Shown here: piece after piece, positions 1 to 64,000 of the stretch
Position numbering within the stretch: the stretch's first letter is position 1
How the letters are laid out: each line of letters opens with the position of its first letter
Assembly (NCBI GenBank): GCA_030833725.1
Contig: JAURGP010000002.1
Location: forward strand, 6,773 to 70,772
Direction of reading: 5' to 3'
DNA length: 64,000 bases
Origin: Candidatus Kapaibacterium sp.
GTDB taxonomy: Bacteria > Bacteroidota > Ignavibacteria > Kapaibacteriales > Kapaibacteriaceae
Notes under the pieces: generated by a model
What the model saw: only the letters and a program-made list of their open reading frames with translations
Told to the model about the DNA's origin: nothing
Database searches by the model: none
Translations under genes and position numbers: made by a program

Positions 1-1490
1 TCTGTAAACGTCTCCTGGGACCATGGGGCTACCAGTAGTCCTGCAAGTAGTACGTCTCCTGGAATAGCATAAAATGGCATGCGAAGCCGTGTTGAGATAG
101 CTGTCCTAGCAGGTACTTGAACCAGGCTTTCCGTTGGTAGTGCGCCACTCTCTTTCTCACGGTAGCTGGCTGTCGAACGGCTGTCGTAGGATGTACCAAT
201 CTCGAAAAACGCCAGACCATCGTCTCCCTCACTCATAATCCCATCAAGTCCTAGTCCCGCTCGGATGTTGATACCGATAGAACCGGCGCCCATTGCCGAT
301 GTACCTGCGGATTCAAGAGCATCGTTCCAACCGGCTAGGACAGAGTACGGTGATACTCCAATGAAGCCACCAACTTCCGTCCGGAATCGAGGCATATCAC
401 CAAGTCCGTATGACAGCGCAGGCACGGGGGTCTCGGTCAGGATTGTTTGACAATACTCCAAGGTCCCATCATTGATGAGCTCCACCGGCACCACGTCATT
501 CGAGCATGTGCTCAGCGTATCCGGACTGGTACCCAACGGCAGTCGCGATGTATGCAGTGGTACCTGACCAGAGTACACATCCAAGATTTGGGACAGGCTG
601 GCGGCCACTACATGCGCTGCAACCTGAACATCCTGCTCGCGAATGAATGCGTCACCAAGCAACACTAACGGTTTACCACTCCACGTGAACGTCTCGTAAC
701 CCTCTTCGTTATAATAGTCATGGGTTCCTTTTCGCACTGATGGATCGCCCCACGAGCCTGTGGTATGACCAGCTGCGAACATGTCCTGCAGAAAGTGGAG
801 CCCATATGCCTCGTCGGCCAGCATCGATAGGGCAAGTTTGTTGCGTTCTTCACGCGAAACACCCGACTGCCGGAGCATAGCGGCTTTTTGCAGTGCTCGC
901 TGATGATACCATGTGTACACAGCATAGGCGTTCATTTCGACACCTTGTGCTACACATTCCTTGAAGTATGTGTGTTCGTCCGTGTGTATCGACGGCCGTG
1001 CTAACAGGAAGTGTCCACTGTTGGAAACAGCACGGCTAACCAGAAGGGCGTCAGCACGCAGCAACTGGACATCCAGTGTGTGCATGGCATTGACTCGCTG
1101 GGCTCTACTCTTTGCCTCACGAACGCGATGCTTGAATTGTTCGGCAATGCGCGCGACGTTCATCACCCACTCACTCTCCAATAACGTAGAGAGCATATCA
1201 GCTGCTGAACATGAGTGATCTCCCGACACTGCCGGCCACGTAGCCCAGTCTAGGTACTCGACCTCCAATGGCTGTTCAAGCAAGATCACGGACTCTGTGA
1301 GTCGCTTCTCATGACCAGTGCGTGCCCATTTCCATAGCGTATCGAGCTGGCTTCGTCTGGTGGAATCAAGTTGTGACACCGCGGCAACACTAATGTCGCG
1401 ATGTTCCGCAAACTCCCATGCCATGGCAATTCCCGCACTAATCAGCGATAGTAGAACTGCCAACCCAAGAACACGCACATGTCTATTCAC
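1..1490 (-). CDS. Secreted Zn-dependent phospholipase C / S1-P1 nuclease-like protein (partial, runs off left edge; absent from ORF track)
   Basis: Manual translation: open frame from GTG 1490 to base 1. Signal peptide ending AMA then WEFAEH (N-terminal Trp/His), plus GLHFLQDMFAAGH and THDYYN His/Asp motifs typical of the PLC/P1 tri-zinc fold. Confidence 0.7.
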   Translation of the reverse strand, partial: MNRHVRVLGLAVLLSLISAGIAMAWEFAEHRDISVAAVSQLDSTRRSQLDTLWKWARTGHEKRLTESVILLEQPLEVEYLDWATWPAVSGDHSCSAADMLSTLLESEWVMNVARIAEQFKHRVREAKSRAQRVNAMHTLDVQLLRADALLVSRAVSNSGHFLLARPSIHTDEHTYFKECVAQGVEMNAYAVYTWYHQRALQKAAMLRQSGVSREERNKLALSMLADEAYGLHFLQDMFAAGHTTGSWGDPSVRKGTHDYYNEEGYETFTWSGKPLVLLGDAFIREQDVQVAAHVVAASLSQILDVYSGQVPLHTSRLPLGTSPDTLSTCSNDVVPVELINDGTLEYCQTILTETPVPALSYGLGDMPRFRTEVGGFIGVSPYSVLAGWNDALESAGTSAMGAGSIGINIRAGLGLDGIMSEGDDGLAFFEIGTSYDSRSTASYREKESGALPTESLVQVPARTAISTRLRMPFYAIPGDVLLAGLLVAPWSQETFT

Positions 1491-1507
1491 GAACACTACT
1501 CCGCCCC

Positions 1508-3985
1508 CTACCGCATGATGACAATTCCACGTCGCTCTGTCATCCGATCACAGCTCACCACAACCTGATACACACCCGCGGGAAATGGTTGCACATCTAC
1601 CGTCACGGATGTTGTATTTGGCATCACGTTACCGGACCACACCGCAACTCCGAGAGCATCAACAATCTGTACTGCAGTCTGCCCCGCCGCATCAGAAATC
1701 ACAATGGTGATCTGCTCTCTCGCTGGATTCGGATAGACAACCGTTGTGGATGGTGTGAGTTTACGCTCCGCTACCGACACGGGCTCTGCGGTGTACATTT
1801 CAGCGATTTCCGATGCGCTCAGGCTTCTGCGATAGTAGCGGATCTCATCCATGGCGCCGCGGAAGAAGGCCGTCCCCGCTCGACCACCAACAAAGAGTGT
1901 TGCACGGTCTCGTTTGTTTAGGGGGTTTGTAAGGGGCGCTTCGGCACGTAGTAATCCATTCATGTACAGTGAGATTGTTGACCCGTTCGATATCACGGCT
2001 CCGTGGTTCCATGTATTCAACGTAGGTGTACCACCCCATATCTGTGCAGGTGCTCCACCACCACTCCAATAGGCGATCCCAAACTGCCCCCAGACATGTG
2101 CCTGAATGATGGACTGCTGCTCCTCCCAACTTGTTCCAAGAAGTTGCTGCTCTCCATCCAGGGAAGACGGCAAGAACCAGAAGGTGTACGTGAACGAATC
2201 GAAGTCCATCGGAACATCGTTATTGCGAAGCGACGTTGCTCCGTTGAAGGTCACGGCCTTACGCTCTGCACCTGATCGATCATTGACGTACGTCGCTGCA
2301 CCGGACAGATTGTAGAGATGGCATTCCTGTTCGTCATCGAGAGATTCAGCGAACGGATAGTAGGCTACCAGGCCATCAGGATCATCCTTCAGCACCGCAG
2401 TTGCCAGAACACTCGTGTCGGATGCCTCGCCACCGTCAGCGTCTTTCAGACGAATTCGCAGATCGTTTGTACACACGTCTGCAACCGTCCAGGTGTATGA
2501 CCCGTCCGCGGCCGGAACAGATGTTACAATCGAGGCCCACGATGAGCCATCAACTGTGTAATCGATACGCACGTTTGCAACACGGGCGGATCTCCAGCTG
2601 ATCGCTACCTGCTGAGCTGGACGCAGCTGTTCACCTCCGCGCAAAGACGTTAGTGCAAGCGTTGGCTCAGCCGGTTCTTCAAGACACGTTGCAGCTTCGG
2701 CCGCCGTACGGATTTCCTGCTTGTTGAATTCAAGGAACTCCATCCGTACGGTATAGCCAAGACCTGCCGCGTTGTTGGTACCTCCACAGTAGCTCATAAT
2801 CGATCCTGGATTCGGCTTGGCTTGGATGCCCGCATCAAGGCAGCCATCACGGATGGCATCTTCTACGACGCACGTATCGAGTGGTACTCCCGCAGCACAG
2901 CTATGGGTATGTGTTGCATTGAAGTTGTGACCAAGCTCATGAGCCAGGATGTAGGCATCGTACGTGAAGGCAAAGGTTGGGTAGGTGCTGCGGCCTTGCA
3001 CGCTTGATACCGAGAAGGCATACTCTCCAGAGCTACACAGAGCGTTGAAGAAACCAAAGCCCCCACCCCCATAACTGATCGACGTCATCACGTGGGCAAC
3101 ATCTCGAGGTACGTCGCGATAGTTCTCGCTCCAGTACGAGCGTACCTTTTCTGGCAAGGCATAGGCATCACCCTTTACATCGTAGGGATCTGCCGGAGAT
3201 GCTGTCCACGTCTTCAGCCATGAGAGTCGAAAACAGATGTTGACTTGTTCGGTGTAGATCATCGATACCATCTGCACCAACGCGGTGGCATAGGCTTGCG
3301 CAAGACGCACATCGCGTCCGGTTGAGATGAAAAACTCGGTGTCGGTTTCAAGGGCAAGATCCACTTCGAGTAGACGTGTCCAATCCAAGGCCTGGGGATG
3401 AGGCAACGTTTTCTGTGCAGCATTGATGGTAGTCACCTGGTTCCAGATATCGCGAAGTTCCGCATGAATGGCAGAGCTGGCCATCAACGTATAGTGTGCG
3501 TCGTGTATGGACTCAGCAGTAGGAGCCAATACGAACGACTTTCCAGTCGAGCGCTCTACTAACAGGAATAGGTTGCCACCAACATCGATCAGGCGCACCG
3601 TTGAACCCACCTCGCCGTCGATGATGCCACTAAAGGCGTGCATTTCAGGAGCTGCGAGGGCTCTCTCAGACTCAGAGGAAACTCGGTAGGTGGTGTTTTG
3701 ATCCACCACGCTTCGCACACGCTGCATGCGAATCGTTCCAACGGTTGAGGGATCAAGGGGCACATCGTGGATCGTAAGGCTCTGCTGCCCACGCAGTGAA
3801 GCCAGAAGCGCATCCTCTCGCAACGTACACGACAGCACCGTGGCGGGCGCCGTTCCGCACAGCACCACATCCTTCTGCTGCTTCTTCACAAACGCGCTGA
3901 ATGAAAGGTCTGCCCGTGCCGGAGAAGTTGCGGAAAAGAAGAACACCAGCATTCCCAGAAAGGGAAGCAGTCGCATGAGGATCAT
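1508..3985 (-). CDS. M12B/reprolysin-like zinc metalloprotease with LamG-like domain and T9SS C-terminal domain
   Basis: HELGHNFNATH zinc motif, SIMSY Met-turn, LamG-like WNHGAV...GAMDEIRYY, CTD VYPNPA...GVYQVV. Confidence 0.88.
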   Translation of the reverse strand: MILMRLLPFLGMLVFFFSATSPARADLSFSAFVKKQQKDVVLCGTAPATVLSCTLREDALLASLRGQQSLTIHDVPLDPSTVGTIRMQRVRSVVDQNTTYRVSSESERALAAPEMHAFSGIIDGEVGSTVRLIDVGGNLFLLVERSTGKSFVLAPTAESIHDAHYTLMASSAIHAELRDIWNQVTTINAAQKTLPHPQALDWTRLLEVDLALETDTEFFISTGRDVRLAQAYATALVQMVSMIYTEQVNICFRLSWLKTWTASPADPYDVKGDAYALPEKVRSYWSENYRDVPRDVAHVMTSISYGGGGFGFFNALCSSGEYAFSVSSVQGRSTYPTFAFTYDAYILAHELGHNFNATHTHSCAAGVPLDTCVVEDAIRDGCLDAGIQAKPNPGSIMSYCGGTNNAAGLGYTVRMEFLEFNKQEIRTAAEAATCLEEPAEPTLALTSLRGGEQLRPAQQVAISWRSARVANVRIDYTVDGSSWASIVTSVPAADGSYTWTVADVCTNDLRIRLKDADGGEASDTSVLATAVLKDDPDGLVAYYPFAESLDDEQECHLYNLSGAATYVNDRSGAERKAVTFNGATSLRNNDVPMDFDSFTYTFWFLPSSLDGEQQLLGTSWEEQQSIIQAHVWGQFGIAYWSGGGAPAQIWGGTPTLNTWNHGAVISNGSTISLYMNGLLRAEAPLTNPLNKRDRATLFVGGRAGTAFFRGAMDEIRYYRRSLSASEIAEMYTAEPVSVAERKLTPSTTVVYPNPAREQITIVISDAAGQTAVQIVDALGVAVWSGNVMPNTTSVTVDVQPFPAGVYQVVVSCDRMTERRGIVIMR

Positions 3986-4015
3986 CGTTGTCCCACGAAG
4001 AGTGTAGTGGATGTG

Positions 4016-4759
4016 TTAGAACGTTGTCGAGAAGCTGAAAATCGGTGTGTACGGTGTGCCGATGATGCCCATGGACATTGCCTGCTCCGACGACGGCAGG
4101 ATCGGATCGGCAAGCTTGAAGATGTGGTGGTTCAAGAGATGTACACCGTAGGCAATACCAGCGCCAAGAGCATAGCCGGCAAGGACGTCGGTGATGAAGT
4201 GAACACCGAGGTTCATTCTCGCATACCCCGTCCACAGTGCCCACCCTACGGATGGCACGATCACGTACCAGTGTGGGTAGCGCAGACTTAGGGTTGTGGC
4301 AAATGCTGCTGCGCCGGCAGCGTGGCCAGAAGGCATCGAACTAAAGTACTTGTCGTTTCCTTCCTCGCCGTTGATAATCAGTCCCGGGTAGGCCTGGTAC
4401 GGGCGCTCACGATCGATCGCCATCTTCAGCCCAAGGACAACACCATAGGTAATACCCATGGTCACAAACTGCTGCACGGCTGTTTCGGACATATACCGGC
4501 GGTCGGCAGTTGGTTGATCAATCAGCGACGAGGTCACCCCATAGAGGTACATCGCGGAAGGCACGGCTATGTAGATCGGTGTGGCTGCATCGGACACAAA
4601 CCGTGAAGTGGGTTTTGTTTCCTGAATCCGGTTCGCGTTGTACACGAGCTGTCCGTCCCATGAGAACGGGTCCACCGACTGGGCGATCACGTGTGCATGA
4701 GGTACTGCCAGCAAGATCGATAGCAGTGCTGTTGTGAGGGAGAGAGTAAGGGGCTTCAT
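4016..4759 (-). CDS. PAP2-family phosphatase
   Basis: K...RERP, SMPSGH and ARMNLGVHFITDV motifs; ATG start chosen at MKPLTL. Confidence 0.88.
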   Translation of the reverse strand: MKPLTLSLTTALLSILLAVPHAHVIAQSVDPFSWDGQLVYNANRIQETKPTSRFVSDAATPIYIAVPSAMYLYGVTSSLIDQPTADRRYMSETAVQQFVTMGITYGVVLGLKMAIDRERPYQAYPGLIINGEEGNDKYFSSMPSGHAAGAAAFATTLSLRYPHWYVIVPSVGWALWTGYARMNLGVHFITDVLAGYALGAGIAYGVHLLNHHIFKLADPILPSSEQAMSMGIIGTPYTPIFSFSTTF

Positions 4760-4792
4760 GTTGTAGTTCAACACTTCAGAACTAAATGTTCT

Positions 4793-4933
4793 TCAAGTAC
4801 GCTGAGACGTACGCTTCTTTCTACAGGCATCGGAGCAATACCTCACCTCGTGCCACACCTTCTCCCATTTCTTGCGCCACGTGAATGGTCGGTTACACAC
4901 AGTGCACACTTTTGTAGGTAGATGTGCCTTCAA
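4793..4933 (-). CDS. DUF2256-family small Cys-rich protein (46 aa; below ORF-track cutoff)
   Basis: Manual translation (TTG)[39 protein letters not shown] matches the DUF2256 pattern. TTG start overlaps the upstream TGA (TTGA). Confidence 0.85.
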
Positions 4934-5676
4934 GGATATTCCGCGCCCAACCCGTCTGTGAACTGAAGGTAGTTGCGTTCACTGGTCTCTGAATCAAACT
5001 CTTCTTGAGTCAGGAATGTTGGGGAGTATGGAATTCCAGCATCCCTGAGGTGCCGACACATCGAACGGAAGTGATTCGCATTCATGCCAAAGACGAGTGA
5101 GGCAGCAAACTTTGCTGCACTTGAGTGGACTTGTGGGCGCGCGTCAATTGCTCGCCGCAATTGAAACTCGAACACCTTTGTTACGGCCACGAGAGCGTCG
5201 ATGTCTGTGCTATGTGTGCCGTCAGCAATGTAGGTATTCCACAGTGCTGAAACATCCTGATCAAGATATGCTCCGCGTCCAACTTCTGGATGAGGATCAT
5301 CAATGCCCAACACGTCAATGATGATGTTCATAGCTACTGCTTGGGATCTCTCCTCGTTGGCTATCTCTGCAATCACGGGGATGCTACTGTCGTACGTCTC
5401 CAGTATCACCTCGATTGCCTCATCACCAATTTCTTCAGCTTCAACCAGACGGGTAATAACCGGGACGTCGCGGCTATCGAGACCCTTGGCTGCATAATGT
5501 TCCAAGTGCTGACGCCATGCGACTGTATCCACCTCGGTGTGGCCAGTCGTTGTGTCCACGAGTAGTAGCCGCACCAAGGATAGCTGCGACTCTGTGGAGC
5601 TGGAGCAGCTCCACAACATGAGGGCTGTGGTTAGGACGACCAAGGCAGGACGCAGATGTTGACGTTGTTGTCTCAT
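4930..5676 (-). CDS. Lipoprotein, DUF2202-like ferritin-fold domain (paralog 1)
   Basis: Lipobox LWSC; IDDP...DAL...NHFR...[14 protein letters not shown] resembles DUF2202. Confidence 0.65.
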
Positions 5677-5747
5677 GGAGTACCTCAGGATAGTTGGTCG
5701 AAAAATACAAAGTGTGTTATGGTGTTCAATTCGCTCTACGTTAGGTC

Positions 5748-6467
5748 CTACCCCAACTGCAGGTAGTTGGAGGCTGTCGTTTCCTCATCAAACTCCTCTT
5801 GGGTGAGAAACGCAGGTGAGTATGGAATGCCCGCGTTCCTCAGATACCGACACATCGAACGGAAATGATTCGCATTCATCCCGTACATGACCTCTGCAGC
5901 ATACTTCGCTGCGCGTGAGTGTAACTGTGGCCGTGCGTCGATCACCTGCTTTAGCTGGAATTCGAACACTCTCGTGATAGCAACGAGTGCATCTATCGCA
6001 TTGGCATGCTTGCCTTCGGCTATCTCGTCATTCCATACCGCCGAGACCGTCGAGTCGAGAAACTCCCCGAGTTCGGGTTCAGGGTACGGATCGTCGATGT
6101 CCAGAGCATCAATGATGATTTTTACGGCTACTGCTTGAGATCTCTCTTTTTCAGCAATGTCGGCCAGGATCTCGATTCCACTGTCGTACGTATTCAGCAT
6201 GATCGCTATGGCCTCCGTGCCCATCTCCTCGGCTTCTACGAGACGAACCATGAATGGGATGTCGCGAGTATCACGCCCCTGAATGGCATAGCCCTCCATT
6301 CGATCACGAAGAACAGCAGTATCGATCTCCGTATGTCCATTCGTCGTGTCCACATGAAGCGGATTTGCCGTTGGCTCTGGTTCAACGGTACTTGTGCAGC
6401 TCCACAGAATCAATCCTCCAGTAAGGATGACCAGAACAGAGCGGAGATGTTTAGGGTAGCGTGTCAT
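5748..6467 (-). CDS. Lipoprotein, DUF2202-like ferritin-fold domain (paralog 2)
   Basis: Lipobox LWSC; clearly paralogous to 4930..5676 (shared [31 protein letters not shown]). Confidence 0.65.
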   Translation of the reverse strand: MTRYPKHLRSVLVILTGGLILWSCTSTVEPEPTANPLHVDTTNGHTEIDTAVLRDRMEGYAIQGRDTRDIPFMVRLVEAEEMGTEAIAIMLNTYDSGIEILADIAEKERSQAVAVKIIIDALDIDDPYPEPELGEFLDSTVSAVWNDEIAEGKHANAIDALVAITRVFEFQLKQVIDARPQLHSRAAKYAAEVMYGMNANHFRSMCRYLRNAGIPYSPAFLTQEEFDEETTASNYLQLG

Positions 6468-6504
6468 AGGTGTTTCTTTCTTCGTGACAAACTGACGATT
6501 ACAG

Positions 6505-7848
6505 TCACTCGTTCAACCATTTGGCTAGGTATCTCCGCGGTGCGATGAACATCACCACTGCAATCACGCTCATAACCACCATGATGGCGAAGTAGTTCTG
6601 GTTGCTCATGCGGTCGTAGTATGATCCAATAAAGCCGGCCAGGTAGTTGCCAAAGAAGCTTGACAGGAACCAGACCCCCATGAACATGCTTACCATTCGA
6701 GCTGGTGCTACGCGAGACACCATCGCTTGACCAATGGGAGACAGGTAGAGTTCACCGATGGTGAACAGAAGTACTACCATCGCCAACCACAACACATTCA
6801 GCTTTTCAGCCCCCTGCGCGATATCTGCCACGTACATCATCAGGAGGAAGGCAATGGCCATCCAACCACAACCAATTGCCATCTTGACGATGGATGTTGG
6901 TTCCGATGAGCGTGAGCGCTGCCAGGCCCAGATTCGACTGAGTACTGGGGCAAACACGATGATGAAGAACGGATTGAACGTCTGGAACCATGACGAGGGA
7001 ATGTTGAAACCGAGCACGGCCCAGTCGGTTTTTTGATCGGCCCACACCTGGAGCGCATTGCCTTGCTGCTCGAAGACACCCCAGAAAAGGATGTTCACAA
7101 AGCACAAGTAGCCGATGACCAGTAAGGGGCGAATCCAGTTGTTCGAGGAGGACTCCTCGGTAGTAGCAACAATCACACGCTGGTTTTCTATTGGGAGGTG
7201 CCGGCTACCGCGCCAGTAGACGAGTGTACCGATCAGCATGCCAATACCAGCCGCGCCAAAGCCATAGTGCCAGCCGACCGTCTGACCCAACGTGCCACAG
7301 ACGATTGGTGAAAAGAAAGCACCAAGGTTGACGCCCATGTAGTAGATCGTGTAGGCGCTATCGACGCGTTGGTCACCTGGTTGGTAGAGCGAGCCTACCT
7401 GTGCCGTGAGGTTGGGCTTGAACAGGCCGTTGCCCATGATCAGAAATACCAGTGCTATCAAGAACAGACTCTCGAAGGCCATCAGGAAATGACCTGCGGC
7501 CATGAGTATCGACCCGGCATACACGGCATTGGTTTTCCCGAGGTAGCGGTCGGCAAGCAGACCTCCAAGGAAGGGAGTGAAGTACACCAAGCCCGTGTAC
7601 AGTCCATAGATCTGTGATGACACACCAATCACGGACAGTGGACCAAAGAGCGTGGTGAGGAAGCTCTCGATGGCAGAGTAGCCCAGAACACTGCTCGACA
7701 GGATGGGATCGAGCAGTAGGTACTGCGTCATGTACAGCACGAGGAGTGCCCGCATGCCATAGTAGCTAAATCGCTCCCACATTTCGGTGAAGAACAAGTA
7801 CGTCAGGCCGATCGGGTGACCGAGGAACTCGCGTGTGGCTGCAGGCAT
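6505..7848 (-). CDS. POT/PTR family proton-dependent oligopeptide transporter (MFS)
   Basis: EMWERFSYYG signature, GLFKPN, YYMGVNLG; start at MPAATRE. Confidence 0.93.
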   Translation of the reverse strand: MPAATREFLGHPIGLTYLFFTEMWERFSYYGMRALLVLYMTQYLLLDPILSSSVLGYSAIESFLTTLFGPLSVIGVSSQIYGLYTGLVYFTPFLGGLLADRYLGKTNAVYAGSILMAAGHFLMAFESLFLIALVFLIMGNGLFKPNLTAQVGSLYQPGDQRVDSAYTIYYMGVNLGAFFSPIVCGTLGQTVGWHYGFGAAGIGMLIGTLVYWRGSRHLPIENQRVIVATTEESSSNNWIRPLLVIGYLCFVNILFWGVFEQQGNALQVWADQKTDWAVLGFNIPSSWFQTFNPFFIIVFAPVLSRIWAWQRSRSSEPTSIVKMAIGCGWMAIAFLLMMYVADIAQGAEKLNVLWLAMVVLLFTIGELYLSPIGQAMVSRVAPARMVSMFMGVWFLSSFFGNYLAGFIGSYYDRMSNQNYFAIMVVMSVIAVVMFIAPRRYLAKWLNE

Positions 7849-7851
7849 GGG

Positions 7852-7859
7852 CGAAGATA
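7852..7859 (-). promoter_or_regulatory. Bacteroidota-type -7 promoter element (TATCTTCG)
   Basis: Variant of TAnnTTTG, 3 nt before the POT ATG. Confidence 0.45.
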
Positions 7860-7862
7860 GTG

Positions 7863-7880
7863 GACGAGGCCGGGAAAACC
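7863..7880. repeat. Half copy of the palindromic repeat
   Basis: GACGAGGCCGGGAAAACC is a 17/18 match to the left arm GACGACGCCGGGAAAACC; intergenic between divergent genes. Confidence 0.55.
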
Positions 7881-7981
7881 ACCAGGGCGGAATGCACAAG
7901 GAGGGCTGTGCGTTTCATATCTTTTCTCGTTGTCGGAAAATAAAAATAGGCGTCCGAACCTTCCTTGATTCTGTACCGCCC

Positions 7982-8470
7982 ATGAAACACATCGCCCTGG
8001 TTCTATTGGTGATTTTCAGTAGTTCTGCTGCAGTTAGTCAAGCACCGGATTCACTACGGCAGGACGGAGTGTATGCTGGCGTGCGCGTAGGATTGCCGTT
8101 TCTCTTTGGCCTGCGCGTCCGATACATCGGCGTTACCGATCATGATGGTCAACAGCGCCCCTTGTTCTATGCAGATGCCGATGCTGCAACTTCGATTCTC
8201 ATCAATTCAGTGAACCTAGGCGGCGGTTGGTTTCCCTTCGATGATACCTGGTACGTTGGTGCGAAGTATCACTTTCTTACCACTCCGCTCACGGATGAAC
8301 CAACAGACTGGAAGGCTCTCATCAGCGGTGAGGTCGGAGCACGCATTCCGATCGATCGCGCCTGCAATTGGCTGTTTACGATCGATGCCGGCCCGATCTA
8401 CAATCCTGGAGGCGAATCGGTGAAGGTGCTGTTCAACACTACGCTGGGTGTAGTCGGACGGTTGTACTAG
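7982..8470 (+). CDS. Small outer-membrane beta-barrel-like exported protein
   Basis: Signal peptide MKHIALV...; alternating amphipathic beta pattern; C-terminal aromatic residue. Confidence 0.6.
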   Translation: MKHIALVLLVIFSSSAAVSQAPDSLRQDGVYAGVRVGLPFLFGLRVRYIGVTDHDGQQRPLFYADADAATSILINSVNLGGGWFPFDDTWYVGAKYHFLTTPLTDEPTDWKALISGEVGARIPIDRACNWLFTIDAGPIYNPGGESVKVLFNTTLGVVGRLY

Positions 8471-8518
8471 GTTGTACTAGGGTTAAGAGGTTTTTCAAAA
8501 ACATCTGGAGTGTCGTAG

Positions 8519-8998
8519 ATGGAGCGGTATCGTTTTGCACTTAAGTGGGGTGTGATCTTCACAGCCATGGGGCTTCTGTGGATGCTCTTGGAGCGGTTGC
8601 TGGGACTACACGATGAGCGCATCGAGATGCATGCCTGGGCAACGAACCTGATTCTCTTCCCTGCCGTGCTCGTGTACGTCCTAGCACTGCGCGAGAAGAA
8701 GCGGATCGCCTACGGTGGAACAATGACCTACAAGCAGGGCTTCCTAGCTGGCGTGGGGATTACCGCAGTTGTAACACTGCTCACGCCGTTGTCTCAGTTG
8801 ATCACGTCGCTGGTGATCACGCCGGACTACTTCAGCAACATGATTGCCTACAGTGTGAACCACGGCATGCTCACACAGACCGAAGCCGAGGAGTACTTCA
8901 GTCTGTCGAACTACCTGTTGCAGAGTACGGTATTCGCACCAATTGCTGGTGTCGTGACGTCGGCAATTGTAGCGGTGTTTGTGCGGTCGAAGGGGTGA
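8519..8998 (+). CDS. DUF4199-family membrane protein
   Basis: Four TM segments; YGGTMTYKQGF...ITPDYF pattern. Confidence 0.75.
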   Translation: MERYRFALKWGVIFTAMGLLWMLLERLLGLHDERIEMHAWATNLILFPAVLVYVLALREKKRIAYGGTMTYKQGFLAGVGITAVVTLLTPLSQLITSLVITPDYFSNMIAYSVNHGMLTQTEAEEYFSLSNYLLQSTVFAPIAGVVTSAIVAVFVRSKG

Positions 8999-9001
8999 CG
9001 T

Positions 9002-10831
9002 ATGGGGCTGGTGGTTTGGCTCCTGCTCTTGTGTGCAATGCAGTCCTATGCTCAGACTGTTCCGCGCATTGATCCGCCACACTGGTTTGTCAACTGGAGT
9101 CAGGGCGAACATCCTTTCCACAGCGTTGAGCTTCTAATCGACAGTGACTCCATCGTTTCCGTATCTGGACAGAGCTTGTATTCGCGAGTCGTAACCCATG
9201 AGTCGACTTCAAGTGGGCACTACCATCTTGCTACCGTCGAGCAGGATGTTGATGCTCCACCGCATCTCCTTGATCTTGTACTGACGTATGTCGGAGGATC
9301 AACGGACACCGTCGCTTTTGCGTTCAAGGCCGGACAACCGGGCGGAAATGGCTTACGAACACACGACGTCCTGTACCTGATTACCCCTGATCGCTTTGCC
9401 AATGGAGATCCAGCCAATGATGTGATCCCGTCGATGCGTGAGCATACCATCGACCGTCGAAACCCTTCTGGGCGTCATGGTGGCGACATAGCAGGACTGC
9501 ACAAGTTTCACGACCACCTGACTTCTTTGGGGATCAGTGCTGTGTGGTTGAATCCTGTTCTTGAGAATGATCAGAGCCAAGCGAGCTACCACGGATATGC
9601 GGTAACCGATCACTACCGCGTAGATCCTCGATTTGGAACCAACGACGATTATGCGGAGTGGGTGGATCGCTTACATCGAGATTCGATGCGGGTCGTTATG
9701 GATGTTGTGCTAAATCATGTTGGCGACCAGCATCGACTGTTTCGAAGTCCACCGGATTCATCGTGGTTTCACTGGTGGCCGTCGTATACCAACACCAATT
9801 TTGACGTGATGTCAGTCTTCGACTCGAACACTTCTTGCACGGCACGAGACACGATGTTGCAGGGTTGGTTTGATCGCATGATGCCCGACATTGATCAACG
9901 TTGCGTTCATGCAGCGAGGTACCTGCTGCAGAACACTGTGTGGTGGATTCGCGAGGCCGGTGTTGATGCTCTGCGCATTGATACGTATCCGTATTCATAT
10001 CCAGAATTTATGCGTTGGTTTAATCGCACACTCCATGAAGCATTTCCGAATCTCACAGTGTTTGGGGAGATCTGGGTGCAGTCGGCTCTCGATCAGCACA
10101 AGTTCCTTGGAGCTCAGCATAGCGATCTCCACCACTGCACCGACTTTGCCTTGTATTACGGGTTGAATCGCCTCCTATCACCAGAGGTTTCAACACGAAT
10201 CGGTGCATGTTCTACTATCCAGGCAGCGTTACGTGTGAACAAACTCGGCAACCCAGATACGGAAGAATGGTTCGGCTCTCGCAAAAGCGTTGCTTTCTTG
10301 GACAACCACGATGTGGGCCGAATCTATGGTTGTGCGAATCGTGACCTGCGTCGTTGGTCGATGGTGATGACGGTGCTGTTTACCCTTCCACGGATACCAT
10401 GTTTGTTATATGGTACAGAGTTTCTGTTCGCCGCTACAGAGAACCATGGTTTGATTAGGGAAGATGTATCGGGTGGCTGGGCGGAAGATCGTGTGTCATT
10501 CTTTCGTCGCGATCATCTCTCAGGCGATCAGCAGATAGCTCAAAAGCTGATCCAGGATCTTGTTCACTTTCGTCGAACAAGTGTGCTGTTGCAACATGCT
10601 GACTTCAAGTGGATGTCGTTCAGTCAAGGGTGCATGGTGTACACCTATACAAGTATGGAAGGCACGTTAGTTGTGGTTTCCAACCTAGGCGAAGAAACTG
10701 TGGAGTTCGACCTTAGCCCCTTCACAAAAGATCGAATAGGTGGAGTCGATGTACTCATGAAGCAGAATTTTGGCAACGTTGATCGCGTGACAGTGGAGCC
10801 ATCAACTACCCGGATTCTGGAGTTCCGGTAG
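9002..10831 (+). CDS. GH13 alpha-amylase family (cyclomaltodextrinase/neopullulanase, SusA-like)
   Basis: YLITPDRFANGD, YHGY, DVVLNH; catalytic RIDT / GEIW / FLDNHD. Confidence 0.9.
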   Translation: MGLVVWLLLLCAMQSYAQTVPRIDPPHWFVNWSQGEHPFHSVELLIDSDSIVSVSGQSLYSRVVTHESTSSGHYHLATVEQDVDAPPHLLDLVLTYVGGSTDTVAFAFKAGQPGGNGLRTHDVLYLITPDRFANGDPANDVIPSMREHTIDRRNPSGRHGGDIAGLHKFHDHLTSLGISAVWLNPVLENDQSQASYHGYAVTDHYRVDPRFGTNDDYAEWVDRLHRDSMRVVMDVVLNHVGDQHRLFRSPPDSSWFHWWPSYTNTNFDVMSVFDSNTSCTARDTMLQGWFDRMMPDIDQRCVHAARYLLQNTVWWIREAGVDALRIDTYPYSYPEFMRWFNRTLHEAFPNLTVFGEIWVQSALDQHKFLGAQHSDLHHCTDFALYYGLNRLLSPEVSTRIGACSTIQAALRVNKLGNPDTEEWFGSRKSVAFLDNHDVGRIYGCANRDLRRWSMVMTVLFTLPRIPCLLYGTEFLFAATENHGLIREDVSGGWAEDRVSFFRRDHLSGDQQIAQKLIQDLVHFRRTSVLLQHADFKWMSFSQGCMVYTYTSMEGTLVVVSNLGEETVEFDLSPFTKDRIGGVDVLMKQNFGNVDRVTVEPSTTRILEFR

Positions 10832-10843
10832 GTTCCAACTGTC

Positions 10844-11443
10844 CTACCGAGTCCGTCTTCTCTTGCCCTCCAGGATTGCATCAAGAGACTTCTCGATGCG
10901 AGCTCGGCGGGTGGCACTCTTTTTCGCCGATGAGAAGTACATCAGGTACTCCCGTCGGCACCCAGGCGGTAGAGATTCGAAGGCGTGACGCACATCGTTC
11001 CACTTGTCCAGGATCTCTTGGAACTCCTCAGGCACGGGATAGTCCTGAATCGACATGCGTTCAACGGTCCGGCCTGATCGTTCAATCTCAAGTCCCTGCT
11101 GGATAAAGGCCCGGAGCTCTTTCTCCATCTTCTTGACCTCTTTGACAGAGGTAAAGTGCAAGCGCCTCGCTGCCTGGGTGTTAGGACCTGGCTTCTGGAG
11201 ATAACCATGTGGGTCGTCCATCAGAGCCCCCTTGAAGAAACCGATCACACAAGAGTCCTTCATCGATCCGATGATGAGTACGTTAGCATCGTTGAGGGTG
11301 TACACAGGTTGCTTCCACTTGAAGTCCTCGTAGAGGTCATCACTCACTGCCCTCACGATTGCTCGAAGTGCTTTAAGCTCGTTGGTCCAGGCCTGGATGG
11401 CATTGACGTAACGCTCAACGGCGGGGTTATCGTTGATGGCCAT
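10844..11443 (-). CDS. YdeI/OmpD-associated family protein (DUF1801)
   Basis: FKWKQPVYT, FFKGALM, AFESLPPG.RREY...SAKKSATR. Confidence 0.88.
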   Translation of the reverse strand: MAINDNPAVERYVNAIQAWTNELKALRAIVRAVSDDLYEDFKWKQPVYTLNDANVLIIGSMKDSCVIGFFKGALMDDPHGYLQKPGPNTQAARRLHFTSVKEVKKMEKELRAFIQQGLEIERSGRTVERMSIQDYPVPEEFQEILDKWNDVRHAFESLPPGCRREYLMYFSSAKKSATRRARIEKSLDAILEGKRRRTR

Positions 11444-11452
11444 ACGGTTCCG

Positions 11453-13507
11453 TTATTTTATTGGACTTAGCACCACCACGCCGGGAAAAGGTTTTCCCGG
11501 CGTGGTCGGCGTCGTCTGAACCACAAAGTACACACTCCGACCACTCACCAACACCTCCTCGCAGTGCTCCGAGCCTGTCACGACCCAACGCTTCACGAGG
11601 GTTCCATCATAGGCAAAGAGGGCAATCGTCTCTCCAGGCCACACACCGCGAACGCACACTCGGTTACCCTGCCACGATGCCGTGAACGACGGTGCTACAC
11701 GCTCTTCCACGTCCGTTGGAGCGAACTGAAAGGGTTCGCTCTCCGACGCACAGTTGCCGAATTGCCTGCTGCGCGTCACTACGCGGTAGGCCGCTGCTTT
11801 TGTTGGCACGTACCACGGCCGGTTCCAGCCTGTTATGGGCACATTACCAACAAACCACTGATAGCTGTCTGCCAGCGGCGATGCCCATAGTGTGTCGGCG
11901 CGCAGCGATAGTGAGGTGGTAGGGGGCTCGTAGTTACGCAGGGTGAAGCGCACTGGTCCAACTGTGAGTACGCAACCATTCTCGGCGTCAGGCAAAATCT
12001 CTGCAGTGATAGAGTATGTGCCGGGTTGTGCAATGGCAATCACCTCGTTGGTATCACCCGTACTCCACGCAACAGTGTTGTAGCCAGGCCCATCCACCTG
12101 AACGGACAACCGCAAGCCCCCTTCCCCATTACACAGAACGGTGTCTCCTGCTACGTTTACCCGCGCTGAAGGCACCGGAACTTGCGTCACCACAATCGAG
12201 TCTACCACCTCTCCACATCCTTTTGTGCTCCGGGCAATGGCACGGTACACTCCAGGAGTACTCACCGTAATCTCTGCAGTAGTTGCACCAGTCGACCACT
12301 CGACAGTGGCATCTGCACTGGCAGCTGCACGGAGTGTTACCGTATCACCTGGACATATCGCAGACGGTCCAATCATTTGCAATTCCGGGGGGCGTGCCCA
12401 CGCTATGATGGTGTCCACCACATCACCGTCAAAGCATGTTGTGTTCACCAAGGCGATCACATTTTCACGCTCCTTGATGACGTATCGATACGTCGTGCCA
12501 CGCACACTGTCGGGCAACCACATCACCGATGCTACCGGCCCGTTGTACGTCAGAACAATCGTGTCGCCTACGCATCCAACTGTGGTACTCATGCGGATGT
12601 CGCTACTGGCGAGTATCCGCATGGTTGTCTGCATCTGCGTCGTGCCTATGGCAGACATCGCACGATTGTCTCGGTTGAGGATGTGATTCACATAGGCAAA
12701 CGTGGTGGCAAACTGCTGAGCACGATCAATCGTACCGGGACACGTGAACTCACCGATGGAGCAGAGTGTATTCTGGTCTGCAAACTGACAGTGACTGCCG
12801 CCGGGAATCACGCCCAGTGCCTTGCACGTTGCCGCTACGGCGTTGTACATCGGTTGAATGGTTGTAAGGGGCGTCACGCAGTCCTCGCTTCCGGCAAGGA
12901 TCAACGTGGGGCAGGTTACCGAAGCCGCAGCAGCTGTTGCACTGGGATTTGTTTCGGCTGGTGCCAAGGCGATCACGCTGGCGAGATTCCAATCCGTGTT
13001 GTCAAGGATGGTTTTGGCTGCAAGAAACGAGGAGCCCCCTCCCATCGAGTGACCGATCAGGACGTAGTCATCACGAATCGCACCCTGCCAGCGTGAGCCT
13101 GCACGCGTGTTCTCTTGCCTGATCCATGCAAGACAGGCAACGATGTCATCGGCATACTCTGCATGATCTGGAAACAATCCGGAACCCGTTTCAGGAAGGA
13201 TGGCAATAAAGCCAGCGGAATTCTTGCAGACCTCCGTTGCCAATGAAGTGTAGGCCCCTACCGGTAGTTGGTATCCATGAGCGATGACTGCAACACCAAA
13301 GTTTTCAGTGGAGCCTGTCGTGGATCCCTGCAATGGCGCATCGGTGCCACCAGGTGCCTCGGCAGGATAGATGATGGTGACGGCGATGGATGCACCGCGA
13401 GCTGCATCCTGAAAGGTAAGGCGTGTACGACCCTCGTAGTAGGCTGCAGAAACAGTCTGGGCAACGGTGCATAGAATACCCACACACAACAGAAGAGTTA
13501 GCTTCAT
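11453..13507 (-). CDS. Secreted alpha/beta hydrolase (chlorophyllase/cutinase-like) with Ig-like repeats and T9SS-like CTD
   Basis: Signal peptide MKLTLLL; HGY oxyanion region, GHSMGGG nucleophile elbow, GSEDCV (Asp), GGSHCQF (His); WSTG repeats. Confidence 0.8.
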   Translation of the reverse strand: MKLTLLLCVGILCTVAQTVSAAYYEGRTRLTFQDAARGASIAVTIIYPAEAPGGTDAPLQGSTTGSTENFGVAVIAHGYQLPVGAYTSLATEVCKNSAGFIAILPETGSGLFPDHAEYADDIVACLAWIRQENTRAGSRWQGAIRDDYVLIGHSMGGGSSFLAAKTILDNTDWNLASVIALAPAETNPSATAAAASVTCPTLILAGSEDCVTPLTTIQPMYNAVAATCKALGVIPGGSHCQFADQNTLCSIGEFTCPGTIDRAQQFATTFAYVNHILNRDNRAMSAIGTTQMQTTMRILASSDIRMSTTVGCVGDTIVLTYNGPVASVMWLPDSVRGTTYRYVIKERENVIALVNTTCFDGDVVDTIIAWARPPELQMIGPSAICPGDTVTLRAAASADATVEWSTGATTAEITVSTPGVYRAIARSTKGCGEVVDSIVVTQVPVPSARVNVAGDTVLCNGEGGLRLSVQVDGPGYNTVAWSTGDTNEVIAIAQPGTYSITAEILPDAENGCVLTVGPVRFTLRNYEPPTTSLSLRADTLWASPLADSYQWFVGNVPITGWNRPWYVPTKAAAYRVVTRSRQFGNCASESEPFQFAPTDVEERVAPSFTASWQGNRVCVRGVWPGETIALFAYDGTLVKRWVVTGSEHCEEVLVSGRSVYFVVQTTPTTPGKPFPGVVVLSPIK
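11475..11506. repeat. Palindromic repeat copy 1 (in frame inside CDS 3' end)
   Basis: ACCACGCCGGGAAAA-GG-TTTTCCCGGCGTGGT, perfect 15-bp arms; encodes TTPGKPFPGVV. Confidence 0.95.
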
Positions 13508-13561
13508 CGCACTACCTTTGTTTCTGCGATACATCGTCCACGATACATGGTAGTGAAAATA

Positions 13562-14188
13562 ATGCACGCATTGGTCATTGGCGGTACTGGTCTTGTTGGC
13601 GTGGAACTGCTTCGACTTCTGGCGAGCGATACAGAGTTTTCACGTATTGACTCCGTGGGCCGCAGTATCGTACCCGACCTCCAGGATCGTGTTCATCAGG
13701 TAGTGATGGATCTCCTGGAGGAATCACTTCCAGCAAATGTCACGCCCGACGTTGTGTTCTGCTGCTTGGGCACAACGATTCGCACGGCTGGATCGCAAGA
13801 GGCCTTTCGCCGCGTAGACTATGAGATGCCGATGAGGATTGCCAAAGCTGCACGTACGCGTGGGGCGCAGCACTTCATTCTGGTGAGCTCGCTTGGAGCA
13901 AACCCCGCATCCCGAACGTTTTACTCCCGCATTAAGGGAGAACTGGAACGCGACCTCCAGAAGCTGGGGTATCCGTCACTGACGTTTGTCCGGCCGTCCT
14001 TGCTGTTGGGTGATCGCACTGAGCCACGGTTTGGTGAACAAGTAGCTACGCTTGTGATGCTCACGTTCCGGTTACTCATCCCACGCTCGTTGCGTGCCAT
14101 TTCAGCAACGCGCGTAGCAGCCGCAATGGTAGCCGCCGCGAAGCGGCGGCGGGTGGGGGTGGAGGTGATCGAGAATCGGGTGTTGTGA
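13562..14188 (+). CDS. NAD(P)-binding epimerase-like protein (YraR/TIP30-like)
   Basis: IGGTGLVG, CCLGTT, FRRVDY, YSRIKGELE, RPSLLLG. Confidence 0.88.
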   Translation: MHALVIGGTGLVGVELLRLLASDTEFSRIDSVGRSIVPDLQDRVHQVVMDLLEESLPANVTPDVVFCCLGTTIRTAGSQEAFRRVDYEMPMRIAKAARTRGAQHFILVSSLGANPASRTFYSRIKGELERDLQKLGYPSLTFVRPSLLLGDRTEPRFGEQVATLVMLTFRLLIPRSLRAISATRVAAAMVAAAKRRRVGVEVIENRVL

Positions 14189-14191
14189 CAG

Positions 14192-14217
14192 ACGCCGGGA
14201 AAAGGTTTTCCCGGCGT
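14192..14217. repeat. Palindromic repeat copy 2
   Basis: ACGCCGGGAAAAGGTTTTCCCGGCGT between convergent genes. Confidence 0.95.
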
Positions 14218-14231
14218 TGTCGATATGTCCG

Positions 14232-15359
14232 CTACGGCAACTCGTCGTACTGATACCCCAACACGGATTCATCCATGACAGCAGCTGGAGTATTGAGTCC
14301 GTCCATCCGGAAGTCCCAGGGCATGAGCACCTCATTCAACCCAGACATCATCTCGCCACCGGAGGCGTAGTTTTTTCCGTGCCGCTTCATCCAGCCTGAC
14401 CAGATCCGATCGATATTGGCGTGATGAATCCAGAAGACTGGATCGTTGGGCGACGTGGCTTGGCACATACTTCCTGCATAGATATTTCCGTCAGGTGCTC
14501 TCCAGATACCACCTACGTATACGTGAACGATGTTGTGTTGCGTGCTTCCACGCTCACCAGGAATACTAATTACATCCATAACTCCATTGGGATCGCATTC
14601 ATTACCTGCCGTTCCACGCCAACCCTCCAGAGAATTGCGGAAGCTGATCGTTGTATCAACAGAGCTATCCCATGGAGCACTGTCGTACGTGGGGATGCTA
14701 AGCGACCCCAATATTTCTGCACTGGTAGGTAGCAGTGCGTCGGCGTTGAGGTTCTTGCCGATTCGACGCGTCAGATATGGAACAACATTGGGACTTGTGT
14801 TGTGATCAAAGAACACCGAGTCAATATCCACTTCATCTGAAACGGTAATGATCCATGCATCCTTCTGGAAGGGGCCGGAGGTAACGGCATAGCCCTGTGA
14901 CGGATCACCATCGCCCCCTACCAATTCGTCCGAGAACAGAACCTGCTGAGCCGAGGGATCGGTCCAGTCCCAATATGGAATCGTGACATCCTTTCCACTG
15001 ACGTCGCGCAAAGCACGCTCGAACAGGTCAAGATACACGCGGTGCCATGGGAGGAAGCCGGGATTCATGTGGGCGGGAAACATGCCATCACCACCAACCG
15101 TACCTGCATCGCAGAAGAATGCGAGGTAGTGCCACTTCACGAACTGATCGTAATAATTCAGCGTGGGGTCGTATGGCGAGGGCACGGTCTTCAGCGCCTT
15201 CACTGCGGAGACGAAATCGGCTTTTTCCTCGGTTGTCATCCGGGTTACGCTCTTGCGCACACGCAGATTTGAGGGGTTCGATGGATTGGTTGACGTGCAT
15301 GCAGCGCTGAACAGAGCAACGATAGCCAGGCTGATGGCGATGTATGGTAGTGTTTTCAT
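14232..15359 (-). CDS. Tyrosinase (type-3 copper) lipoprotein
   Basis: Lipobox SAAC; CuA H...AH...FLPWHR; CuB HNIVH...SPNDPVFWIHHANID. Confidence 0.92.
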   Translation of the reverse strand: MKTLPYIAISLAIVALFSAACTSTNPSNPSNLRVRKSVTRMTTEEKADFVSAVKALKTVPSPYDPTLNYYDQFVKWHYLAFFCDAGTVGGDGMFPAHMNPGFLPWHRVYLDLFERALRDVSGKDVTIPYWDWTDPSAQQVLFSDELVGGDGDPSQGYAVTSGPFQKDAWIITVSDEVDIDSVFFDHNTSPNVVPYLTRRIGKNLNADALLPTSAEILGSLSIPTYDSAPWDSSVDTTISFRNSLEGWRGTAGNECDPNGVMDVISIPGERGSTQHNIVHVYVGGIWRAPDGNIYAGSMCQATSPNDPVFWIHHANIDRIWSGWMKRHGKNYASGGEMMSGLNEVLMPWDFRMDGLNTPAAVMDESVLGYQYDELP

Positions 15360-15382
15360 AGGTGCGATGATACGACAATGTA

Positions 15383-15441
15383 ACGACGCCGGGAAAACCT
15401 TTTCCCGGCGTGGTGCCGGGAAAAGGTTTTCCCGGCGTCGT
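15383..15441. repeat. Palindromic repeat copy 3 (inverted doublet)
   Basis: A CC-loop unit followed by a GG-loop unit; together a perfect 27-bp inverted repeat around GTGGT; between divergent genes. Confidence 0.95.
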
Positions 15442-15504
15442 CAACTTCCCGATGTTTGCCACAGCAAAACGTTCACCCCTTCACCCCCAACCACCTATAA
15501 CACC

Positions 15505-17331
15505 ATGCAGCAGTACCGCTACGTCATCAGTGCGTTTGTGTGCCTCTTCGTATGCCTCACGCTCACCGTACTTCCTAGTCTGGCACAGCAACAGGAGATT
15601 CCCCAGCCTCCATCTGTTCGTGCACGCGATGGAGTGCTGACCGACACACTGAACCTCGTGCTGGCCACAATCGCTGTAGGTGAACGCCAAGTATTGGCAC
15701 GCACCTACAACGGTACAGCTCCGGGGTCCATCTGGCGTGTTCACCCAGGTGAAACCATGCGGATTCACCTGAACAACCAGCTTCCTCCAAATCCGGATGC
15801 TGATCTGCCAGATCAAGGCAACTACCCGCAGCGTGCAAACACAACAAACCTGCACGTCCATGGTTTGAATGTGTCGCCAAAGGATAATGGCGACAACGTT
15901 CTGTTGAGCATTGAGCCACAATCGTCGTTCGACTTCGAGTTCGAGTTGCCCGCCGACCACGCAGCCGGCACATACTGGTATCACCCGCATCACCACACAT
16001 CCACGTGGTCGCAGGTGGTCAACGGTCTTGCTGGTGCCATCGTGATCGAGGATCCTACAGATCCATCAGTCACGGATCCTGCGCTCCTCGCCATGAGCGA
16101 TCGCGTGTTTCTCTTCTCGTCATACATGATCGATACGGCTACGAATACCATTGGCTATCCTCGCCGCTTAGCGTCTGCAACGGCAACGACCCCAATACCA
16201 GGTAGTGATTCACCCGTGTTCGTCAATGGTGTACTGTCAGGGACGGTTACCATGCGCCCTGGTGAGATTCAGCGCTGGCGCTTCATCGATGCCACGTATG
16301 AGTTTTCCATGCGCCTTACGTGGTTGCACATCAGCAATGGCGATACCACGCGTGTTGAGCAGTGGGAGATCGCTAACGATGGCTTGTACTTTCCTGCTCC
16401 GAAGCCAACCTCCCAGGTGACGTTTACTGCCGGTGCGCGGAGCGATGTTCTTGTGCAGGCGCCGGCCGCCGAAGGGCGCTATATAGTCCAGCTCGAGGCG
16501 TTGGATCGTGGGATGAGGGTGATGGAAACGCGAGAACTCATCGACATTATTGTAGGGGGCGACCCAGTGCTTCCAGCAATGACCATGCCGGCAGTTCTGC
16601 CGAAGGCCATGGCAGCGGGTACCATTCGCGACGAGGAGATTACTGGTACACGCCAGATCACGTTCCGCATCGGCGATTTTGGTGAGGTTGCGAAGGACTC
16701 TTCGGCTATCACCCGCACCTTTACGATCGACAACTCCCCGTTCAGCCATGATGTGGTGAACATGACAGTGAAAGCTGGCGATGTGGAGGAGTGGACGATT
16801 GTGAACGAGAGTGGCGGCTATCACCCATTTCACATCCACGTAAATGAGTTTGAAGTGGTTGAGGTGAATGGCGTACGTCAAGATCCGGTGATCTGGCGCG
16901 ACGTACTTCTGCTTGCACCCAATAGCACCTATAAGATTCGTCAGCGCTATACCGACTACGATGGCAAGACCGTCTTGCACTGCCACTTCCTTCCTCATGA
17001 AGACTGGGGCATGATGAACATCATCGATATTCTGCCTCGCACATCGAATGTGAAAGAGACACCGTGGACCGAGCCCCTTGCCTTCCCGAACCCTGTTACG
17101 GGCAGGATGTCCACACTGAATGTGCAACTGCCCGAATTCCTGGGAGACCGACGAGTGGACATCACGTTGCACGACATTACCGGCTCGGTGGTGAGAACAC
17201 TGCAGACGTCGGCGGCCGAAAGCCCAGTTGTAGAGATCGATGTACAGGATATGCCGGCAGGATCGTACTACGTGCGCGTATCGGACGGTGAGGCGTACCG
17301 TACATCGGATATGGTGATTATCGTTAGATGA
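15505..17331 (+). CDS. Multicopper oxidase with T9SS C-terminal domain
   Basis: HVHG, YWYHPH, HPFHIH and HCHFLPHEDWGMM copper motifs; signal peptide from MQQYRY; CTD FPNP...GSYYVRV. Confidence 0.93.
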   Translation: MQQYRYVISAFVCLFVCLTLTVLPSLAQQQEIPQPPSVRARDGVLTDTLNLVLATIAVGERQVLARTYNGTAPGSIWRVHPGETMRIHLNNQLPPNPDADLPDQGNYPQRANTTNLHVHGLNVSPKDNGDNVLLSIEPQSSFDFEFELPADHAAGTYWYHPHHHTSTWSQVVNGLAGAIVIEDPTDPSVTDPALLAMSDRVFLFSSYMIDTATNTIGYPRRLASATATTPIPGSDSPVFVNGVLSGTVTMRPGEIQRWRFIDATYEFSMRLTWLHISNGDTTRVEQWEIANDGLYFPAPKPTSQVTFTAGARSDVLVQAPAAEGRYIVQLEALDRGMRVMETRELIDIIVGGDPVLPAMTMPAVLPKAMAAGTIRDEEITGTRQITFRIGDFGEVAKDSSAITRTFTIDNSPFSHDVVNMTVKAGDVEEWTIVNESGGYHPFHIHVNEFEVVEVNGVRQDPVIWRDVLLLAPNSTYKIRQRYTDYDGKTVLHCHFLPHEDWGMMNIIDILPRTSNVKETPWTEPLAFPNPVTGRMSTLNVQLPEFLGDRRVDITLHDITGSVVRTLQTSAAESPVVEIDVQDMPAGSYYVRVSDGEAYRTSDMVIIVR

Positions 17332-17852
17332 TCAGACTTTTCTGGACAAATGTTGCACTCCTGATAGCGCTAGCTGTTGCGGCTGGCGCTGCAGTGCATA
17401 CGCCCCGTTCCATTGACTCCCTGCCTGTCGTGTATGGTGCTGATTCTTCCGCAATCGACCTTCTGGCAGCATCGGACACAACAACCGTCGTTGCCGTCCG
17501 ACATCTTGGTGCGATCTGCTCCCACTGCGTGGAGCAGATCATCCTGCTGAACGAGTACGCCAATGAGTTTCGTCGGAGAAATGCACGTGTGATTGCCTTC
17601 TCTATGGACGACGTTGATGAGTGCCAACTGGCAGCAAAGGAGCATGCCATCGACACCGATGTTCTGCAGCTCTGCTACGATGAGCGCGATGCGTGTTCTC
17701 GTGCAGTGGGTAGCACGATCCAGGAGATTGATGGATCGTTTACCGATCTCCACGCCGTGCTCGTGATCCGAAAGCGCATCGTGGTGTTTGAGCACTACTC
17801 TACGCAGCCGTTGATGTCGCTGGGTGGTGTTTTTGAGGTGCTGGGTGAGTGA
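17328..17852 (+). CDS. Redoxin (AhpC/TSA-like, thioredoxin fold) CxxC protein
   Basis: CSHC motif, VIAFSMD; ATGA overlap with the oxidase stop. Confidence 0.72.
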   Translation: MIRLFWTNVALLIALAVAAGAAVHTPRSIDSLPVVYGADSSAIDLLAASDTTTVVAVRHLGAICSHCVEQIILLNEYANEFRRRNARVIAFSMDDVDECQLAAKEHAIDTDVLQLCYDERDACSRAVGSTIQEIDGSFTDLHAVLVIRKRIVVFEHYSTQPLMSLGGVFEVLGE

Positions 17853-17873
17853 CGCCGAGGGCGACGGAGGACC

Positions 17874-17899
17874 ACGCCGGGAAAAGGTTTTCCCGGCGT
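17874..17899. repeat. Palindromic repeat copy 4
   Basis: ACGCCGGGAAAAGGTTTTCCCGGCGT between the redoxin and YHYH genes. Confidence 0.95.
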
Positions 17900-17958
17900 C
17901 GTGTAACTAACAGTCTGTTCACATAGTCCCCGCACGAGTTATCACATAGGAGAGCCGA

Positions 17959-19338
17959 ATGAGACGCGTCATTGCTACACTGCTTCTGGCTGCCAGTCCA
18001 GTACTTCACTACGCGCAAACCAACCCAGCGATTACATCGTGGTTGATTAACACAACTGGGGCAAAGGGTCGACACTACGTGCAGGGTAATCCTGCACCGA
18101 TTGCAGATACCATGCTTGCCAATGTGATGCTGGTGCGGTATTCGGAGGCATATAGCTATGTGAATTGCAACGGTATCCCTTCCTACGTGATTGGACCATA
18201 TCCCGACGGCAATCCGGCTACTGCGGTTGGACGGAACTATCTCTTCAAGATCCCGCTGGATCCTCAGCCAAACACCGGAACCAAAACGGCTGTCGGGTTA
18301 GGCCACATTGCAGTACTCGTCAACGGTGTGCCAGTGTACAACTACGCTGACGCGCGCTCGTACAACAACCAGAATATTTGGCACCAGAACGCCGTGTTCT
18401 TTGAGCGGATTGGATTCGACTGCTCGAAGGGTCATCCTGCACCTTTGCGTACGGGTCCTCCAGGTATGGGAGGGGGCTCGGCAGATGGTCAGTATCATCA
18501 TCACCAAGATCCCTCGGCCTTCAACGTTGCCAAGGTTGTGATGTCGGACATTTGCGATATGTACCTCGCTGATGGTCTGTACGTCCCAGATAGCACACAG
18601 CATGGCCCCCTGATTGGATTCGCCTTTGATGGCTATCCGATCTATGCTGCCTATGGATGGGCTGATGGCACTCAATCTGTTCGACGGATCACGTCCAGCT
18701 ATCAAATCCGCTCCATCGGCGAGCGAACAACACTTCCGGACGGCACAGTGCTGTCGACGTCACAGTATGGTCCTGCCCTATCGCAGTATCCACTTGGCGC
18801 CTACGCCGAGGACTACGAGTACCTTGCTGGTTCTGGTGACCTCGACGAGCATAACGGCAGGTTCTGCATCACGCCGGAGTATCCCGGTGGTACGTATGCC
18901 TACTTTGCGACGATCGATGAAGACGGTAATTCGGTGTACCCATATGTGATCGGGCCCACATACTACGGCGTAGTAGAGCAGTCGAATTTTGCTGGTACTG
19001 GCCCTGGAGCGGCTCCAACTCGGGTAACGATCACTGAACCAGTAACTCGCTACCTCCCCGGCGTGACCTCTGTTCGAGACGTAGAGAATGCCATTACTCC
19101 TACGGTGTTCCCAAATCCGGCCATGGACGTCATCATCGTACAAGTGCGGCAACCTCTTCAGGCTGATGCCACCGTCAGCATGTACGACCTACGAGGAGTC
19201 CTTGTCCGATCATCACGCATTCACTCCGGCAGCACGATGTGCTACGTGGATGTGGAGACACTGTACGCAGGCACGTACATCGTCCATGTTGAAACCCATG
19301 GTGTTGTACGGTCGTATCCAGTCATTCTTGGAGAGTGA
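17959..19338 (+). CDS. YHYH-domain protein with T9SS C-terminal domain
   Basis: VNGVP, GQYHHHQ, HGPLIGFAFDGYPIY, DLDEHNGR...GTYAYF; CTD VFPNPA. Confidence 0.85.
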   Translation: MRRVIATLLLAASPVLHYAQTNPAITSWLINTTGAKGRHYVQGNPAPIADTMLANVMLVRYSEAYSYVNCNGIPSYVIGPYPDGNPATAVGRNYLFKIPLDPQPNTGTKTAVGLGHIAVLVNGVPVYNYADARSYNNQNIWHQNAVFFERIGFDCSKGHPAPLRTGPPGMGGGSADGQYHHHQDPSAFNVAKVVMSDICDMYLADGLYVPDSTQHGPLIGFAFDGYPIYAAYGWADGTQSVRRITSSYQIRSIGERTTLPDGTVLSTSQYGPALSQYPLGAYAEDYEYLAGSGDLDEHNGRFCITPEYPGGTYAYFATIDEDGNSVYPYVIGPTYYGVVEQSNFAGTGPGAAPTRVTITEPVTRYLPGVTSVRDVENAITPTVFPNPAMDVIIVQVRQPLQADATVSMYDLRGVLVRSSRIHSGSTMCYVDVETLYAGTYIVHVETHGVVRSYPVILGE

Positions 19339-19341
19339 TCG

Positions 19342-19932
19342 GTGCTGGAGGTCCTTCTCTCGATTGTGTTTGTCGTCCACTCTACGGGAAATGGTGGGCA
19401 ATACACCTTGGAGCGCGCTCAGTGGTATGTTGGGAACGTTGAACTCCATGCCATCGACGGGAGTTCGTATCGCATCGCAGGCTACTACCTCCTAGATACC
19501 GACGATCCACAATCACTCAGGCTAGAGCTGCCAGAGCTTCTGCCTCACGCAGACTATCGGTCCTTGAGCTTCACTCTTGGGGTAGACAGCCTTGATAATC
19601 ACGGTGGACCGCGGGAGGGGGCTCTCGATCCAATGCACGGCATGTACTGGACCTGGTCGACAGGGTACATCTTCCTGAAGATTGAAGGTACGGCTTCGGC
19701 GTCGCCTCAGCCCAAGAAACGTATCGAGTACCACCTTGGGGGTTTTAGAGCCCCCTACAACAATATCCGTCGCGTACACTGTGCGATGACGAGCGGACAG
19801 GAAGCCCGCATCGTGGTAGATGTTGATGCGTTCATGCGCACGATTAATGTTGCCCAGACTCCAGGCGTCATGGATGTACGTTCATCTGCCGATCTGATTG
19901 ATCAGGCAGTGGAGATGTTCCGTGCACCATAA
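19342..19932 (+). CDS. MbnP-family copper-binding protein
   Basis: FTLGVDS...GALDP..GMYWTWSTGYIFLKIEG (WxW motif), YHLGG; directly upstream of a di-heme enzyme. Confidence 0.82.
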   Translation: MLEVLLSIVFVVHSTGNGGQYTLERAQWYVGNVELHAIDGSSYRIAGYYLLDTDDPQSLRLELPELLPHADYRSLSFTLGVDSLDNHGGPREGALDPMHGMYWTWSTGYIFLKIEGTASASPQPKKRIEYHLGGFRAPYNNIRRVHCAMTSGQEARIVVDVDAFMRTINVAQTPGVMDVRSSADLIDQAVEMFRAP

Positions 19933-20890
19933 GATTGTGGTTATCTGTATGCTGGTTGTAGCGATCGCTACAACGGTAGTGCAGAGTGGAAATCATGGTG
20001 AGCAGGACGAAGCAGTCGTTGCCCTTGGAAGACGACTGTTCTACGATCCCGTGCTTTCTGTAGATCAAACTACCAGCTGTGGTACGTGTCATCAGCAGTT
20101 TGCAGCGTTTGCGCATGTAGACCACGCGCTGAGTCACGGAGTGTACGGACGTATCGGTACCCGTAACGTACCGGCACTGCAGAATCTTGCATCTCGCCGT
20201 GGTTTCATGTGGGACGGTGCGATTGAGCACCTGGACATGCAGGCGTTAAGCCCCCTAACCAGTCACGCTGAAATGGGCGAAACCCTACCACGCATCCTAG
20301 AGAAGCTTGACAGTGTGGGATGGTGCCGAACCCTGATGACGCAGGCCTATGGTAGTCCAGACATTACGATCCCGCGAGTGCTGCGTGCATTGGGTCGATT
20401 CGTGGCTACGTTGGAGAGTCGTTCTTCTCGGTTCGACCGTTGGCATGCAGGGCAGGACACGTTAGCTGAGAACGAGAGACGAGGGTATGATCTTTTCCGA
20501 GCATACTGCGCATCATGCCACAATGGTATCGACTTCACCGATGATTCCTTTCGCAGCAATGGTCTGCCGCTGGATTCACTCTTGATGGATCACGGACGCG
20601 AGCGAGTAACGCTGGACGAGCAGGATCGGTACCGGTTCAAAGTGCCATCACTTCGAAACGTGGGGCGCACAATGCCCTATATGCATGATGGTCGGTTCAA
20701 GCGTCTTCGAGATGTACTTGCCCATTATGCGCAGCAAGACGATCTCGCCGACCATGCTGATCCGTTGGTGCGATCAATTGCACCACTGGATGACCGTGCC
20801 CGCAAGGATCTGATCGCCTTTCTGCTCACGCTGACTGATGAGGCATTTCTTCGGGATACAGCGTTCGGCGAGAAGGAGGTATGGGAGTAA
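19922..20890 (+). CDS. MbnH/MauG-like di-heme cytochrome c peroxidase family protein
   Basis: CGTCH and CASCH, FMWDG, FKVPSLRNV..TMPYMHDG; start codon uncertain (GTG 19922 chosen). Confidence 0.88.
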   Translation: MHHKIVVICMLVVAIATTVVQSGNHGEQDEAVVALGRRLFYDPVLSVDQTTSCGTCHQQFAAFAHVDHALSHGVYGRIGTRNVPALQNLASRRGFMWDGAIEHLDMQALSPLTSHAEMGETLPRILEKLDSVGWCRTLMTQAYGSPDITIPRVLRALGRFVATLESRSSRFDRWHAGQDTLAENERRGYDLFRAYCASCHNGIDFTDDSFRSNGLPLDSLLMDHGRERVTLDEQDRYRFKVPSLRNVGRTMPYMHDGRFKRLRDVLAHYAQQDDLADHADPLVRSIAPLDDRARKDLIAFLLTLTDEAFLRDTAFGEKEVWE

Positions 20891-20901
20891 GGACGACGTA
20901 A

Positions 20902-20937
20902 GGACCACGCCGGGAAAACCTTTTCCCGGCGTCGTCC
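20902..20937. repeat. Palindromic repeat copy 5
   Basis: GGACCACGCCGGGAAAA-CC-TTTTCCCGGCGTCGTCC between convergent genes. Confidence 0.95.
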
Positions 20938-20943
20938 GCAATT

Positions 20944-22119
20944 TCACCGATCCAGCGTCCCCATCACAATGCCAAACACATTCAATACACTGAGCTGCCC
21001 GTAGTTACCCGGCGTAAACGCTGGGCCACGTGCGAAGAAGACGCCGTGCATCTCGAGATGCGAGTTGTGGTGTCCATGATCTCCGCCTCCCCGAAACGGC
21101 CTGCCCTTTCTCACGAAGAAGCATCCAGGTCTGGTCATCAGGATGGCCGCAGGTGCTCTACCAGAAGCATCCATGTGGAGATCGGATAACGAATCGTCGG
21201 GCGCATACACATCAACCCACGATACGCGCTCGGCAATACTGCGCTGGAGACTATCAATGTTGGGAGGGGGCTGACGGTAGAGGTACACCAGATTCCCGGA
21301 TCCAATGATGCGGAAACCTGTTGTGTCCATCACAGATTCAAGTTCAATGCTGCATGACTCTTGCAAAGCAGTCATGCCGTGGTCGCTGACAACGATGATA
21401 TTCGTCGACTCCAGCATACCTCGCAACGCAAGCTCAGTTTCAAGGCGCACCAGAAGGTCTCCAGCAACACTCAACCCCTCGGAGATATTCGGAGAGTCTG
21501 GTCCTTCTCGATGACCGATGTCATCCAGTACTTCGAAGTACATCGTAGCTACCCGCGGAGGTGTAGGGCCATCGATCCACGACAGTAAGGAGTCAATTCG
21601 CTCATGGTAGTTGCGCGAAGGCTCGTACGGCAACCAGTGCGTAGGACGGTCACCAGAAAATGCCGTTTCGGATCCTGGCCAGAAGGCACACGCTGCCGTA
21701 AGCCCCCTACGCTCAGCTTCGATCCACAGCGGCGTGCCCCGCCACCATGCGGACTCTTTACGCTGCATCGTGAAGACGTCGTTGAGGGTGGAGTCGTAGA
21801 AGCTGTTGCCGACGATGCCGTTGTCGCGTGGGTACGCTCCGGTAGCAATTGCCCAATGGTTGGGAAACGTCTTGGTGGGGTTTACCGGCTTCAGACTCGA
21901 TGCTCGATAGCATTTGTTGAGGTAGGCAACGAAGCCTGGATGCGTGATTCGGTTGAGGTAGTCGTGGCGGAAGCCGTCGAAGGAGATCAGGATGGTAAGG
22001 GGCTTGCCGGGAGTGACGCCGGGAAAACCTTTTCCCGGCGTCGTCCCCCATAACGTCCCCAACGCAAAGGCGCTGATGAAGAACATCATCAGCGCCTTGG
22101 AGATCGAACTCTGTGTCAT
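20944..22119 (-). CDS. Nucleotide pyrophosphatase/phosphodiesterase (alkaline phosphatase superfamily)
   Basis: LISFDGFR, TKTFPNH (Thr nucleophile), DDIGH, VSDHGM, GDHG; carries an in-frame repeat insertion after the signal peptide. Confidence 0.92.
   Translation of the reverse strand: MTQSSISKALMMFFISAFALGTLWGTTPGKGFPGVTPGKPLTILISFDGFRHDYLNRITHPGFVAYLNKCYRASSLKPVNPTKTFPNHWAIATGAYPRDNGIVGNSFYDSTLNDVFTMQRKESAWWRGTPLWIEAERRGLTAACAFWPGSETAFSGDRPTHWLPYEPSRNYHERIDSLLSWIDGPTPPRVATMYFEVLDDIGHREGPDSPNISEGLSVAGDLLVRLETELALRGMLESTNIIVVSDHGMTALQESCSIELESVMDTTGFRIIGSGNLVYLYRQPPPNIDSLQRSIAERVSWVDVYAPDDSLSDLHMDASGRAPAAILMTRPGCFFVRKGRPFRGGGDHGHHNSHLEMHGVFFARGPAFTPGNYGQLSVLNVFGIVMGTLDR
22004..22044. repeat. 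Palindromic repeat copy 6 (in frame inside CDS)
   Basis: TTGCCGGGAGT-GACGCCGGGAAAACCTTTTCCCGGCGTCGTC; encodes TTPGKGFPGVTPGK. Confidence 0.95.
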
Positions 22120-22126
22120 AGGAAGA

Positions 22127-22368
22127 TTAGAACGTGTAGCGAATACCCACCTGCACCTGCCAACGCGAAGCTAAGTCGCTAAATCCAAACGGATCGCGCT
22201 TGTCCGTGTAGCTGCAGATCGGTGTGCCCACAGCAACTGGGCTGTCCGCACACGTCCCCAATCGGAGTTGAGCCTGCTCAGGAAGGTGATGAAGTCCCCG
22301 GAGATGTCTAGGCGGTGACCCTTGACGAATGGGTTTGGTAGCTCCTGCATCTGGCGCAGGTCCAGCTG
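22127..22368 (-). pseudogene. 3' remnant of an Oar-like TonB-dependent receptor (frameshifted)
   Basis: One frame gives QLDLRQMQELPNPFVKGHRLDISGDFITFLSRLNSDWGRV; another frame ends SDLASRWQVQVGIRYTF*. Both resemble Oar-type TBDR C-termini. No start codon; truncated at the repeat. Confidence 0.72.
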
Positions 22369-22373
22369 GGGCC

Positions 22374-22424
22374 GACGACGCCTTTCCCGGCGTGGTGCCG
22401 GGAAAAGGTTTTCCCGGCGTCGTC
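22374..22424. repeat. Palindromic repeat copy 7 (doublet with 10-nt deletion)
   Basis: Same layout as copy 3 but GGGAAAACCT is missing from the left unit. Confidence 0.92.
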
Positions 22425-22448
22425 CTCAAAAAACGCTTTGATATAACC

Positions 22449-22548
22449 GGGAACTTTCGCAAATAAGGCTTGCGTTAAACCAAAGCAAACCGAAAATATG
22501 CACTTGAACCCCCTTCTCGGGGGAACTTTCACCCTAGTCGCTTGGTTG
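22449..22548 (+). promoter_or_regulatory. Two tandem ECF-sigma-like promoters upstream of the rhodopsin gene
   Basis: GGGAACTTTC at 22449 and 22521; GGAACTT is followed after 16 nt by CGTT and GTT respectively. Confidence 0.4.
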
Positions 22549-22591
22549 TCAGCCACATCACTTTTTTCATTCACCTCTGTTAGGACGTGCT

Positions 22592-23380
22592 ATGGGGACA
22601 GAGTCTACGATGATCGCTTTGGGTAGCGATGGATACATGTTGGTGTTCAACATGTTCTCGTTCACGATTGCCGCAATGCTTTCGGCCTTCGTGTTTTTCA
22701 TTTTGCGGCGTTCAGCCGTTGCACCGCAGTATCGCATGTCGCTGGTGGTGTCGTCGTTGGTAGTGGGCATTGCTGCCTATCACTACATTCGGATTTTCGA
22801 TAGCTGGAACCATGCATACGACATGGCTACCGGTATGTATAACCCTGCGTTGTTCAACGACGCATATCGCTACGTGGACTGGCTCCTGACTGTTCCTCTG
22901 CTTCTTGTTGAGTTGATCCTTGTGTTGAATCTTGGCCGAGACAAGTCCGGTCCTCTGTTGACCAACCTGTCGATTGCCGCTGTACTGATGATTGCCCTCG
23001 GCTATCCAGGCGAAGTCATGAGTGCTACGGCAAAGACGTCTATGATGTCCGAGTACGGCATGTGGGGCTTCTTGTCGACCATTCCTTTCGCCTACATCCT
23101 GTTTGTCCTATGGGGCAAGCTGGGCTCGGCTATGGAATCACAGCCTGAGCGCGTACGCGTATTGTTCCGCAACCTCCGACTCCTTCTGATCGCTACATGG
23201 GGTTTCTACCCAATCGTGTACTGCCTGCCTTATTTCGGTATGGACATTGCCTCGTCGATCGTCTCGATCCAGACGGGCTATGCCATCGCTGACGTTCTGG
23301 CTAAGGCTGGCTATGGTGTAATGATCTACGCCATCGCTCGCGAGAAGTCGGCGGCCGACGGATGGCGCGAAGCTGCGTAA
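22592..23380 (+). CDS. Microbial rhodopsin, xanthorhodopsin-type DTE proton pump
   Basis: Seven TM segments; AYHY, RYVDWLLTVPLLLVE (D-T-E), LGYPGE, WGFLSTIPF, TWGFYP, DVLAK (retinal Lys). Alternative start at 22610. Confidence 0.95.
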   Translation: MGTESTMIALGSDGYMLVFNMFSFTIAAMLSAFVFFILRRSAVAPQYRMSLVVSSLVVGIAAYHYIRIFDSWNHAYDMATGMYNPALFNDAYRYVDWLLTVPLLLVELILVLNLGRDKSGPLLTNLSIAAVLMIALGYPGEVMSATAKTSMMSEYGMWGFLSTIPFAYILFVLWGKLGSAMESQPERVRVLFRNLRLLLIATWGFYPIVYCLPYFGMDIASSIVSIQTGYAIADVLAKAGYGVMIYAIAREKSAADGWREAA

Positions 23381-23410
23381 GCGTCGTACATAACAACACG
23401 TCAAACGCAC

Positions 23411-23445
23411 AAAGGTGGCAGTACGATGTACTGCCACCTTTTCTG
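23411..23445 (+). terminator. Rho-independent terminator of the rhodopsin gene
   Basis: AAAGGTGGCAGTAC-GAT-GTACTGCCACCTTT followed by a T-rich tail. Confidence 0.85.
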
Positions 23446-23457
23446 TTTCCGAGTCTG

Positions 23458-23500
23458 TTGCCGGGAGTGGCGCCGGGAAAACCTTTTCCCGGCGCCATTC
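23458..23500. repeat. Palindromic repeat copy 8 (compensatory variant)
   Basis: TTGCCGGGAGTGGCGCCGGGAAAA-CC-TTTTCCCGGCGCCATTC; an A-T pair of the consensus is replaced by G-C. Confidence 0.93.
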
Positions 23501-23553
23501 TTCTGTACATTTGTCACCTAGGTACGACCATCTATTCAATCCCCGAGAATTCC

Positions 23554-23907
23554 ATGTCAATACGTTTTCTTCGCACCATTGCTAGCGTGCTGCTTTTGTC
23601 GTTTGTCATGATCAGCTGCTCAAGCACAACCATGATCACGTCAGAGCCTCCTGGTGCAAAGCTGTACATCAATGGTATGAGTGTTGGTAACACACCATAT
23701 ACGCATTCTGATACGCGTATCGTTGGCTCAATGCTGATGATCAAGCTCGAGAAGGAGGGGTATGAGCCCCTTAACACCTTCATCACACGTGACGAACGCG
23801 TAGACGTTGGTGCAGTCATTGGTGGACTGTTCTTGCTCGTGCCATTCCTCTGGACAATGCAGTACAATCCACAGCACAACTATGAGCTCGCACCGCTGAA
23901 GAAGTAG
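23554..23907 (+). CDS. PEGA-domain lipoprotein
   Basis: Lipobox MISC; ITSEPPGAKLYING...GNTP...LEKEGYE. Confidence 0.82.
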   Translation: MSIRFLRTIASVLLLSFVMISCSSTTMITSEPPGAKLYINGMSVGNTPYTHSDTRIVGSMLMIKLEKEGYEPLNTFITRDERVDVGAVIGGLFLLVPFLWTMQYNPQHNYELAPLKK

Positions 23908-23916
23908 TAAACGGTA

Positions 23917-23954
23917 GACGCCGGGAGTGACGCCGGGAAAAGGTTTTCCCGGCG
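23917..23954. repeat. Palindromic repeat copy 9
   Basis: GACGCCGGGAGT plus core GG-loop palindrome, between convergent genes. Confidence 0.93.
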
Positions 23955-23966
23955 CGGTTCTACATC

Positions 23967-25190
23967 CTACTCTGCTCGGTACCCATTCACCGGGTCGAAC
24001 GTCCCAATCACCACCCATGTGGGCTGGCCGTTAACCATACGGATGCCCATCATGTTGTAGATGCCATTCTTGCGGTCACCGGCGGCATTGAATGTGGCGT
24101 CTCCCGAGATGCCCTGATAGTTCTCCGCTCTGGCTACGATGCCGGTACGCAGCGCATCTGCCGTTGCAGCGTTTCCGAGCTCAAGAATCGTGTTTCCTAC
24201 AAGCGTTACGGCATCGTAGGTGCTCAGAGCAAACGCATCTGGTGTGAGTCCAGTTTGTTGCTCGATCGTGGCAATCACCGGCTGAGCACGCTCCACTGCA
24301 TCCCCGATCCCAACGTTTGGACAGGCATAGCCAACCTGCTCGAAGAACTCTGCCTGAGCCAGCAAGGCCGCACTCTCTACAGTGCCATCGCCTCCGTACC
24401 AGCGAACGCCACGCAGCAGGGTGTCGGTTACCGGGATAGCAGCTGCAAGCTGCGCTGCCTCGTCAAAAGCAGGGTTGTAGACTGCAACCTTGTCAATTCC
24501 GTAGATGCCTACGGCGATTCCTACTTCTGTGCGTAGTTGCTCGACGACTGCAGTAAAGTCGGTAGTGGTTACTGCATACTCAAAGCCCCCTACCACATCC
24601 CCACCGTTGGCCTTCATATCGGCACGCACACTGGATGCGAGACCTCGATTACCAATGTCGTCGCGCGCAACGGAAACCACGATGTTGCGGCCTTCAGCGC
24701 GCATCATTGCGGCGATAGCAGGGCCCTCCTGCTGATCGCTGGGACACATGCGAAGGAGGTTGTCGTTCTCGATCGCCAGGGCACCAGCCGTACTCGAGGG
24801 ACTGACAACAATCACCTCCTGTGCATTAGCCGTGGAGAGAATCGCGGAGGCCTCTGCGCTGGATTGGGGTCCGATGACAACCCGTACACCATTGGAAATC
24901 GCGTCGGTAAGGGACGTTTGCGCGCGGTTGGCTTCAAGCTTGGTGTCGTACAAACGCCACATAAAGCGCTTGCTTGAGCCTTGGGCTTCAAGCTTGGAGT
25001 TCAGATCATTGATGGCAATCCGGGCAGCTGCGTCGGCTGTAGTGCCTAGCGTATTCCAGGACCCCGTGATTGACAGCAGGCCTCCGATTTCCGGGAAGTC
25101 GTCGTCGCCATTGGGGTTTGTTGGCGTTGTGGAAGAGGCGCAGGCGCTGAGGAGAGCTGCCGTGGCGAGAAGAAGAAGGGTGTGTTTCAT
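23967..25190 (-). CDS. Branched-chain amino acid ABC substrate-binding-like lipoprotein (type I periplasmic binding fold)
   Basis: Lipobox LSAC; IGGLLSITG, VIGPQSS, SPSSTA, YDAV, GISG...FNAAGDR. Confidence 0.85.
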   Translation of the reverse strand: MKHTLLLLATAALLSACASSTTPTNPNGDDDFPEIGGLLSITGSWNTLGTTADAAARIAINDLNSKLEAQGSSKRFMWRLYDTKLEANRAQTSLTDAISNGVRVVIGPQSSAEASAILSTANAQEVIVVSPSSTAGALAIENDNLLRMCPSDQQEGPAIAAMMRAEGRNIVVSVARDDIGNRGLASSVRADMKANGGDVVGGFEYAVTTTDFTAVVEQLRTEVGIAVGIYGIDKVAVYNPAFDEAAQLAAAIPVTDTLLRGVRWYGGDGTVESAALLAQAEFFEQVGYACPNVGIGDAVERAQPVIATIEQQTGLTPDAFALSTYDAVTLVGNTILELGNAATADALRTGIVARAENYQGISGDATFNAAGDRKNGIYNMMGIRMVNGQPTWVVIGTFDPVNGYRAE

Positions 25191-25195
25191 GGGGG

Positions 25196-25203
25196 CGAAG
25201 ATA
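25196..25203 (-). promoter_or_regulatory. Bacteroidota-type -7 promoter element (TATCTTCG)
   Basis: 5 nt upstream of the ATG at 25190. Confidence 0.45.
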
Positions 25204-25204
25204 C

Positions 25205-25269
25205 ACGCCGGGAATGACGCCGGGAAAAGGTTTTCCCGGCGTCACTCCCGGCAAACCTTTTCCCGGCGT
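25205..25269. repeat. Palindromic repeat copy 10 (composite 12+27+27 nt)
   Basis: ACGCCGGGAATG-ACGCCGGGAAAAGGTTTTCCCGGCGTC-ACTCCCGGCAAACCTTTTCCCGGCGT between divergent genes. Confidence 0.95.
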
Positions 25270-25286
25270 GGTGCGTTTACCCAGCC

Positions 25287-26546
25287 ATGCGCACCATCAT
25301 CACCACCCCCCTCCCCGTCCTCCTGACCTACCTCCTCATTGCCACGGCATCAGTGACCACCGGCACCACCACGGTCCACGCCCAGCAATACTTTCCGCCG
25401 GTGGACTCCGACAGCTGGGAAGAAGTTTCCCTCCAGGAACTCGGCTGGTGTCAGGACCATCTCGACACGCTCCTGAAACACGTTGAGAGCACCAACAGCA
25501 AGGCCTTCATCGTCCTCAAGGACGGACGCATCGCCATCGAGTGGTACGCCGATGGCTTCACCCACACCGACAACTGGTACTGGGCTTCAGCCGGAAAGAC
25601 CGTTACCGCCACATTGGTAGGCATTCTGCAGAGCAGGGGCCTCATCGACATCACACAACCCACATCGCGCTACATCGGTCAGGGGTGGTCGTCCCTCATA
25701 CCCGACCAGGAGCTTGCCATTACCGTGTGGCATCAGCTCACGATGACCTCCGGCCTCGATGACGGCGTTGCCGACCCCTACTGCACGGACGATACCTGCT
25801 TGGTGTACAAGGCCGATCCCGGCACGCGCTGGGCCTACCACAACGCGCCGTACACCCTCCTTGATCAGGTAGTGCAAGGGGCTAGCCAGTCCACCTTGAA
25901 TCAGGTGTATCGATCACAACTCGCCCAGCGCATTGGCATGAACGGTGGCTTTCTCCCGCAGGGCTACAACAACGTGCTGTTCTCCACCCCTCGCTCGATG
26001 GCGCGCTTCGGGTTGCTGGCTCTGAACAACTTCGTCTGGGATTCGGATTCGATCCTTGCCGACCCGACGTATGCGCGCACTATGGTGACCCGCTCGCAGG
26101 AGCTGAATCAGTCGTACGGCTATCTGTGGTGGCTGAATGGTCAGCCTACGCATATGGTGCCCATCCTGCGGCGCGTCTTCCAAGGTCCCCTCACACCAAA
26201 CGCCCCACCTGACGTGTACTACGCTCTAGGTAAAAACGACCAGATCATCAGCGTCTGCCCGAGTGAGCGCCTCGTCTTCATTCGCATGGGTGATGCGGCG
26301 TCCAACGAACCTGGCGACGTTGCCATCGGCTCGGCCGACGAGATCTGGAAGCTGCTGCGCAAGGTGATGTGCTCCACAACCAGTGTTTATGGCAGTGTGG
26401 ATGGCAGGGGGCTTCCGGCAGAGGACAACGAGCAGGTGTTCGACGCCTATGATCTGTTAGGACGGTTCGTTGGGACGGTAAACGGTCGTGAGGAAGCGGT
26501 TTGGCTGAGTGGACGAGGTCCGTTGCTGATACGACGCCGGGAGTGA
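25287..26546 (+). CDS. Serine hydrolase (beta-lactamase/class C-like) with short T9SS-like tail
   Basis: SAGK (SxxK), LTMTSGL, YHN, YGYLWW; YDLLGR tail; stop codon lies within repeat copy 11. Confidence 0.87.
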   Translation: MRTIITTPLPVLLTYLLIATASVTTGTTTVHAQQYFPPVDSDSWEEVSLQELGWCQDHLDTLLKHVESTNSKAFIVLKDGRIAIEWYADGFTHTDNWYWASAGKTVTATLVGILQSRGLIDITQPTSRYIGQGWSSLIPDQELAITVWHQLTMTSGLDDGVADPYCTDDTCLVYKADPGTRWAYHNAPYTLLDQVVQGASQSTLNQVYRSQLAQRIGMNGGFLPQGYNNVLFSTPRSMARFGLLALNNFVWDSDSILADPTYARTMVTRSQELNQSYGYLWWLNGQPTHMVPILRRVFQGPLTPNAPPDVYYALGKNDQIISVCPSERLVFIRMGDAASNEPGDVAIGSADEIWKLLRKVMCSTTSVYGSVDGRGLPAEDNEQVFDAYDLLGRFVGTVNGREEAVWLSGRGPLLIRRRE

Positions 26547-26571
26547 CGCCGGGAAAACCTTTTCCCGGCGT
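26531..26571. repeat. Palindromic repeat copy 11 (provides stop codon)
   Basis: ACGACGCCGGGAGTGACGCCGGGAAAACCTTTTCCCGGCGT; TGA at 26544-26546. Confidence 0.95.
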
Positions 26572-26582
26572 GGTGCTCTCCC

Positions 26583-26702
26583 CTACTCCACCGTGCGTAC
26601 GCCGCGGTAGCCTACATTAGCGCGATGGGAGGCAGAAGAAGTGACTGCGAATTCCCGGTCTGACACACGTAAAATCGTTCCAACATTATTCCATGTGCCC
26701 CC
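26583..26702 (-). pseudogene. C-terminal remnant of an FGE-sulfatase/SUMF1-domain protein
   Basis: Manual translation GGTWNNVGTILRVSDRE...ANVGYRGVRTVE* resembles the family's GGSW...LR.S.R...N.GFRCVR ending; no start codon. Confidence 0.55.
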
Positions 26703-26771
26703 GCTCTCAAGCCCAGCCGTGCAGCTGGCAGCAAAAGCTCGAGTCGCAGCAAACAGAAGAGCTAATGCGAC

Positions 26772-28403
26772 TCAGGAATCGGTTCGCGCAGTGGTTCTCC
26801 ACACCCACGCAAGAAACATGACTGCGATGGCTCCAATTGCATTAAGCCAGAGGAAGCTGATCGCATCTGTCATCCAGAGTGTGATGACCAGCGCTTCGGC
26901 AATCAGCGTGGCGTAGAAGACAGCGTTCCCGTTGGCTTTCTTCACGAAAAACGCTGTGAGGAAGATTCCCAGCATGGGCCCGTAGAACAAGCTGCCCAGC
27001 ACGTTTACCGCTTCGATCAGGGACCCCATGCGGGCCGCTGCCATACTCACCGCAATGCTAAAGAGACCCCAGAGCAGTGTATGGGTGGATGGCTTTTGCA
27101 GCAACGGGATCGTTGATGGAAAGTCTACAAAGCTGGCCGTAGCCAGCGAGTGCAGGGCTGCAGAGATACTCCCCCACGAAGCCATCATGATGACGGCAAA
27201 AATCAAACCCACCATACCGGCTGGTAGTGCCGTGCGCACAAAGTGCAGGAACACGTAGTTGGCATCGTTCGACTCTGCGATCCCGTTGGCCTTCACCAGA
27301 TCCTGAAACGAACCCCGAACCGCCTGTACACGCTGTCGCACATCTTGGAAGGACTCCACCGAGGATGTTCCATCGATGACACTCGTAGCAGTGGCATGAA
27401 GTTCGGTGTTCATATCAAGCCATTGCTGTTGCAACTGTGATGTTTGCTCGGGTGAGAGTTTCTCTACGCGCTCTACCACTCTTGGGTTGAAAAACACCGG
27501 TGCCGGTAACAGACTGTAGTACCCAACCAACAGCGCGCCAATGAGCAGAATCCCGAACTGCATGGGAACCTTTACCACGCCATTGAGCAGCATTCCGATG
27601 CGGCTCTCTCGAACACCCTTGCCTGTAATCCAACGTCCAACCTGACTCTGATCGGTACCGAAGTACGACAGCGCCAGAAAGAAGCCCCCTACCAGACCAC
27701 TCCACAGTGTGTACTTGTCGTTAACGTCGAAGGTGGTAACAATCACGTTCATGGTACCACTCAGGCGTGCAAGTTCAAGAGCATCGGACAGTGTGGCGCC
27801 CTGGGGGAGGGTGCTTTGTAGGAAGTACACTGAAGCTGCCATGGACGACATGATGATGAGAAACATCACTGTTTGGGTGTTGGCTACGGCCTTGGCTCCA
27901 CCTCGCCACGTATACACCATCAACAAGCCCCCTACCAGCACATTGGTGAGGTAGATGTTCCAGCCGAGAATCGTGCTTACAATGATGCTGGGTGCATAGA
28001 TGCTGATGCCCGTGCTAAGACCGCGCGAGAGTAGGAACAGTACGCTACTGAGTGTCCGCGTGCGTCGGTCGAATCGCTTCTCGAGATACTCATAGGCGGT
28101 GTACACCTTTTGAGATCGAAAGATGGGGATAAACACCACGCTGATCACCACCATGGCCAATGGCAGTCCGAAGTAGTACTGTACGAAGCGCATGCCGTCG
28201 GTATAGGCCTGGCCGGGTGCCGACAGAAACGTAATGGCGCTGGCCTGTGTAGCCATCACACCCAGCAACACCGACCACCACGGCAAACTCCGGTCTGCGA
28301 GCAAGTAGGCATCATTGGCGCGTTGATTGCGGCCACTGTATACGCCATAGGCAAGAATCGCCACCAACAACAACACAAACACCACACTGTCTAGCCACGT
28401 CAT
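26772..28403 (-). CDS. Sodium:solute symporter (SSS)
   Basis: ATQASAITFLSAPG, AYEYLEKRFD, YFGTDQSQV; multi-TM. Confidence 0.92.
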   Translation of the reverse strand: MTWLDSVVFVLLLVAILAYGVYSGRNQRANDAYLLADRSLPWWSVLLGVMATQASAITFLSAPGQAYTDGMRFVQYYFGLPLAMVVISVVFIPIFRSQKVYTAYEYLEKRFDRRTRTLSSVLFLLSRGLSTGISIYAPSIIVSTILGWNIYLTNVLVGGLLMVYTWRGGAKAVANTQTVMFLIIMSSMAASVYFLQSTLPQGATLSDALELARLSGTMNVIVTTFDVNDKYTLWSGLVGGFFLALSYFGTDQSQVGRWITGKGVRESRIGMLLNGVVKVPMQFGILLIGALLVGYYSLLPAPVFFNPRVVERVEKLSPEQTSQLQQQWLDMNTELHATATSVIDGTSSVESFQDVRQRVQAVRGSFQDLVKANGIAESNDANYVFLHFVRTALPAGMVGLIFAVIMMASWGSISAALHSLATASFVDFPSTIPLLQKPSTHTLLWGLFSIAVSMAAARMGSLIEAVNVLGSLFYGPMLGIFLTAFFVKKANGNAVFYATLIAEALVITLWMTDAISFLWLNAIGAIAVMFLAWVWRTTARTDS

Positions 28404-30814
28404 TTGCCTGCTCCACCGGCGCTCATCATGTTGGCTAGCAGCTTCAGCGCTCCAGGCACACCAGCAGGTACGTTTCGGAACAGCGATAACGCACAGTACA
28501 CGTAGTGCCCCTTTCCGTACGAGGCATACACAAGTGATCCTTCCTGTGCATCCTCTCCAGCATCGTTCATACTCAGTAGACGCTGGTACCGCTCATCATG
28601 ATCGCCGGTGAAGTACAAACCCCGCTCCTGCACCCATCCAGAAAAGTCGTCGGGTTCAATACGATTGGGGGTCGTCATCAGGATGTGGTCGGGATCTCTC
28701 AGCGTTACAGTGGCATTCTCCTCCGTCACCCGGTTACGCGTGATCTTCATCGGAAACGGGCCAATCTCTGTGGTCTTCAGATTACCAGTTGTGTTGTACT
28801 GCATCACCAGCGTACCACCCTGCTCTACATACTGCATCAGTGCCGGCATCACGTAGGTCATGTCCGTGCGCGTGTTCAGGGCGCGGATACCTACCAGCAC
28901 AGCATCGTAGGTGTCAAGCAACTGCTGAGTGTTGAGCAGTTGGTCGGTGGACACCACATCCACCCGCACGCCCATGGTACGCAGGACGTCTGCCGTTGCC
29001 TCGCCAGCCCCTTCCACAAAAGCGATGCGCCGAGCCGTTACACGAAGAGGTTCGGCTACCACCCGCAGACGCGCTGGTTCAAGGTACTGCAGGGTAGGAA
29101 GGTGGTCATACTGCATCACGCGGACGCAATGCTGAAACGTGTGCTGTGCATGAGTAACAAGCACATCCACGTTATCCGACTGCTGTGTTTGAATCGGCAC
29201 CGACAGCAGGGTATCCGTATTGGCCGCCATCGAAAAGGTCACGGTGGTAAGGGGCTCACCACGGCTGCTGCGTACCGAGAGTGTAGCGTTACTGATGTCA
29301 CGGTAGGCTCTCAGGCGAATGCCGATGGTACCCTGACCATTGTTCACAACAACGAGCGTCGTTGTTGGCTCGATGCTCACATCGGGAATCACCCGCAGCT
29401 CCTCGATCACATCGCCCTTGAGTGGGTCGAGATGTTTGTAGCTAAGAGGCACCGTAACCAACAGCAGTGCTCCATCTACATCCAGATGTACCGTACACTG
29501 CAGTTCGGGAGGAGTGGTTGGTTCGCCCAGGAGATCTTCGTTCTCTAACGCAAACAGACCGCCTTCCGGATCCTTCTGCAGCCAGTAGGGATTGGTGGTG
29601 GGCGTGGTTTGCGGTATCTGGATCTGATACGATCGGGTTACCAACTGATCGTTGCCAAGTACAACCACATCTGCGGTTGACACCTGTGGAAGGTCCACCT
29701 TCATCAATCGCACGTTGGGCGCCCGGACCACCACGCGGAGTGTTACGGCAACAGAGTCGCCGGGCAGCACCATCGGAGTGGACACAGACGCGTCCACGGT
29801 TAGACCCATCGCCGAGGTGATCACCGATTCGACCTCTGAGAGTTTCAGCGCTCGCCAGAAGGGATCGTTGATCGTAGCGATCATCGATCGGATGCGTAAC
29901 AACGCTGGCAGATGGTTCTGCGGATCTGTGGTCCAGAAGTTGTCGATCACCACTTGAATTGCTCTACCAATGTCTGGTCGATCAATGCGATTCCACGTGG
30001 TGTCGATTCCGTTGAAGAGGCTGGTTGTAGGGGGCTCTCCGTACCATGTTTCGAAGTACTCTGGCTGTGTTCCTGGTGTGCTTGGTGTACCTGCACCCTG
30101 ACTCTTGTGCAGGCTTCTGCTCCTGCCGGCCAGTTCGCCATATCCCATGCCGATAAGAGGGTCGTACTGACCAACCTGCAGAGCAAACTGGCTCTCCGTG
30201 ATCGTGCTGCGGTCGCCAAATCGATACGCGTTGAAGAGCAGTCGGTGCGGACGAAGATGGCTCGGGCATGAGGCTACAGCTGCCTGTGCAAGAATGGCCG
30301 ACGCCTCATGTTGTCCGTGACCTGCCATACGTGATGCTGGAAAACGGCAGATCATCACATCCGGCCGGAACCTCTCCATGACATGGATGATGTCCCGCAC
30401 GAGTTGGGCAGAGTCCCAATGAGTAAATGTCTCCCGAGCAGTCTTCGAAAAACCGAAGTCCAGTGCTCGGGTAAAGTACTGCTCTGCTCCATCCAATCTC
30501 CGTGCCGCCAGAAGTTCGTGGGTGCGGATCAATCCCAGCGCCGAGCCCAGTTCACCACCGATGATATTCTGGCCACCATCACCCCGCGTAAGCGACAGGT
30601 AGGCTGTACGCACGTGTTTGCCCCGGGCCAGCCAGCTCAGTAGGCGCGTGTTCTCATCGTCGGGGTGGGCGGCTACATACAACACGGACGTCAGTGACTG
30701 CAACCGTTGCAGATCACCATACAGTACCGAGGACATCTGTGGCTGTAGCTGCTGGGCATGCAGCGCAACCCCGATGCACAGCGCTAGTACACCGAAACAA
30801 CAGCGTTTGATCAT
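28400..30814 (-). CDS. PIG-L/LmbE-family deacetylase with glutamine amidotransferase-like C-terminal domain
   Basis: AAHPDDE, TRGDGGQN, DFGFSK, HGQH; C-terminal YVEQGG...WVQERGLY. Confidence 0.9.
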   Translation of the reverse strand: MIKRCCFGVLALCIGVALHAQQLQPQMSSVLYGDLQRLQSLTSVLYVAAHPDDENTRLLSWLARGKHVRTAYLSLTRGDGGQNIIGGELGSALGLIRTHELLAARRLDGAEQYFTRALDFGFSKTARETFTHWDSAQLVRDIIHVMERFRPDVMICRFPASRMAGHGQHEASAILAQAAVASCPSHLRPHRLLFNAYRFGDRSTITESQFALQVGQYDPLIGMGYGELAGRSRSLHKSQGAGTPSTPGTQPEYFETWYGEPPTTSLFNGIDTTWNRIDRPDIGRAIQVVIDNFWTTDPQNHLPALLRIRSMIATINDPFWRALKLSEVESVITSAMGLTVDASVSTPMVLPGDSVAVTLRVVVRAPNVRLMKVDLPQVSTADVVVLGNDQLVTRSYQIQIPQTTPTTNPYWLQKDPEGGLFALENEDLLGEPTTPPELQCTVHLDVDGALLLVTVPLSYKHLDPLKGDVIEELRVIPDVSIEPTTTLVVVNNGQGTIGIRLRAYRDISNATLSVRSSRGEPLTTVTFSMAANTDTLLSVPIQTQQSDNVDVLVTHAQHTFQHCVRVMQYDHLPTLQYLEPARLRVVAEPLRVTARRIAFVEGAGEATADVLRTMGVRVDVVSTDQLLNTQQLLDTYDAVLVGIRALNTRTDMTYVMPALMQYVEQGGTLVMQYNTTGNLKTTEIGPFPMKITRNRVTEENATVTLRDPDHILMTTPNRIEPDDFSGWVQERGLYFTGDHDERYQRLLSMNDAGEDAQEGSLVYASYGKGHYVYCALSLFRNVPAGVPGALKLLANMMSAGGAGK

Positions 30815-30836
30815 GACATGCGGGAGAATGATGGAC

Positions 30837-31676
30837 CTACTTCAACGAATCCAGCAGCGCTTGCGTTGCCGTGTAGTAGCTCTTCTCACCATCGGTACCC
30901 TTCGTGAGTTCACGAACCTTGGCCACAGCTTCACGACACACGGTTGCGTTGTTCACCTTGGCAGCAATCTCTGCTACCAGCATATGCTGCCAATACTGCT
31001 TCGGGTTGGCTGCAGCCGACCGCTGGGCATAGTCGAGGGCTTTGTCCAGATTCTGATTGGTGCTCAGGTAGTACTGTGCTGCCGCACGGTACGGAATGTT
31101 CGGGCGCTCGATGGCTTGTTCGATCTCCTTCATCAGGCGGGCGTTGTTGTCGGCCTTGACAGGAATCGACACATGGGTGCGATCCCATGCAAGGTCGATC
31201 GTGCAGGTGTTGTAGGTGATGTTTCCTACGCCAATGGTAAAGGTTTCCACGGGAGCTGTCAGGGTAGTAGGCTTGATGGTGAATCGAACCACGTCGTCCT
31301 TAGTATCGTAGCCGTTCGAGCCCCAGCTGCCGGTGTTGGTGTTGATGATTACTTCCCATTCCGAGGTTCCTGGAACGGTGTACAGCGAATACGAACCTGG
31401 TTTGATGGACGTACCGGCAATAACAACTTCTTCGCCAAACATGACCTTCGTTGCAGCATTGGCACCCGTACGCCACACCTGATTGTACGGCACGAGGTCT
31501 CCAAAGATGACTCGGCCTTTCATCGATGGACGACTGTACGTGATCTCGATCTTCGACGTTGCGAACTCCTGCATGATGGTGCTGGTAGGGCTCAGGACCG
31601 GAAGTTTCAGCTGGGCTGTAGCAATGGATGTGCTCAGTACAAGAAGTGCAAGCATCAATGAGCGCGTTACTGTCAT
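30837..31676 (-). CDS. DUF2911-domain protein
   Basis: YSRPSMKGRVIFGDLVPYNQVWRTGANAAT. Confidence 0.9.
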   Translation of the reverse strand: MTVTRSLMLALLVLSTSIATAQLKLPVLSPTSTIMQEFATSKIEITYSRPSMKGRVIFGDLVPYNQVWRTGANAATKVMFGEEVVIAGTSIKPGSYSLYTVPGTSEWEVIINTNTGSWGSNGYDTKDDVVRFTIKPTTLTAPVETFTIGVGNITYNTCTIDLAWDRTHVSIPVKADNNARLMKEIEQAIERPNIPYRAAAQYYLSTNQNLDKALDYAQRSAAANPKQYWQHMLVAEIAAKVNNATVCREAVAKVRELTKGTDGEKSYYTATQALLDSLK

Positions 31677-31702
31677 GGGATATCCTGGATGAATGTGGAG
31701 AG

Positions 31703-32917
31703 TTATGAATCGTAGTCGTCGGTTGTGTGAACTTCCTGGAGGGCCTCACGTAGACTGGTTTTATGCCGCTTTGCCAAGGCAAACACCGGAAACAATAGCA
31801 CCGTAACCACGCCCGCTCCAACCAGGGCTGCTGCTGTTTCTGGTAGCATCTGTTGAGTTTCCAATCCGATGTCCGTGATCACCACTACCAGTGGCAGGGC
31901 CGTTGAAGTCATCAGAGCAAATGGAGCCCAGTCTTCCTTCGGTAAATCCTTTCGATACACGGGCAGGAGCGTCAAGCCTCGGATCGAGAACATCAACAGC
32001 ACATACATTGGCACCAGCAGGAGCGTCCACGGCTGTGCTAACAACGCACCGAGATCGAAAAAAATGCCCGTTGTCACAAAAAACGCTGGCACGAGGAAGC
32101 CATAACTGATGGCCTCCAGGCGATGCATCAGGCGCTGGCCATGGTCGCCCTTGCTCATCAGCGCCACGATCAAGCCAGCCGTGAATGATCCAAGTACCAC
32201 GTCCAGACCGAACTCTGCGGCCAATACCACCATGCCAACCAGGATGAGTATCGATACCCGAACCGCGAATTGACTGCTCGACTGCAACCACGTGGAAAGG
32301 AAGCGAAAGATGAAGATTCCACGAACTCGTGTGGCACTATACACCGATGAGACCGCTAGGATCACAAATCCGATCATCAAGATCACCTGCTCCGATACTT
32401 CGAAGTGGCGAGTATGAATGAGGGGAATCGCCACAATCGGACCAAGTTCACCAAGGGCACCGGCGCCGAGAACGTATTTACCAAAGGTTGTGGGTAGTTC
32501 TTTCGCGTCCCTCATGATGGGTATCAGCGCACCAATAGCGGTGGTTGTAAGGGCAACGGCAACAAAGAGCGGGGCCTCAATCACATCGATAGCGTACAAC
32601 CCCCACGACAGCAACAGTGCTACGGCAAAGGACAGCACCCAACTAAACGTTCCCAACCAGAGGAATCGGCCTCCTACGGGATGCTCCTTCAACTCCGCTC
32701 CGGCCATGAAGAAGAGGAACACCATTCCCAGGTAGCCAAAGAACTTGAGTTCGGGAACAGCCGGCACCCAACCCAGGACATGTGGCCCCACGATGATGCC
32801 CAGCAGGATTTCCACCACAACGATCGGTAGGCGGAACCCGATTGGAATTCGGGCTACCAACGGGGACACCGTGGAGATGATTCCGATCACGAAGAGAGCT
32901 GGAACGAGGTTCTCCAT
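31703..32917 (-). CDS. Cation:proton antiporter (CPA2 family)
   Basis: EILLGIIVGP, FLFFMAG.E, VLGSFTAG, FLVPAFFVTTG; multi-TM. Confidence 0.85.
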   Translation of the reverse strand: MENLVPALFVIGIISTVSPLVARIPIGFRLPIVVVEILLGIIVGPHVLGWVPAVPELKFFGYLGMVFLFFMAGAELKEHPVGGRFLWLGTFSWVLSFAVALLLSWGLYAIDVIEAPLFVAVALTTTAIGALIPIMRDAKELPTTFGKYVLGAGALGELGPIVAIPLIHTRHFEVSEQVILMIGFVILAVSSVYSATRVRGIFIFRFLSTWLQSSSQFAVRVSILILVGMVVLAAEFGLDVVLGSFTAGLIVALMSKGDHGQRLMHRLEAISYGFLVPAFFVTTGIFFDLGALLAQPWTLLLVPMYVLLMFSIRGLTLLPVYRKDLPKEDWAPFALMTSTALPLVVVITDIGLETQQMLPETAAALVGAGVVTVLLFPVFALAKRHKTSLREALQEVHTTDDYDS

Positions 32918-32928
32918 AGGCGGCAATC

Positions 32929-32936
32929 TAACTTTG
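32929..32936 (+). promoter_or_regulatory. TAnnTTTG promoter element (TAACTTTG)
   Basis: 4 nt upstream of ATG 32941. Confidence 0.55.
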
Positions 32937-32940
32937 TTGG

Positions 32941-33843
32941 ATGAACATCACTATCATCGGAGCTGGAAGTACCACGGCACGGGCACTCGTGCCGATGCTT
33001 ATTGCCGAAACCGACTGGAACCTCCACCTCATCTCCTCGCAGGAAGCCCCCTACCAGCACGAGCGGATTACCAGTGCAGTAGTGGATGTGATTGATCGAT
33101 CGGCGCTGAAGGCTGCCGTGATGCCGCACAATCCGGATGTGATCATCAATGCTGCGGCCCTTACGAATGTTGATCAGTGCGAGACGGATAAGGGGCTGGC
33201 ACACATGTTCAATGTGAACCTCGTGGAACATGTGGTACGTGTGGCCCGCTCCACCGATGCCTATGTGATTCACCTGTCCACGGACTTCGTGTTTAATGGC
33301 GAGGATGGTCCATACGACGAAGACGCCGTCCCCGATCCGATCAACTACTACGGCCGAACAAAGTTGGCCGGTGAAAACGTGGTGGTAAGTAGTGGGGTGG
33401 ATGCCACGATTTTGCGAACGAACGTGGTGTACGGTCCCCCACCTGCGCGAATGGATTTCGTGCGATGGATCATCCGCGCCATGGACACCGATACCGACAT
33501 CAACGTCGTCACCGACCAGTACTGCAATCCCACGTATGTGGATGATCTGGCTTTGGCCATTCTGCGATGCATCGAGCGACGTGCTACGGGCCTGTACCAC
33601 ATTGGCGGAGCCGACTACCTGAGTCGGTACCAGATCGCAGAGCGGGTGGTGGCGTTCTTCAAGGGACGTCCGTCGCTCGTTGCGCCCACTACCAGTGATT
33701 TGCTCGACCAGGCCGCCAGGCGACCCTTACGAGGAGGGCTGGTGCCTCTCAAAGCCGAAGCGAAGCTTGGGATTCGCTTTCGAGGATTGGAGAGTGGGTT
33801 GGTATCGCTGCGCAGAGCACTGTTTGCTGGACGTCCCCAGTAA
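32941..33843 (+). CDS. dTDP-4-dehydrorhamnose reductase (RmlD/RfbD)-like SDR
   Basis: INAAALTNVDQCE, STDFVF, YGRTK (YxxxK), DQYCNPT. Confidence 0.85.
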   Translation: MNITIIGAGSTTARALVPMLIAETDWNLHLISSQEAPYQHERITSAVVDVIDRSALKAAVMPHNPDVIINAAALTNVDQCETDKGLAHMFNVNLVEHVVRVARSTDAYVIHLSTDFVFNGEDGPYDEDAVPDPINYYGRTKLAGENVVVSSGVDATILRTNVVYGPPPARMDFVRWIIRAMDTDTDINVVTDQYCNPTYVDDLALAILRCIERRATGLYHIGGADYLSRYQIAERVVAFFKGRPSLVAPTTSDLLDQAARRPLRGGLVPLKAEAKLGIRFRGLESGLVSLRRALFAGRPQ

Positions 33844-33844
33844 C

Positions 33845-35389
33845 TCATCCATTCCAGTACGGACGATCCAGGGTTCGGTAGTTCACGGCCTCGGCCATGT
33901 GCGCGGCCAGGACGGCTTCGGAACCATTGAGATCGGCGATGGTGCGTGAAACTTTGAGAATTCTCCCGTAGGCCCGCGCCGACAGCGACAACTTCTGCAT
34001 CGATCGTTTGAGGATTTCCATGGCCAGTGGTTCAGCCCGTACAAGGTTCTCCACGTCCTGAGCGGTCATGTCGGCGTTCTTGTACACATCCTTTCGCCCC
34101 GCAAATCGAACCTGTTGTTGCTTGCGAGCCGCCACGACTCGCTTGCGAATGTTCACCGATGACTCTCCAGCCGGTGCATGGGAGATGTCGTGGACAGCCA
34201 CAGCTGGAACATCTACGTGCAGGTCGATGCGGTCGAGCAGAGGTCCCGAGATTCGCGCCATGTACTTGGCCACGTGTTCAGGCTTGCATGTGCATTCACG
34301 TATGGTGCTGCCGAAGTGTCCGCATGGACACGGATTCATCGAACATACCAGCATCACATTGGCCGGATACTCCACAGACATCTTCGTCCTGGAGATGCGT
34401 ACGCACCGATCTTCAAGGGGCTGCCTCAGCACCTCTAGGACGTTGCGTTGAAACTCCGGTAACTCGTCAAGAAACAACACACCGTGATGTGCCAGAGTAA
34501 TCTCGCCGGCGCGCACCGTGCCTACGCCCCCTCCCACCAGCGCTGCATCGGAAATCGTATGATGGGGTGCGCGGAACGGACGCTCCGTCACCAGCGATGC
34601 TCCGGTAGGCAGGATACCCGCAACCGAGTGAATGGTGGTCGTTTCAAGGGCCTCATCAATCGACAGTGGCGGCAGAATCGTGGGGAGGCGCTTGGCCAGC
34701 ATGGTCTTGCCCGATCCTGGCGGGCCAACCATGATCATGTTGTGACCGCCCGCTGCAGCGATTTCCAGGGCACGCTTCACTCCGGCTTGACCCTTCACGT
34801 CGGCAAGATCTACCGATGGGTGCAAGTGGCCTTGTTCAAACACGGCCTGTACATCAATGCGATGGGGAGGCAGCGGTTGTGCGCCATTCAGGTGTTCGAT
34901 ACAGTCGCTCAGCGTGTGTACAGGTAGAATGTCGATACCCTCAATCACCGCTGCTTCCGAGGCATTGGCGGCTGGCAGGAGAATGCGTTCAAAGCCAGCG
35001 TTTTTTAGCATCACCACGATGGGCAGGACTCCACGTGCCGGTCGTACCATGCCATCGAAGGCAAGCTCCCCGATCATGGCGGTTTTCTCCAGCATGGTAG
35101 CGTCGAGTTCCTTAAGGGCTGCCTGTGTGGCTATGGCGATCGGAAGGTCGAAGGCACTCCCCTCCTTTCGGACGTCGGCAGGAGCCAGATTCACCGTGTA
35201 CTTCTTGTGCGGCAACCCCAGCTGCGCTGTCTTGAGTGCTGCCTGCACACGGTCGCGACTCTCGCGAACGGAGCCATCTGGGAGTCCTACGACCTGGAAG
35301 GCGGGCAGGGCATTCTCTACGTACACTTCGATTTCTACGAGGTAGGCAGTGATCCCCAACACGGCTGCGGAATACGCTTTGGCATACAT
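33845..35389 (-). CDS. comM: YifB/ComM Mg-chelatase-related AAA+ ATPase
   Basis: VNLAPAD..KEG..FDL, GPPGSGKT, PFRAPHH, LFLDE, NPCPCG, SGPLLDRID. Confidence 0.93.
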   Translation of the reverse strand: MYAKAYSAAVLGITAYLVEIEVYVENALPAFQVVGLPDGSVRESRDRVQAALKTAQLGLPHKKYTVNLAPADVRKEGSAFDLPIAIATQAALKELDATMLEKTAMIGELAFDGMVRPARGVLPIVVMLKNAGFERILLPAANASEAAVIEGIDILPVHTLSDCIEHLNGAQPLPPHRIDVQAVFEQGHLHPSVDLADVKGQAGVKRALEIAAAGGHNMIMVGPPGSGKTMLAKRLPTILPPLSIDEALETTTIHSVAGILPTGASLVTERPFRAPHHTISDAALVGGGVGTVRAGEITLAHHGVLFLDELPEFQRNVLEVLRQPLEDRCVRISRTKMSVEYPANVMLVCSMNPCPCGHFGSTIRECTCKPEHVAKYMARISGPLLDRIDLHVDVPAVAVHDISHAPAGESSVNIRKRVVAARKQQQVRFAGRKDVYKNADMTAQDVENLVRAEPLAMEILKRSMQKLSLSARAYGRILKVSRTIADLNGSEAVLAAHMAEAVNYRTLDRPYWNG

Positions 35390-35450
35390 GCGATATCTCC
35401 AGTGGTTATCGCTACCGTGATGTGCCGTCGGAGAAATGGGACGTAGGTCG

Positions 35451-35458
35451 TATTTTTG
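35451..35458 (+). promoter_or_regulatory. TAnnTTTG promoter element (TATTTTTG)
   Basis: 6 nt upstream of ATG 35465. Confidence 0.5.
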
Positions 35459-35464
35459 CCCGCA

Positions 35465-36111
35465 ATGGCTATTCAACGAGCACCAAAAAAAGTAAAGTGG
35501 TATGTGGTCTGGATTGGCCACGAGCCAGGTTTGTACCCATCATGGGAAAAGTGCAAAGCTCAGGTAGAAAACTACCCGGGCTCGAAGTACAAGGCCTTTG
35601 ACACCCTCGCCGAGGCAAAGGCGGCCTACGAGCAGGGTCCACCTGCGCGCGCAGCAAAAAAAAAGAGCAGCTGATACCCATCTCCCAGCGCTGGGTTGAG
35701 GCCGGCGTACAGCTGCCCAGCATCAGCGTGGATGCGGCCTGCGACATGACAACCGGCGTCATGGAGTACCGTGGCGTAGATACCGAGACCGCTGCGGAAA
35801 TCTTTCGGATGGGTCCATTTCAAGACTCCTCAAACAATCTGGGAGAGTTCTTGGCTGTAGTGCACGCACTGGCCTTTATGAAGGAGCGATCGATGGCACT
35901 TCCTGTGTACACCGATTCGAAGACTGCTCTTGCCTGGGTGCGCAATAAGAAGGCCAAGACTACCGTTCAGCGAACGTCGGGCAACGCTCCCGTGTTTGAG
36001 TTGATTGCCCGAGCAGAAACGTGGCTTCGCAACAACACCTATCCGAATCTCGTTCTGAAATGGGAAACCGAGCAATGGGGCGAGGTTCCTGCTGACTTTG
36101 GGCGGAAGTAA
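35465..36111 (+). CDS. rnhA: Ribonuclease HI with N-terminal hybrid-binding (viroplasmin-like) domain, split by a -1 frameshift at A9 (35656-35664)
   Basis: Frame 0: KWYVVWIGHEPGLY.SW..C..QV..Y...KYK (HBD) to TGA 35674. The -1 frame continues KKKEQLIP...SISVDAAC...EYRGV...NNLGEFLA...YTDS...W.T..WGE.PADFGRK. Confidence 0.88.
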
Positions 36112-36137
36112 CACACGACGGATATCACAGGAACATC

Positions 36138-36593
36138 ATGACCATACCTCTACAGAGACTTCCACACGCAGGTACACTTCCCGTTCCATCCTATGCCACC
36201 GGAGGTGCCGCCGGCATGGATGTGTGCGCAGCACTGGACCAGCCCCTTACCATCGCACCATCGCAGATCGTGCTGGTACCTACGGGCTTCTGTATGGCCG
36301 TGCCGGTTGGGTTTGAGTGTCAGGTGCGATCGCGGAGCGGATTGGCAGCCAAACACGGGATCTTCGCGTTGAATGCTCCCGGCACAATCGACAGCGACTA
36401 TCGTGGCGAAGTGAAGGTGATCCTTGCCAACTTTTCCGGCGATCCGTTCGTTATCGAGCCCGGAATGAGAATCGCTCAACTTGTAGTGGCTCAGCATGCA
36501 ACTGTGCAGTGGGAGGAAGTAAGCGAGTTAGGTGGTACAGAGCGAGGATCCGGAGGATTTGGAAGTACTGGTACAAACGGAGGAACTCCATGA
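36138..36593 (+). CDS. dut: dUTP diphosphatase
   Basis: AGMD, RSGLA, GTIDSDYRGE, RIAQLV, RGSGGFGSTG. Confidence 0.96.
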   Translation: MTIPLQRLPHAGTLPVPSYATGGAAGMDVCAALDQPLTIAPSQIVLVPTGFCMAVPVGFECQVRSRSGLAAKHGIFALNAPGTIDSDYRGEVKVILANFSGDPFVIEPGMRIAQLVVAQHATVQWEEVSELGGTERGSGGFGSTGTNGGTP

Positions 36594-37033
36594 TCATCAG
36601 CATTGGTTCGGATCATGCTGGCTTTCTGCACAAGGAGGCCCTAAAGCACATGTTGGAAGATGCTGGCCATACCGTGATAGATGTAGGACCCGATACCGAC
36701 GATCGCGTGGACTATCCGGACTATGGTGTAGCAGCTGCGCAGCTGGTTGCCAACGGCCAAGCCCAACGCGGTGTAGTGGTGTGTGGATCAGGTATTGGCA
36801 TCTCCATCGCTGCGAACAAGGTTCACGGCATTCGGTGCGCCAACGTCACCAGCGTAGAGATGGCGCAGTTAGCGCGCGCCCATAACGATGCAAACATGAT
36901 TGCTCTGGGCGAGCGGCTCACTCCTATCGACGTGGCAAAAAACATCGTACAGGCCTTCCTGGACACGCCGTTCGAAGGTGGACGGCATGCCCAACGTGTG
37001 GACAAGCTGAATCAACTGGGAGGACGATCATGA
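36590..37033 (+). CDS. rpiB: Ribose-5-phosphate isomerase B
   Basis: IGSDHAG, VDYPD, CGSGIG...ANK, HNDAN, FEGGRH. Confidence 0.95.
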   Translation: MIISIGSDHAGFLHKEALKHMLEDAGHTVIDVGPDTDDRVDYPDYGVAAAQLVANGQAQRGVVVCGSGIGISIAANKVHGIRCANVTSVEMAQLARAHNDANMIALGERLTPIDVAKNIVQAFLDTPFEGGRHAQRVDKLNQLGGRS

Positions 37034-37761
37034 AATGCGATGTGCTGGTGATCTCTGCCCACCCCGATGACGCCGAACTGTCGTGCTCTGGCACCGTAAA
37101 GGACCTTACCAACCGTGGGCAGTCGGTAGTGTTTGTGGACTGTACTGCTGGTGAGTTGGGCACACGTGGGTCCGCGGAACTACGCGCCCAGGAAGCAGCA
37201 GAGGCCGCGCGGATCCTGGGTGTTGCGCATCGCGAGTGTCTACACATGACTGATGGTGCCGTTGCGCACACGCAGGAAAACGTCCTGAAGATTGTCGAGG
37301 TGCTTCGTGCCTACACTCCTCGCATTGTACTGACAACACCTCCCCTGGAGCGTCATCCCGATCATGAAGCTGTGCACCGGCTGGTGCGAGCGGCAACGTT
37401 TCTCTCTGGCCTGCAAAAGGTTGCTACGCGCAGGCATGGTGTTCCCCAGGAGCCACACCGTCCGGATCGCACGTTATGCTTCATGCAGCAGTTCGATCTG
37501 CCGGGAGGGCCGGATTTCTACGTAGACATTACATCAACGTATCCCGACCGTCTGGCATCAATCAAGGCCTTTGCCTCGCAGTTTCACATGCCGGAAACCT
37601 ATCAAGCTGACGAACCTGAAACGTTCCTGTCGCGTCCGGCCTTCTTCGAGGAGCTCGAAGCACGGTGTCTGTACTTTGGAAGTCGTATCGGTGTGCGATA
37701 TGCCGAAGCATTCAAGAGTGTAGAGCCGCTAGGGCTGCGTTCCCTCGCTGACCTGTTGTAG
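37030..37761 (+). CDS. bshB1: Bacillithiol biosynthesis deacetylase BshB1-like (PIG-L)
   Basis: AHPDDAELSCSGT, GELGTRG, RHPDH, G.RIGVRYAEAF. Confidence 0.82.
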   Translation: MKCDVLVISAHPDDAELSCSGTVKDLTNRGQSVVFVDCTAGELGTRGSAELRAQEAAEAARILGVAHRECLHMTDGAVAHTQENVLKIVEVLRAYTPRIVLTTPPLERHPDHEAVHRLVRAATFLSGLQKVATRRHGVPQEPHRPDRTLCFMQQFDLPGGPDFYVDITSTYPDRLASIKAFASQFHMPETYQADEPETFLSRPAFFEELEARCLYFGSRIGVRYAEAFKSVEPLGLRSLADLL

Positions 37762-38205
37762 ACGTCCGTTCAAGGCCTGCTTGTGGCCGTCCTTCGCTCG
37801 TTGAACATCTGCAGCGGTAAAGGAGCGGTCCACTCCCCCGAGATACTTGCTGATGTACGTAGCAACTGCTGCCAGGTCGGCATTGCTGTAGGGGGCTGGA
37901 GGCATGGTGCGCACAACGCTGTCGGCGGAGTACTGGGTGGCCATGCCGAAGGCCAGAATCACCAGTAGGGTGTCCGAAGTGTCACTCCAGATAGCTCTCG
38001 GCCGAATGTCGGGCACGGCAGATGCACCGACTCCTCCACCGGCACCATCCTCTCCATGACATCGTACACAGTATTCGGCATAGACCTGCGCTCCGCGAGC
38101 GTGTGGTTCAGACTGGTCTTCCAGTGTGCAGCTGGTAGCAAGTGTTGTTAGCAGGGTAAACGCCATCACAACAAGAGCATTCGACCATACTCTTTGCTGA
38201 ATCAT
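37729..38205 (-). CDS. Monoheme cytochrome c lipoprotein
   Basis: Lipobox ATSC; CVRCH; distal Met in TMPP. Confidence 0.78.
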   Translation of the reverse strand: MIQQRVWSNALVVMAFTLLTTLATSCTLEDQSEPHARGAQVYAEYCVRCHGEDGAGGGVGASAVPDIRPRAIWSDTSDTLLVILAFGMATQYSADSVVRTMPPAPYSNADLAAVATYISKYLGGVDRSFTAADVQRAKDGHKQALNGRLQQVSEGTQP

Positions 38206-38241
38206 ACCTGCAACATCGTGATTTTAGTCGATTTTTGACCC

Positions 38242-39111
38242 ATGAATCGCCTTGATCCCTCGGTCTACCACGTACCTGTGATGCTTGCAGAGTGCATTGA
38301 TGCACTGCAGGTTCAGCCCAATTGCTGGTACGTAGACGCTACGCTTGGTGGTGGCGGACATACAGCAGCCATCCTTGAGCGAGGCGGCAAGGTGATTGCC
38401 TTTGATGCCGATGATGTTGCCGTCCACCGGGCACAGGACCGATTTGCCGAGCAGTTGGGCACGTCGCTCGTGATGATGCACACCAACTTCCGAACCATGG
38501 CCTCACGGCTGGAGGGCTACGTAGTACATGGGGCCTTGTTCGATCTTGGAGTGTCGTCGTATCAGTTCGACTACCACAACCGTGGTTTCTCGTTTCGCCT
38601 TGAGGCTCCGCTGGATATGCGGTTTAGCGCTACCGGACCCACGGCAGCCGACCTGCTGAATAGCCTTCCCGAAGAGGAGATCGCTAGGTTGATCTTCATG
38701 TATGGAGAGGATCCATCGGCCCGAAAGATTGCTGCAGCGATCGTGCGCCGACGTACCCTAGCCCCCTACCAGACAACGATCGACCTGCGCGAGACCATTA
38801 CCCAACACATCCCCCCACAACACCACAACAAGACCCTCGCACGGGTGTTTCAGGCCTTGCGCATCGCGGTGAACGACGAACTCGGAGCCCTCCAGACGGC
38901 CCTGGTAGATGTGATTCCATACATGGTGAAGGGGGCTCACATTGTGGTGATGAGCTACCACTCGCTCGAGGACCGGATTGTAAAAGACACGTTTCGCGAT
39001 ACCACGCAGCTGACGGTGATCACGAAGAAACCGATTGAAGCATCCGAGCAGGAGGTGGAGCGTAATCCACGAGCTCGGAGTGCACGGTTGCGCGTGGCAG
39101 AGGTGCGGTAG
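38242..39111 (+). CDS. rsmH: 16S rRNA m4C1402 methyltransferase
   Basis: HVPVM, DATLGGGGH, DLGVSS, PLDMR, FQALRIAVN.E, SYHSLEDRIVK, NPRARSA. Confidence 0.96.
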   Translation: MNRLDPSVYHVPVMLAECIDALQVQPNCWYVDATLGGGGHTAAILERGGKVIAFDADDVAVHRAQDRFAEQLGTSLVMMHTNFRTMASRLEGYVVHGALFDLGVSSYQFDYHNRGFSFRLEAPLDMRFSATGPTAADLLNSLPEEEIARLIFMYGEDPSARKIAAAIVRRRTLAPYQTTIDLRETITQHIPPQHHNKTLARVFQALRIAVNDELGALQTALVDVIPYMVKGAHIVVMSYHSLEDRIVKDTFRDTTQLTVITKKPIEASEQEVERNPRARSARLRVAEVR

Positions 39112-39116
39112 GTCAG

Positions 39117-39124
39117 TATCTTCG
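39117..39124 (+). promoter_or_regulatory. Bacteroidota-type -7 element (TATCTTCG)
   Basis: 7 nt upstream of the murF ATG. Confidence 0.45.
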
Positions 39125-39131
39125 CCCCTGC

Positions 39132-40508
39132 ATGAAAAACACCGCATCGTTCACCCGTGCCGATCTTGTAGCAGCGCTTGGCCCAGCGGCTGAACATCTC
39201 TCTGCTGCGCTCTCTGTAACAGGCGTCAGCACCGACACACGGTTGATTGAACCGGGCAATGTGTTCGTTGCACTGATCGGTGAGAAGTTCGACGGCCACG
39301 ATCATGTCAACGATGCATTTGCCAAGGGCGCAGCGTTGGCCATTGTTCAGCATCCGCTGTCGCACCACTCCGATCGCATCATTGTTGTAGACAGCACCTT
39401 GCATGCACTGGGCTCGCTAGCCTGGTATCACCGGAGACGATTTCACATCCCTGTGGTAGCTATTGGTGGGGCTTCCGGTAAGACGTCCACCAAGGAGCTC
39501 ACGGCCCATGTGCTAAGCCAGCGCTACCATACACTGCGGACCCAAGCCAACTACAACAACCAGGTGGGTACGCCCCTTACACTCTTGTCCCTCACCAACG
39601 AGCACGAAGCCGCCGTGATCGAGATCGGGACGAATGAACCTGGCGAGATTGAACTCCTTGCAGCCATGGTGCAGCCTACGCACGGCGTAATCACCACGAT
39701 CGGTCCGGAGCATCTTGAGAAACTGATCGACCTCGACGGTGTGGAGAAGGAGGAAACAGCCCTCTTCGATTACCTGCAGGACCACGGTGGTGTCATGTTG
39801 GTGAACGTGGATGACGACCGACTCCGTGCCTACGATCACGCTGGTAGAATGGCTGGTAGGGTGATCACCTTCGGGCTTGAGTATCCAGCGGATCTCCGAC
39901 CCACGGTGAGTTTCGACCGTAACCTGCACCCTACGATGCACCTAGTGAAGGACGATATCACGTTTCGGGCACCGATGCAGACGGTCGGACTGGCCTCGGC
40001 ACTGAACGCAACAGCTGCCATCGCTGTGGGGTGGTCGATGCAGCTCTCCGCAGAAGAAATGAAGCTTGGATTGGAGTCGTATCAACCACCGGCAGCTCAT
40101 GGCTATGCGCGGATGGTGGTGGAACACACATCGGCGGCCACCGTGCTCAATGATACCTACAATGCCAATCCACAGTCGATGCTGATTGCGCTCCAAACCC
40201 TGGCACGCTATCCAGCTACGCGACGACTTGCGGTGCTCGGCGATATGCGAGAATTAGGTGCTGCTGCCGACACTGAACACGACACATTGTTGGCAGAGGC
40301 CGTCACGTATGCAGATCTGGTGATGGTGATGGGAGAAGACTGTGTGGCTGCTGCGCAGCGCCTAAATCATCCCCACGTGCTGGTGTGCGACTCGCATCGA
40401 CTGTGTGCCGACTTCGTCCGCGAGAACTCCTGCGATGGCTGTGTGGTGTTGGTGAAGGGGTCGCGCGGAATGCGCATGGAACAGGTTATTCACGAACTAC
40501 GATCCTAA
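39132..40508 (+). CDS. murF: UDP-MurNAc-tripeptide--D-Ala-D-Ala ligase
   Basis: STDTR, FDGH, SGKTSTKE, NYNNQVG.P, DTYNANP.SM, LGDMRELG, KGSRG. Confidence 0.95.
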   Translation: MKNTASFTRADLVAALGPAAEHLSAALSVTGVSTDTRLIEPGNVFVALIGEKFDGHDHVNDAFAKGAALAIVQHPLSHHSDRIIVVDSTLHALGSLAWYHRRRFHIPVVAIGGASGKTSTKELTAHVLSQRYHTLRTQANYNNQVGTPLTLLSLTNEHEAAVIEIGTNEPGEIELLAAMVQPTHGVITTIGPEHLEKLIDLDGVEKEETALFDYLQDHGGVMLVNVDDDRLRAYDHAGRMAGRVITFGLEYPADLRPTVSFDRNLHPTMHLVKDDITFRAPMQTVGLASALNATAAIAVGWSMQLSAEEMKLGLESYQPPAAHGYARMVVEHTSAATVLNDTYNANPQSMLIALQTLARYPATRRLAVLGDMRELGAAADTEHDTLLAEAVTYADLVMVMGEDCVAAAQRLNHPHVLVCDSHRLCADFVRENSCDGCVVLVKGSRGMRMEQVIHELRS

Positions 40509-40520
40509 CGGGGTAGAGGG

Positions 40521-41651
40521 ATGTTCTATCAACTTGCGCTCTGGCTTCGATCGGCGATCGATGTGCCAGGCATCAATCTGTTCCAGTACGTTACGTTTCG
40601 GGCGGCGGCGGCAGCAGTGTTTGCACTGCTGATTTCCGTGCTGGTTGGTCCGCGCATCATCGCCGCGCTTCGACGCATGCAGATCGGCGAGCAAGCCAAG
40701 AGTGAGCTACAGAGTGTTGGCCAACATGCCTCCAAGGCTGGAACCCCTACGATGGGTGGCCTGATTGTTCTGGCGGCAGTGTTGATTCCCACGTTGTTGT
40801 GGGGAAATGTGTTGAACATGTACGTGGTGGCTGCCGTAGTAACCACTGCCCTGTTAGGTGCCGTTGGTTTTCTGGATGACTACCTAAAGGTGGTCAAGAA
40901 GTATCCCAACGGATTGATTGGCAAGTACAAGATCGTAGGTCAGGTCACCACCGGACTCTTGGTAGGATGTTCGTTGTACTTCGCTCCCGAGTGGTACGAC
41001 GCTGATCTGGCTTCTGTTACCACACTCACAACTGTGCCGTTCGAAAAGCTGGTCAACTTCGATTTTGGTGTGTTGTACATTCCGTTGGTGATCTTCATCA
41101 TCACGGCTACGTCGAATGCCGTAAACCTGACGGATGGTTTGGACGGCCTTTGTATAGGCACGGTGGGGATCAGCGCTCTTACCCTTGCCGTGATTGCATA
41201 CTTCTCAGGCAATGCGTTCTTTGCCGACTACCTGAACATCATGCACCTGCATGGCACCGCTGAACTCACCATCTTTGCGGCAGCGATAGTTGGTGCAGCT
41301 CTGGGTTTCCTGTGGTACAATGCCTATCCGGCTCAGGTGTTCATGGGAGATACAGGGTCCCTGGCTCTGGGTGGTGCACTTGGTGTACTTACCGTGCTCA
41401 TCAAGAAGGAATTCTTACTTCCAATCGTGGGCGGAGTGTTCTTCGCCGAAACAGTGTCCGTGATTCTACAGGTGTTGTGGTTCAAGTACACGCGGAAACG
41501 TTTTGGGGAGGGACGGCGGTTGTTGAAGATGGCGCCTCTTCACCATCATTTCGAGAAGAGTGGCTGGCACGAGTCCAAGATTGTCACCAGATTCTACATC
41601 GTAGCGATTCTTCTGGCCATTATTACGATGGCGTCGTTCAAGGTTAGATAA
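40521..41651 (+). CDS. mraY: Phospho-N-acetylmuramoyl-pentapeptide transferase
   Basis: KAGTPTMGG, GFLDD, SNAVNLTDGLDG, FMGDTGS, MAPLHHHFE. Confidence 0.97.
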   Translation: MFYQLALWLRSAIDVPGINLFQYVTFRAAAAAVFALLISVLVGPRIIAALRRMQIGEQAKSELQSVGQHASKAGTPTMGGLIVLAAVLIPTLLWGNVLNMYVVAAVVTTALLGAVGFLDDYLKVVKKYPNGLIGKYKIVGQVTTGLLVGCSLYFAPEWYDADLASVTTLTTVPFEKLVNFDFGVLYIPLVIFIITATSNAVNLTDGLDGLCIGTVGISALTLAVIAYFSGNAFFADYLNIMHLHGTAELTIFAAAIVGAALGFLWYNAYPAQVFMGDTGSLALGGALGVLTVLIKKEFLLPIVGGVFFAETVSVILQVLWFKYTRKRFGEGRRLLKMAPLHHHFEKSGWHESKIVTRFYIVAILLAIITMASFKVR

Positions 41652-41684
41652 TGTGAAATAGCGAGAGAAAGCGTGAGGAACCAC

Positions 41685-42380
41685 ATGAACGTTGGCCTGA
41701 TTCTTCCTGCCGCTGGTAAGGGGCTTCGGTTTGGTGGCTCCCTGCCAAAACAGTATCAGCTACTGTGCGGCGAGCCGATCATCGTGCACACACTGCGCAC
41801 CTGCTTGCGCGTTCCGATGGTCACCGCGATTGTGGTGGCCCTTCATCCAGATGATGCACTGTTCAGTCGTGCGTTAGAAGAAGCCGGAATCCACGATCCG
41901 CGCATTGTTGTTGTAGAAGGTGATGCCGAACGTCAACTCTCGATTCAGACAGCCCTAGCTCATACATCGCTGGATTCCACGGATATCGTTGTTGTGCATG
42001 ATGCGGTGCGCCCACTAGCAAGTGGAAGCTTGTTTGAGCGGGTGATCACCACAGCTGCCCAGACTGGTGCTGCCATTCCTGTGGTGGCTGTTACCGACAC
42101 GGTAAAACGGGTCGATAGCAACGGTTGCGTGGTGGAGACGGTTTCGCGTGCTGATCTTCGGTTGGTACAGACTCCTCAGGCGTTTTCAACAACCATACTA
42201 CGTGATGCATACAACACAGCCATGGGTACGGAGTTCTTGGGTACCGATGATGCTTCCGTGGTGGAGCATGATGGTGTGGTGGTGCACACGGTAGATGGTG
42301 AGCCGTGGAACGTAAAGGTTACGACAGTTTCGGATCTTGCTTCTGCAGAGGTATTTATGTCGAGGCGTTCATATGAGTAG
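41685..42380 (+). CDS. ispD: 2-C-methyl-D-erythritol 4-phosphate cytidylyltransferase
   Basis: PAAGKG.RF...PKQY, VHDAVRP, QTPQ, TDDAS, NVKVT. Confidence 0.93.
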   Translation: MNVGLILPAAGKGLRFGGSLPKQYQLLCGEPIIVHTLRTCLRVPMVTAIVVALHPDDALFSRALEEAGIHDPRIVVVEGDAERQLSIQTALAHTSLDSTDIVVVHDAVRPLASGSLFERVITTAAQTGAAIPVVAVTDTVKRVDSNGCVVETVSRADLRLVQTPQAFSTTILRDAYNTAMGTEFLGTDDASVVEHDGVVVHTVDGEPWNVKVTTVSDLASAEVFMSRRSYE

Positions 42381-43362
42381 AGCTCTTCCTTACTATGGAG
42401 CACTCACCATGCCAATACTGGTGATGCTTGGATTGCTGTTGGGTGGTTGGTGGTGGTACTCAATGTTAGTGGTACCGTTTGTTGTTGTTCCCATCATCGA
42501 TCATCTAGTGGGACCAGACACCCGTCAACCCGATCGCTCAGAGTTGAAAGACTTGGAATCCCAGATCTCGTATCGGATGGTGCTCTACATCTATGCAGCA
42601 CTCCAGTGTGGGTTGTTGGTGTGGGCCATGCTGCAGTGGCCAGAACTTCAAGGGTGGGAACGTTGGGCCTGTACAATTGTGATGGGAGTGATGACAGGTG
42701 GCCTTGGCATTACCATCGCTCACGAGCTTGTCCACCGCTCTTCTTGGGTGGAGCGTGCACTGGGGTACGGTTTACTGTGTTCGGTGTGGTATGGTCATTT
42801 TGGTGTGGAGCATGTGCGTGGACACCACAAGAATGTTGGTTTACGGATCGACCCTGCAACGGCTCGTCGAGGAGAGCATGCCTATGCCTTTGTTGTTCGA
42901 TCCCTCGTCATGGGCTTTGTGGATGCCTTCCGCATCGAGCCGCGCCTTGTTGCGGGTTTGACAGTTGTTCAGGCAGGATGGACGGTTCTTGCTGTTGTCC
43001 TTGTGGGTGATCTGTCGGTACTGTGGTTTGTCCTTGGTCAGTCGGCAGTGGCCGTACTTCTGCTGGAGCTGGTAAACTACGTAGAGCACTATGGCTTGGT
43101 GCGACAAGAAGTCGCTCCTGGTGTGATGGCAAAGTTCTCGGCCCAGCATGCGTGGGAGAGCCGCTATCCGGCGTCGAACTACCTGTTGTTCAAGCTGCAA
43201 CGCCATGCCGACCACCACATGCATCCGCAGCGCCGATACCAGACGCTCCGTGTGCACGAGGACAGTCCACAGCTACCATCTGGCTACCCCATGATGGTTC
43301 TTCTTGCCCTTGTTCCCTCCTTGTGGTTTCGCGCAATCGATCGTCGGATTCCGGCGATGTAA
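42373..43362 (+). CDS. alkB: Alkane 1-monooxygenase (AlkB-family membrane di-iron hydroxylase)
   Basis: HELVH, EHVRGHH, NYVEHYG, LQRHADHH, SPQLPSGY. Confidence 0.88.
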   Translation: MSRALPYYGALTMPILVMLGLLLGGWWWYSMLVVPFVVVPIIDHLVGPDTRQPDRSELKDLESQISYRMVLYIYAALQCGLLVWAMLQWPELQGWERWACTIVMGVMTGGLGITIAHELVHRSSWVERALGYGLLCSVWYGHFGVEHVRGHHKNVGLRIDPATARRGEHAYAFVVRSLVMGFVDAFRIEPRLVAGLTVVQAGWTVLAVVLVGDLSVLWFVLGQSAVAVLLLELVNYVEHYGLVRQEVAPGVMAKFSAQHAWESRYPASNYLLFKLQRHADHHMHPQRRYQTLRVHEDSPQLPSGYPMMVLLALVPSLWFRAIDRRIPAM

Positions 43363-43457
43363 CCTGTGAATCTTGGCACTGTTCTTGCGATTGTGTGATT
43401 GCGCGTATATTCGCGCCCACCCCACCCAGACATATACCGTTACGTAGAGGTTCGATC

Positions 43458-43694
43458 ATGTTTTGGACACCAGAACTAGCAGCTTGGCTTGAAGATGCAC
43501 CGTGGCCTGCCACCAAGGACGAGCTGATCGATTATGCTGATCGTACCGGAGCCCCTTTACAGGTGATTGATAACCTGAAAGAACTCGATGATCCAGAGGA
43601 TCCGTCCTACGAGAGCATCGAGGACCTCTGGCCAGAGTACGAGAGTGCATCAGACGACTTCCTCTTCAATGAGGATGACGATAACGAGTATTGA
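43458..43694 (+). CDS. DUF2795-family protein
   Basis: MFWT.ELA..LEDAPWPATKDELIDYA.RTGAP; acidic tail. Confidence 0.9.
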   Translation: MFWTPELAAWLEDAPWPATKDELIDYADRTGAPLQVIDNLKELDDPEDPSYESIEDLWPEYESASDDFLFNEDDDNEY

Positions 43695-43721
43695 TCCGCC
43701 TCTGAAGCAGGTGTGTATAGG

Positions 43722-43729
43722 TATCTTTG
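43722..43729 (+). promoter_or_regulatory. TAnnTTTG promoter element (TATCTTTG)
   Basis: 3 nt upstream of the in-frame GTG at 43733. Confidence 0.45.
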
Positions 43730-43732
43730 GCT

Positions 43733-46030
43733 GTGCGCCAATACCGTTTCTTCTGGCATCGTAGCGTTGTAGCACTTCCCATTGCCATCCTGTTCGGGAT
43801 GGTACTACGGCTTCCGTTCGCTTATGCCCAGGATATCGCTGTAGAAACCCTCGACGAACTTCAGGCCATCCGGTTTGAAGGGTGTGTACGCACGCAGCCC
43901 GCAGACTTATTGGGAGTGTTGTCGTCGCGAGAGAGCGAGTTGTCGTTTACTCGCCAACTGGCCAAGTACTACTACGAGAACGTGCGCCTGAATCCATCAA
44001 CACCTCAAGGTGTACTCGGAACACTGGCCACGGTGGAAAAGGACCTTGCCAACGAGTTGCGATACTTCAGCGAGGAAAAGGCGAATAGTGATTCTCTGGC
44101 CTTATTGATCTACCTCTGGCAGAATGGCTTTCACAACGCCAAGGTTGATTGGAGTTTCACAACGGGTTCAACGTTTGCGAAGAATACGCTCACGTTTCGT
44201 ATCACCGAGGGCGAACAGGCAATCATCGATACGTTCCTTGTTGTTGGCTTGGACAGCGTGGCCTCTGAGGCTCGGAAAGAGATCGAAAAGGTATGGGTGT
44301 CGTTTAAGGGATCTGCGTTCAGCGAGTTACGCATCGATGAGGCGATGCGCTCCATCGTGCGTGCGTTGAGAAACAACGGCTACTACCGGGCTCAGTTCGA
44401 CACACCGATTGTTCGTATCAGTCGTGATGGGTTGTCGGATTCCGTTCTGGTGCGCTTCCGTCCTGGACGACGCGTGAGGATTGGTGATATCGTGTTCGAG
44501 GAGAATGCAGGGGGCTATCCGAGTGTGAGCCAGGCCACGCGGAAACGGCAGCTTGAGTTTGATGTGGGTGACCTGTACAGTGAACGTCTGATTGAGTTAT
44601 CGCGCGGCAACCTGATGGGACTCAGTGTGTTTGACCTGGCTGCTATCGATACAGTACAGGCTGACTTCATTGGCGACAACGGTCTGCCAGCGGACTCACT
44701 GCTTGCCATGAGGGTGTTCACAAAGAACAGCAAGAACTACGATGTGGGTGCCAACTTGTTGCTCTTTCAGACCCAGATCGATAACTACCTGAACGCTGGT
44801 GCCGGTGTGAATGCCGTGTACCAGAATCCGTTTGGTGGTGCTCAGGTAGCTTCTGCTGAACTGCAGTACGTTTTGCAGGATGTGAGCTCGGTGTTTCAGG
44901 GTGCCAATCTCCAGAGTGAGGCCTTAGCGGCGTTGCGGTTTTCATGGCCAACGTTTGCTAAGATCGAGGAACTGCGTCTGGGCGCGCAGTTGAGTGCCAC
45001 CTACTCGTTCCGCTTACTGATTGATCCATTCCGACTGGAGTCCTTCACCCTGGGTGCCCGACTTCCGGTGAACCTGTTCTCCTACACGTACTTCAATGGC
45101 TTTGACCTGAATGTTTCCGTGGAACGTCAGATACCGCGGAACTTTGCTACGGCACTGGATGATGCGCTTGATCAGGCACAGAGCGAGGAAGAGATTGCCT
45201 ACATCCTGAGTACGTTTTCTCAGTTCGAGGTGTTGGACGCCTACTTGCGGGAAACGGGAGACTTTTTCACAGGTGTGTACACGGGTGTGAACCTACGGGG
45301 TGAGCACCGTGATAACCCTGTCAATCCACGCAGTGGAACATTTGCGAGTATCTCCACAGAGTTTGGTTGGGGTGCTGGAAAGTTTGTTCGACTGCAGTTC
45401 TTCAACAGTGTGATTACGCCGGTGAACCCCACACTGGTGCTGGCAACTAAGGTAAAGGTTGGTCACATCCAATTGCTGGATTTTCAACGAGGAAGTGCAA
45501 CGGATACCAACACCTACGTGCCGCTTGAGCGTCAGTTCTTTGCTGGTGGCGCGGCTAGTATTCGATCGTTTGCCTCTCGTACACTGCACGACCCCTCGTC
45601 GGGCTACATTGATATCGATGATGCTCTCAGTCAGAGTCGACTGTCGAACGTGATTGGCAGTGGTTCGCTGGTGGAGTTGGGATTCGAAGCGCGGTTCACG
45701 TTCTCCCGACCGCGTAATCTGGATGACTTGTGGGCCACGATGATCGAGAGGAGCGGTATCACTCTCTTTACCGATATCGGGAACTCCTTCAACCGTCTCA
45801 CGGAAGATCTGTACGGAAAGATGCGGTTACAGGATCTGTGGCAAGGGAGTGTTGTTGCTGCCGGGATCGGATATCGATTTGATACTCCTGTAGGACCCTT
45901 CCGCATCGATTATGCAACCAGCATCTACGACCCTACTCGTTCCGCAGGGCAGGTGATCTGGAATGGTCGAGAGAATGTGTTTGGGTTCAACAACTGGTTG
46001 TTGAGTATCGGTTTGGGTCACGCTTTCTGA
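43733..46030 (+). CDS. BamA/TamA (Omp85) family outer-membrane protein
   Basis: POTRA-like repeats (GYYRA, LEFDVGDLYS), FFAGG..SIRSF, TPVGPFRIDY, C-terminal Phe; start uncertain. Confidence 0.87.
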   Translation: MRQYRFFWHRSVVALPIAILFGMVLRLPFAYAQDIAVETLDELQAIRFEGCVRTQPADLLGVLSSRESELSFTRQLAKYYYENVRLNPSTPQGVLGTLATVEKDLANELRYFSEEKANSDSLALLIYLWQNGFHNAKVDWSFTTGSTFAKNTLTFRITEGEQAIIDTFLVVGLDSVASEARKEIEKVWVSFKGSAFSELRIDEAMRSIVRALRNNGYYRAQFDTPIVRISRDGLSDSVLVRFRPGRRVRIGDIVFEENAGGYPSVSQATRKRQLEFDVGDLYSERLIELSRGNLMGLSVFDLAAIDTVQADFIGDNGLPADSLLAMRVFTKNSKNYDVGANLLLFQTQIDNYLNAGAGVNAVYQNPFGGAQVASAELQYVLQDVSSVFQGANLQSEALAALRFSWPTFAKIEELRLGAQLSATYSFRLLIDPFRLESFTLGARLPVNLFSYTYFNGFDLNVSVERQIPRNFATALDDALDQAQSEEEIAYILSTFSQFEVLDAYLRETGDFFTGVYTGVNLRGEHRDNPVNPRSGTFASISTEFGWGAGKFVRLQFFNSVITPVNPTLVLATKVKVGHIQLLDFQRGSATDTNTYVPLERQFFAGGAASIRSFASRTLHDPSSGYIDIDDALSQSRLSNVIGSGSLVELGFEARFTFSRPRNLDDLWATMIERSGITLFTDIGNSFNRLTEDLYGKMRLQDLWQGSVVAAGIGYRFDTPVGPFRIDYATSIYDPTRSAGQVIWNGRENVFGFNNWLLSIGLGHAF

Positions 46031-46040
46031 TGCTCTCGCC

Positions 46041-46931
46041 TTAGAGTACTCCTACTATCCGCTTGCCCCACGCATCAATCGACGCACGGTACATTCCGGA
46101 GGTGTTGAACGGCATGGATACTTCACCACGGGGACCGATAGCGATCAAGCCCCCTTCCCCACCCAAATCGTGGATGTGCTGCATCACTGTTCCCGCTGCC
46201 GAGCCTACCGACTCGCCCAGCAACTCCATCCGGGAAATCACGGCGTAGGCTGCTGCGTTGCGAATGAAGTACTCACCGATACCAGTGCAGGACACCGCAC
46301 CAACGTTGTTCTTCGCATACGTTCCAGATCCGATCAGTGGCGCATCACCTATTCGTCCCGCTGTTTTGCGGAGCGTACCGCCGGTTGAAGTAGCAGCTGC
46401 TACATTACCGTGTGTGTCGCGAGCTACTGCGCCTACTGTGCCTGTGGAGGGCGATGACGGGTGACCTACAATGGCTCCACCAATCATATCGCATGGCTGA
46501 AAGTACGAGGCATCAACCATCTCGAAGTTCTGAAGTTCTGCCAGAGCATCTGCCTCGGCACCACCCAAGAGCACCGTTGAGGTGTGTTCCATCACGTACC
46601 GAGCCAGCTTGATGGGGTTCTTCACGCGGCGCACCAGTGCTACGGCACCGGCTTCCAGGTTGTGTCCTGTCATGATAGAGGCGTCCAGTTCAACGTAGCC
46701 ATGTTGATTTGGTGCCGAGCCCCTTCCAGCGTGGAAGAGGCCGGTATCCTCCATACGGACGACGGCCTCCGTAACAGCATCTACCGCCGAGGCTCCTTGT
46801 TGCAGCATCGTGTAGATGTGATCGACGAGGTGTCCAAGTACACTCTCTGCTTCCTCGAGGCGACCGGTGCCGGCATAACGCGCTAGGTTGCCTGCTCCTC
46901 CGTGGAGGGCAATGCTGGGAAGGTGACTCAT
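46041..46931 (-). CDS. iaaA: Isoaspartyl peptidase/L-asparaginase (Ntn hydrolase)
   Basis: LHGGAG, ELDASIM, GTVGAVA, AATSTGG, GRIGDAP..G.G.YA, TGIGE. Confidence 0.92.
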   Translation of the reverse strand: MSHLPSIALHGGAGNLARYAGTGRLEEAESVLGHLVDHIYTMLQQGASAVDAVTEAVVRMEDTGLFHAGRGSAPNQHGYVELDASIMTGHNLEAGAVALVRRVKNPIKLARYVMEHTSTVLLGGAEADALAELQNFEMVDASYFQPCDMIGGAIVGHPSSPSTGTVGAVARDTHGNVAAATSTGGTLRKTAGRIGDAPLIGSGTYAKNNVGAVSCTGIGEYFIRNAAAYAVISRMELLGESVGSAAGTVMQHIHDLGGEGGLIAIGPRGEVSMPFNTSGMYRASIDAWGKRIVGVL

Positions 46932-47758
46932 CGGATCTTCTCGATGATGGCGTCGTTGATGGCGATGGTGTCTGCTTCTGCGAGTAGTTGCATCGCTCCA
47001 TGGGTTACGATGTGGGGGTTGTAGGTGGCAGCAATCCCGTTGGCCTCGAGCCCCTTCATGAGATGGCTTCCTTCTCCTCCCGACACGACTACGTGTGGAA
47101 CGGCATCTGCAAAGTACTGTCGGCGAATAGCGGCAATCGCCTGACTCACGCCACCTACTGCCGATGCCGTGACTCCGGCCATGACGGCTTCGCGGGTGCC
47201 GCTTCCGAGTACGGTGGTTGGCTCCTGGTACTGGTACTCCGGCACACCGGATGTTTGTTTGAACAAACCAAAGAGCTGTGTGCTCAGGCCAGCAAAGATG
47301 ACGCCACCCAGAAAGGTGCGATCGGCGGAGATGGCATTTACGGTGATTGCTGTTCCACAGTCCACCGTGATGAGAGGAGGAGTGGCCGAGGAGAGAGCAC
47401 CTATGGCGCCAAGCAATCGGTCTAACCCAGCATTCTCCACATCTCCCAATTTCAGCAAGTCCTGTCGGCCCATGAGGAGTTTATGGATGTTCACAACGAG
47501 GTGGCCAGGGATGCGCTGTAGCACCTTAACAATAGCTGTGGACTGCTTGGGATTCACACTGGACATGCCAATGAGGTAGCGTTTGTCCACATGATCACGA
47601 AAGTGGTGTTGAACGTTCTTCTTCCACTCTTTGTCGTACGGAAACGAAAGGGAGACACCGTCGTGGTGGATCTTTACCCTACTGTTCCCGACATCGATGC
47701 CACTGATCGCGTATTCGACATTGTTCAGTTCAATGGAGGTATCGTAGACTGTCGCCAT
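46928..47758 (-). CDS. coaX: Type III pantothenate kinase
   Basis: IDVGNSRVK, SSV, GLDR, VDCGTAIT, FLGG. Confidence 0.9.
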   Translation of the reverse strand: MATVYDTSIELNNVEYAISGIDVGNSRVKIHHDGVSLSFPYDKEWKKNVQHHFRDHVDKRYLIGMSSVNPKQSTAIVKVLQRIPGHLVVNIHKLLMGRQDLLKLGDVENAGLDRLLGAIGALSSATPPLITVDCGTAITVNAISADRTFLGGVIFAGLSTQLFGLFKQTSGVPEYQYQEPTTVLGSGTREAVMAGVTASAVGGVSQAIAAIRRQYFADAVPHVVVSGGEGSHLMKGLEANGIAATYNPHIVTHGAMQLLAEADTIAINDAIIEKIR

Positions 47759-48473
47759 TGGAAAGGATCCGTTCGTTGTGAGAGTGTTGTTCGGAAAGTA
47801 GGAGGCGTCCGTCGGAGAGCACCTGTTCTACTCGCCAGATACCGTCGGTGTCGACGATCCGTACTTCGCTGCCTTCGATATTCAGGGCTGCCTTCCACCG
47901 ATCAAACAGTTGGTGTACAGATTCGGTTCGTTGTTCTATCAACTTGCGTTTCAGTGTACTCAGCACATGATCAACAGAAGCATCAATACCGCACGTAGCC
48001 AACGACGCACAAGGCTGGTTGATCATGTCCGGAAAACTACGCTGTTGAACGTTGATACCGATGCCTACAATCGTGACGATGCATCGATCACCCTGAAAGA
48101 CGTGCTCCACGAGTGAGCCAGAGATCTTCGCCCACATACCGTCATGGAGCGTTTGTACATCGTTGGGGTACTTCAACCGGAAGGGTTGCAGTGGTGCAAC
48201 ATCGTGCAGGGTATCCAACACCGTGAGCGACGCCAACCACATATAGCTGGAGAGGCGCTCGGGTGTAAGGGGCTGATGGTGACGCTCACCGAATGACAGG
48301 TACACATTCTGGTGTGGTTCACCATACCACGCCTTGCCATTTCGGCCACGGCCATGAGTTTGCATGGACGCAGAGGCGAACATCACATCGTGCGGGTTCT
48401 CCGAGTTTTCTAATTCGCGACGTATAATGTCGTTTGTTGACGTTGTTGTTTCTACGTGGATCTCGTGCATCAT
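47730..48473 (-). CDS. birA: Biotin--protein ligase (no HTH domain)
   Basis: STND, QTHGRGRNG..W, LKYPND, KISG, VGIGINV. Confidence 0.9.
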   Translation of the reverse strand: MMHEIHVETTTSTNDIIRRELENSENPHDVMFASASMQTHGRGRNGKAWYGEPHQNVYLSFGERHHQPLTPERLSSYMWLASLTVLDTLHDVAPLQPFRLKYPNDVQTLHDGMWAKISGSLVEHVFQGDRCIVTIVGIGINVQQRSFPDMINQPCASLATCGIDASVDHVLSTLKRKLIEQRTESVHQLFDRWKAALNIEGSEVRIVDTDGIWRVEQVLSDGRLLLSEQHSHNERILSNGDSLRYLH

Positions 48474-48539
48474 TCAAGATAGGTCGATGAACGTCGTGTC
48501 GTTCAGCTGTAATGTAGCTTTGCATGAATCTCTACCAAC

Positions 48540-49901
48540 ATGATCGATCAACGCGAAACCATCTGTGCTCTTGCTACTCCTCCCGGTACGGCGGGTCTTG
48601 CCGTGGTGCGCGTATCTGGTGCAGAGGCTCTATCGATATGTGGCCGTCTGTTCAAGGGCCGTGGTGCTCTATCCGATGCGGCTGCACACACCATTCACTA
48701 CGGCTGGTGGGGTGATGGCATCGACTCCGTAACGGCATCCGTGTTTCGAGCTCCGCATTCGTACACGGGTGAAGACGTGGTGGAGATTGGGTGCCATGGT
48801 GGTCCGTTTGTGGTGGATCAAATCATCGATTCACTGACTTCAGCTGGTGCTCGAGTGGCAGAGGCCGGAGAGTTCACCCGCAGAGCTTTTCTGAACAGCA
48901 AGCTCGACCTTACTCAGGTTGAAGCCGTAGCCGATGTAATCCATGCCCAAACACGGGCGGGAGCGCAGACTGCCGCCCGACAATTAGCAGGTGGCTTCAC
49001 GCGACGACTGTCGGAATTGCGCCAAACCCTGTTGACGGCTCTTGGCTACTTGGAAGTGGAACTGGATTTCTCGGAAGAAGGGTATGAATTCGTAAGCCGA
49101 CCTGCGTTCTTGGAAACGTTACGTCAGGCAACGGTGGACGCTACGCGTTTGGCTGCATCGGCACAGTCGGCTCATATTCTGCGGTCGGGGTTTTACTGTG
49201 CGGTGGTAGGTTATCCGAATGCGGGCAAAAGCTCGCTCTTTAATGCACTTCTTGGCCGTCCACGCGCCATTGTGAGCCATATCGCGGGTACTACGCGCGA
49301 CTACCTTGAGGAATCGCTTGTAGAGGATGGCTACACCATTCATTTGTACGATACGGCCGGTTTGCGGTCTACCGAGGATACAATTGAACTTCTGGGAATC
49401 CAGGTCACATCCAGCCTGATTGAACAGAGCAACCTCGTGTTGGTCGTGAACGATGCCTCGCTTGGTTTTCGCCACAGCGATGCACTCATTGCAGATATTC
49501 AGAGTCGGTATCCTACTGTACCGATTGCCGTTGTCCAGAATAAATCTGACCTCTCTGGTACGGGTGTGCTGGCTAGTGAGCTCGGTAACATTGCCCAGAT
49601 ACCAACCATAGCACTGTCGGAACAGGGAGTTTCTGAGCTCAGGGCCTACATCGCAGCGATCTGTCGGGAAAGCACAGCCGCCATCCACGATGTCTTGATC
49701 AATCAACGTCAGGCACACCTTTTGCGGGTGTTGATTGGACATCTGGAAGGCGCTTCTGGTGCGCTGGCACGGGAAGAGTCCCCTGATTTGATCGCCATAG
49801 ATCTGCGGTCTGCGGTGCGTGTTCTGGGTGAAATCACCGGCGAAACGTGGAATCCTGATCTATTAGACACTGTGTTCTCTCGTTTTTGCATTGGTAAATA
49901 G
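48540..49901 (+). CDS. mnmE: tRNA modification GTPase
   Basis: ETICALAT, SYTGEDVVEI.CHG, GYPNAGKS, GTTRD, DTAG, NKSD, FCIGK. Confidence 0.97.
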   Translation: MIDQRETICALATPPGTAGLAVVRVSGAEALSICGRLFKGRGALSDAAAHTIHYGWWGDGIDSVTASVFRAPHSYTGEDVVEIGCHGGPFVVDQIIDSLTSAGARVAEAGEFTRRAFLNSKLDLTQVEAVADVIHAQTRAGAQTAARQLAGGFTRRLSELRQTLLTALGYLEVELDFSEEGYEFVSRPAFLETLRQATVDATRLAASAQSAHILRSGFYCAVVGYPNAGKSSLFNALLGRPRAIVSHIAGTTRDYLEESLVEDGYTIHLYDTAGLRSTEDTIELLGIQVTSSLIEQSNLVLVVNDASLGFRHSDALIADIQSRYPTVPIAVVQNKSDLSGTGVLASELGNIAQIPTIALSEQGVSELRAYIAAICRESTAAIHDVLINQRQAHLLRVLIGHLEGASGALAREESPDLIAIDLRSAVRVLGEITGETWNPDLLDTVFSRFCIGK

Positions 49902-49922
49902 CGGCTACGTAGGATCCCAACC

Positions 49923-50456
49923 ATGGCTCTACCTGAAGGAATGATGCTTCGTCCACTTGAGGATGTTGACTTTCAATTGTTTCTCGACATCCAATCGGAT
50001 GCCCTGCGCAATGCTCCGGAGGTATTCGGCTCGGATTACGAGTGGTTTGAAGCCTTATCAATCCTGTCGAAGGAGCAACGGTTTGAGAAGTACATGATGT
50101 TTCCGTACAAGTATCTCCTCGGCGCATTCACTAGAGAGGGCGTCCTTGTGGGCATGATCGGCTTCTCAAACGATCGAAATCGGTCGAAAATTCGGCACAA
50201 AGCGCAGATCTGGGGGTTATACGTCCTCCCCGAGAACCGTGGCTCGGGTATTGCGTCTGCTTTGGTGCGATCTGTGGTAGAAACTGCCCAGGAGATCGGA
50301 GTGGAGTTGATTCAACTATCGGTAAGTACGCGGAACACTGAATCATATGCCTTGTACCTACGGTCTGGATTTGTGGTGTATGGTACGGAGGTGCGTGCTA
50401 TGAAGGTTCAGAGCGATTACATCGACGAATATCTCATGGTCAAGTTTCTGCGGTAA
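49923..50456 (+). CDS. GNAT-family N-acetyltransferase
   Basis: [12 protein letters not shown] acetyl-CoA motif; ALY...GF. Confidence 0.88.
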
Positions 50457-50457
50457 G

Positions 50458-50473
50458 TGTTCCACGTGGAACA
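50458..50473. promoter_or_regulatory. parS site 1
   Basis: TGTTCCACGTGGAACA, a perfect palindrome matching the conserved bacterial parS consensus. Confidence 0.9.
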
Positions 50474-50483
50474 TCACCCGGAG

Positions 50484-50499
50484 TGTTTCACGTGGAACA
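50484..50499. promoter_or_regulatory. parS site 2
   Basis: TGTTTCACGTGGAACA, 10 nt after site 1. Confidence 0.88.
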
Positions 50500-50536
50500 C
50501 TCCTTATCTGTTTCCGCATCTGTTTCCGAAGACACT

Positions 50537-52384
50537 ATGTTCGACGTAATCGTAATCGGTGGTGGCCATGCCGGTATTGAGGCATGTGTGGCTGCTGCTC
50601 GGATGGGTATGCGCGTTGCGCTGATTTCGATGGATAAACACACCATCGGACGTTTATCCTGTAATCCGTCTATTGGCGGGTCTGCAAAGGGCCATCTGGC
50701 CAAGGAAATCGACGCTCTTGGTGGTGTGATGCCCAAGATCGCAGATGCCAGCGGACTGCAATTCAAGCTGCTCAATACGTCCAAAGGACCGGCTGTATGG
50801 TCTCCCCGGTCTCAGAATGACAAGGATCTCTACCCCTTGTTCGCCCAGCACATGATTCTGTCTACTCCCGGTATCACGATTGTATCTGAAACCGTTGCCG
50901 AGATTCTTGTTTCCGGCAGGACGGTAATCGGAGTTCTTACCGAGCAGAATGAGGAGATTCGGGGCAAAAGAGTGATCATTTGCTCAGGAACCTTCCTGAA
51001 TGGGGTTTTATGGACGGGACAAAGTTGTACCGAGGGCGGACGTATCGGTGAACGAGCCTCGCACCGCATCTCGGATCTTCTCGAATCTCATGGTCTTCAA
51101 CGTGGTAGGCTGAAAACAGGCACTCCTCCTCGTATCCTTGGGCGTTCCATACGGTACGAAGGAATGAAGCCCCACAACGGCGACGAACAGCCGCAACCGT
51201 TCTCCATCGAAACACGTGAGGTGCGGAATAGATTAGCGTGTTGGGCAACCGAAACCACACCTCGTACTCATGAAATCCTTGAGGAAGGATTTGAACGATC
51301 GCCGATGTTTACTGGTATGATCCAGGGTGCAGGACCACGCTACTGCCCTTCAATTGAAGATAAAATCTCACGTTTTTCCGATAAGTCTAGTCACACCATA
51401 GTCTTAGAGCCAGAAGCTATTGATTCTGAGTCTGTGTATGTAAATGGGTTTAGTACCTCACTGCCTCAGGATATCCAACTCCGTGGTCTGCGGTCCATAC
51501 CCGGGCTGGAGGAGGCAGAGATCCTGAAGTACGGCTACGCTGTGGAGTACGACTTCTTCTATCCCTACCAACTGCGATTCACACTTGAAACAAAGGCCAT
51601 TGATGGTTTGTACTTCGCTGGACAGATCAATGGTACATCGGGGTATGAAGAAGCTGCGAGTCAGGGATTGATTGCTGGGATCAATGCCGCGCTGAGCATC
51701 AAGGGAGAAGCCCCCTTCACCCTACAGCGTTCAGAGGCATACATCGGGGTACTGATCGACGATCTCGTCAACAAAAACACGGAAGAGCCGTATCGGATCT
51801 TTACAAGTCTGGCAGAGTATCGGCTGTTGTTACGGATTGATACCGTGTACGATCGACTACTACCACACGGGCACGGGTTGGGGTTGGTGAGCGATCACAC
51901 ACGTCGTATCTGGGAGCGTCAACAAGAGATGGACACCTTACTCACCGACCGTGTAAGAACCACCCGTCTAACCGCCACACAGGCCACCGAGTTTCTCGCA
52001 CAGCACGGTCAAGACCCTGTGATCGAAACAGTGACACTAGAAACGCTGGCAAAACGGCCGACTGTACCGCTGGAACATGCCCTCCGATTCAGCGAATGTA
52101 TCCCCCTCTCAGTGTTAGATGAACACCCTGCATCCGTGCATCGAGTTCAGACAGGATATCGATATGCTGGCTACATCGAGAATCAGCGGCGTGATGTGGC
52201 GAGGTTCAAGGAGTTCGAGTCTCGGATGATTCCTGAACACTTTGATTACAGTAGAGTGCAATCTCTCTCCTTTGAGGCACGCGAAAAACTGACGCGAATC
52301 CAACCTGCCTCCCTAGGACAGGCATCGCGCATTCCCGGCGTGTCTGCTGCCGACGTAAGTATACTCGCTGTGTACTTGCGTTAA
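50537..52384 (+). CDS. mnmG: tRNA uridine 5-carboxymethylaminomethyl modification enzyme
   Basis: [48 protein letters not shown]. Confidence 0.97.
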
Positions 52385-52389
52385 CTTTG
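52382..52389 (+). promoter_or_regulatory. TAnnTTTG promoter element (TAACTTTG)
   Basis: Overlaps the mnmG stop codon; 3 nt upstream of the serS ATG. Confidence 0.5.
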
Positions 52390-52392
52390 TGC

Positions 52393-53685
52393 ATGATCGA
52401 CATCAAACGTATCCGCGAACAGGCAACTGCCGTCAAAGAAAACTGTGTTCGGAAGAATACAGACCCATCACGCATCGACGCCATCCTAGAACTTGACGGA
52501 CAGCGTCGCACCCTTATTCAACAGGTCGAGGATCTAAAAGCTCGGCGAAATGAGGTGTCGCAGCGCGTTGCACGACTCAAGACCCAACCAGGTGCTGATC
52601 AAAGTGAGACTGACCAACTCATTGCAGAAATGCGAGGTGTTGGGGACGAAATCAAAAACCTCGACGAACAATTACGGAGTATCGACGCGGCTCTGGAAGA
52701 CCACATGCTGTGGATTCCAAACATTGCCCATGATAGTGTTCCTGTGGGTAAGGACGCGGATGATAACGTTGAGGTTCGGAGGGTGGGTACATGCTCAGAA
52801 CGTACGTTCCACCAGGATCACATCACAATCGCGCAGCGATTGGGAATTCTGGATTTCGAACGAGGATCGAAGGTGACGGGTTCTGGTTTCGGGTTCTATG
52901 TTGGGAAAGGGGCTCGACTGGAGCGTGCACTGCTCAATTTCTTTCTCGATACAAACACCATGAGTCGGGGATACACCGAGATCATTCCCCCTCAAGTAGC
53001 GAACGCGGATTCGATGCGCGGCACTGCCCAACTTCCTAAGAGTGCGGATGATATGTACTACATGGAGCGCGATGAGCTCTACCTCATCCCTACTGCCGAA
53101 GTACCGATTACCAATTACCATCGTAACGAACTCCTACCCGCAGATCAGCTCCCTGTATGCTATGCAGGGTATTCAGCATGCTTCCGTCGCGAGGCAGGGA
53201 GTTACGGTAAGGACACCAAGGGTTTTCTGCGCGTCCACCAGTTCAATAAGGTAGAGCTTGTGAAGTTTACAACGCCAGAAACATCGTACGATGAACTGGA
53301 GCGATTGGTACAGGACGTGGAGTCCTTGTTACAACAACTCGGACTCACCTATCGTGTGCTTTCGTTGTGTACTGGCGACATGACGTTTGGCGGAGCTAAA
53401 ACCTACGATCTTGAGGTATGGTCTCCTGGAGAACAGCGGTGGTTAGAAGTTAGCTCGTGCACCAACTTCGAAGACTTTCAAGCCCGGCGTTCTAGCATTC
53501 GCTATAAGCCCGACGCTACATCGAAGCCTACCTTCGTTCATACCTTGAATGGAAGCGGTCTCGCCACCTCTCGGATCATGGTAGCCATTTTGGAAACCTA
53601 TCAGCAGGAAGATGGATCGGTGAGGCTGCCAGCTTGCCTAGTACCATATACAGGCTTCGAGGTGATCGAGGTGGATCAAAACTGA
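52393..53685 (+). CDS. serS: Serine--tRNA ligase
   Basis: LIPTAEVP, CFRREAGSYG, RVHQFNKVE, EVSSCTNFEDFQARR, TLNGSGLA. Confidence 0.97.
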   Translation: MIDIKRIREQATAVKENCVRKNTDPSRIDAILELDGQRRTLIQQVEDLKARRNEVSQRVARLKTQPGADQSETDQLIAEMRGVGDEIKNLDEQLRSIDAALEDHMLWIPNIAHDSVPVGKDADDNVEVRRVGTCSERTFHQDHITIAQRLGILDFERGSKVTGSGFGFYVGKGARLERALLNFFLDTNTMSRGYTEIIPPQVANADSMRGTAQLPKSADDMYYMERDELYLIPTAEVPITNYHRNELLPADQLPVCYAGYSACFRREAGSYGKDTKGFLRVHQFNKVELVKFTTPETSYDELERLVQDVESLLQQLGLTYRVLSLCTGDMTFGGAKTYDLEVWSPGEQRWLEVSSCTNFEDFQARRSSIRYKPDATSKPTFVHTLNGSGLATSRIMVAILETYQQEDGSVRLPACLVPYTGFEVIEVDQN

Positions 53686-53699
53686 ACAATCGATACCCG

Positions 53700-54060
53700 A
53701 AAACCAACTACCGTTCTCCACACTCAACATCATATCTTCACTTCTTCTCTTTTTCAAAGGTTGAAGAAGATGATGATGTATATGTACCGTGGAAACAGGG
53801 GATAACTCTACACTCGATACCCCTGATGATCACGAACATCTTATTGTTCAACCACTTACTCAGTGAGATCAACCCCGACACTCTACGTGGATAACCGCAG
53901 GAAAACAGAAACACCCCGAGAATAACGCCGAAGAACTTTTTCTTGGACACATCACCTCCATGTTGAGAGAGGGTACAGAAACCACTTCTAACCACCTTTT
54001 ACAACACCTACGTGGAAAGATGTGTGAATAGCACACCAACTATCTTTTCTGGATAGGGTT
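53700..54060. other. Candidate chromosomal replication origin (oriC-like intergenic region)
   Basis: ~380-bp non-coding gap with DnaA-box-like 9-mers (TTCTCCACA 53714; reverse TTATCCACG 53886; reverse CTATTCACA 54023; weaker ones at 53788, 53797, 54011, 54048). Lies 3 kb from parS and next to mnmG/serS. Confidence 0.45.
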
Positions 54061-54064
54061 TACC

Positions 54065-55618
54065 ATGTCCACTCTTCGTTTGATCCTGGGCGATCAGTTG
54101 CATAGATCGCATTCCTGGTGTAAGGGGCCTGATCCCGACGTCACCATCGTGATGATGGAGGTCCGCTCCGAGACAGATTATGTGCGTCATCATATCCAGA
54201 AAGTAGCCTGCATCTTCGCAGCGATGCGTGCGTTTGCCGACGAACTTCGTCACCAGGGTCATCGTGTGATCTACATCAAGATCAACGACCCACACAACAA
54301 ACACACCCTAACGGGAAATCTCTCTGCGCTCGTCCACACCCACAAGATCACACGCGTAGAGTATCAAGAACCAGACGAATGGCGTGTGGACGAAGAACTG
54401 GTAAAGTGGTCGCAGAAGGCAGGAGTAGAAACAACCTGCGTCAGCACCGAGCACTTCTATACGCAACGCTACGACCTCCGCGATGTTTTTGGTAAGCGCA
54501 CGCGCTACGTGATGGAAAACTACTACCGTTGGATGCGCAAGCGCTTCAATGTGTTTATGGATGATGATGGAGAGCGTCCCATCGGTGGAAAATGGAACTA
54601 CGACGCTGCTAATCGAAATCCCTGGAAAGGCGAACACGATATTCCACCTCTCTGGAATCCCCACAATGATCTCACGGAGATCGTGCGTGATATCGAGTCG
54701 GCGAAGATCACCACGATAGGTACAATCGACCCCGCCGATGTTCCCTGGCCAATCACGAGAGCTCAAGCTCTCGACCAATTAGAGACGTTTATCTCAGATG
54801 CCTTGCCGCACTTCGGAAGGTACCAAGATGCTATGGTTTCCAACACCAACCCCGCGGCGTGGTACCTCTATCACTCTCGATTGTCGTTTGCCCTTAACAC
54901 GAAGATGCTTACGCCACACGAAGTGGTTGAGCGAGTAGAAGCATGGTGGCACAGCGACGGCACACCAGAAACACTTTCTGCTGTAGAGGGCTTCATCCGA
55001 CAGATCATCGGTTGGCGTGAATACGTTCGTGGTATCTATTGGAGTGAGATGCCAACCTATGCATCATTGAACAGCTTGGATCAGAACAATCGGCTACCAT
55101 CATGGTATTGGACCGGTGCTACGCGGATGAATTGTATGCACAGTGTCATCACGCAATCCCTGGAACACGCCTATGCCCACCACATCCAACGGTTGATGAT
55201 TACTGGCGTGTTTGCAATGATGGCAGAGATAGATCCAAATGACGTAGATGAGTGGTACCTCGGTATCTACATCGATGCGTTTGAATGGGTGGAAATGCCG
55301 AATGTGCGCGGGATGAGTCAGTGGGCCGACGGTGGCAAGGTGAGTACAAAGCCCTATGCCTGTGGTGGTAACTACATCAACAAGATGAGTAACTACTGCA
55401 AGGGCTGCGAGTATACCGTTTCAAAGAAACGGGACGAAGGTGATGCCTGTCCATTCAACGCCCTCTACTGGCACTTCATACATCGGAACCAGAAGATTCT
55501 TCAAACCAATGAGCGTACATCGATCGCCCTGGCTACGTTGCGTAAAATGAAGAACGAGGATCGCATCGCGCTTCTACAACGTGCGCAATGGATCCTCGAT
55601 CACCTTGAGGAGGTGTAG
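54065..55618 (+). CDS. FeS-type bacterial cryptochrome/(6-4) photolyase (PhrB/CryB family)
   Basis: LILGDQL, YVRHHIQK, GGKWNYD..NR, RQIIGWREY, HHIQRLM; four Cys (MNC, YCKGC, ACPF). Confidence 0.92.
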   Translation: MSTLRLILGDQLHRSHSWCKGPDPDVTIVMMEVRSETDYVRHHIQKVACIFAAMRAFADELRHQGHRVIYIKINDPHNKHTLTGNLSALVHTHKITRVEYQEPDEWRVDEELVKWSQKAGVETTCVSTEHFYTQRYDLRDVFGKRTRYVMENYYRWMRKRFNVFMDDDGERPIGGKWNYDAANRNPWKGEHDIPPLWNPHNDLTEIVRDIESAKITTIGTIDPADVPWPITRAQALDQLETFISDALPHFGRYQDAMVSNTNPAAWYLYHSRLSFALNTKMLTPHEVVERVEAWWHSDGTPETLSAVEGFIRQIIGWREYVRGIYWSEMPTYASLNSLDQNNRLPSWYWTGATRMNCMHSVITQSLEHAYAHHIQRLMITGVFAMMAEIDPNDVDEWYLGIYIDAFEWVEMPNVRGMSQWADGGKVSTKPYACGGNYINKMSNYCKGCEYTVSKKRDEGDACPFNALYWHFIHRNQKILQTNERTSIALATLRKMKNEDRIALLQRAQWILDHLEEV

Positions 55619-55625
55619 GGATAGA

Positions 55626-56099
55626 CTACCCAAGGTAGGCGGAGTACATCCACACGAGCTTTTCCTGCTCACGGATGTAGTCGGACATCAATGCATTAGT
55701 ACCCTCGTCACCAGCTTTGCTGGACAGTTCAAGAATCTCCCGCTGTTGTAGCAACACCGTGGTAAATGCACTCAGCACTCGTTGCACGGCCTGACGGCCA
55801 TCCTTGATATTTTCTGCGGGTTTGACCGAGCTGGTCTCGAGGTAGATAGTATGGGTATGGTACGGCGTACCACCCAGAGTCAGCACCCTCTCGGCGAGTT
55901 CGTCTATCTTCAGTTGGAGATTCGTGTACAACTCCTCGAACTTCACATGGAGTTCAAAGAACTTCTCGCCACGGATGTTCCAGTGAAAACCACGCACATT
56001 CTGATAGAAGATGGCGTAGTTCGCCAAGAGTTCGTTCAATTCACCAATCAACTGCTGCGACTTTGCAGCACTAAGACCTATTGCATTGTTCTTTGCCAT
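55626..56099 (-). CDS. dps: DNA protection during starvation protein
   Basis: FHWNIRG..FFELHVKFEELY, IDELAER, EKLVWM. Confidence 0.95.
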   Translation of the reverse strand: MAKNNAIGLSAAKSQQLIGELNELLANYAIFYQNVRGFHWNIRGEKFFELHVKFEELYTNLQLKIDELAERVLTLGGTPYHTHTIYLETSSVKPAENIKDGRQAVQRVLSAFTTVLLQQREILELSSKAGDEGTNALMSDYIREQEKLVWMYSAYLG

Positions 56100-56138
56100 G
56101 CGTCTCCCGTTGACATCGTGGAAAGAGACGCAGACGAT

Positions 56139-57152
56139 CTACTCACCTACTTGTTTGATGTACGCACAACATAAATCCACCGTAGCCTGAATTCCCTGTA
56201 CGTGCGTACGCTCCATTCCATGGGAAGCGGCCACACCAGGCCCGATCAACGCCACACGGTAGTCTCTTCCGGCCCGCCAGGCAGCGGTACCATCGGAGCT
56301 GTAAAACGGATACACATCCACACTGTGTGGAATAGTGTGGGATTCAGCCAGTGCAACAAGGCTCGTCCTCATCCCATAATCGTATGGACCACCGGAGTCC
56401 TTCGCACAGATGGAGCAGAGCGTCTCGCGACCGTCAACAGCGTCACCCACCACCCCCATATCGATCACCAGGAGATCGCGTATCGAATCGCTGAAACCTG
56501 TCGTACCTCCATGACCTACTTCTTCATACGTACTGAAGAACAACTCGACGCCGATGGTAGGGGGCTGATCGCGCAGGGCTCGTGCCACTTCGAACAACAC
56601 GTAACAACCAGCCTTATTGTCCAGAAAGTGGCTCTTGATGTATCCGTTAGGCAGAGCTTGATATCGAGGGTCTACTGCGATGATGTCCCCTACCCGGATG
56701 CCAAGGGCCTGCACATCCTTCACCGAGCGCACATCCTCGTCGAGACGAACGTGCATCGTATCAACACTTCGCTCGCTGGTACCGGCAACACGGTTAGCGT
56801 GCGTCGACGGATTATTCAAGAGCATCGTTCCGTTGTACACGCTCCCATTCATCGTGTGGATACGCACGTAACTCCCCTCGAACGTAGGCAACAACGGAGA
56901 TCCCAGGAGGGAAAACGCCAATGTACCATCCGACTTGATCTTACTAACAATCGCCCCTAGTGTATCGGTGTGGGCAGCCAGCCCGATGACGGGATCGCTT
57001 CCTAACTGCGCAACGACAGCCCCCTTCACCGTTCGCCTCACCGACCATCCGAGATCTTCTAGTGTGGCGGCGATAAAATCCGAAGCCGCCTGGGTGTATC
57101 CCGTGGGTGAATCAATGGCAATAAGCTCGCCGAGGAGATGGAGTGTGTCCAT
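56139..57152 (-). CDS. M42-family metallopeptidase
   Basis: SPTGYT, AHTDT, LDNK, YEEVGHG, IDMG, SHG.ER. Confidence 0.88.
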   Translation of the reverse strand: MDTLHLLGELIAIDSPTGYTQAASDFIAATLEDLGWSVRRTVKGAVVAQLGSDPVIGLAAHTDTLGAIVSKIKSDGTLAFSLLGSPLLPTFEGSYVRIHTMNGSVYNGTMLLNNPSTHANRVAGTSERSVDTMHVRLDEDVRSVKDVQALGIRVGDIIAVDPRYQALPNGYIKSHFLDNKAGCYVLFEVARALRDQPPTIGVELFFSTYEEVGHGGTTGFSDSIRDLLVIDMGVVGDAVDGRETLCSICAKDSGGPYDYGMRTSLVALAESHTIPHSVDVYPFYSSDGTAAWRAGRDYRVALIGPGVAASHGMERTHVQGIQATVDLCCAYIKQVGE

Positions 57153-57206
57153 AAAACGCTTCGTCTGTGTGTATGTTCGTCTCTCAGCAAACATACAGCT
57201 CGATCA

Positions 57207-58448
57207 ATGCCACATATCACCACCTATTCCCACACCCTTCAGAACGGGATGCGCGTGATTGCGTGTCCGATCCCCGACACAGCACTCGTAACCGTTCACG
57301 TTCAGTACAATGTTGGTTCGTTCAACGAAGATCCGTCCCGCACAGGATTAGCGCACCTGTTCGAACACTTGATGTTCGACAACACGTCCACAGGTGTGGA
57401 CAAACACTACGACGCTCTCTGCACGAGAGCAGGTGGCACGAACAACGCCTATACCACCTACGATCATACCGCTTACCATATCACGCTGCCATCGCATCAG
57501 ATGGAGTTGGGCTTGTGGCTCGAGGCTGATCGTATGCAGGCCTTTGCAATCACAGATCAAGCGTTAAGGGTTCAGCAAAGTGTGGTGGTAGAAGAAATCA
57601 ATCAGAATGTAGAGAACCAGCCGTACGGTCAGGTGTGGCCTACCATCGATCGTATGTCCTTCACACCCGACAGTCACTACTCGTGGAACGTATATGGAAG
57701 CGCCCACCACGTAGAAGCCGTGTCTATGGAGGATGCTACCACGTTCTTTCACCGTTACTACCAGCCGGCAAACGCAGTATTAGTCGTAGCCGGTGGTTGC
57801 AATCCAGAAGAAGTGTTCAGGCTGGCCGATCTGTACTTTGGGTTGATACCCTCCGCTACTATTCCACACCACCCACAACCAGTTATCGGTGTGCAGAGTG
57901 GTCAACACGAGATATTGCGTGATCGCGTTCCTGCCGAGGCAGCCTTTATCACCATACCACTTCCACCACAAACAGACGCTCGCATCTTCGATGCCGAGAT
58001 TGTCTCCCGTGTGATTGGTGGTGGAACCAGTAGCTCGTTGTATCAGCATTTGGTTCACACCACGCGCTCGGCGAGTTACACCGGTGCCTTTATCGACCGT
58101 CGTGCCCATGCCTCACTGATGATCATCTACGCCTATGGTCTCGACCATACTATCACCGCGGATCGACTTGTCCAGGAGATGCAACACGCCATTCTACACA
58201 CAGCACTCACATCGCAGGCGATTTCCAAGGCCGTACAACAACTACGAACGGCGCACGCATTCGAACTCCAGCGAAGTAGTTCGATCGCAAATGAAGTTGC
58301 CTACAACGCGATGTACTTTCAGCATCCGGAACAGGTCAACACTGTATTGGAGGCCTATGCATCGCGGACAGAGGAGGATGTTCACGCAATGTTCGCGCGT
58401 GTGTGTACCACAAACACGTGGAACCGACTAGATGTGATACCAGCGTAG
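57207..58448 (+). CDS. M16 (pitrilysin) family zinc peptidase
   Basis: GLAHLFEH (HxxEH), NAYT..D.T.Y, LEADRM, YYQPANAVL. Confidence 0.9.
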   Translation: MPHITTYSHTLQNGMRVIACPIPDTALVTVHVQYNVGSFNEDPSRTGLAHLFEHLMFDNTSTGVDKHYDALCTRAGGTNNAYTTYDHTAYHITLPSHQMELGLWLEADRMQAFAITDQALRVQQSVVVEEINQNVENQPYGQVWPTIDRMSFTPDSHYSWNVYGSAHHVEAVSMEDATTFFHRYYQPANAVLVVAGGCNPEEVFRLADLYFGLIPSATIPHHPQPVIGVQSGQHEILRDRVPAEAAFITIPLPPQTDARIFDAEIVSRVIGGGTSSSLYQHLVHTTRSASYTGAFIDRRAHASLMIIYAYGLDHTITADRLVQEMQHAILHTALTSQAISKAVQQLRTAHAFELQRSSSIANEVAYNAMYFQHPEQVNTVLEAYASRTEEDVHAMFARVCTTNTWNRLDVIPA

Positions 58449-58468
58449 GTATCTAAGGAGTGAAGAGC

Positions 58469-59212
58469 TTAGTACTTCACACCATGCTCGTTTACGAGCA
58501 CCCGTATACACGAGCGGCGGTTGTACTCTTTGGCATACGATAGTGCCGTACGGGTGCTGTAATCCATCAGGGTTGGATCTGCTCCCATCTTCAATAGGAG
58601 TCGGAGCATTTCGTACTCACCGTGGACACATACCAACATGGCAGGTGTCCTACCCATGAGGTCGCGGGTGTTGGGATCTGCACCCCGATCCAACAACTCC
58701 GTCATCACGTTCATGTTCTTAGATCCACAGGCAATCATCAGGGCGGTATTGCCCTTGCGGTCTCGAAACTCCGTGGCCGCACCCGCGTCGAGCAGCGCTG
58801 TCGCAACGTTCGTTGCACCAGAGGTTGCTGCTACCATGAGCGGCGTCCTACCAGCAGAGTCGAACACGTTGGGTTTGGCACCAGCAGAGATCAACAACGG
58901 TGCTACGGCATCACTCACGTTGTACGCAGCGGCATGCAGTGCTGTCATTCCATTGAAAGATCCCATCGTTGGATCGGCACCGTGCTTCAGTAGGAGCTCA
59001 ACCATGGCGCTATCGTTTGCAATCGATGCGACCATCAACCCAGTAATGCCAATATCGTCCTGTTCGTTCACATCTGCCGAACCAGCAACCAATAACGACG
59101 ACACACGGTTCGCATCGCCGGTGGAAACAGCCTCGACAAAGGCCTGAGCGTCCGCATGTGAAGTGAACACCCACAGGAATACGACTGCTGTAACAAGGCG
59201 AGCAAGGATCAT
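58469..59212 (-). CDS. Exported ankyrin-repeat protein
   Basis: Signal peptide; repeated G.T(P/A)L..A...LL..GAD units. Confidence 0.88.
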   Translation of the reverse strand: MILARLVTAVVFLWVFTSHADAQAFVEAVSTGDANRVSSLLVAGSADVNEQDDIGITGLMVASIANDSAMVELLLKHGADPTMGSFNGMTALHAAAYNVSDAVAPLLISAGAKPNVFDSAGRTPLMVAATSGATNVATALLDAGAATEFRDRKGNTALMIACGSKNMNVMTELLDRGADPNTRDLMGRTPAMLVCVHGEYEMLRLLLKMGADPTLMDYSTRTALSYAKEYNRRSCIRVLVNEHGVKY

Positions 59213-59216
59213 ACGA

Positions 59217-59837
59217 CTATAGCCCCTGCCGCTGCAGGAAGATTCCTTTATCCACCTTGGCAAAGAAGTCCTGATAGAACTTCATATCGTCGATGGTGTA
59301 GACCTCTGCCTGCACACCGTTGTTATCCAGGATCTTGGCCAGAAAATTGGCGCGTACGCGAGAGCGCTTACCAATCTCCGATACGTTGATGCTTACCTCG
59401 ATCACCTTGAACTTGTTATACCGGCTGTCGGTAGTTGTGGTGCTCCGCTGCGACTGCGCCCGACCCTTGGTTCTAAAGATCTGATTAAAGATCTCCTCCC
59501 ACGCGTCACCAGTGTTGTTGTTGGCAGTATTGGAAGCACGCGTTCCACCGGACAGTTGGAGTTCCTTGGTTGCTGTGAGGAGCCCTAGGTCGATCACGGC
59601 ATTCTTCACCACAAAACCGTCGTCCTGCAGAACATTCAACACGGCCTTCAGCACCAGTTTCGTGTCGTTGGTGTCGAACTCGCGGGTCTGGAACTCCCGA
59701 ACCTCCAGCTGAGTCTTCGGTGCAGGAGATTGCCGTGGTCCGTTGATGATGGTACAGGCCGATGTACCCCCAACGAGGAGCACCACCACAACGAACCCTT
59801 CTAGCAAGCGTTTGAGCACAGAACGTCCCTTTCTCAA
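59217..59837 (-). CDS. Hypothetical lipoprotein
   Basis: Lipobox TSAC; coupled to the upstream gene by a 4-nt overlap; function unknown. Confidence 0.7.
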   Translation of the reverse strand: MRKGRSVLKRLLEGFVVVVLLVGGTSACTIINGPRQSPAPKTQLEVREFQTREFDTNDTKLVLKAVLNVLQDDGFVVKNAVIDLGLLTATKELQLSGGTRASNTANNNTGDAWEEIFNQIFRTKGRAQSQRSTTTTDSRYNKFKVIEVSINVSEIGKRSRVRANFLAKILDNNGVQAEVYTIDDMKFYQDFFAKVDKGIFLQRQGL

Positions 59838-60250
59838 AACTTGCTTTGGTGGTAGGTGTACGAGTCAACCTTCATATCGGTGTTGAAGCGAATCACTACT
59901 GTCAGCGTCCGTTGCGTGGTACTGCTTGCTCCAGACCGATTTGAAAACCCACCGAGAATCAAGAAGAGTGAGTTTTGCGACTGCGAGTAAGAAGCCTCGG
60001 TGGCGATTTTATCATACACCCACGTTTCCCGTTCGTTTTCATCCCGGGTTACGATGTTAGGAGATCCGAGGGCCTCGGCAACTTCGGCACCCGACATTCC
60101 CTTGCGGATCTCTTTCTGTACGACCCCTACCGTCATCTCCCGTTCCCGGGTTGACGTAAGATCGTTACGGTTATCCTGGACTGTGCGGCACGACGGAATC
60201 GTGGTGGCAAGCAACGCACAACAGGCAAGAATCGCCAATGCTGGTTTCAT
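59834..60250 (-). CDS. SmpA/BamE-like lipoprotein
   Basis: Lipobox IPSC; IRKGMS..EV...LGSP...ETWVY...L.V.F pattern. Confidence 0.7.
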   Translation of the reverse strand: MKPALAILACCALLATTIPSCRTVQDNRNDLTSTREREMTVGVVQKEIRKGMSGAEVAEALGSPNIVTRDENERETWVYDKIATEASYSQSQNSLFLILGGFSNRSGASSTTQRTLTVVIRFNTDMKVDSYTYHQSKF

Positions 60251-60290
60251 AATCGATCCGAGATGAAAGAAACGATACAATTCTACGGCT

Positions 60291-61088
60291 TCAGAAGTGA
60301 CCAATCACTCCCAAGTTGAACATCACCATGCGTGGTGACGGCACCAATACCTGCTCGATTGTATAGGAACCCGCATCCAACTGGAAGGCGGGGATAGCTA
60401 CATCCGTGTTCCGCAGGTACCGGAAGCGTACATCAATCGCCACGCGCTCCACCTCATCGGGAATGGTGATGATGTTTGCCAGTGTCACCATCACACCAGC
60501 CCCGATCCCATACGTCCAGCTAGCATTGGTTTCTGGCTGAGGGCCCGTAAACGTGGTGTTCTGATCAACACGTGTTGGTCTGACTTCGGCCGAGGTGGAA
60601 AACAACGAAAAGCCCCCTACCCCTTCCACGTATGGAAAGAAGGTGTTCATCAGATTGGGCTGAAACCGCACTCCAACCGTAACAGGGATGTGGACGTTCT
60701 GCGATTCTAGGCGGTATTCGGTCCGCTGGTAAGAACCGCTCCCCATAAAGTTCACGGCAAACTGCCCCGTAATGGCCAGGGGAATCGGATCGAAGTAGTA
60801 TGCCACATCGAAGCCTAGGCCATACCCCACAGATGGTGCATCCAGACTCTGGTAGGCCGAGCGGAGTGAATCCTGCGGATTCACTACCATAAAGTTCATC
60901 CCGAACATCCAGTTCAGCGGCTGATCCATGAGATAGTCGATCGTAGCCTGATCCAAGGTGTCCGGAACCTCGGCTGTTGTTTGCTGGGCACTGGCAAGCG
61001 GCACGACTGCCAACCATGCAAGCATCACACCAACGGTATACCTGAGCGTTTTCACCTCACAAGATCGGGCAAGAAATCGAAAAAACAT
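60291..61088 (-). CDS. Outer-membrane beta-barrel protein
   Basis: Signal peptide, FFPYVEG.GG, YGIGAG, C-terminal Phe; start uncertain. Confidence 0.7.
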   Translation of the reverse strand: MFFRFLARSCEVKTLRYTVGVMLAWLAVVPLASAQQTTAEVPDTLDQATIDYLMDQPLNWMFGMNFMVVNPQDSLRSAYQSLDAPSVGYGLGFDVAYYFDPIPLAITGQFAVNFMGSGSYQRTEYRLESQNVHIPVTVGVRFQPNLMNTFFPYVEGVGGFSLFSTSAEVRPTRVDQNTTFTGPQPETNASWTYGIGAGVMVTLANIITIPDEVERVAIDVRFRYLRNTDVAIPAFQLDAGSYTIEQVLVPSPRMVMFNLGVIGHF

Positions 61089-61190
61089 CGGCGTTTTAAC
61101 ATGTGGTTACGCCGCCCACGTCACGAGACGATAACGTGCAGGAGCCCATGATAGCTCGGAGTTTTGTGTACGATTTCGGGGGGAATCCGT

Positions 61191-62072
61191 ATGAACCGAC
61201 GAACAGCGCTATCGCTCCTAGGTCTGGGTGCAGCATCTCTAGCCATTGGTCTGAAGCCATTAATTGCCGAAGCTTCATCTGCAGTGTGGGCATGTTGGAT
61301 AGGTCATTCCACCGTCCTGCTCAGACTGGGATCGACGTGGGTACTCACAGATCCGGTCATGTTCGATGCCTATGGCGTAAACGTGCTTGGAATGACTCTT
61401 GGCCCGCGCAGAATCGTGCCACCAGCCATCACGATCGATCGTATCCCACGGCCAGACCTGGTGCTGCTTTCGCACGCCCATATGGATCACATGGATCGCC
61501 GTACGCTCACAGCCCTTGCAGATATGTATCCCGGTGAGATTGACGTGATCACAGCAACGAATACTGCCGATGTGATCCGAGACCTTCCGTGGAGAGCACT
61601 CAACGAGATGGATTGGGGTGAACACGCATCATTACACGGTATCGAGTTGACAGCCTTGCGCGTGCAACACAATGGAGCACGGATGCCCGGAGAACCGTGT
61701 CGATCCGCCGGGTATCGGCGAACGGGACGCAGCTACAATGGATACTACATCAACTACGACGGTCGCGGTTTGGTGTTTGCCGGCGACACGGCCTACACAA
61801 CGTTGTTTCGCGACGTGAAAAAACCTGTCCACCTAGCCATGATGCCTATTGGTGCCTACGGGACATGCCGAGATGTACACTGTACACCAGAGGAAGCCCT
61901 GGCAATGGCGGAAATGATGAAGGCTGAATCAGTGATGCCTATTCATCACAGTACCTTCAATCAGCTCGAAGAGCCCCTTACAGAACCTCTCGAACGTTTG
62001 CGCATTGTTCAATCGTACTCACCCGAACTTTCGGTGGTAGCCACCAGACAAGGGCAAACGTTTCAGGTGTAG
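61191..62072 (+). CDS. Metallo-beta-lactamase-fold hydrolase (NAPE-PLD/RomA-like), Tat signal
   Basis: MNRR Tat-like leader; WIGHST, TDP, SHAHMDH, FAGDT, PIGAY, PIHH. Confidence 0.85.
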   Translation: MNRRTALSLLGLGAASLAIGLKPLIAEASSAVWACWIGHSTVLLRLGSTWVLTDPVMFDAYGVNVLGMTLGPRRIVPPAITIDRIPRPDLVLLSHAHMDHMDRRTLTALADMYPGEIDVITATNTADVIRDLPWRALNEMDWGEHASLHGIELTALRVQHNGARMPGEPCRSAGYRRTGRSYNGYYINYDGRGLVFAGDTAYTTLFRDVKKPVHLAMMPIGAYGTCRDVHCTPEEALAMAEMMKAESVMPIHHSTFNQLEEPLTEPLERLRIVQSYSPELSVVATRQGQTFQV

Positions 62073-62089
62073 CTACTGTAACTTGTGTC

Positions 62090-63391
62090 ATGGCTACCAC
62101 GACGGTTTCGATGACGCCCCCTCTCGCCGATCGGATGCGGCCGACCACCATTAATCAAGTGGTTGGTCAGGAACATCTGTTGGGACAGGGTGGCCCAATT
62201 CAACGGTTTATCGAGCAAGGGGCTTTACCCTCGATGATCCTGTGGGGTCCGCCTGGAACGGGAAAGACCACGATTGCCCAGGCGATCTGTGCGTCGGCAG
62301 GCATCAAGATGGAGCGCTTGAGCGCTATCGAATCCGGTGTGAAGGACCTGCGCGCCGTGATTGAGCGCGCAGCTGCTGTGCCGTTGGATCCGCGGAAGAC
62401 CGTGGTGTTCATCGATGAGATTCATCGATTTACGAAGTCTCAACAGGACGCACTTCTCCATGCCGTGGAGCGGGGAGTGATTACCCTGATCGGTGCAACC
62501 ACCGAGAATCCCAGCTTCGAGGTGAATGCCGCCTTGTTGAGTAGGTGTCATGTGTATCGACTGCAATCTCTCACCGACGACCACCTTCGGGAGATCGTTG
62601 AGCGGGCCTGCAACACAGATACGGTCTTATCGGCGATGCACGTGGTGGTGGACGACTGGTCGGTGCTGCTGCAGTTGAGCGGAGGTGATGCACGAAGTGC
62701 TCTCAACGCCTTGGAAACAGCTGCTTCGATTGCCGAGCCCGATCAGAATAGTGAGCGACACCTTACCGCAGAGGTTCTTCAGCGTGCTGTGCAACGCAAA
62801 CTTGCCCGTTACGACCGCGCCGGAGAATCACACTACGATACAGCCTCGGCCCTGATCAAGAGTATGCGGGGAAGCGATCCCAATGCTGCTCTGCTCTACC
62901 TAGCCATCATGATTGATGCGGGCGAGGATCCCCTCTTCATCGCACGAAGGTTGATCATCTTTGCCAGCGAGGATATCGGAAATGCCGATCCCCGTGCTCT
63001 GCCCCTTGCGACGGCTACATTCCAAGCGATTGAGCGCATCGGTATGCCAGAAGGCCGAATTCCACTAGCACAATGCGTCACGTTTCTTGCCAGCGCGCCG
63101 AAGTCCAATGCTTCGTACGTTGGTATCGGTGCAGCGCTAGAGGCCGTTCAGCGCACGGGTACAACCACGATTCCGCTCCATCTACGAAACGCCCCAACGC
63201 ACTTGATGAAAAGCGAGGGCTACGGCAAGGACTACATGTATCCGCACAACGCACCAGGACACTTCGTGCCAGGGGCAGAGTACTTCCCACCGGAGGTGCC
63301 ACCGATCAGCTTCTACCAGCCCGATGGGCAGGGGGCTGAGGCAGCAGTGTTGGAGAGATTACGCCAGTGGTGGCCGGAGCGCTATCGCTGA
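62090..63391 (+). CDS. rarA: Replication-associated recombination protein A
   Basis: [52 protein letters not shown]. Confidence 0.95.
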
Positions 63392-64000
63392 GTGCTATCG
63401 GTAGATTGTTGTCGTTCCTGCTCGGCTCGTTTCTTCGCCTCCCGAGCTCTCCGCTCTCGACGAAGTTTGTTGAAGTCGATACTCTCCCGCAGAGTAACGC
63501 CCTCGCGAATGTGGCCACGCTCTCGGATAATCTCCTCGGCGGTGACGTAGCGGGTCTTGTCGGGTAGTCCACCGCGAACCACATGAGGAATCTGTGAGAT
63601 GGGGATCAGTGCTTCCTCAACGGCCATGGGATCGGCCGGGAGTTCCAGTTCAATGTCGCGGTTGCTGGTAAGGTCCAACCAAGGACCTCCCTTCTTTCGC
63701 GTGAAATCAAACACGTCGATGATCAGAATTGGTGTGCCTGTCATCGGAATGATGCGACGCGTCTCCTTGTTCACCGCACCTCGATCTACCCACTTGTACA
63801 ACCATTCCGCATCTGCCAGGAACTGACGCACGCAGCTATGCGACACCGGACGGCCCGGCATGTCGAACTGGTGAAAGGCACTACCGGCGTAGAGATGGAA
63901 GTTGACTGTGTACGGAAGAATCCATGTGGAGTCCAGAGAGCTCTTCCGAAGACGATCGATCCAGTTTACGGCATACCGGCCAGGGAGTGTTGGTTTGCGC
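63382..64000 (-). CDS. L,D-transpeptidase (YkuD) domain protein, partial (runs off right edge)
   Basis: Frame open to the edge: KPTLPGRY...FHQFDMPGRPVSHSCVR (His/Cys catalytic motif). Confidence 0.82.
   Translation of the reverse strand, partial: RKPTLPGRYAVNWIDRLRKSSLDSTWILPYTVNFHLYAGSAFHQFDMPGRPVSHSCVRQFLADAEWLYKWVDRGAVNKETRRIIPMTGTPILIIDVFDFTRKKGGPWLDLTSNRDIELELPADPMAVEEALIPISQIPHVVRGGLPDKTRYVTAEEIIRERGHIREGVTLRESIDFNKLRRERRAREAKKRAEQERQQSTDSTQR

Follow-up and report, generated by a model that had tools for sequence, protein, structure and literature searches.

A regionally confined palindromic repeat family in Candidatus Kapaibacterium, probably an orphaned REP/REPIN population whose RAYT gene persists in a sister species

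Introduction

In one part of a 64 kb stretch of a Candidatus Kapaibacterium genome (the window, 64,000 nucleotides in all), the same short palindrome recurs at one gene junction after another. What are these repeats, which enzyme would move them, and do the genes between them move as well? The first-pass annotation, made from the letters of the window, described a locally confined family without visible mobiliser and proposed an undescribed miniature element or recombination site that delimits single-gene modules in a cassette-like island. Here, we follow the repeat through the window's own genome (G000, a draft assembly of 92 contigs and 1,979,185 bases (~1.98 Mb), 98.4% complete), through related genomes including the congeneric sister species G005, and through public metagenome contigs; numbers preceded by C denote contigs.

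Results

A palindromic family confined to three genomic stretches

The 26-mer ACGCCGGGAAAASSTTTTCCCGGCGT, with up to three mismatches, matches the window 13 times, compared to 0.00 expected from 100 dinucleotide-preserving shuffles (Table 1). All 11 repeat loci listed by the first-pass annotation exist, with coordinates there that deviate by 0 to 21 nt; two of them (15386/15413 and 25217/25244), each counted once there, are doublets. No 26-mer match follows position 26571 in the window, in agreement with the earlier statement that copies are missing from 26.6 to 64 kb. A half copy claimed at 7863 is different: the 12-mer GCCGGGAAAACC at 7869–7880 scores 5.9 bits in a whole-genome profile search and was rejected as a family member because this score is not significant (E = 31).

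In the whole assembly the family comprises identical palindromes of 22–26 nt, with 23 cores at 20 loci. All cores lie in three stretches (C21 4129–33341, C10 136459–149975 and C27 15609–15653), which together make up 2.2% of the assembly, and a profile search with nhmmer (--max) found no extra copy at E < 0.01 except a half copy at C10 144923. When 20 loci were placed at random 100,000 times, not a single placement fell within three 30 kb windows. The repeats are thus clustered and not evenly spread, and the local confinement seen in the window holds genome-wide. Reading the junctions from open reading frames (ORFs) and Pfam hits, we counted 7 convergent, 6 tandem and 6 divergent loci and one locus in frame within a gene, which bears out the claim that copies sit at all types of junction alike; 19 of the 20 loci are intergenic or overlap only a gene end. 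Short palindromes, near-identical copies and a location mainly between genes support a REP-like miniature palindromic family.

Table 1. Repeat loci in the window, with their gene context and the corresponding place in the sister species G005.
Position	Strand	Feature	26-mer start(s)	Setting	Further observations
11478..11503	.	REP singlet, centre GG	11478	Tandem junction; in the last codons of ORF 11453–13567 (−), an alpha/beta hydrolase	Upstream of OmdA/DUF1801 gene
14192..14217	.	REP singlet, GG	14192	Convergent: NAD-epimerase-like gene (13547–14188 +) / tyrosinase gene (14232–15359 −)	REP also in G005
15386..15438	.	REP doublet, CC then GG, REPIN-like	15386, 15413	Divergent tyrosinase / multicopper oxidase spacer	Doublet also in G005
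17874..17899	.	REP singlet, GG	17874	Between redoxin-like gene (17328–17852 +) and YHYH gene (17959–19338 +)	Left edge of module absent at the corresponding place in G005
20907..20932	.	REP singlet, CC	20907	Convergent: MbnH-like di-haem peroxidase gene (19898–20890 +) / phosphodiesterase gene (20944–22119 −)	Junction holds RAYT gene in G005
22006..22039	.	Outer half-site + REP singlet, CC	22016	In frame within phosphodiesterase gene	Encodes linker TTPGKGFPGVTPGKP from signal-peptide-like N-terminus to catalytic domain; doublet here in the G005 ORF
22385..22418	.	Truncated doublet: right half-site, then full GG copy	22395	Divergent phosphodiesterase / rhodopsin spacer	No REP in G005; 3.3 kb TonB-dependent-receptor gene instead
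23460..23493	.	Outer half-site + REP singlet, CC	23470	79 nt past rhodopsin stop	Terminator-like hairpin of the rhodopsin gene at 23411–23441
23920..23953	.	Outer half-site + REP singlet, GG	23930	Convergent: PEGA-domain ORF / periplasmic binding protein gene (23967–25190 −)	
25207..25267	.	Composite: outer half-site, full GG copy, degenerate second copy	25217, 25244	Divergent binding-protein / beta-lactamase-family genes	One population contig lacks a 12-nt unit (12 nt left out at 25205)
26536..26569	.	Outer half-site + REP singlet, CC	26546	Overlaps beta-lactamase-family gene stop	Last copy, right edge of variable island; conserved SSF symporter gene (26772–28403 −) beyond

Half-site units, singlets and doublets

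The family is built from 12-nt half-sites, (G/C)AC-GCCGGGA-NN; a pair of these units in inverted orientation forms the 26-mer, and further direct units often lie outside it. Each REP is a perfect palindrome of 12–14 bp, with stems of 12–16 bp that are G+C-rich at the base and carry A-T pairs beside the loop. The core is flanked by (G/C)AC ... GT(C/G)GT. GGCGTCGT comes after 11 of the 22 G000 cores, which gives a CGTC motif at one end with its GTC paired, and on the opposite strand the outer units read CGTCACTCCCGGC. Doublets, in which a 26-mer with centre CC is followed 27 nt on by one with centre GG, are predicted to fold into a single long hairpin (27 bp; −39.2 kcal/mol as single-stranded DNA, z −13), compared to −19.4 kcal/mol (z −6.2) for a singlet. 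They account for 3 of the 20 loci in G000, leaving 17 singlets, whereas 13 of 29 loci are doublets in G005. The linker between direct units also differs by species, being GTGAC in 5 of 11 cases in G000 and GAGTT in 29 of 41 in G005, and the repeats therefore appear to have been homogenised within each genome after the two species split.

Two other readings of this architecture were rejected. The first is a MITE, which has terminal inverted repeats around an internal segment and is typically longer than 100 nt: the elements here measure 22–61 nt, consist of half-site units only and show no target-site duplication flanking any of the 20 G000 loci. The second is a flip-flop inversion of the centre (GG or CC independently of the outer units) as a sign of hairpin processing, which we set aside because 27-nt deletions in a CC-GG doublet give both forms and because the orientation is identical in nine of nine contigs of the same species.

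A RAYT gene among the repeats of the sister species

Among 40 relatives searched, the repeat was found only in the congener G005 (41 cores), the other 39 having none. There, between copies of the G000-type repeat, G005:C28:9683-10276 encodes a protein of 197 amino acids (P0001) that matches Pfam Y1_Tnp with 57.7 bits and the NCBIfam model NF047646, “REP-associated tyrosine transposase” (RAYT), with 84.9 bits (cut-off 80). A repeat doublet stands 85 nt upstream of this gene, and a half-site 25 nt after its stop codon runs into a 100-N scaffold gap. P0001 has homologues in 43 of 151 sampled genomes at the level of the order, in 19 of 39 at that of the family and in 7 of the 10 members of the genus. 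At 8 of 11 RAYT loci in relatives (L087–L097), and at one of three in a further genome (G001), a palindrome of CCGGG-type half-sites, different from one species to the next, borders the gene within ~120 nt. This flanking palindrome is repeated 26 times in G003 and 20 times in G123, where 18 of the copies lie within 138 kb around the RAYT gene.

An alignment of 11 RAYT sequences shows H60 and H62 (the HUH motif) and Y120 to be invariant. Whereas the single sequence found nothing in the PDB at E ≤ 0.01, the alignment used as a profile matched one PDB sequence only, E. coli TnpA-REP (4ER8, E 1.4e-7). Y120 aligns to residue 115 of the 4ER8 chain, which we take to be the catalytic tyrosine. A protein atlas search with the RAYT returned only generic Y1_Tnp clusters. 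Short contigs in public data encode proteins that match the G005 RAYT with 97, 79 and 73% identity; the one with 79% is named Candidatus Kapaibacteriota by one source.

RAYT genes thus accompany repeats of this type in the relatives, and the G000 assembly has no RAYT of this clade (tblastn best E 4.1; no profile match among eight candidates scored). Pfam scans of 20 + 40 ORFs, covering the window and the other two repeat-bearing stretches, found no transposase or recombinase gene either. The absence of a visible mobiliser accordingly stands for G000 and fails for G005, where a RAYT lies among the same repeats, and with a REP family and its RAYT in a congener, the idea of an element whose kind lacks a known mobiliser is not supported. 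Because the G000 assembly has no such gene, the link between enzyme and repeat comes from a different species; the G005 RAYT presumably moves this repeat, and the gene was probably lost from G000 rather than left unassembled.

Alternatively, the species would carry a cognate RAYT on an unassembled or unbinned short contig flanked by repeats, and the population would still be active. A small contig of this kind could be lost, since G000 is a draft in 92 pieces, and the RAYT neighbourhood of G005 is itself broken by 100-N gaps at REPs; any of the three RAYT proteins on short public contigs could be this species' own, and the GTGAC linker, being specific to G000, implies that the repeats were homogenised once the species had parted from G005. 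On the other hand, no G000 contig ends in a REP, the slot of the G005 RAYT is fully assembled in G000 and filled by other genes, none of 39 repeat-holding metagenome contigs (eight of this species) encodes a RAYT, and singlets prevail. We regard a hidden RAYT as rather unlikely.

The island in the two species and in natural populations

In a DNA-level search for the island within the genus only G005 could be aligned, the other members being too diverged, and their regions were compared as proteins instead. About 18 kb of the island are collinear with G005. Nine of ten comparable junctions hold a REP in both species, with identical 22-nt cores between flanking blocks that are 67–82% identical. 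Within these 18 kb, whole genes differ at five places, namely an amylase, a YHYH-MbnP-MbnH-redoxin module in place of which G005 has the RAYT, a PEGA gene, a TonB-dependent receptor and an OYE oxidoreductase between two doublets, and at each of them a REP lies at an edge in one genome or both. This coincidence is weak and not significant, because REPs occupy ~11 of ~17 spacers and a chance encounter is mostly expected. Breakpoints do coincide with repeats, as the cassette proposal predicted, but at this REP density the coincidence says little. The island is variable and its right edge is exactly the last copy, but it is not a freely shuffled array of single genes.

Further differences adjoin REPs. 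The outer membrane protein (OMP) gene at C10 144088–144924 is 98.1% identical to its counterpart in G005, compared to 67–82% for the other 24 blocks of at least 300 nt; it ends on the right precisely at a REP and is bordered on the left by degenerate half-sites. A contig of a near-identical strain (L040) has an extra 669 nt, consisting of a REP cluster and one GNAT gene, which is absent from G000, and G000 has no REP at the insertion site. Finally, one metagenome contig (L071) joins C10 140037 back to 136455 via one REP. This junction fits an excised circle or a tandem duplication, but it falls within an exact repeat of 43 nt and may have arisen during assembly.

Of 24 public runs listed, 20 contain the stretch; they come from nine metagenome studies (marine, estuary, aquatic and crustacean). 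Their Logan contigs, which stop at REPs (four runs) and are blind to REP-to-REP recombination, show the modules to be present in four populations, with 12–13 nt indels at REP flanks. One Logan contig joining 14190 to 26533 (X6; 33 letters on the shorter side) was not counted, as the join is within the repeat. The 22-mer in 30 other metagenome contigs belongs to one unrelated single-copy locus with conserved flanks of its own. We consider this locus, like one contig with a GC centre and single matches in a Pseudoxanthomonas and a Thalassomonas genome, to hold a short palindrome that is identical by chance. In G005, contigs C34, C5 and C28 possibly form a closed circle, as judged from one contig that is possibly chimeric at a REP cluster.

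Could the repeats be recombination or excision sites that bound mobile modules of one or a few genes? A RAYT acting in trans might mobilise a REP-gene-REP unit as a single-stranded circle in the manner of IS200/IS605, or another, integron-like site-specific enzyme might do so. Such a platform would account for the five REP-edged gene differences, for the REP cluster with one GNAT gene, for the L071 join and for the REP-bounded, 98.1% identical OMP gene. The first of these is not significant given the REP density; REP-by-REP excision would leave a REP at the L040 insertion site, where G000 has none; and the L071 join may be an artefact, the Logan contigs of four runs just breaking off at REPs. 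Moreover, both strands carry genes and many modules contain several of them, the 60 ORFs of the three repeat regions lack any integrase or recombinase Pfam domain, and gene order is mostly conserved with G005. As an account of these repeats, we find a cassette platform quite improbable.

A host function would instead make the palindromes bidirectional terminators, mRNA-stabilising 3′ hairpins or operators for a protein reading GCCGGGA half-sites at 12-nt spacing, with the RAYT association being secondary. The complete conservation of the cores at shared sites between 67–82% identical flanks resembles constraint, the folds are strong, 13 of the 20 loci come after the 3′ end of one or more genes, and the regular half-site spacing is reminiscent of multi-site operators. 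Against this, the stems are not followed by a T-run, and intrinsic terminators were rejected as an explanation in that only one of the 11 window loci fits the simple pattern, while six of the 20 loci lie in divergent spacers and one in frame inside a gene. Terminator-pattern sites number 16 in total, which is within the shuffles (13.6, sd 4.4), and for the rhodopsin gene a separate terminator-like hairpin precedes the REP by 19 nt. No common pathway links the neighbouring genes, and 39 of 40 relatives lack the repeat, having variants of their own beside their own RAYT genes. An Rfam search of the whole window at gathering thresholds, which the first-pass annotation had suggested, gave no match. 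Taken on its own, host function is a very improbable explanation.

Discussion

We conclude that the repeats are probably a REP family with some REPIN-like doublets, that its cognate RAYT is probably the one in G005 and that the G000 copies are most likely orphaned and probably decaying. The kind of mobile DNA is known; what is new is this family, with its unusually local distribution. REPs would be non-autonomous hairpin elements, recognised on single-stranded DNA and cut and re-joined by the HUH/Y1 RAYT, and the cognate gene would be the one lying among the repeat copies of G005. Because G000 has the repeats and no RAYT gene, its copies are most likely orphaned and no longer moving. As judged from the sequences, its doublets would be decaying to singlets via 27-nt and 12-nt slippage between direct repeats. 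Copies in flexible chromosome regions would tolerate any gene junction, even one in-frame site, and REPs that are identical across species otherwise 67–82% alike may provide short homology for gene loss, gain and exchange. No movement is apparent: in nine contigs of the same species (eight from metagenomes, one from a genome collection; 97–99.8% identical) neither the position nor the orientation of the copies differs, and none of these contigs provides a filled versus empty site for the repeat alone. The copy number (22) and the strict regional clustering are at odds with classical dispersed families, and the standard REP model alone does not explain the confinement.

The closest known systems are the REP/REPIN-RAYT systems of E. 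coli (TnpA-REP, PDB 4ER8) and Pseudomonas. Like these, the family consists of short, mostly extragenic palindromes with inverted doublets that form one hairpin, is accompanied by a single-copy HUH/Y1 transposase gene flanked by repeats (G005, G003, G123 and others), and varies in sequence with the RAYT among species while shared sites persist across species. Orphan REPIN populations are to be expected after RAYT loss, according to the accessible text of two studies (10.1101/2021.07.10.451892; 10.1101/2022.05.22.493013). Unlike the known systems, the family lacks the GTAG that classical REPs conserve at the 5′ end, has REPs that are each a perfect palindrome of 12-nt units and numbers only 22–41 copies in a strictly regional arrangement; the RAYT is missing from G000, and the host lies outside the Proteobacteria. 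Pseudomonas REPs are described, in the part of the source available, as spread like core genes, with variable regions forming “REP deserts” (PMC3390384).

The first-pass annotation had likened the repeat ends to CGTC-tagged REPs, including Neisseria dRS3 and Rickettsia RPE. The likeness holds for the CGTC motif after half of the cores and for the outer units, which resemble CGTCA-TCCC heads, but it does not extend to stem, tag pairing, clustering or RAYT association. As far as the accessible sections describe them, CGTC-tagged REPs, which are also reported from Bacteroidetes and Chlorobi (Di Nocera et al, 2013; PMC3733652), have an unpaired CGTC end, a stem of 8–9 bp whose first two positions are A-T, a loop of 4–5 nt and a 3-nt tail, rarely form clusters and have no associated transposase (PMC3733652). 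The present repeats differ from that partial description in their stems, which are 12–16 bp long with a G+C-rich base, in the pairing of the tag's GTC, in being clustered as a rule and in their association with a RAYT in relatives.

TIRtrons (Di Nocera et al, 2013) and the low-copy RAYT groups 1 and 4, compared by the available parts of their descriptions, likewise have RAYT-like genes bordered by inverted repeats of their own, in families of moderate abundance with frequent dimers or clusters. For groups 1 and 4 the excerpted text gives flanking 16-mers about 12–14 times per replicon (Bertels et al, 2017; PMC5581495), close to the 22–41 copies here. Regional confinement around the RAYT, as in G123, does not appear in those parts of the descriptions.

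Integron cassettes also have palindromic sites (attC) between the genes of a variable array, and the L040 difference is likewise one gene with a repeat cluster. In contrast to integrons, there is no integrase among the 60 ORFs of the three regions, and the genes run in both directions; the palindromes are perfect, whereas attC sites are imperfect with extrahelical bases; and many spacers have no site while gene order is mostly conserved between species. With neither a recombinase in these regions nor a cassette-like orientation to back it, an integron-like reading is improbable. A wider proposal, that RAYT/REP systems are an HUH-transposase-based counterpart of cassette platforms, in which REPs, identical across species only about 75–80% alike elsewhere, bound modules of one to a few genes that are excised, inserted and exchanged between species, strikes us as improbable; the routes may be RAYT action on REP-gene-REP units as single-stranded circles or recombination with REPs as portable homology. 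Leads of this kind are the 98% identical OMP gene, the REP and GNAT strain difference, the L071 junction and the swap of the RAYT and a copper-related module between two REPs.

We found no paper that joins this lineage with RAYT or REP, although supplementary REPtron lists or RAYT group tables might include relatives from the clade. For the orphaned REP family, what looked like a mobile element without mobiliser is resolved in that the mobiliser exists, in the sister species, and RAYT/REP systems now include a marine and estuarine lineage that is not proteobacterial. The RAYT-bearing G005 and the RAYT-free G000, sharing nine of ten comparable sites, form a natural pair in which the fate of REPs after enzyme loss can be tested. 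Pseudomonas shows the opposite of this island-bound distribution, which bears on why some REP families stay local, and the CGTC-like tag on a RAYT-associated family bears on the question of a transposase for CGTC-type repeats. Should the repeats also guide gene exchange, their interest would extend more widely, to the way in which flexible islands are assembled.

A palindromic repeat family confined to a small part of the genome

Allowing up to three mismatches, the palindrome ACGCCGGGAAAA-SS-TTTTCCCGGCGT matches at 13 places in the window, all within 11478-26571, compared with none in any of 100 dinucleotide-preserving shuffles, which confirms the observation of the first-pass annotation that the window carries a local family of palindromes. 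All 11 loci listed there are present, with offsets of 0 to 21 nt, and two of them are doublets of two 26-mers; the “half copy” reported at 7863 is a 12-mer with E = 31 in the profile search and was left out of the counts. The genome itself (G000) is a draft assembly of 92 contigs and 1.98 Mb, the window being C21:6773-70772; in it we counted 23 cores (palindromes of 22-26 nt) at 20 loci, confined to three stretches that make up 2.2% of the assembly (see table). Such clustering was reached in 0 of 100,000 random placements. An unfiltered search of the whole of G000, with a profile derived from the copies, found no more at E < 0.01 bar one half copy (C10 144923), and none of the contig ends of the assembly carries the repeat. 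The confinement seen in the window is thus borne out genome-wide.

The repeat unit is a 12-nt half-site, (G/C)AC-GCCGGGA-NN, and two inverted units form the 26-mer, which is often preceded by at least one extra direct unit (commonest linker in G000: GTGAC). At the three doublet loci of G000 the 26-mers lie 27 nt apart, with centres CC and then GG. Folded as single-stranded DNA, a singlet reaches -19.4 kcal/mol (z -6.2) and a doublet forms one 27-bp hairpin of -39.2 kcal/mol (z -13). Either centre, GG or CC, occurs beside the same outer unit in G000 copies, and both kinds of singlet could be derived from a CC-GG doublet by a 27-nt deletion between its direct repeats. Centre orientation is unchanged in all nine same-species contigs from public collections, and the count of 12-nt units differs among strains.

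Judged from ORFs with Pfam support, the 20 loci of G000 occupy seven convergent, six tandem and six divergent junctions, and one copy is intragenic. The latter lies in frame in a phosphodiesterase gene and codes for TTPGKGFPGVTPGKP, a linker connecting an N-terminus that resembles a signal peptide to the catalytic domain; the phosphodiesterase ORF of the congener G005 has a doublet at the equivalent place. No T-run follows the repeat stems on their 3' side, a simple terminator pattern fits only one of the 11 window loci, a terminator-like hairpin of the rhodopsin gene itself stands just ahead of the repeat, and the window has no match in Rfam. We therefore do not regard termination or regulation as what primarily explains the repeats.

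A repeat-flanked RAYT in the congener

Among 40 relatives the repeat was found in one, G005, which has 41 cores; the other 39 are without any. Contig C28 of G005 encodes P0001, a REP-associated tyrosine transposase (RAYT) of 197 residues that scores 84.9 bits against the NCBIfam equivalog of this name (cut-off 80) and contains a Pfam Y1_Tnp match of 57.7 bits. Upstream, 85 nt separate its start codon from the end of a CC-GG repeat doublet, and a half-site lies 25 nt past its stop, continuing into a 100-N scaffold gap. H60, H62 and Y120 are invariant in an alignment of 11 homologues, and the profile of this alignment has E. coli TnpA-REP (4ER8, E 1.4e-7) as its sole match in the PDB; opposite Y120 stands residue 115 of the 4ER8 chain, which we take to be the catalytic tyrosine. 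Because the window holds no mobiliser, the first-pass annotation suspected an element of a type not yet described. It was right as to what the repeats are and how confined they lie, but the repeat-flanked RAYT of G005 contradicts that suspicion.

Within the order, 43 of 151 sampled genomes encode a homologue of P0001; the figure for the family is 19 of 39 sampled genomes, and for the genus seven of 10 members, the latter at 39-55% identity. A CCGGG-type half-site palindrome lies at most about 120 nt from the RAYT gene in eight of 11 loci examined in relatives (the other three comprise two without a palindrome and one checked by a strict criterion only) and likewise in one of three loci in G001, and its sequence varies by species. 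The RAYT gene of G003 has a perfect 55-nt doublet of the palindrome ATCCGGGAT-N5-ATCCCGGAT upstream and a nested copy of it downstream, and this palindrome has 26 occurrences in the genome; in G123, 18 of 20 copies fall within 138 kb round the RAYT gene of a 3.5 Mb genome. RAYT genes flanked by palindromes of each species' own are the signature of REP/REPIN-RAYT systems; they show, too, that having few copies clustered in one region is a trait of the RAYT clade, beyond the window alone.

The 22-nt core of the G000 repeat is also present, as a single occurrence per contig, in 30 metagenome contigs (L048:3134-3155 is one example), within an unrelated conserved sequence with flanks gtaagatgtgc ... 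atcttgagc; those contigs with a source in their name are human-gut assemblies. We attribute this to a short palindrome being identical by chance at one locus of another organism.

A probably orphaned repeat population

In G000, tblastn with P0001 returned nothing (best E 4.1), and the profile of P0001-like RAYTs matched none of eight scored candidates. The slot of the G005 RAYT gene is fully assembled and filled by other genes. The earlier statement that no mobiliser is present holds for the window and for the other two repeat-bearing stretches, whose 60 ORFs together include no integrase, recombinase or transposase domain; it does not extend to G005. None of the 39 metagenome contigs carrying the repeat encodes a RAYT of this clade, eight of them being at least 99.3% identical to G000. 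Doublets make up three of 20 loci in G000 versus 13 of 29 in G005, and we read the G000 population as orphaned and decaying. A cognate RAYT gene might instead exist in the species and have been missed by assembly or binning, as short public contigs encode proteins 97%, 79% and 73% identical to P0001 (the 79% homologue named Candidatus Kapaibacteriota by one source); given the filled slot and the empty searches, we consider this rather unlikely.

Two other Y1-like ORFs of G000, on C12 and C41, fall outside the P0001 clade. The first, of 160-162 aa and 24-26 bits, is found at the same place in G000 and G005 (C2, L007), is not flanked by the repeat and has the same two conserved neighbours in both, an ORF of 390-430 aa and one of ~390 aa, a putative aminomethyltransferase; it may be a domesticated relative. 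The second is cut by the contig end, is RAYT-like with an HIHVL motif (NF047646, 27.9 bits, under cut-off) and is preceded by tandem repeats reading as RARYIAPLP-like peptides. It is a member of a different repeat/transposase family, unrelated to the 26-mer.

Positions of the features discussed (without contig prefix, window positions)
Feature	Genome	Position	Remark
Repeat stretch 1	G000	C21 4129-33341	
Repeat stretch 2	G000	C10 136459-149975	
Repeat stretch 3	G000	C27 15609-15653	
Last window copy	G000	26546-26571	left of SSF symporter block
P0001 ORF	G005	C28 9683-10276	
Y1_Tnp match	G005	C28 9719-10048	
Y1_Tnp-like ORF	G000	C12 16635-17120 (L006 1267-1752, -)	
RAYT-like ORF	G000	C41 1-594 (-), L008	
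Copper-related run	G000	14232-20890	tyrosinase, multicopper oxidase, redoxin-like, YHYH, MbnP, MbnH-like di-haem peroxidase
Rhodopsin gene	G000	22592-23380	in REP-rich island
Lycopene cyclase and Blh genes	G000	C10 140046-141985	second REP cluster; directly after a REP
DUF2202 genes	G000	5748-6467, 4930-5676	adjacent paralogues
Beta-barrel gene	G000	C10 144088-144924	
Beta-barrel gene	G005	C34 15448-16283 (L012)	
Segments of L071, in order	G000	C10 139102-140037, 136455-138688	
REP cluster at breakpoint	G005	L012 14163-14354	
Amylase gene	G000 only		REP at edge
YHYH-MbnP-MbnH-redoxin module	G000		in slot of G005 RAYT; REP at edge
PEGA ORF	G000/G005 difference		REP at edge
TonB-dependent receptor gene, 3.3 kb	G005 only		REP at edge
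OYE oxidoreductase gene	G005 only		between two doublets

Repeats and gene content in a flexible region

In inverted orientation, contig C28 of G005 runs collinear with C21 15-33 kb of G000, at 67-82% nucleotide identity. Nine of 10 comparable junctions hold a REP in both genomes, with identical 22-nt cores. The linker joining direct units nevertheless differs between the two, GTGAC accounting for 5 of 11 cases in G000 and GAGTT for 29 of 41 in G005, from which we conclude that the copies were homogenised separately in each lineage. On the right side of the last copy, the SSF symporter and following genes form a block conserved in G001, G003, G005, G006 and G007. On its island side, 18 of 19 ORFs of G006 and 17 of 19 of G001 have no G000 counterpart at E <= 1e-20, and G003 has a REP doublet of its own at the same boundary. 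As other species carry different genes on this side of the conserved block, the repeats sit in a flexible genome region.

That the repeats delimit mobile gene modules, the cassette-like role suggested earlier, we regard as improbable. All five gene-sized differences between G000 and G005 in the collinear stretch are bordered by a REP in one genome or both, but REPs occupy about 11 of 17 spacers, so that whole-gene indels would usually touch one by chance and the coincidence is weak. Contig L040, 97-99% identical to C10, has 669 nt extra, consisting of a REP cluster and one GNAT gene, although G000 retains no REP at the insertion site. The metagenome contig L071 (3127 nt) joins two C10 segments via one REP, in an order that would result from a tandem duplication or a circle of 3.6 kb; as the join lies within a 43-nt exact repeat, misassembly could account for it as well. 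Finally, G000 and G005 share an outer-membrane beta-barrel gene at 98.1% identity, compared with 67-82% for the other 24 aligned blocks of at least 300 nt, which points to recent exchange between the two species; the high identity ends exactly at a REP on the right, with degenerate half-sites at the left. Logan contigs from four public runs end at REPs and neither support nor oppose the cassette role. These leads are real, each of them weak.

We also examined the synteny of G005 contigs C34 (L012), C5 (L010, L011) and C28 (L009) with C21 and C10 of G000. It suggests a rearrangement between the species with its breakpoint at a REP cluster of C34; read literally, it gives a loop of roughly 165 kb. 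Alternatively, C34 may be a chimera formed at the repeat.

In the copper-related run, the multicopper oxidase and the YHYH protein bear type IX secretion sorting domains, consistent with a Bacteroidota-related lineage, and the YHYH-MbnP-MbnH part is flanked by two REPs and missing at this place in G005. The rhodopsin is 98% identical to that of G005 (82% for the DNA); retinal requires lycopene cyclase and beta-carotene dioxygenase (Blh), whose genes are on C10. The DUF2202 pair lies just left of a POT-family transporter gene, in a repeat-free stretch between the REPs at C21 6017 and window 11478.

Relation to known repeat systems

By most criteria the system is REP/REPIN-RAYT and works like one. 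Classical features that the G000 repeats lack are the GTAG tag, a high dispersed copy number and, in this genome, a repeat-flanked RAYT. Their location in a flexible region is the reverse of Pseudomonas, whose REPs track the core genome, with REP deserts in the variable regions (PMC3390384). The resemblance to CGTC-tagged REPs noted earlier extends to a CGTC motif after 11 of 22 G000 cores, but not to the stems, loops and tails in the super-family's description in PMC3733652; that description also reports no dedicated transposase, unlike the G000-type repeats, whose counterparts in relatives accompany a RAYT. RAYT-like genes surrounded by repeats of low copy number are known: PMC3733652 describes TIRtrons, and PMC5581495 gives ~12-14 occurrences of the flanking 16-mer for RAYT groups 1 and 4. 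In full-text literature, main texts only, we found no paper joining the lineage's names with RAYT or REP terms.

Involvement of the repeats in gene exchange is a lead. What is uncommon about the family is its orphan state, its island-bound distribution and a CGTC-like tag on RAYT-associated repeats.

Follow-up and report, generated by a model that had tools for sequence, protein, structure and literature searches.

Two separable conserved modules, one including a secreted YHYH protein, in an exported copper/oxidase gene cluster of a Kapaibacteria-like genome

Six neighbouring genes of a Kapaibacteria-like genome encode a tyrosinase, a multicopper oxidase (MCO), a redoxin, a YHYH-domain protein and a pair resembling MbnP and MbnH (together MbnPH), which raises the question of whether they form one system. 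A reading made from the sequence alone (the sequence-only reading) had taken them for a single surface system. We found that positions 14232-20890 of the window (the whole stretch of DNA that was analysed, 64,000 nucleotides) comprise three transcription units, which resolve into two separable conserved modules: module A consists of the tyrosinase and the MCO-redoxin pair, and module B of YHYH, MbnP and MbnH. Module B is the more interesting of the two: in it, a family of secreted proteins still lacking characterisation is linked to an enzyme pair known to build a copper site.

Gene content and layout of the locus

The six genes for copper or haem proteins were all recovered by Pfam, NCBIfam and sequence inspection where the sequence-only reading had placed them, together with a set of palindromes:

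14194..14215, no strand: REP-like palindrome where the epimerase-like and tyrosinase genes converge at their 3' ends, a perfect copy of GCCGGGAAAAGGTTTTCCCGGC
14232..15359, minus strand: 375-aa type-3 copper tyrosinase, predicted to be a lipoprotein (PF00264, E 4.4e-42)
15388..15436, no strand: pair of inverted REP-like palindromes between the divergent tyrosinase and MCO genes (repeat search)
15505..17331, plus strand: laccase-like three-domain MCO of 608 aa with signal peptide and type IX secretion system (T9SS) type A C-terminal domain (Pfam)
17328..17852, plus strand: exported thioredoxin-fold protein with CSHC, the redoxin (AhpC-TSA, 30.7 bits)
17876..17897, no strand: REP-like palindrome in the redoxin/YHYH gap (repeat search)
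17959..19338, plus strand: YHYH-domain protein of 459 aa that has a signal peptide and a C-terminal T9SS type A domain (PF14240, PF18962)
19342..19932, plus strand: short-form MbnP, 196 aa (PF20243, 138 bits, E 3.9e-40)
19898..20890, plus strand: MauG-type di-haem enzyme, MbnH-like (CCP_MauG, E 1.1e-45)
20909..20930, no strand: REP-like palindrome where mbnH and a phosphodiesterase gene converge at their 3' ends (repeat search)

All six products are copper or haem proteins that are exported or secreted, export of the window MbnP being uncertain because its N-terminus is atypical and has no basic n-region. Methanobactin genes are absent, as had been claimed: a Pfam scan of 58 window ORFs (15 + 43) gave no match to an MbnB/DUF692-type or other copper-homeostasis family, and no mbnABC genes or MbnT-type transporter in the window.

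Moreover, the repeats said to bound three blocks are real, with 12 perfect palindrome copies against 0 expected, but they are not particular to these blocks. All 12 lie within 11480-26569 and bound about ten transcription units, which include hydrolase, epimerase-like, phosphodiesterase, rhodopsin, PEGA protein, binding protein and beta-lactamase-fold genes. Each of the three blocks is set apart by a strong REP hairpin. Folding energies are -68.1 kcal/mol (z -8.2) for the tyrosinase/MCO intergenic region 15360-15504, -38.7 kcal/mol (z -2.3) for the redoxin/YHYH intergenic RNA and -27.5 kcal/mol (z -5.3) for the palindrome at 20909..20930.

Proteins of the two modules

The tyrosinase begins with MKTLPYIAISLAIVALFSAAC, and its Cys21 and six copper histidines (77, 97, 106, 275, 279, 312/313) are invariant in the four sequences aligned. 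It scores 176 bits against the NCBIfam MelC2 model, below the cut-off of 450; the nearest solved structures, mollusc haemocyanins aside, are the bacterial tyrosinases 8hpi, 3nm8 and 1wx2 (E 1e-37 to 5e-40). The MCO contains the Pfam domains Cu-oxidase_3, Cu-oxidase and Cu-oxidase_2, followed by the T9SS domain (PF18962, 34.9 bits, cut-off 27; TIGR04183, 29.8 bits, cut-off 23), and retains all four copper motifs (HVH117, HPH160, HPFHIH440 and HCHFLPHEDWGM492). Its ORF opens at 15163, and the ATG at 15505, with a signal peptide following, is the likely start. Its score with the NCBIfam CueO model, 116 bits, is below the cut-off of 525, and no methionine-rich segment was seen on reading the MCO alignment.

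The redoxin is translationally coupled to the MCO, its start overlapping the MCO stop as ATGA. Its AhpC/TSA match is barely over the Pfam cut-off (30.7 against 26 bits), and only four close homologues were found in a large protein set. In the four sequences aligned, C64, H66, C67, C99, C116, C123 and H142 are invariant, C64 and C67 framing the C64-S-H-C67 motif. When the Atlas was searched by structure for relatives of the redoxin, a cluster of 862-aa proteins came up that combine Tyrosinase and Kelch domains (TM 0.75 by query), which we note as a lead only.

In module B, the YHYH protein matches PF14240 at 170.6 bits (E 4.9e-50) and PF18962 at 39 bits; neither sequence nor profile search found a solved relative. 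H215, D224, Y229, D285, D296, R301 and Y315 are kept in all 80 family loci that we compared, and D154, H159, Y179, H180 and H182 in 78 of them. The mbnP gene starts with GTG, 3 nt past the YHYH stop and with GGAG 7 nt upstream, and its product covers positions 24-188 of the 189 in the PF20243 profile. All 24 sequences compared have M101, the two tryptophans of the WxW motif (W103-T-W105) and H131, residues that match the His/Met/kynurenine copper site described for MbnP in the review PMC11951088; alignment of the window MbnP to the solved MbnP gave no detectable sequence match. The sequence-only reading overlooked that this MbnP is some 36 N-terminal residues shorter than 18 homologues. Relatives with 98% and 76% identity have the 196-aa form as well, and by this comparison the short N-terminus is a conserved form.

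The mbnH ORF overlaps mbnP, starting from TTG 19898 or alternatively from GTG 19922, which has GGAG 7 nt upstream. The enzyme carries two CxxCH motifs, at 61 and 204, and its Tyr277 falls, by alignment, at the position of MauG Tyr294 and of a Tyr in MbnH 6e1c. Of 43 sequences, 42-43 keep the two haem motifs, Tyr277 and Trp105. TIGR04039 was the top NCBIfam match (181 bits), yet below its cut-off. The window MbnP and MbnH both fall far under the NCBIfam equivalog cut-offs, as do three of the three other YHYH-linked pairs tested.

Gene neighbourhoods and the competing explanations

Linkage was assessed in a census of 80 related loci retrieved with the YHYH profile. All of these are anchored on YHYH, so the fraction of Bacteroidota MbnPH pairs that lie beside YHYH is not given by these counts. 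YHYH, MbnP and MbnH are adjacent in 45 of the 80 loci (MbnP or MbnH beside YHYH in 46), in the order YHYH-MbnP-MbnH in 14 and MbnP-MbnH-YHYH in 31, the latter spanning 11 named Bacteroidota families; median gaps in the module are 12, -14 and 41 nt. It is clearly an operon conserved across Bacteroidota. Where at least 2.2 kb is available on both sides (49 loci), MbnH adjoins YHYH in 31 and YHYH occurs without MbnPH in 18; among the 27 of 55 neighbour genes listed from 14 of these 18 loci, no alternative YHYH partner recurs. Upstream of the MbnP-MbnH-YHYH order, 10 of the 21 loci with at least 2 kb of upstream sequence (Bacteroidia) have an ECF sigma factor, and 10 of 21 by script (11 with L056, from the gene map) have a Metal_resist/LTXXQ gene directly upstream. 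The YHYH-MbnPH link was not reported in the literature covered by our search, with the key MbnPH papers lying outside its reach.

Tyrosinase and MCO-redoxin occur in four of the 80 loci, all Kapaibacteria-type, 3-7 kb from YHYH. The tyrosinase adjoins MCO-redoxin in each of the four; L004, L007 and L008 hold all three genes, and the L077 contig ends within the redoxin gene. The MCOs of L004, L007 and L008 are 55-66% identical to that of the window, and the identical 4-nt MCO/redoxin overlap is seen in L004 and L007. The three blocks are therefore not the never-linked cassettes that the sequence-only reading would have put down to chance. The linkage that it expected among all six families held only in part, since the complete set was found in none of the 80 loci. 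The available flanks of the four oxidase loci show no MbnP or MbnH, and the flanks examined at the 45 YHYH-MbnPH loci no tyrosinase or redoxin (one of them, L031, has a distant MCO at 98 bits). MbnPH thus goes with YHYH and not with the two oxidases, and YHYH, linked to both modules, is the hub.

How, then, did six such genes come together? The single system of the sequence-only reading, in which MbnPH, YHYH and the redoxin would load copper at the surface and metallate tyrosinase and MCO for phenol oxidation, accords with six adjacent genes whose products are all exported, two of them T9SS-tagged. Cargo of the T9SS is exported folded, and copper must therefore go in within the periplasm, which also speaks for such a system. 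So does the recurrence of tyrosinase/MCO-redoxin 3-7 kb from YHYH in two more Kapaibacteria sub-lineages with another gene order, these sub-lineages having only the YHYH, tyrosinase, MCO and redoxin families in common. MbnPH-like and AhpC_TSA genes are moreover described as co-occurring in copper-regulated operons of Proteobacteria (PMC9426467). Against it stand the separate distribution of MbnPH and the oxidases and the strong hairpins that divide the blocks; the known tyrosinase copper chaperones, MelC1 and the PpoB2 described in PMC2855505, are unrelated to the window's proteins. This reading is borne out in part only, by the linkages within each module and around YHYH; nothing in these data demonstrates oxidase metallation, and we consider the single system quite doubtful.

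A chance juxtaposition, with unrelated cassettes in a REP-rich variable region and functional links only inside each operon, would fit the confinement of 12 identical palindromes to 11.4-26.6 kb, around every unit of a mixed accessory set. Identical repeats of 28 nt are targets for recombination; in L007, L008 and L077 the Y1 transposase adjoining YHYH is flanked by a related REP; and only the window has all six genes together. This explanation nevertheless leaves aside the conserved YHYH-MbnP-MbnH operon. Furthermore, between L004 and the L007-group loci only YHYH, tyrosinase, MCO and redoxin are in common, order and intervening genes being different. With recurrence in three sub-lineages whose remaining neighbours all differ, simple leftover synteny or chance is insufficient, and we regard it as unlikely.

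YHYH might instead act on or bind surface polymers as a zinc-dependent hydrolase or binding module, as is predicted for phage tail proteins, with MbnPH oxidising YHYH or playing an unrelated role in copper stress. Its His triad and Asp are predicted to be a zinc site (PMC7824862; bioRxiv 10.64898/2026.10.18.759936), and PMC7824862 predicts a zinc hydrolase, not a copper protein. The domain also appears in 464 phage records, mostly cyanophages, part of them annotated as baseplate protein and some as baseplate gp7, with site residues retained; among 32 long family members, chosen by length, it is fused to adhesin-type repeats, sulfatase (2/32) or arylsulfotransferase (2/32). However, the tight operon with a copper-site-building pair, accompanied by the metal-resistance/ECF module, suggests a metal or redox connection, and a three-His site suits copper equally to zinc. 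We hold this to be possible, if on the whole improbable.

The explanation that we are inclined to favour, with no great confidence, is that of two conserved modules juxtaposed in this Kapaibacteria-like genome through their common neighbour YHYH, MbnPH serving YHYH and module A being a phenol-oxidase set. By analogy with the methanotroph pair, MbnH, a MauG-type di-haem enzyme of the periplasm in which a haem has a Tyr ligand, would use H2O2 to convert one Trp in the WxW motif of MbnP into kynurenine, which together with the invariant Met101 and His131 would complete the MbnP copper site. Copper-MbnP may then serve the co-encoded YHYH, bearer of the invariant His/Asp putative metal site; loading or maturation of YHYH would take place in the periplasm, and the folded protein would then pass through the type IX secretion system to the cell surface. 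Module A would pair a lipoprotein tyrosinase with a T9SS-secreted laccase-like MCO, and the CSHC redoxin probably holds cysteines reduced at copper insertion or guards against peroxide or quinones. Weighing against this explanation are the 18 loci with YHYH but no MbnPH, the phage domains, the zinc-hydrolase prediction, the atypical N-terminus of the window MbnP, the low equivalog scores and the lack of a sequence match to the solved MbnP. Cross-talk between the modules is possible because their proximity recurs in Kapaibacteria, and is not obligatory because each exists without the other.

Comparison with known systems

The window pair resembles MbnP/MbnH of Methylosinus trichosporium OB3b in that a WxW-motif protein adjoins a MauG-like di-haem enzyme, with matches to PF20243 and CCP_MauG and with the Tyr haem ligand position retained. 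The OB3b pair sits in a methanobactin operon, unlike that of the window, which is N-terminally short in MbnP and has a T9SS-secreted YHYH as third partner. Such pairs are described as occurring well beyond methanobactin producers (PMC3621798), and in a methanotroph deletion of mbnP or mbnH is reported to leave copper-bound methanobactin outside the cell (PMC13729199). MopE/CorA of methanotrophs is likewise presented as a secreted or surface copper protein whose gene lies next to that of a di-haem cytochrome c peroxidase and whose copper site contains kynurenine (PMC3621798, PMC11951088). There the secreted protein carries the kynurenine itself, whereas here the secreted YHYH is unrelated by family and the WxW protein lacks a T9SS tag. 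The MauG/methylamine dehydrogenase system shares a di-haem enzyme with Tyr-ligated haem, a conserved Trp and the periplasmic oxidation of partner residues; the window enzyme scores lower against the MauG model (171.5 bits) than against that of MbnH (181 bits), and no mau genes were found.

For module A, the Streptomyces MelC1/MelC2 and Marinomonas PpoB1/PpoB2 systems share a type-3 copper tyrosinase with all six histidines, and Marinomonas also makes a laccase (PpoA), in parallel with the tyrosinase and laccase-like MCO of the window (PMC2855505). Both have a chaperone (MelC1 or PpoB2) of a type not seen here, which in Marinomonas is described as serving the tyrosinase only (PMC2855505). Unlike those systems, the window has a Sec lipoprotein tyrosinase and a T9SS-tagged MCO with coupled CSHC redoxin. 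Among solved proteins, this MCO is closest to the laccase of Thermus thermophilus (2xu9, E 9e-43), which it resembles in its four copper motifs; it differs from 2xu9 and CueO-type three-domain MCOs in its additional T9SS domain.

Finally, the cyanophage baseplate/tail YHYH domains belong to the same Pfam family, at 32-35% identity, and keep D154, H159, Y179, H180, H182, H215, D224, D285 and D296, which indicates that the domain functions there without co-encoded MbnPH. They are structural virion proteins with no adjoining MbnPH, whereas members of the Bacteroidota subfamily are stand-alone cargo of the T9SS, encoded in an MbnPH operon.

The six genes and the neighbourhood of YHYH

ORF listing and profile scans confirmed the presence, between 14232 and 20890, of all six genes that the sequence-only reading had joined into one system for copper loading and phenol oxidation:

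14232-15359, minus strand: tyrosinase, type-3 copper, predicted Sec lipoprotein (PF00264, E 4.4e-42, 145 bits vs a cut-off of 22.6)
ORF opening at 15163, plausible start ATG 15505 followed by a signal peptide: multicopper oxidase (MCO) with three cupredoxin domains
17328-17852: redoxin, in ATGA overlap with the MCO stop
17959-19338: YHYH protein (PF14240, E 4.9e-50, 170.6 bits vs 25) with a type IX secretion system (T9SS) C-terminal domain
19342-19932: MbnP (PF20243, E 3.9e-40, 138 bits vs 27), with a WxW motif
from 19898 or 19922 to 20890: MbnH, with two CxxCH motifs, at 61 and 204

The neighbourhood of YHYH was compared across 80 related loci, all YHYH-anchored, which were fetched with a profile from 15 YHYH relatives, one genome per species. 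Most of these loci come from Bacteroidota (Kapaibacteria-type and Bacteroidia) and Ignavibacteriota and a small number belong to other phyla; all of their stop-to-stop ORFs were searched with the window proteins. MbnH adjoins YHYH in 45 of the 80 loci and MbnP was detected in 43; four loci in which a single member of the pair was seen are truncated by the end of their contig. When at least 2.2 kb is available on each side of YHYH, the MbnP/MbnH pair (MbnPH) is present in 31 of 49 loci. The order YHYH-MbnP-MbnH was found in 14 loci, all belonging to the Kapaibacteria-type clade that holds the window (support 99, FastTree), and the order MbnP-MbnH-YHYH in 31 loci from 11 named Bacteroidota families. 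The gaps between the three genes are operon-like (medians of 12, -14 and 41 nt), and the operon is carried by four Hymenobacter strains (L022, L026, L027, L046). Of the 18 assessable loci that lack MbnPH, 14 were examined for another partner of YHYH; a sample of 27 of their 55 listed neighbour genes revealed no recurrent one.

Recurrent neighbours were found by clustering all called genes of the 80 loci. In the MbnP-MbnH-YHYH loci of Bacteroidia that extend 2 kb or more beyond the start of mbnP (n=21), an ECF sigma factor occurs in 10, and a Metal_resist/LTXXQ gene, whose product is membrane-anchored, lies directly before mbnP in 10 (11 when L056, read from the gene map, is counted). The ECF sigma factor, a small unknown ORF and the Metal_resist/LTXXQ gene often precede the operon, approximately 0.1-1.5 kb upstream of mbnP; this arrangement was seen in L031, L033, L036, L043, L044, L046, L047, L048, L056, L066 and L078, and the Metal_resist/LTXXQ neighbours have His/Pro-rich ends. 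Kapaibacteria-type operons often begin with a second, divergent YHYH-like gene (~447 aa; 8 loci), and an Lcl_C-domain gene with a T9SS tail stands at their start in 9 loci; the window has neither. The two genes are found together in L001, L005, L009, L010, L014, L015, L017 and L021, immediately before YHYH-MbnP-MbnH except in L001, where they lie downstream of it.

The MbnP/MbnH pair

Both members of the pair fall short of the NCBIfam equivalog cut-offs: MbnP scored 38 bits vs 140 for TIGR04052, and MbnH 181 bits vs 362.85 for TIGR04039, though the latter is its top-scoring model. Three other YHYH-linked pairs were also well below these cut-offs (3/3 tested). To judge by these scores, the YHYH-linked MbnP/MbnH is a divergent sub-family of the pair. 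In keeping with the sequence-only reading, which had noted the absence of methanobactin genes, no mbnA, mbnB or mbnC family was found among the 58 window ORFs scanned, in Pfam scans that are not specific to the tiny mbnA; no other copper-homeostasis family was found among these ORFs either.

The N-terminus of the window MbnP is ~36 residues shorter than in 18 homologues, and it begins with a hydrophobic stretch that lacks a basic n-region. A fresh pseudogene was ruled out: because the same 196-aa form recurs in relatives at 98% and 76% identity, the short MbnP is, on alignment, a conserved lineage variant rather than a recent lesion. Forms of 208-209 aa are found at ~50% identity. Moreover, YHYH and mbnP share a frame, with TGA plus one codon between them, an arrangement that stop-codon read-through could turn into a single protein. 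This was also ruled out, because the homologues start their own signal peptide a few codons past the stop and a GGAG precedes the GTG start. Relaxed Pfam scans revealed no second family in either YHYH or MbnP.

Met101, W103-T-W105 and His131 of MbnP are invariant in 24/24 sequences. The passage of a review that deals with the MbnP copper site (PMC11951088) describes it as His/Met/kynurenine, and the invariant Met101, Trp103/Trp105 and His131 fit as candidate residues for such a site. No alignment to the solved MbnP could be obtained; PDB searches with MbnP gave no match.

The mbnH gene overlaps the 3' end of mbnP. Its start is ambiguous: TTG at 19898 opens the ORF and GTG at 19922 has a GGAG 7 nt upstream, both of them overlapping the mbnP end. 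Tyr277 of MbnH aligns with the haem ligand Tyr294 of MauG, and the solved MbnH also has Tyr at this position. The haem motifs, Tyr277 and Trp105, which would be located between the haems, are conserved in 42-43 of 43 sequences. Additional genes of these families were observed elsewhere: L016 carries, 2-5 kb upstream of its YHYH operon, a further MbnP-like gene with two MbnH-like genes in tandem behind it (5032-8082), and in L018 (5111-7175) two MbnH-like genes were found and an MbnP-like ORF was not detected.

The oxidase genes, their possible tie to YHYH and the surrounding repeats

The tyrosinase has CuA and CuB ligands at His77/97/106 and His275/279/312(313), and a signal peptide ending in a Cys; the ligands and this Cys are invariant in the four sequences aligned (window and three relatives). 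After mollusc haemocyanins, its nearest solved relatives are bacterial tyrosinases. It scored below the MelC2 equivalog cut-off (NF047834, 176 bits vs 450), and no ORF neighbouring it matched the MelC1 caddie family in Pfam.

All four MCO motifs (HxH, HxH, HxxHxH and HCHxxxHxxxxM) are present and invariant in 4/4 aligned sequences, and the best solved relative of the protein is the Thermus thermophilus laccase. A methionine-rich cuprous oxidase was considered and rejected, with no Met-rich segment visible in the MCO alignment. The T9SS type A C-terminal domain scored above its cut-offs both in MCO (PF18962, 34.9 vs 27; TIGR04183, 29.8 vs 23) and in YHYH (PF18962, 39 vs 27; TIGR04183, 32.4 vs 23), and both N-termini are hydrophobic with a basic n-region. 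With a sorting domain and a signal peptide each, the two proteins are predicted T9SS type A cargo. A literature search on tyrosinase, type IX secretion and multicopper oxidase returned nothing relevant to the tyrosinase/MCO module.

The redoxin is best described from its profile scores as a weakly scoring AhpC/TSA-like thioredoxin-fold protein (AhpC-TSA, 30.7 vs 26; Redoxin, 23.9, below 26.6), with a CSHC motif that is invariant in 4/4 aligned sequences. It has few relatives, 4 in a large protein set, and a PDB search for solved relatives gave nothing significant. Its Atlas model is confident and thioredoxin-like (pTM 0.80) and matches redoxin clusters. Another match is a cluster of 862-aa proteins that carry Tyrosinase and Kelch domains, which gives a lead, from the model, to a possible fusion link between redoxin and tyrosinase. 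A Sco-type copper chaperone role was dropped as an explanation and stays speculative, no SCO1 match having been obtained even at E up to 10.

Can these genes and the YHYH operon be regarded as one system? The neighbourhood check found all six families together in 0 of 80 loci. Tyrosinase, MCO and redoxin were present in 4/80 loci only (L004, L007, L008 and L077), all of the Kapaibacteria-type clade and with these genes 3-7 kb from YHYH, and no MbnP or MbnH was found in the recovered DNA of these four. The 425-aa ORF after YHYH in L004 was examined as a hidden MbnP and dismissed (hhalign probability of 0.1; no NCBIfam match). Given that MbnPH is absent from all four loci, the oxidases need no co-encoded MbnPH. 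In favour of a wider association, L004 and the L007 group fall in different sub-clades of the YHYH tree (FastTree), and the only families common to them are YHYH, tyrosinase, MCO and redoxin, with differing order and intervening genes; the window represents a third arrangement of YHYH and oxidase genes. This sharing across L004, the L007 group and the window exceeds what leftover synteny would be expected to give, which makes it plausible that YHYH and the oxidase set are functionally connected in the Kapaibacteria-type lineage. Overall, the metallation of both oxidases by a six-gene system is partly supported at best, and is weaker than the YHYH-MbnPH link; two modules with YHYH as their hub are better supported. 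In L004, the tyrosinase gene is directly followed by a second T9SS-tagged multicopper oxidase (14681-16378), and the two overlap where the tyrosinase gene ends.

The sequence-only reading had also described three blocks bounded by repeats. The repeats are real: the perfect palindrome GCCGGGAAAA(GG/CC)TTTTCCCGGC occurs in 12 perfect copies, where none are expected, and in 1 degenerate copy, with lengths of 22-28 nt. However, they are not confined to the blocks. All copies lie in a 15-kb stretch of accessory genes (11480-26569), with none in the other 49 kb of the window, and they delimit every transcription unit of that stretch, about ten units with mixed functions. Base composition is even across the region of the six genes. 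The palindromes form strong hairpins; they are found at 3' ends, and in divergent 5' regions they are arranged as inverted pairs. Because inverted repeats that share this hairpin stem flank a Y1 (RAYT-like) transposase gene beside YHYH in L007, L008 and L077, the window palindromes are probably REP elements of the lineage; a Y1-type transposase was not found in the window itself. In L007, the transposase (11425-12084), with its inverted hairpin repeats at 11377-11406 and 12090-12119, occupies the mbnP-mbnH site of sister loci.

The REP-bounded stretch also contains a microbial rhodopsin gene (22592-23380; PF01036, E 1.6e-36) and, behind it, a PEGA-domain gene (23362-23907). A REP copy (22018-22039) falls inside the listed phosphodiesterase ORF (20944-22119), close to the 5' end of this ORF, and because of this its true start is probably further downstream than listed.

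A scan for sigma-70 promoters and terminators returned fewer sites than were found in shuffles. The Bacteroidetes -7 consensus TAnnTTTG was absent upstream of the three units. Rfam gave no match at gathering thresholds; sub-threshold matches to CRISPR-DR20 (14120-14155, 30.8 bits vs 42) and WsnRNA59 (25202-25281, 27.9 vs 49), the latter overlapping a REP pair, were taken as chance.

The YHYH family and a possible role for the operon

Scoring of 8,000 candidates gave at least 3,937 relatives of the window YHYH at E up to 1e-5, and 118 of the 120 relatives listed combine PF14240 with the T9SS tail. The PF14240 family as a whole is large, with 2,764 representative clusters (E up to 0.001). Across the 80 loci, H159, H180 and H182 are conserved in 78/80 sequences, and H215, D224, D285 and D296 in 80/80. 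Passages on the family in PMC7824862 and bioRxiv 10.64898/2026.10.18.759936 describe YHYH as uncharacterised, with a predicted zinc site of three His and one Asp; the predicted metal-site residues are also kept in a cyanophage homologue. The domain is present in 464 phage records, almost all from cyanophages and part of them annotated as baseplate protein, and the family also occurs in diatoms (PMC11992049). PDB sequence and profile searches for a solved relative of the YHYH domain matched the T9SS tail only, and an Atlas search with YHYH gave no usable match. In L079, from Acidobacteria, two tandem YHYH genes are followed by a fragment (13228-13893) with a borderline di-haem peroxidase match (PF06537, 22.7 bits vs 22).

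Among 32 long members of the family, chosen by length from 150 listed, 13 have a T9SS tail and many have adhesin-type repeats; two are fused to a sulfatase and two to an arylsulfotransferase (proteins P0156, P0257, P0150 and P0204). Moreover, the gene immediately upstream of YHYH encodes an arylsulfotransferase in L007 (8315-9913), L008 (6906-8462) and L077 (8318-9904). Since phenols are substrates of arylsulfotransferase, of tyrosinase and of laccase, there is a hint, at most, that YHYH has phenolic or sulfated substrates outside the cell.

In the mechanism that we favour, by analogy and from gene linkage, MbnH would build the copper site of MbnP, and MbnP would in turn serve the YHYH protein before its export by T9SS; the tyrosinase and the laccase with its redoxin would oxidise phenols at the surface. 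A bolder reading, which is unlikely, is that in Bacteroidota and their relatives the divergent MbnP/MbnH could provide dedicated periplasmic maturation or copper loading for secreted YHYH. The YHYH proteins could then form a new family of enzymes outside the cell, either copper-dependent or MbnH-modified, with phenolic or sulfated surface substrates, acting in Kapaibacteria alongside a surface tyrosinase and laccase. YHYH is a protein without known function, and the conserved MbnP/MbnH operon, which an ECF sigma factor and a metal-resistance-type gene often precede, gives it a first testable context, that of copper or redox chemistry. Cultured carriers of the operon exist in the Hymenobacter strains H. 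ruricola BT662, H. rubidus DG7B, H. negativus BT442 and H. saemangeumensis JCM 17923.

No report of a link between YHYH and MbnPH was found in the literature on YHYH, PF14240 and MbnP/MbnH, the primary MbnPH papers lying outside the coverage of this search. According to the relevant passage of PMC9426467, Proteobacteria have copper-regulated operons in which MbnPH-like genes are found together with AhpC_TSA genes. In the passage that concerns it, a 2013 genome-mining paper (PMC3621798) called the MbnP/MbnH pair 'mysterious partners'. Outside methanotrophs MbnPH is likewise unexplained, and a T9SS cargo as third partner suggests what the pair may serve there.
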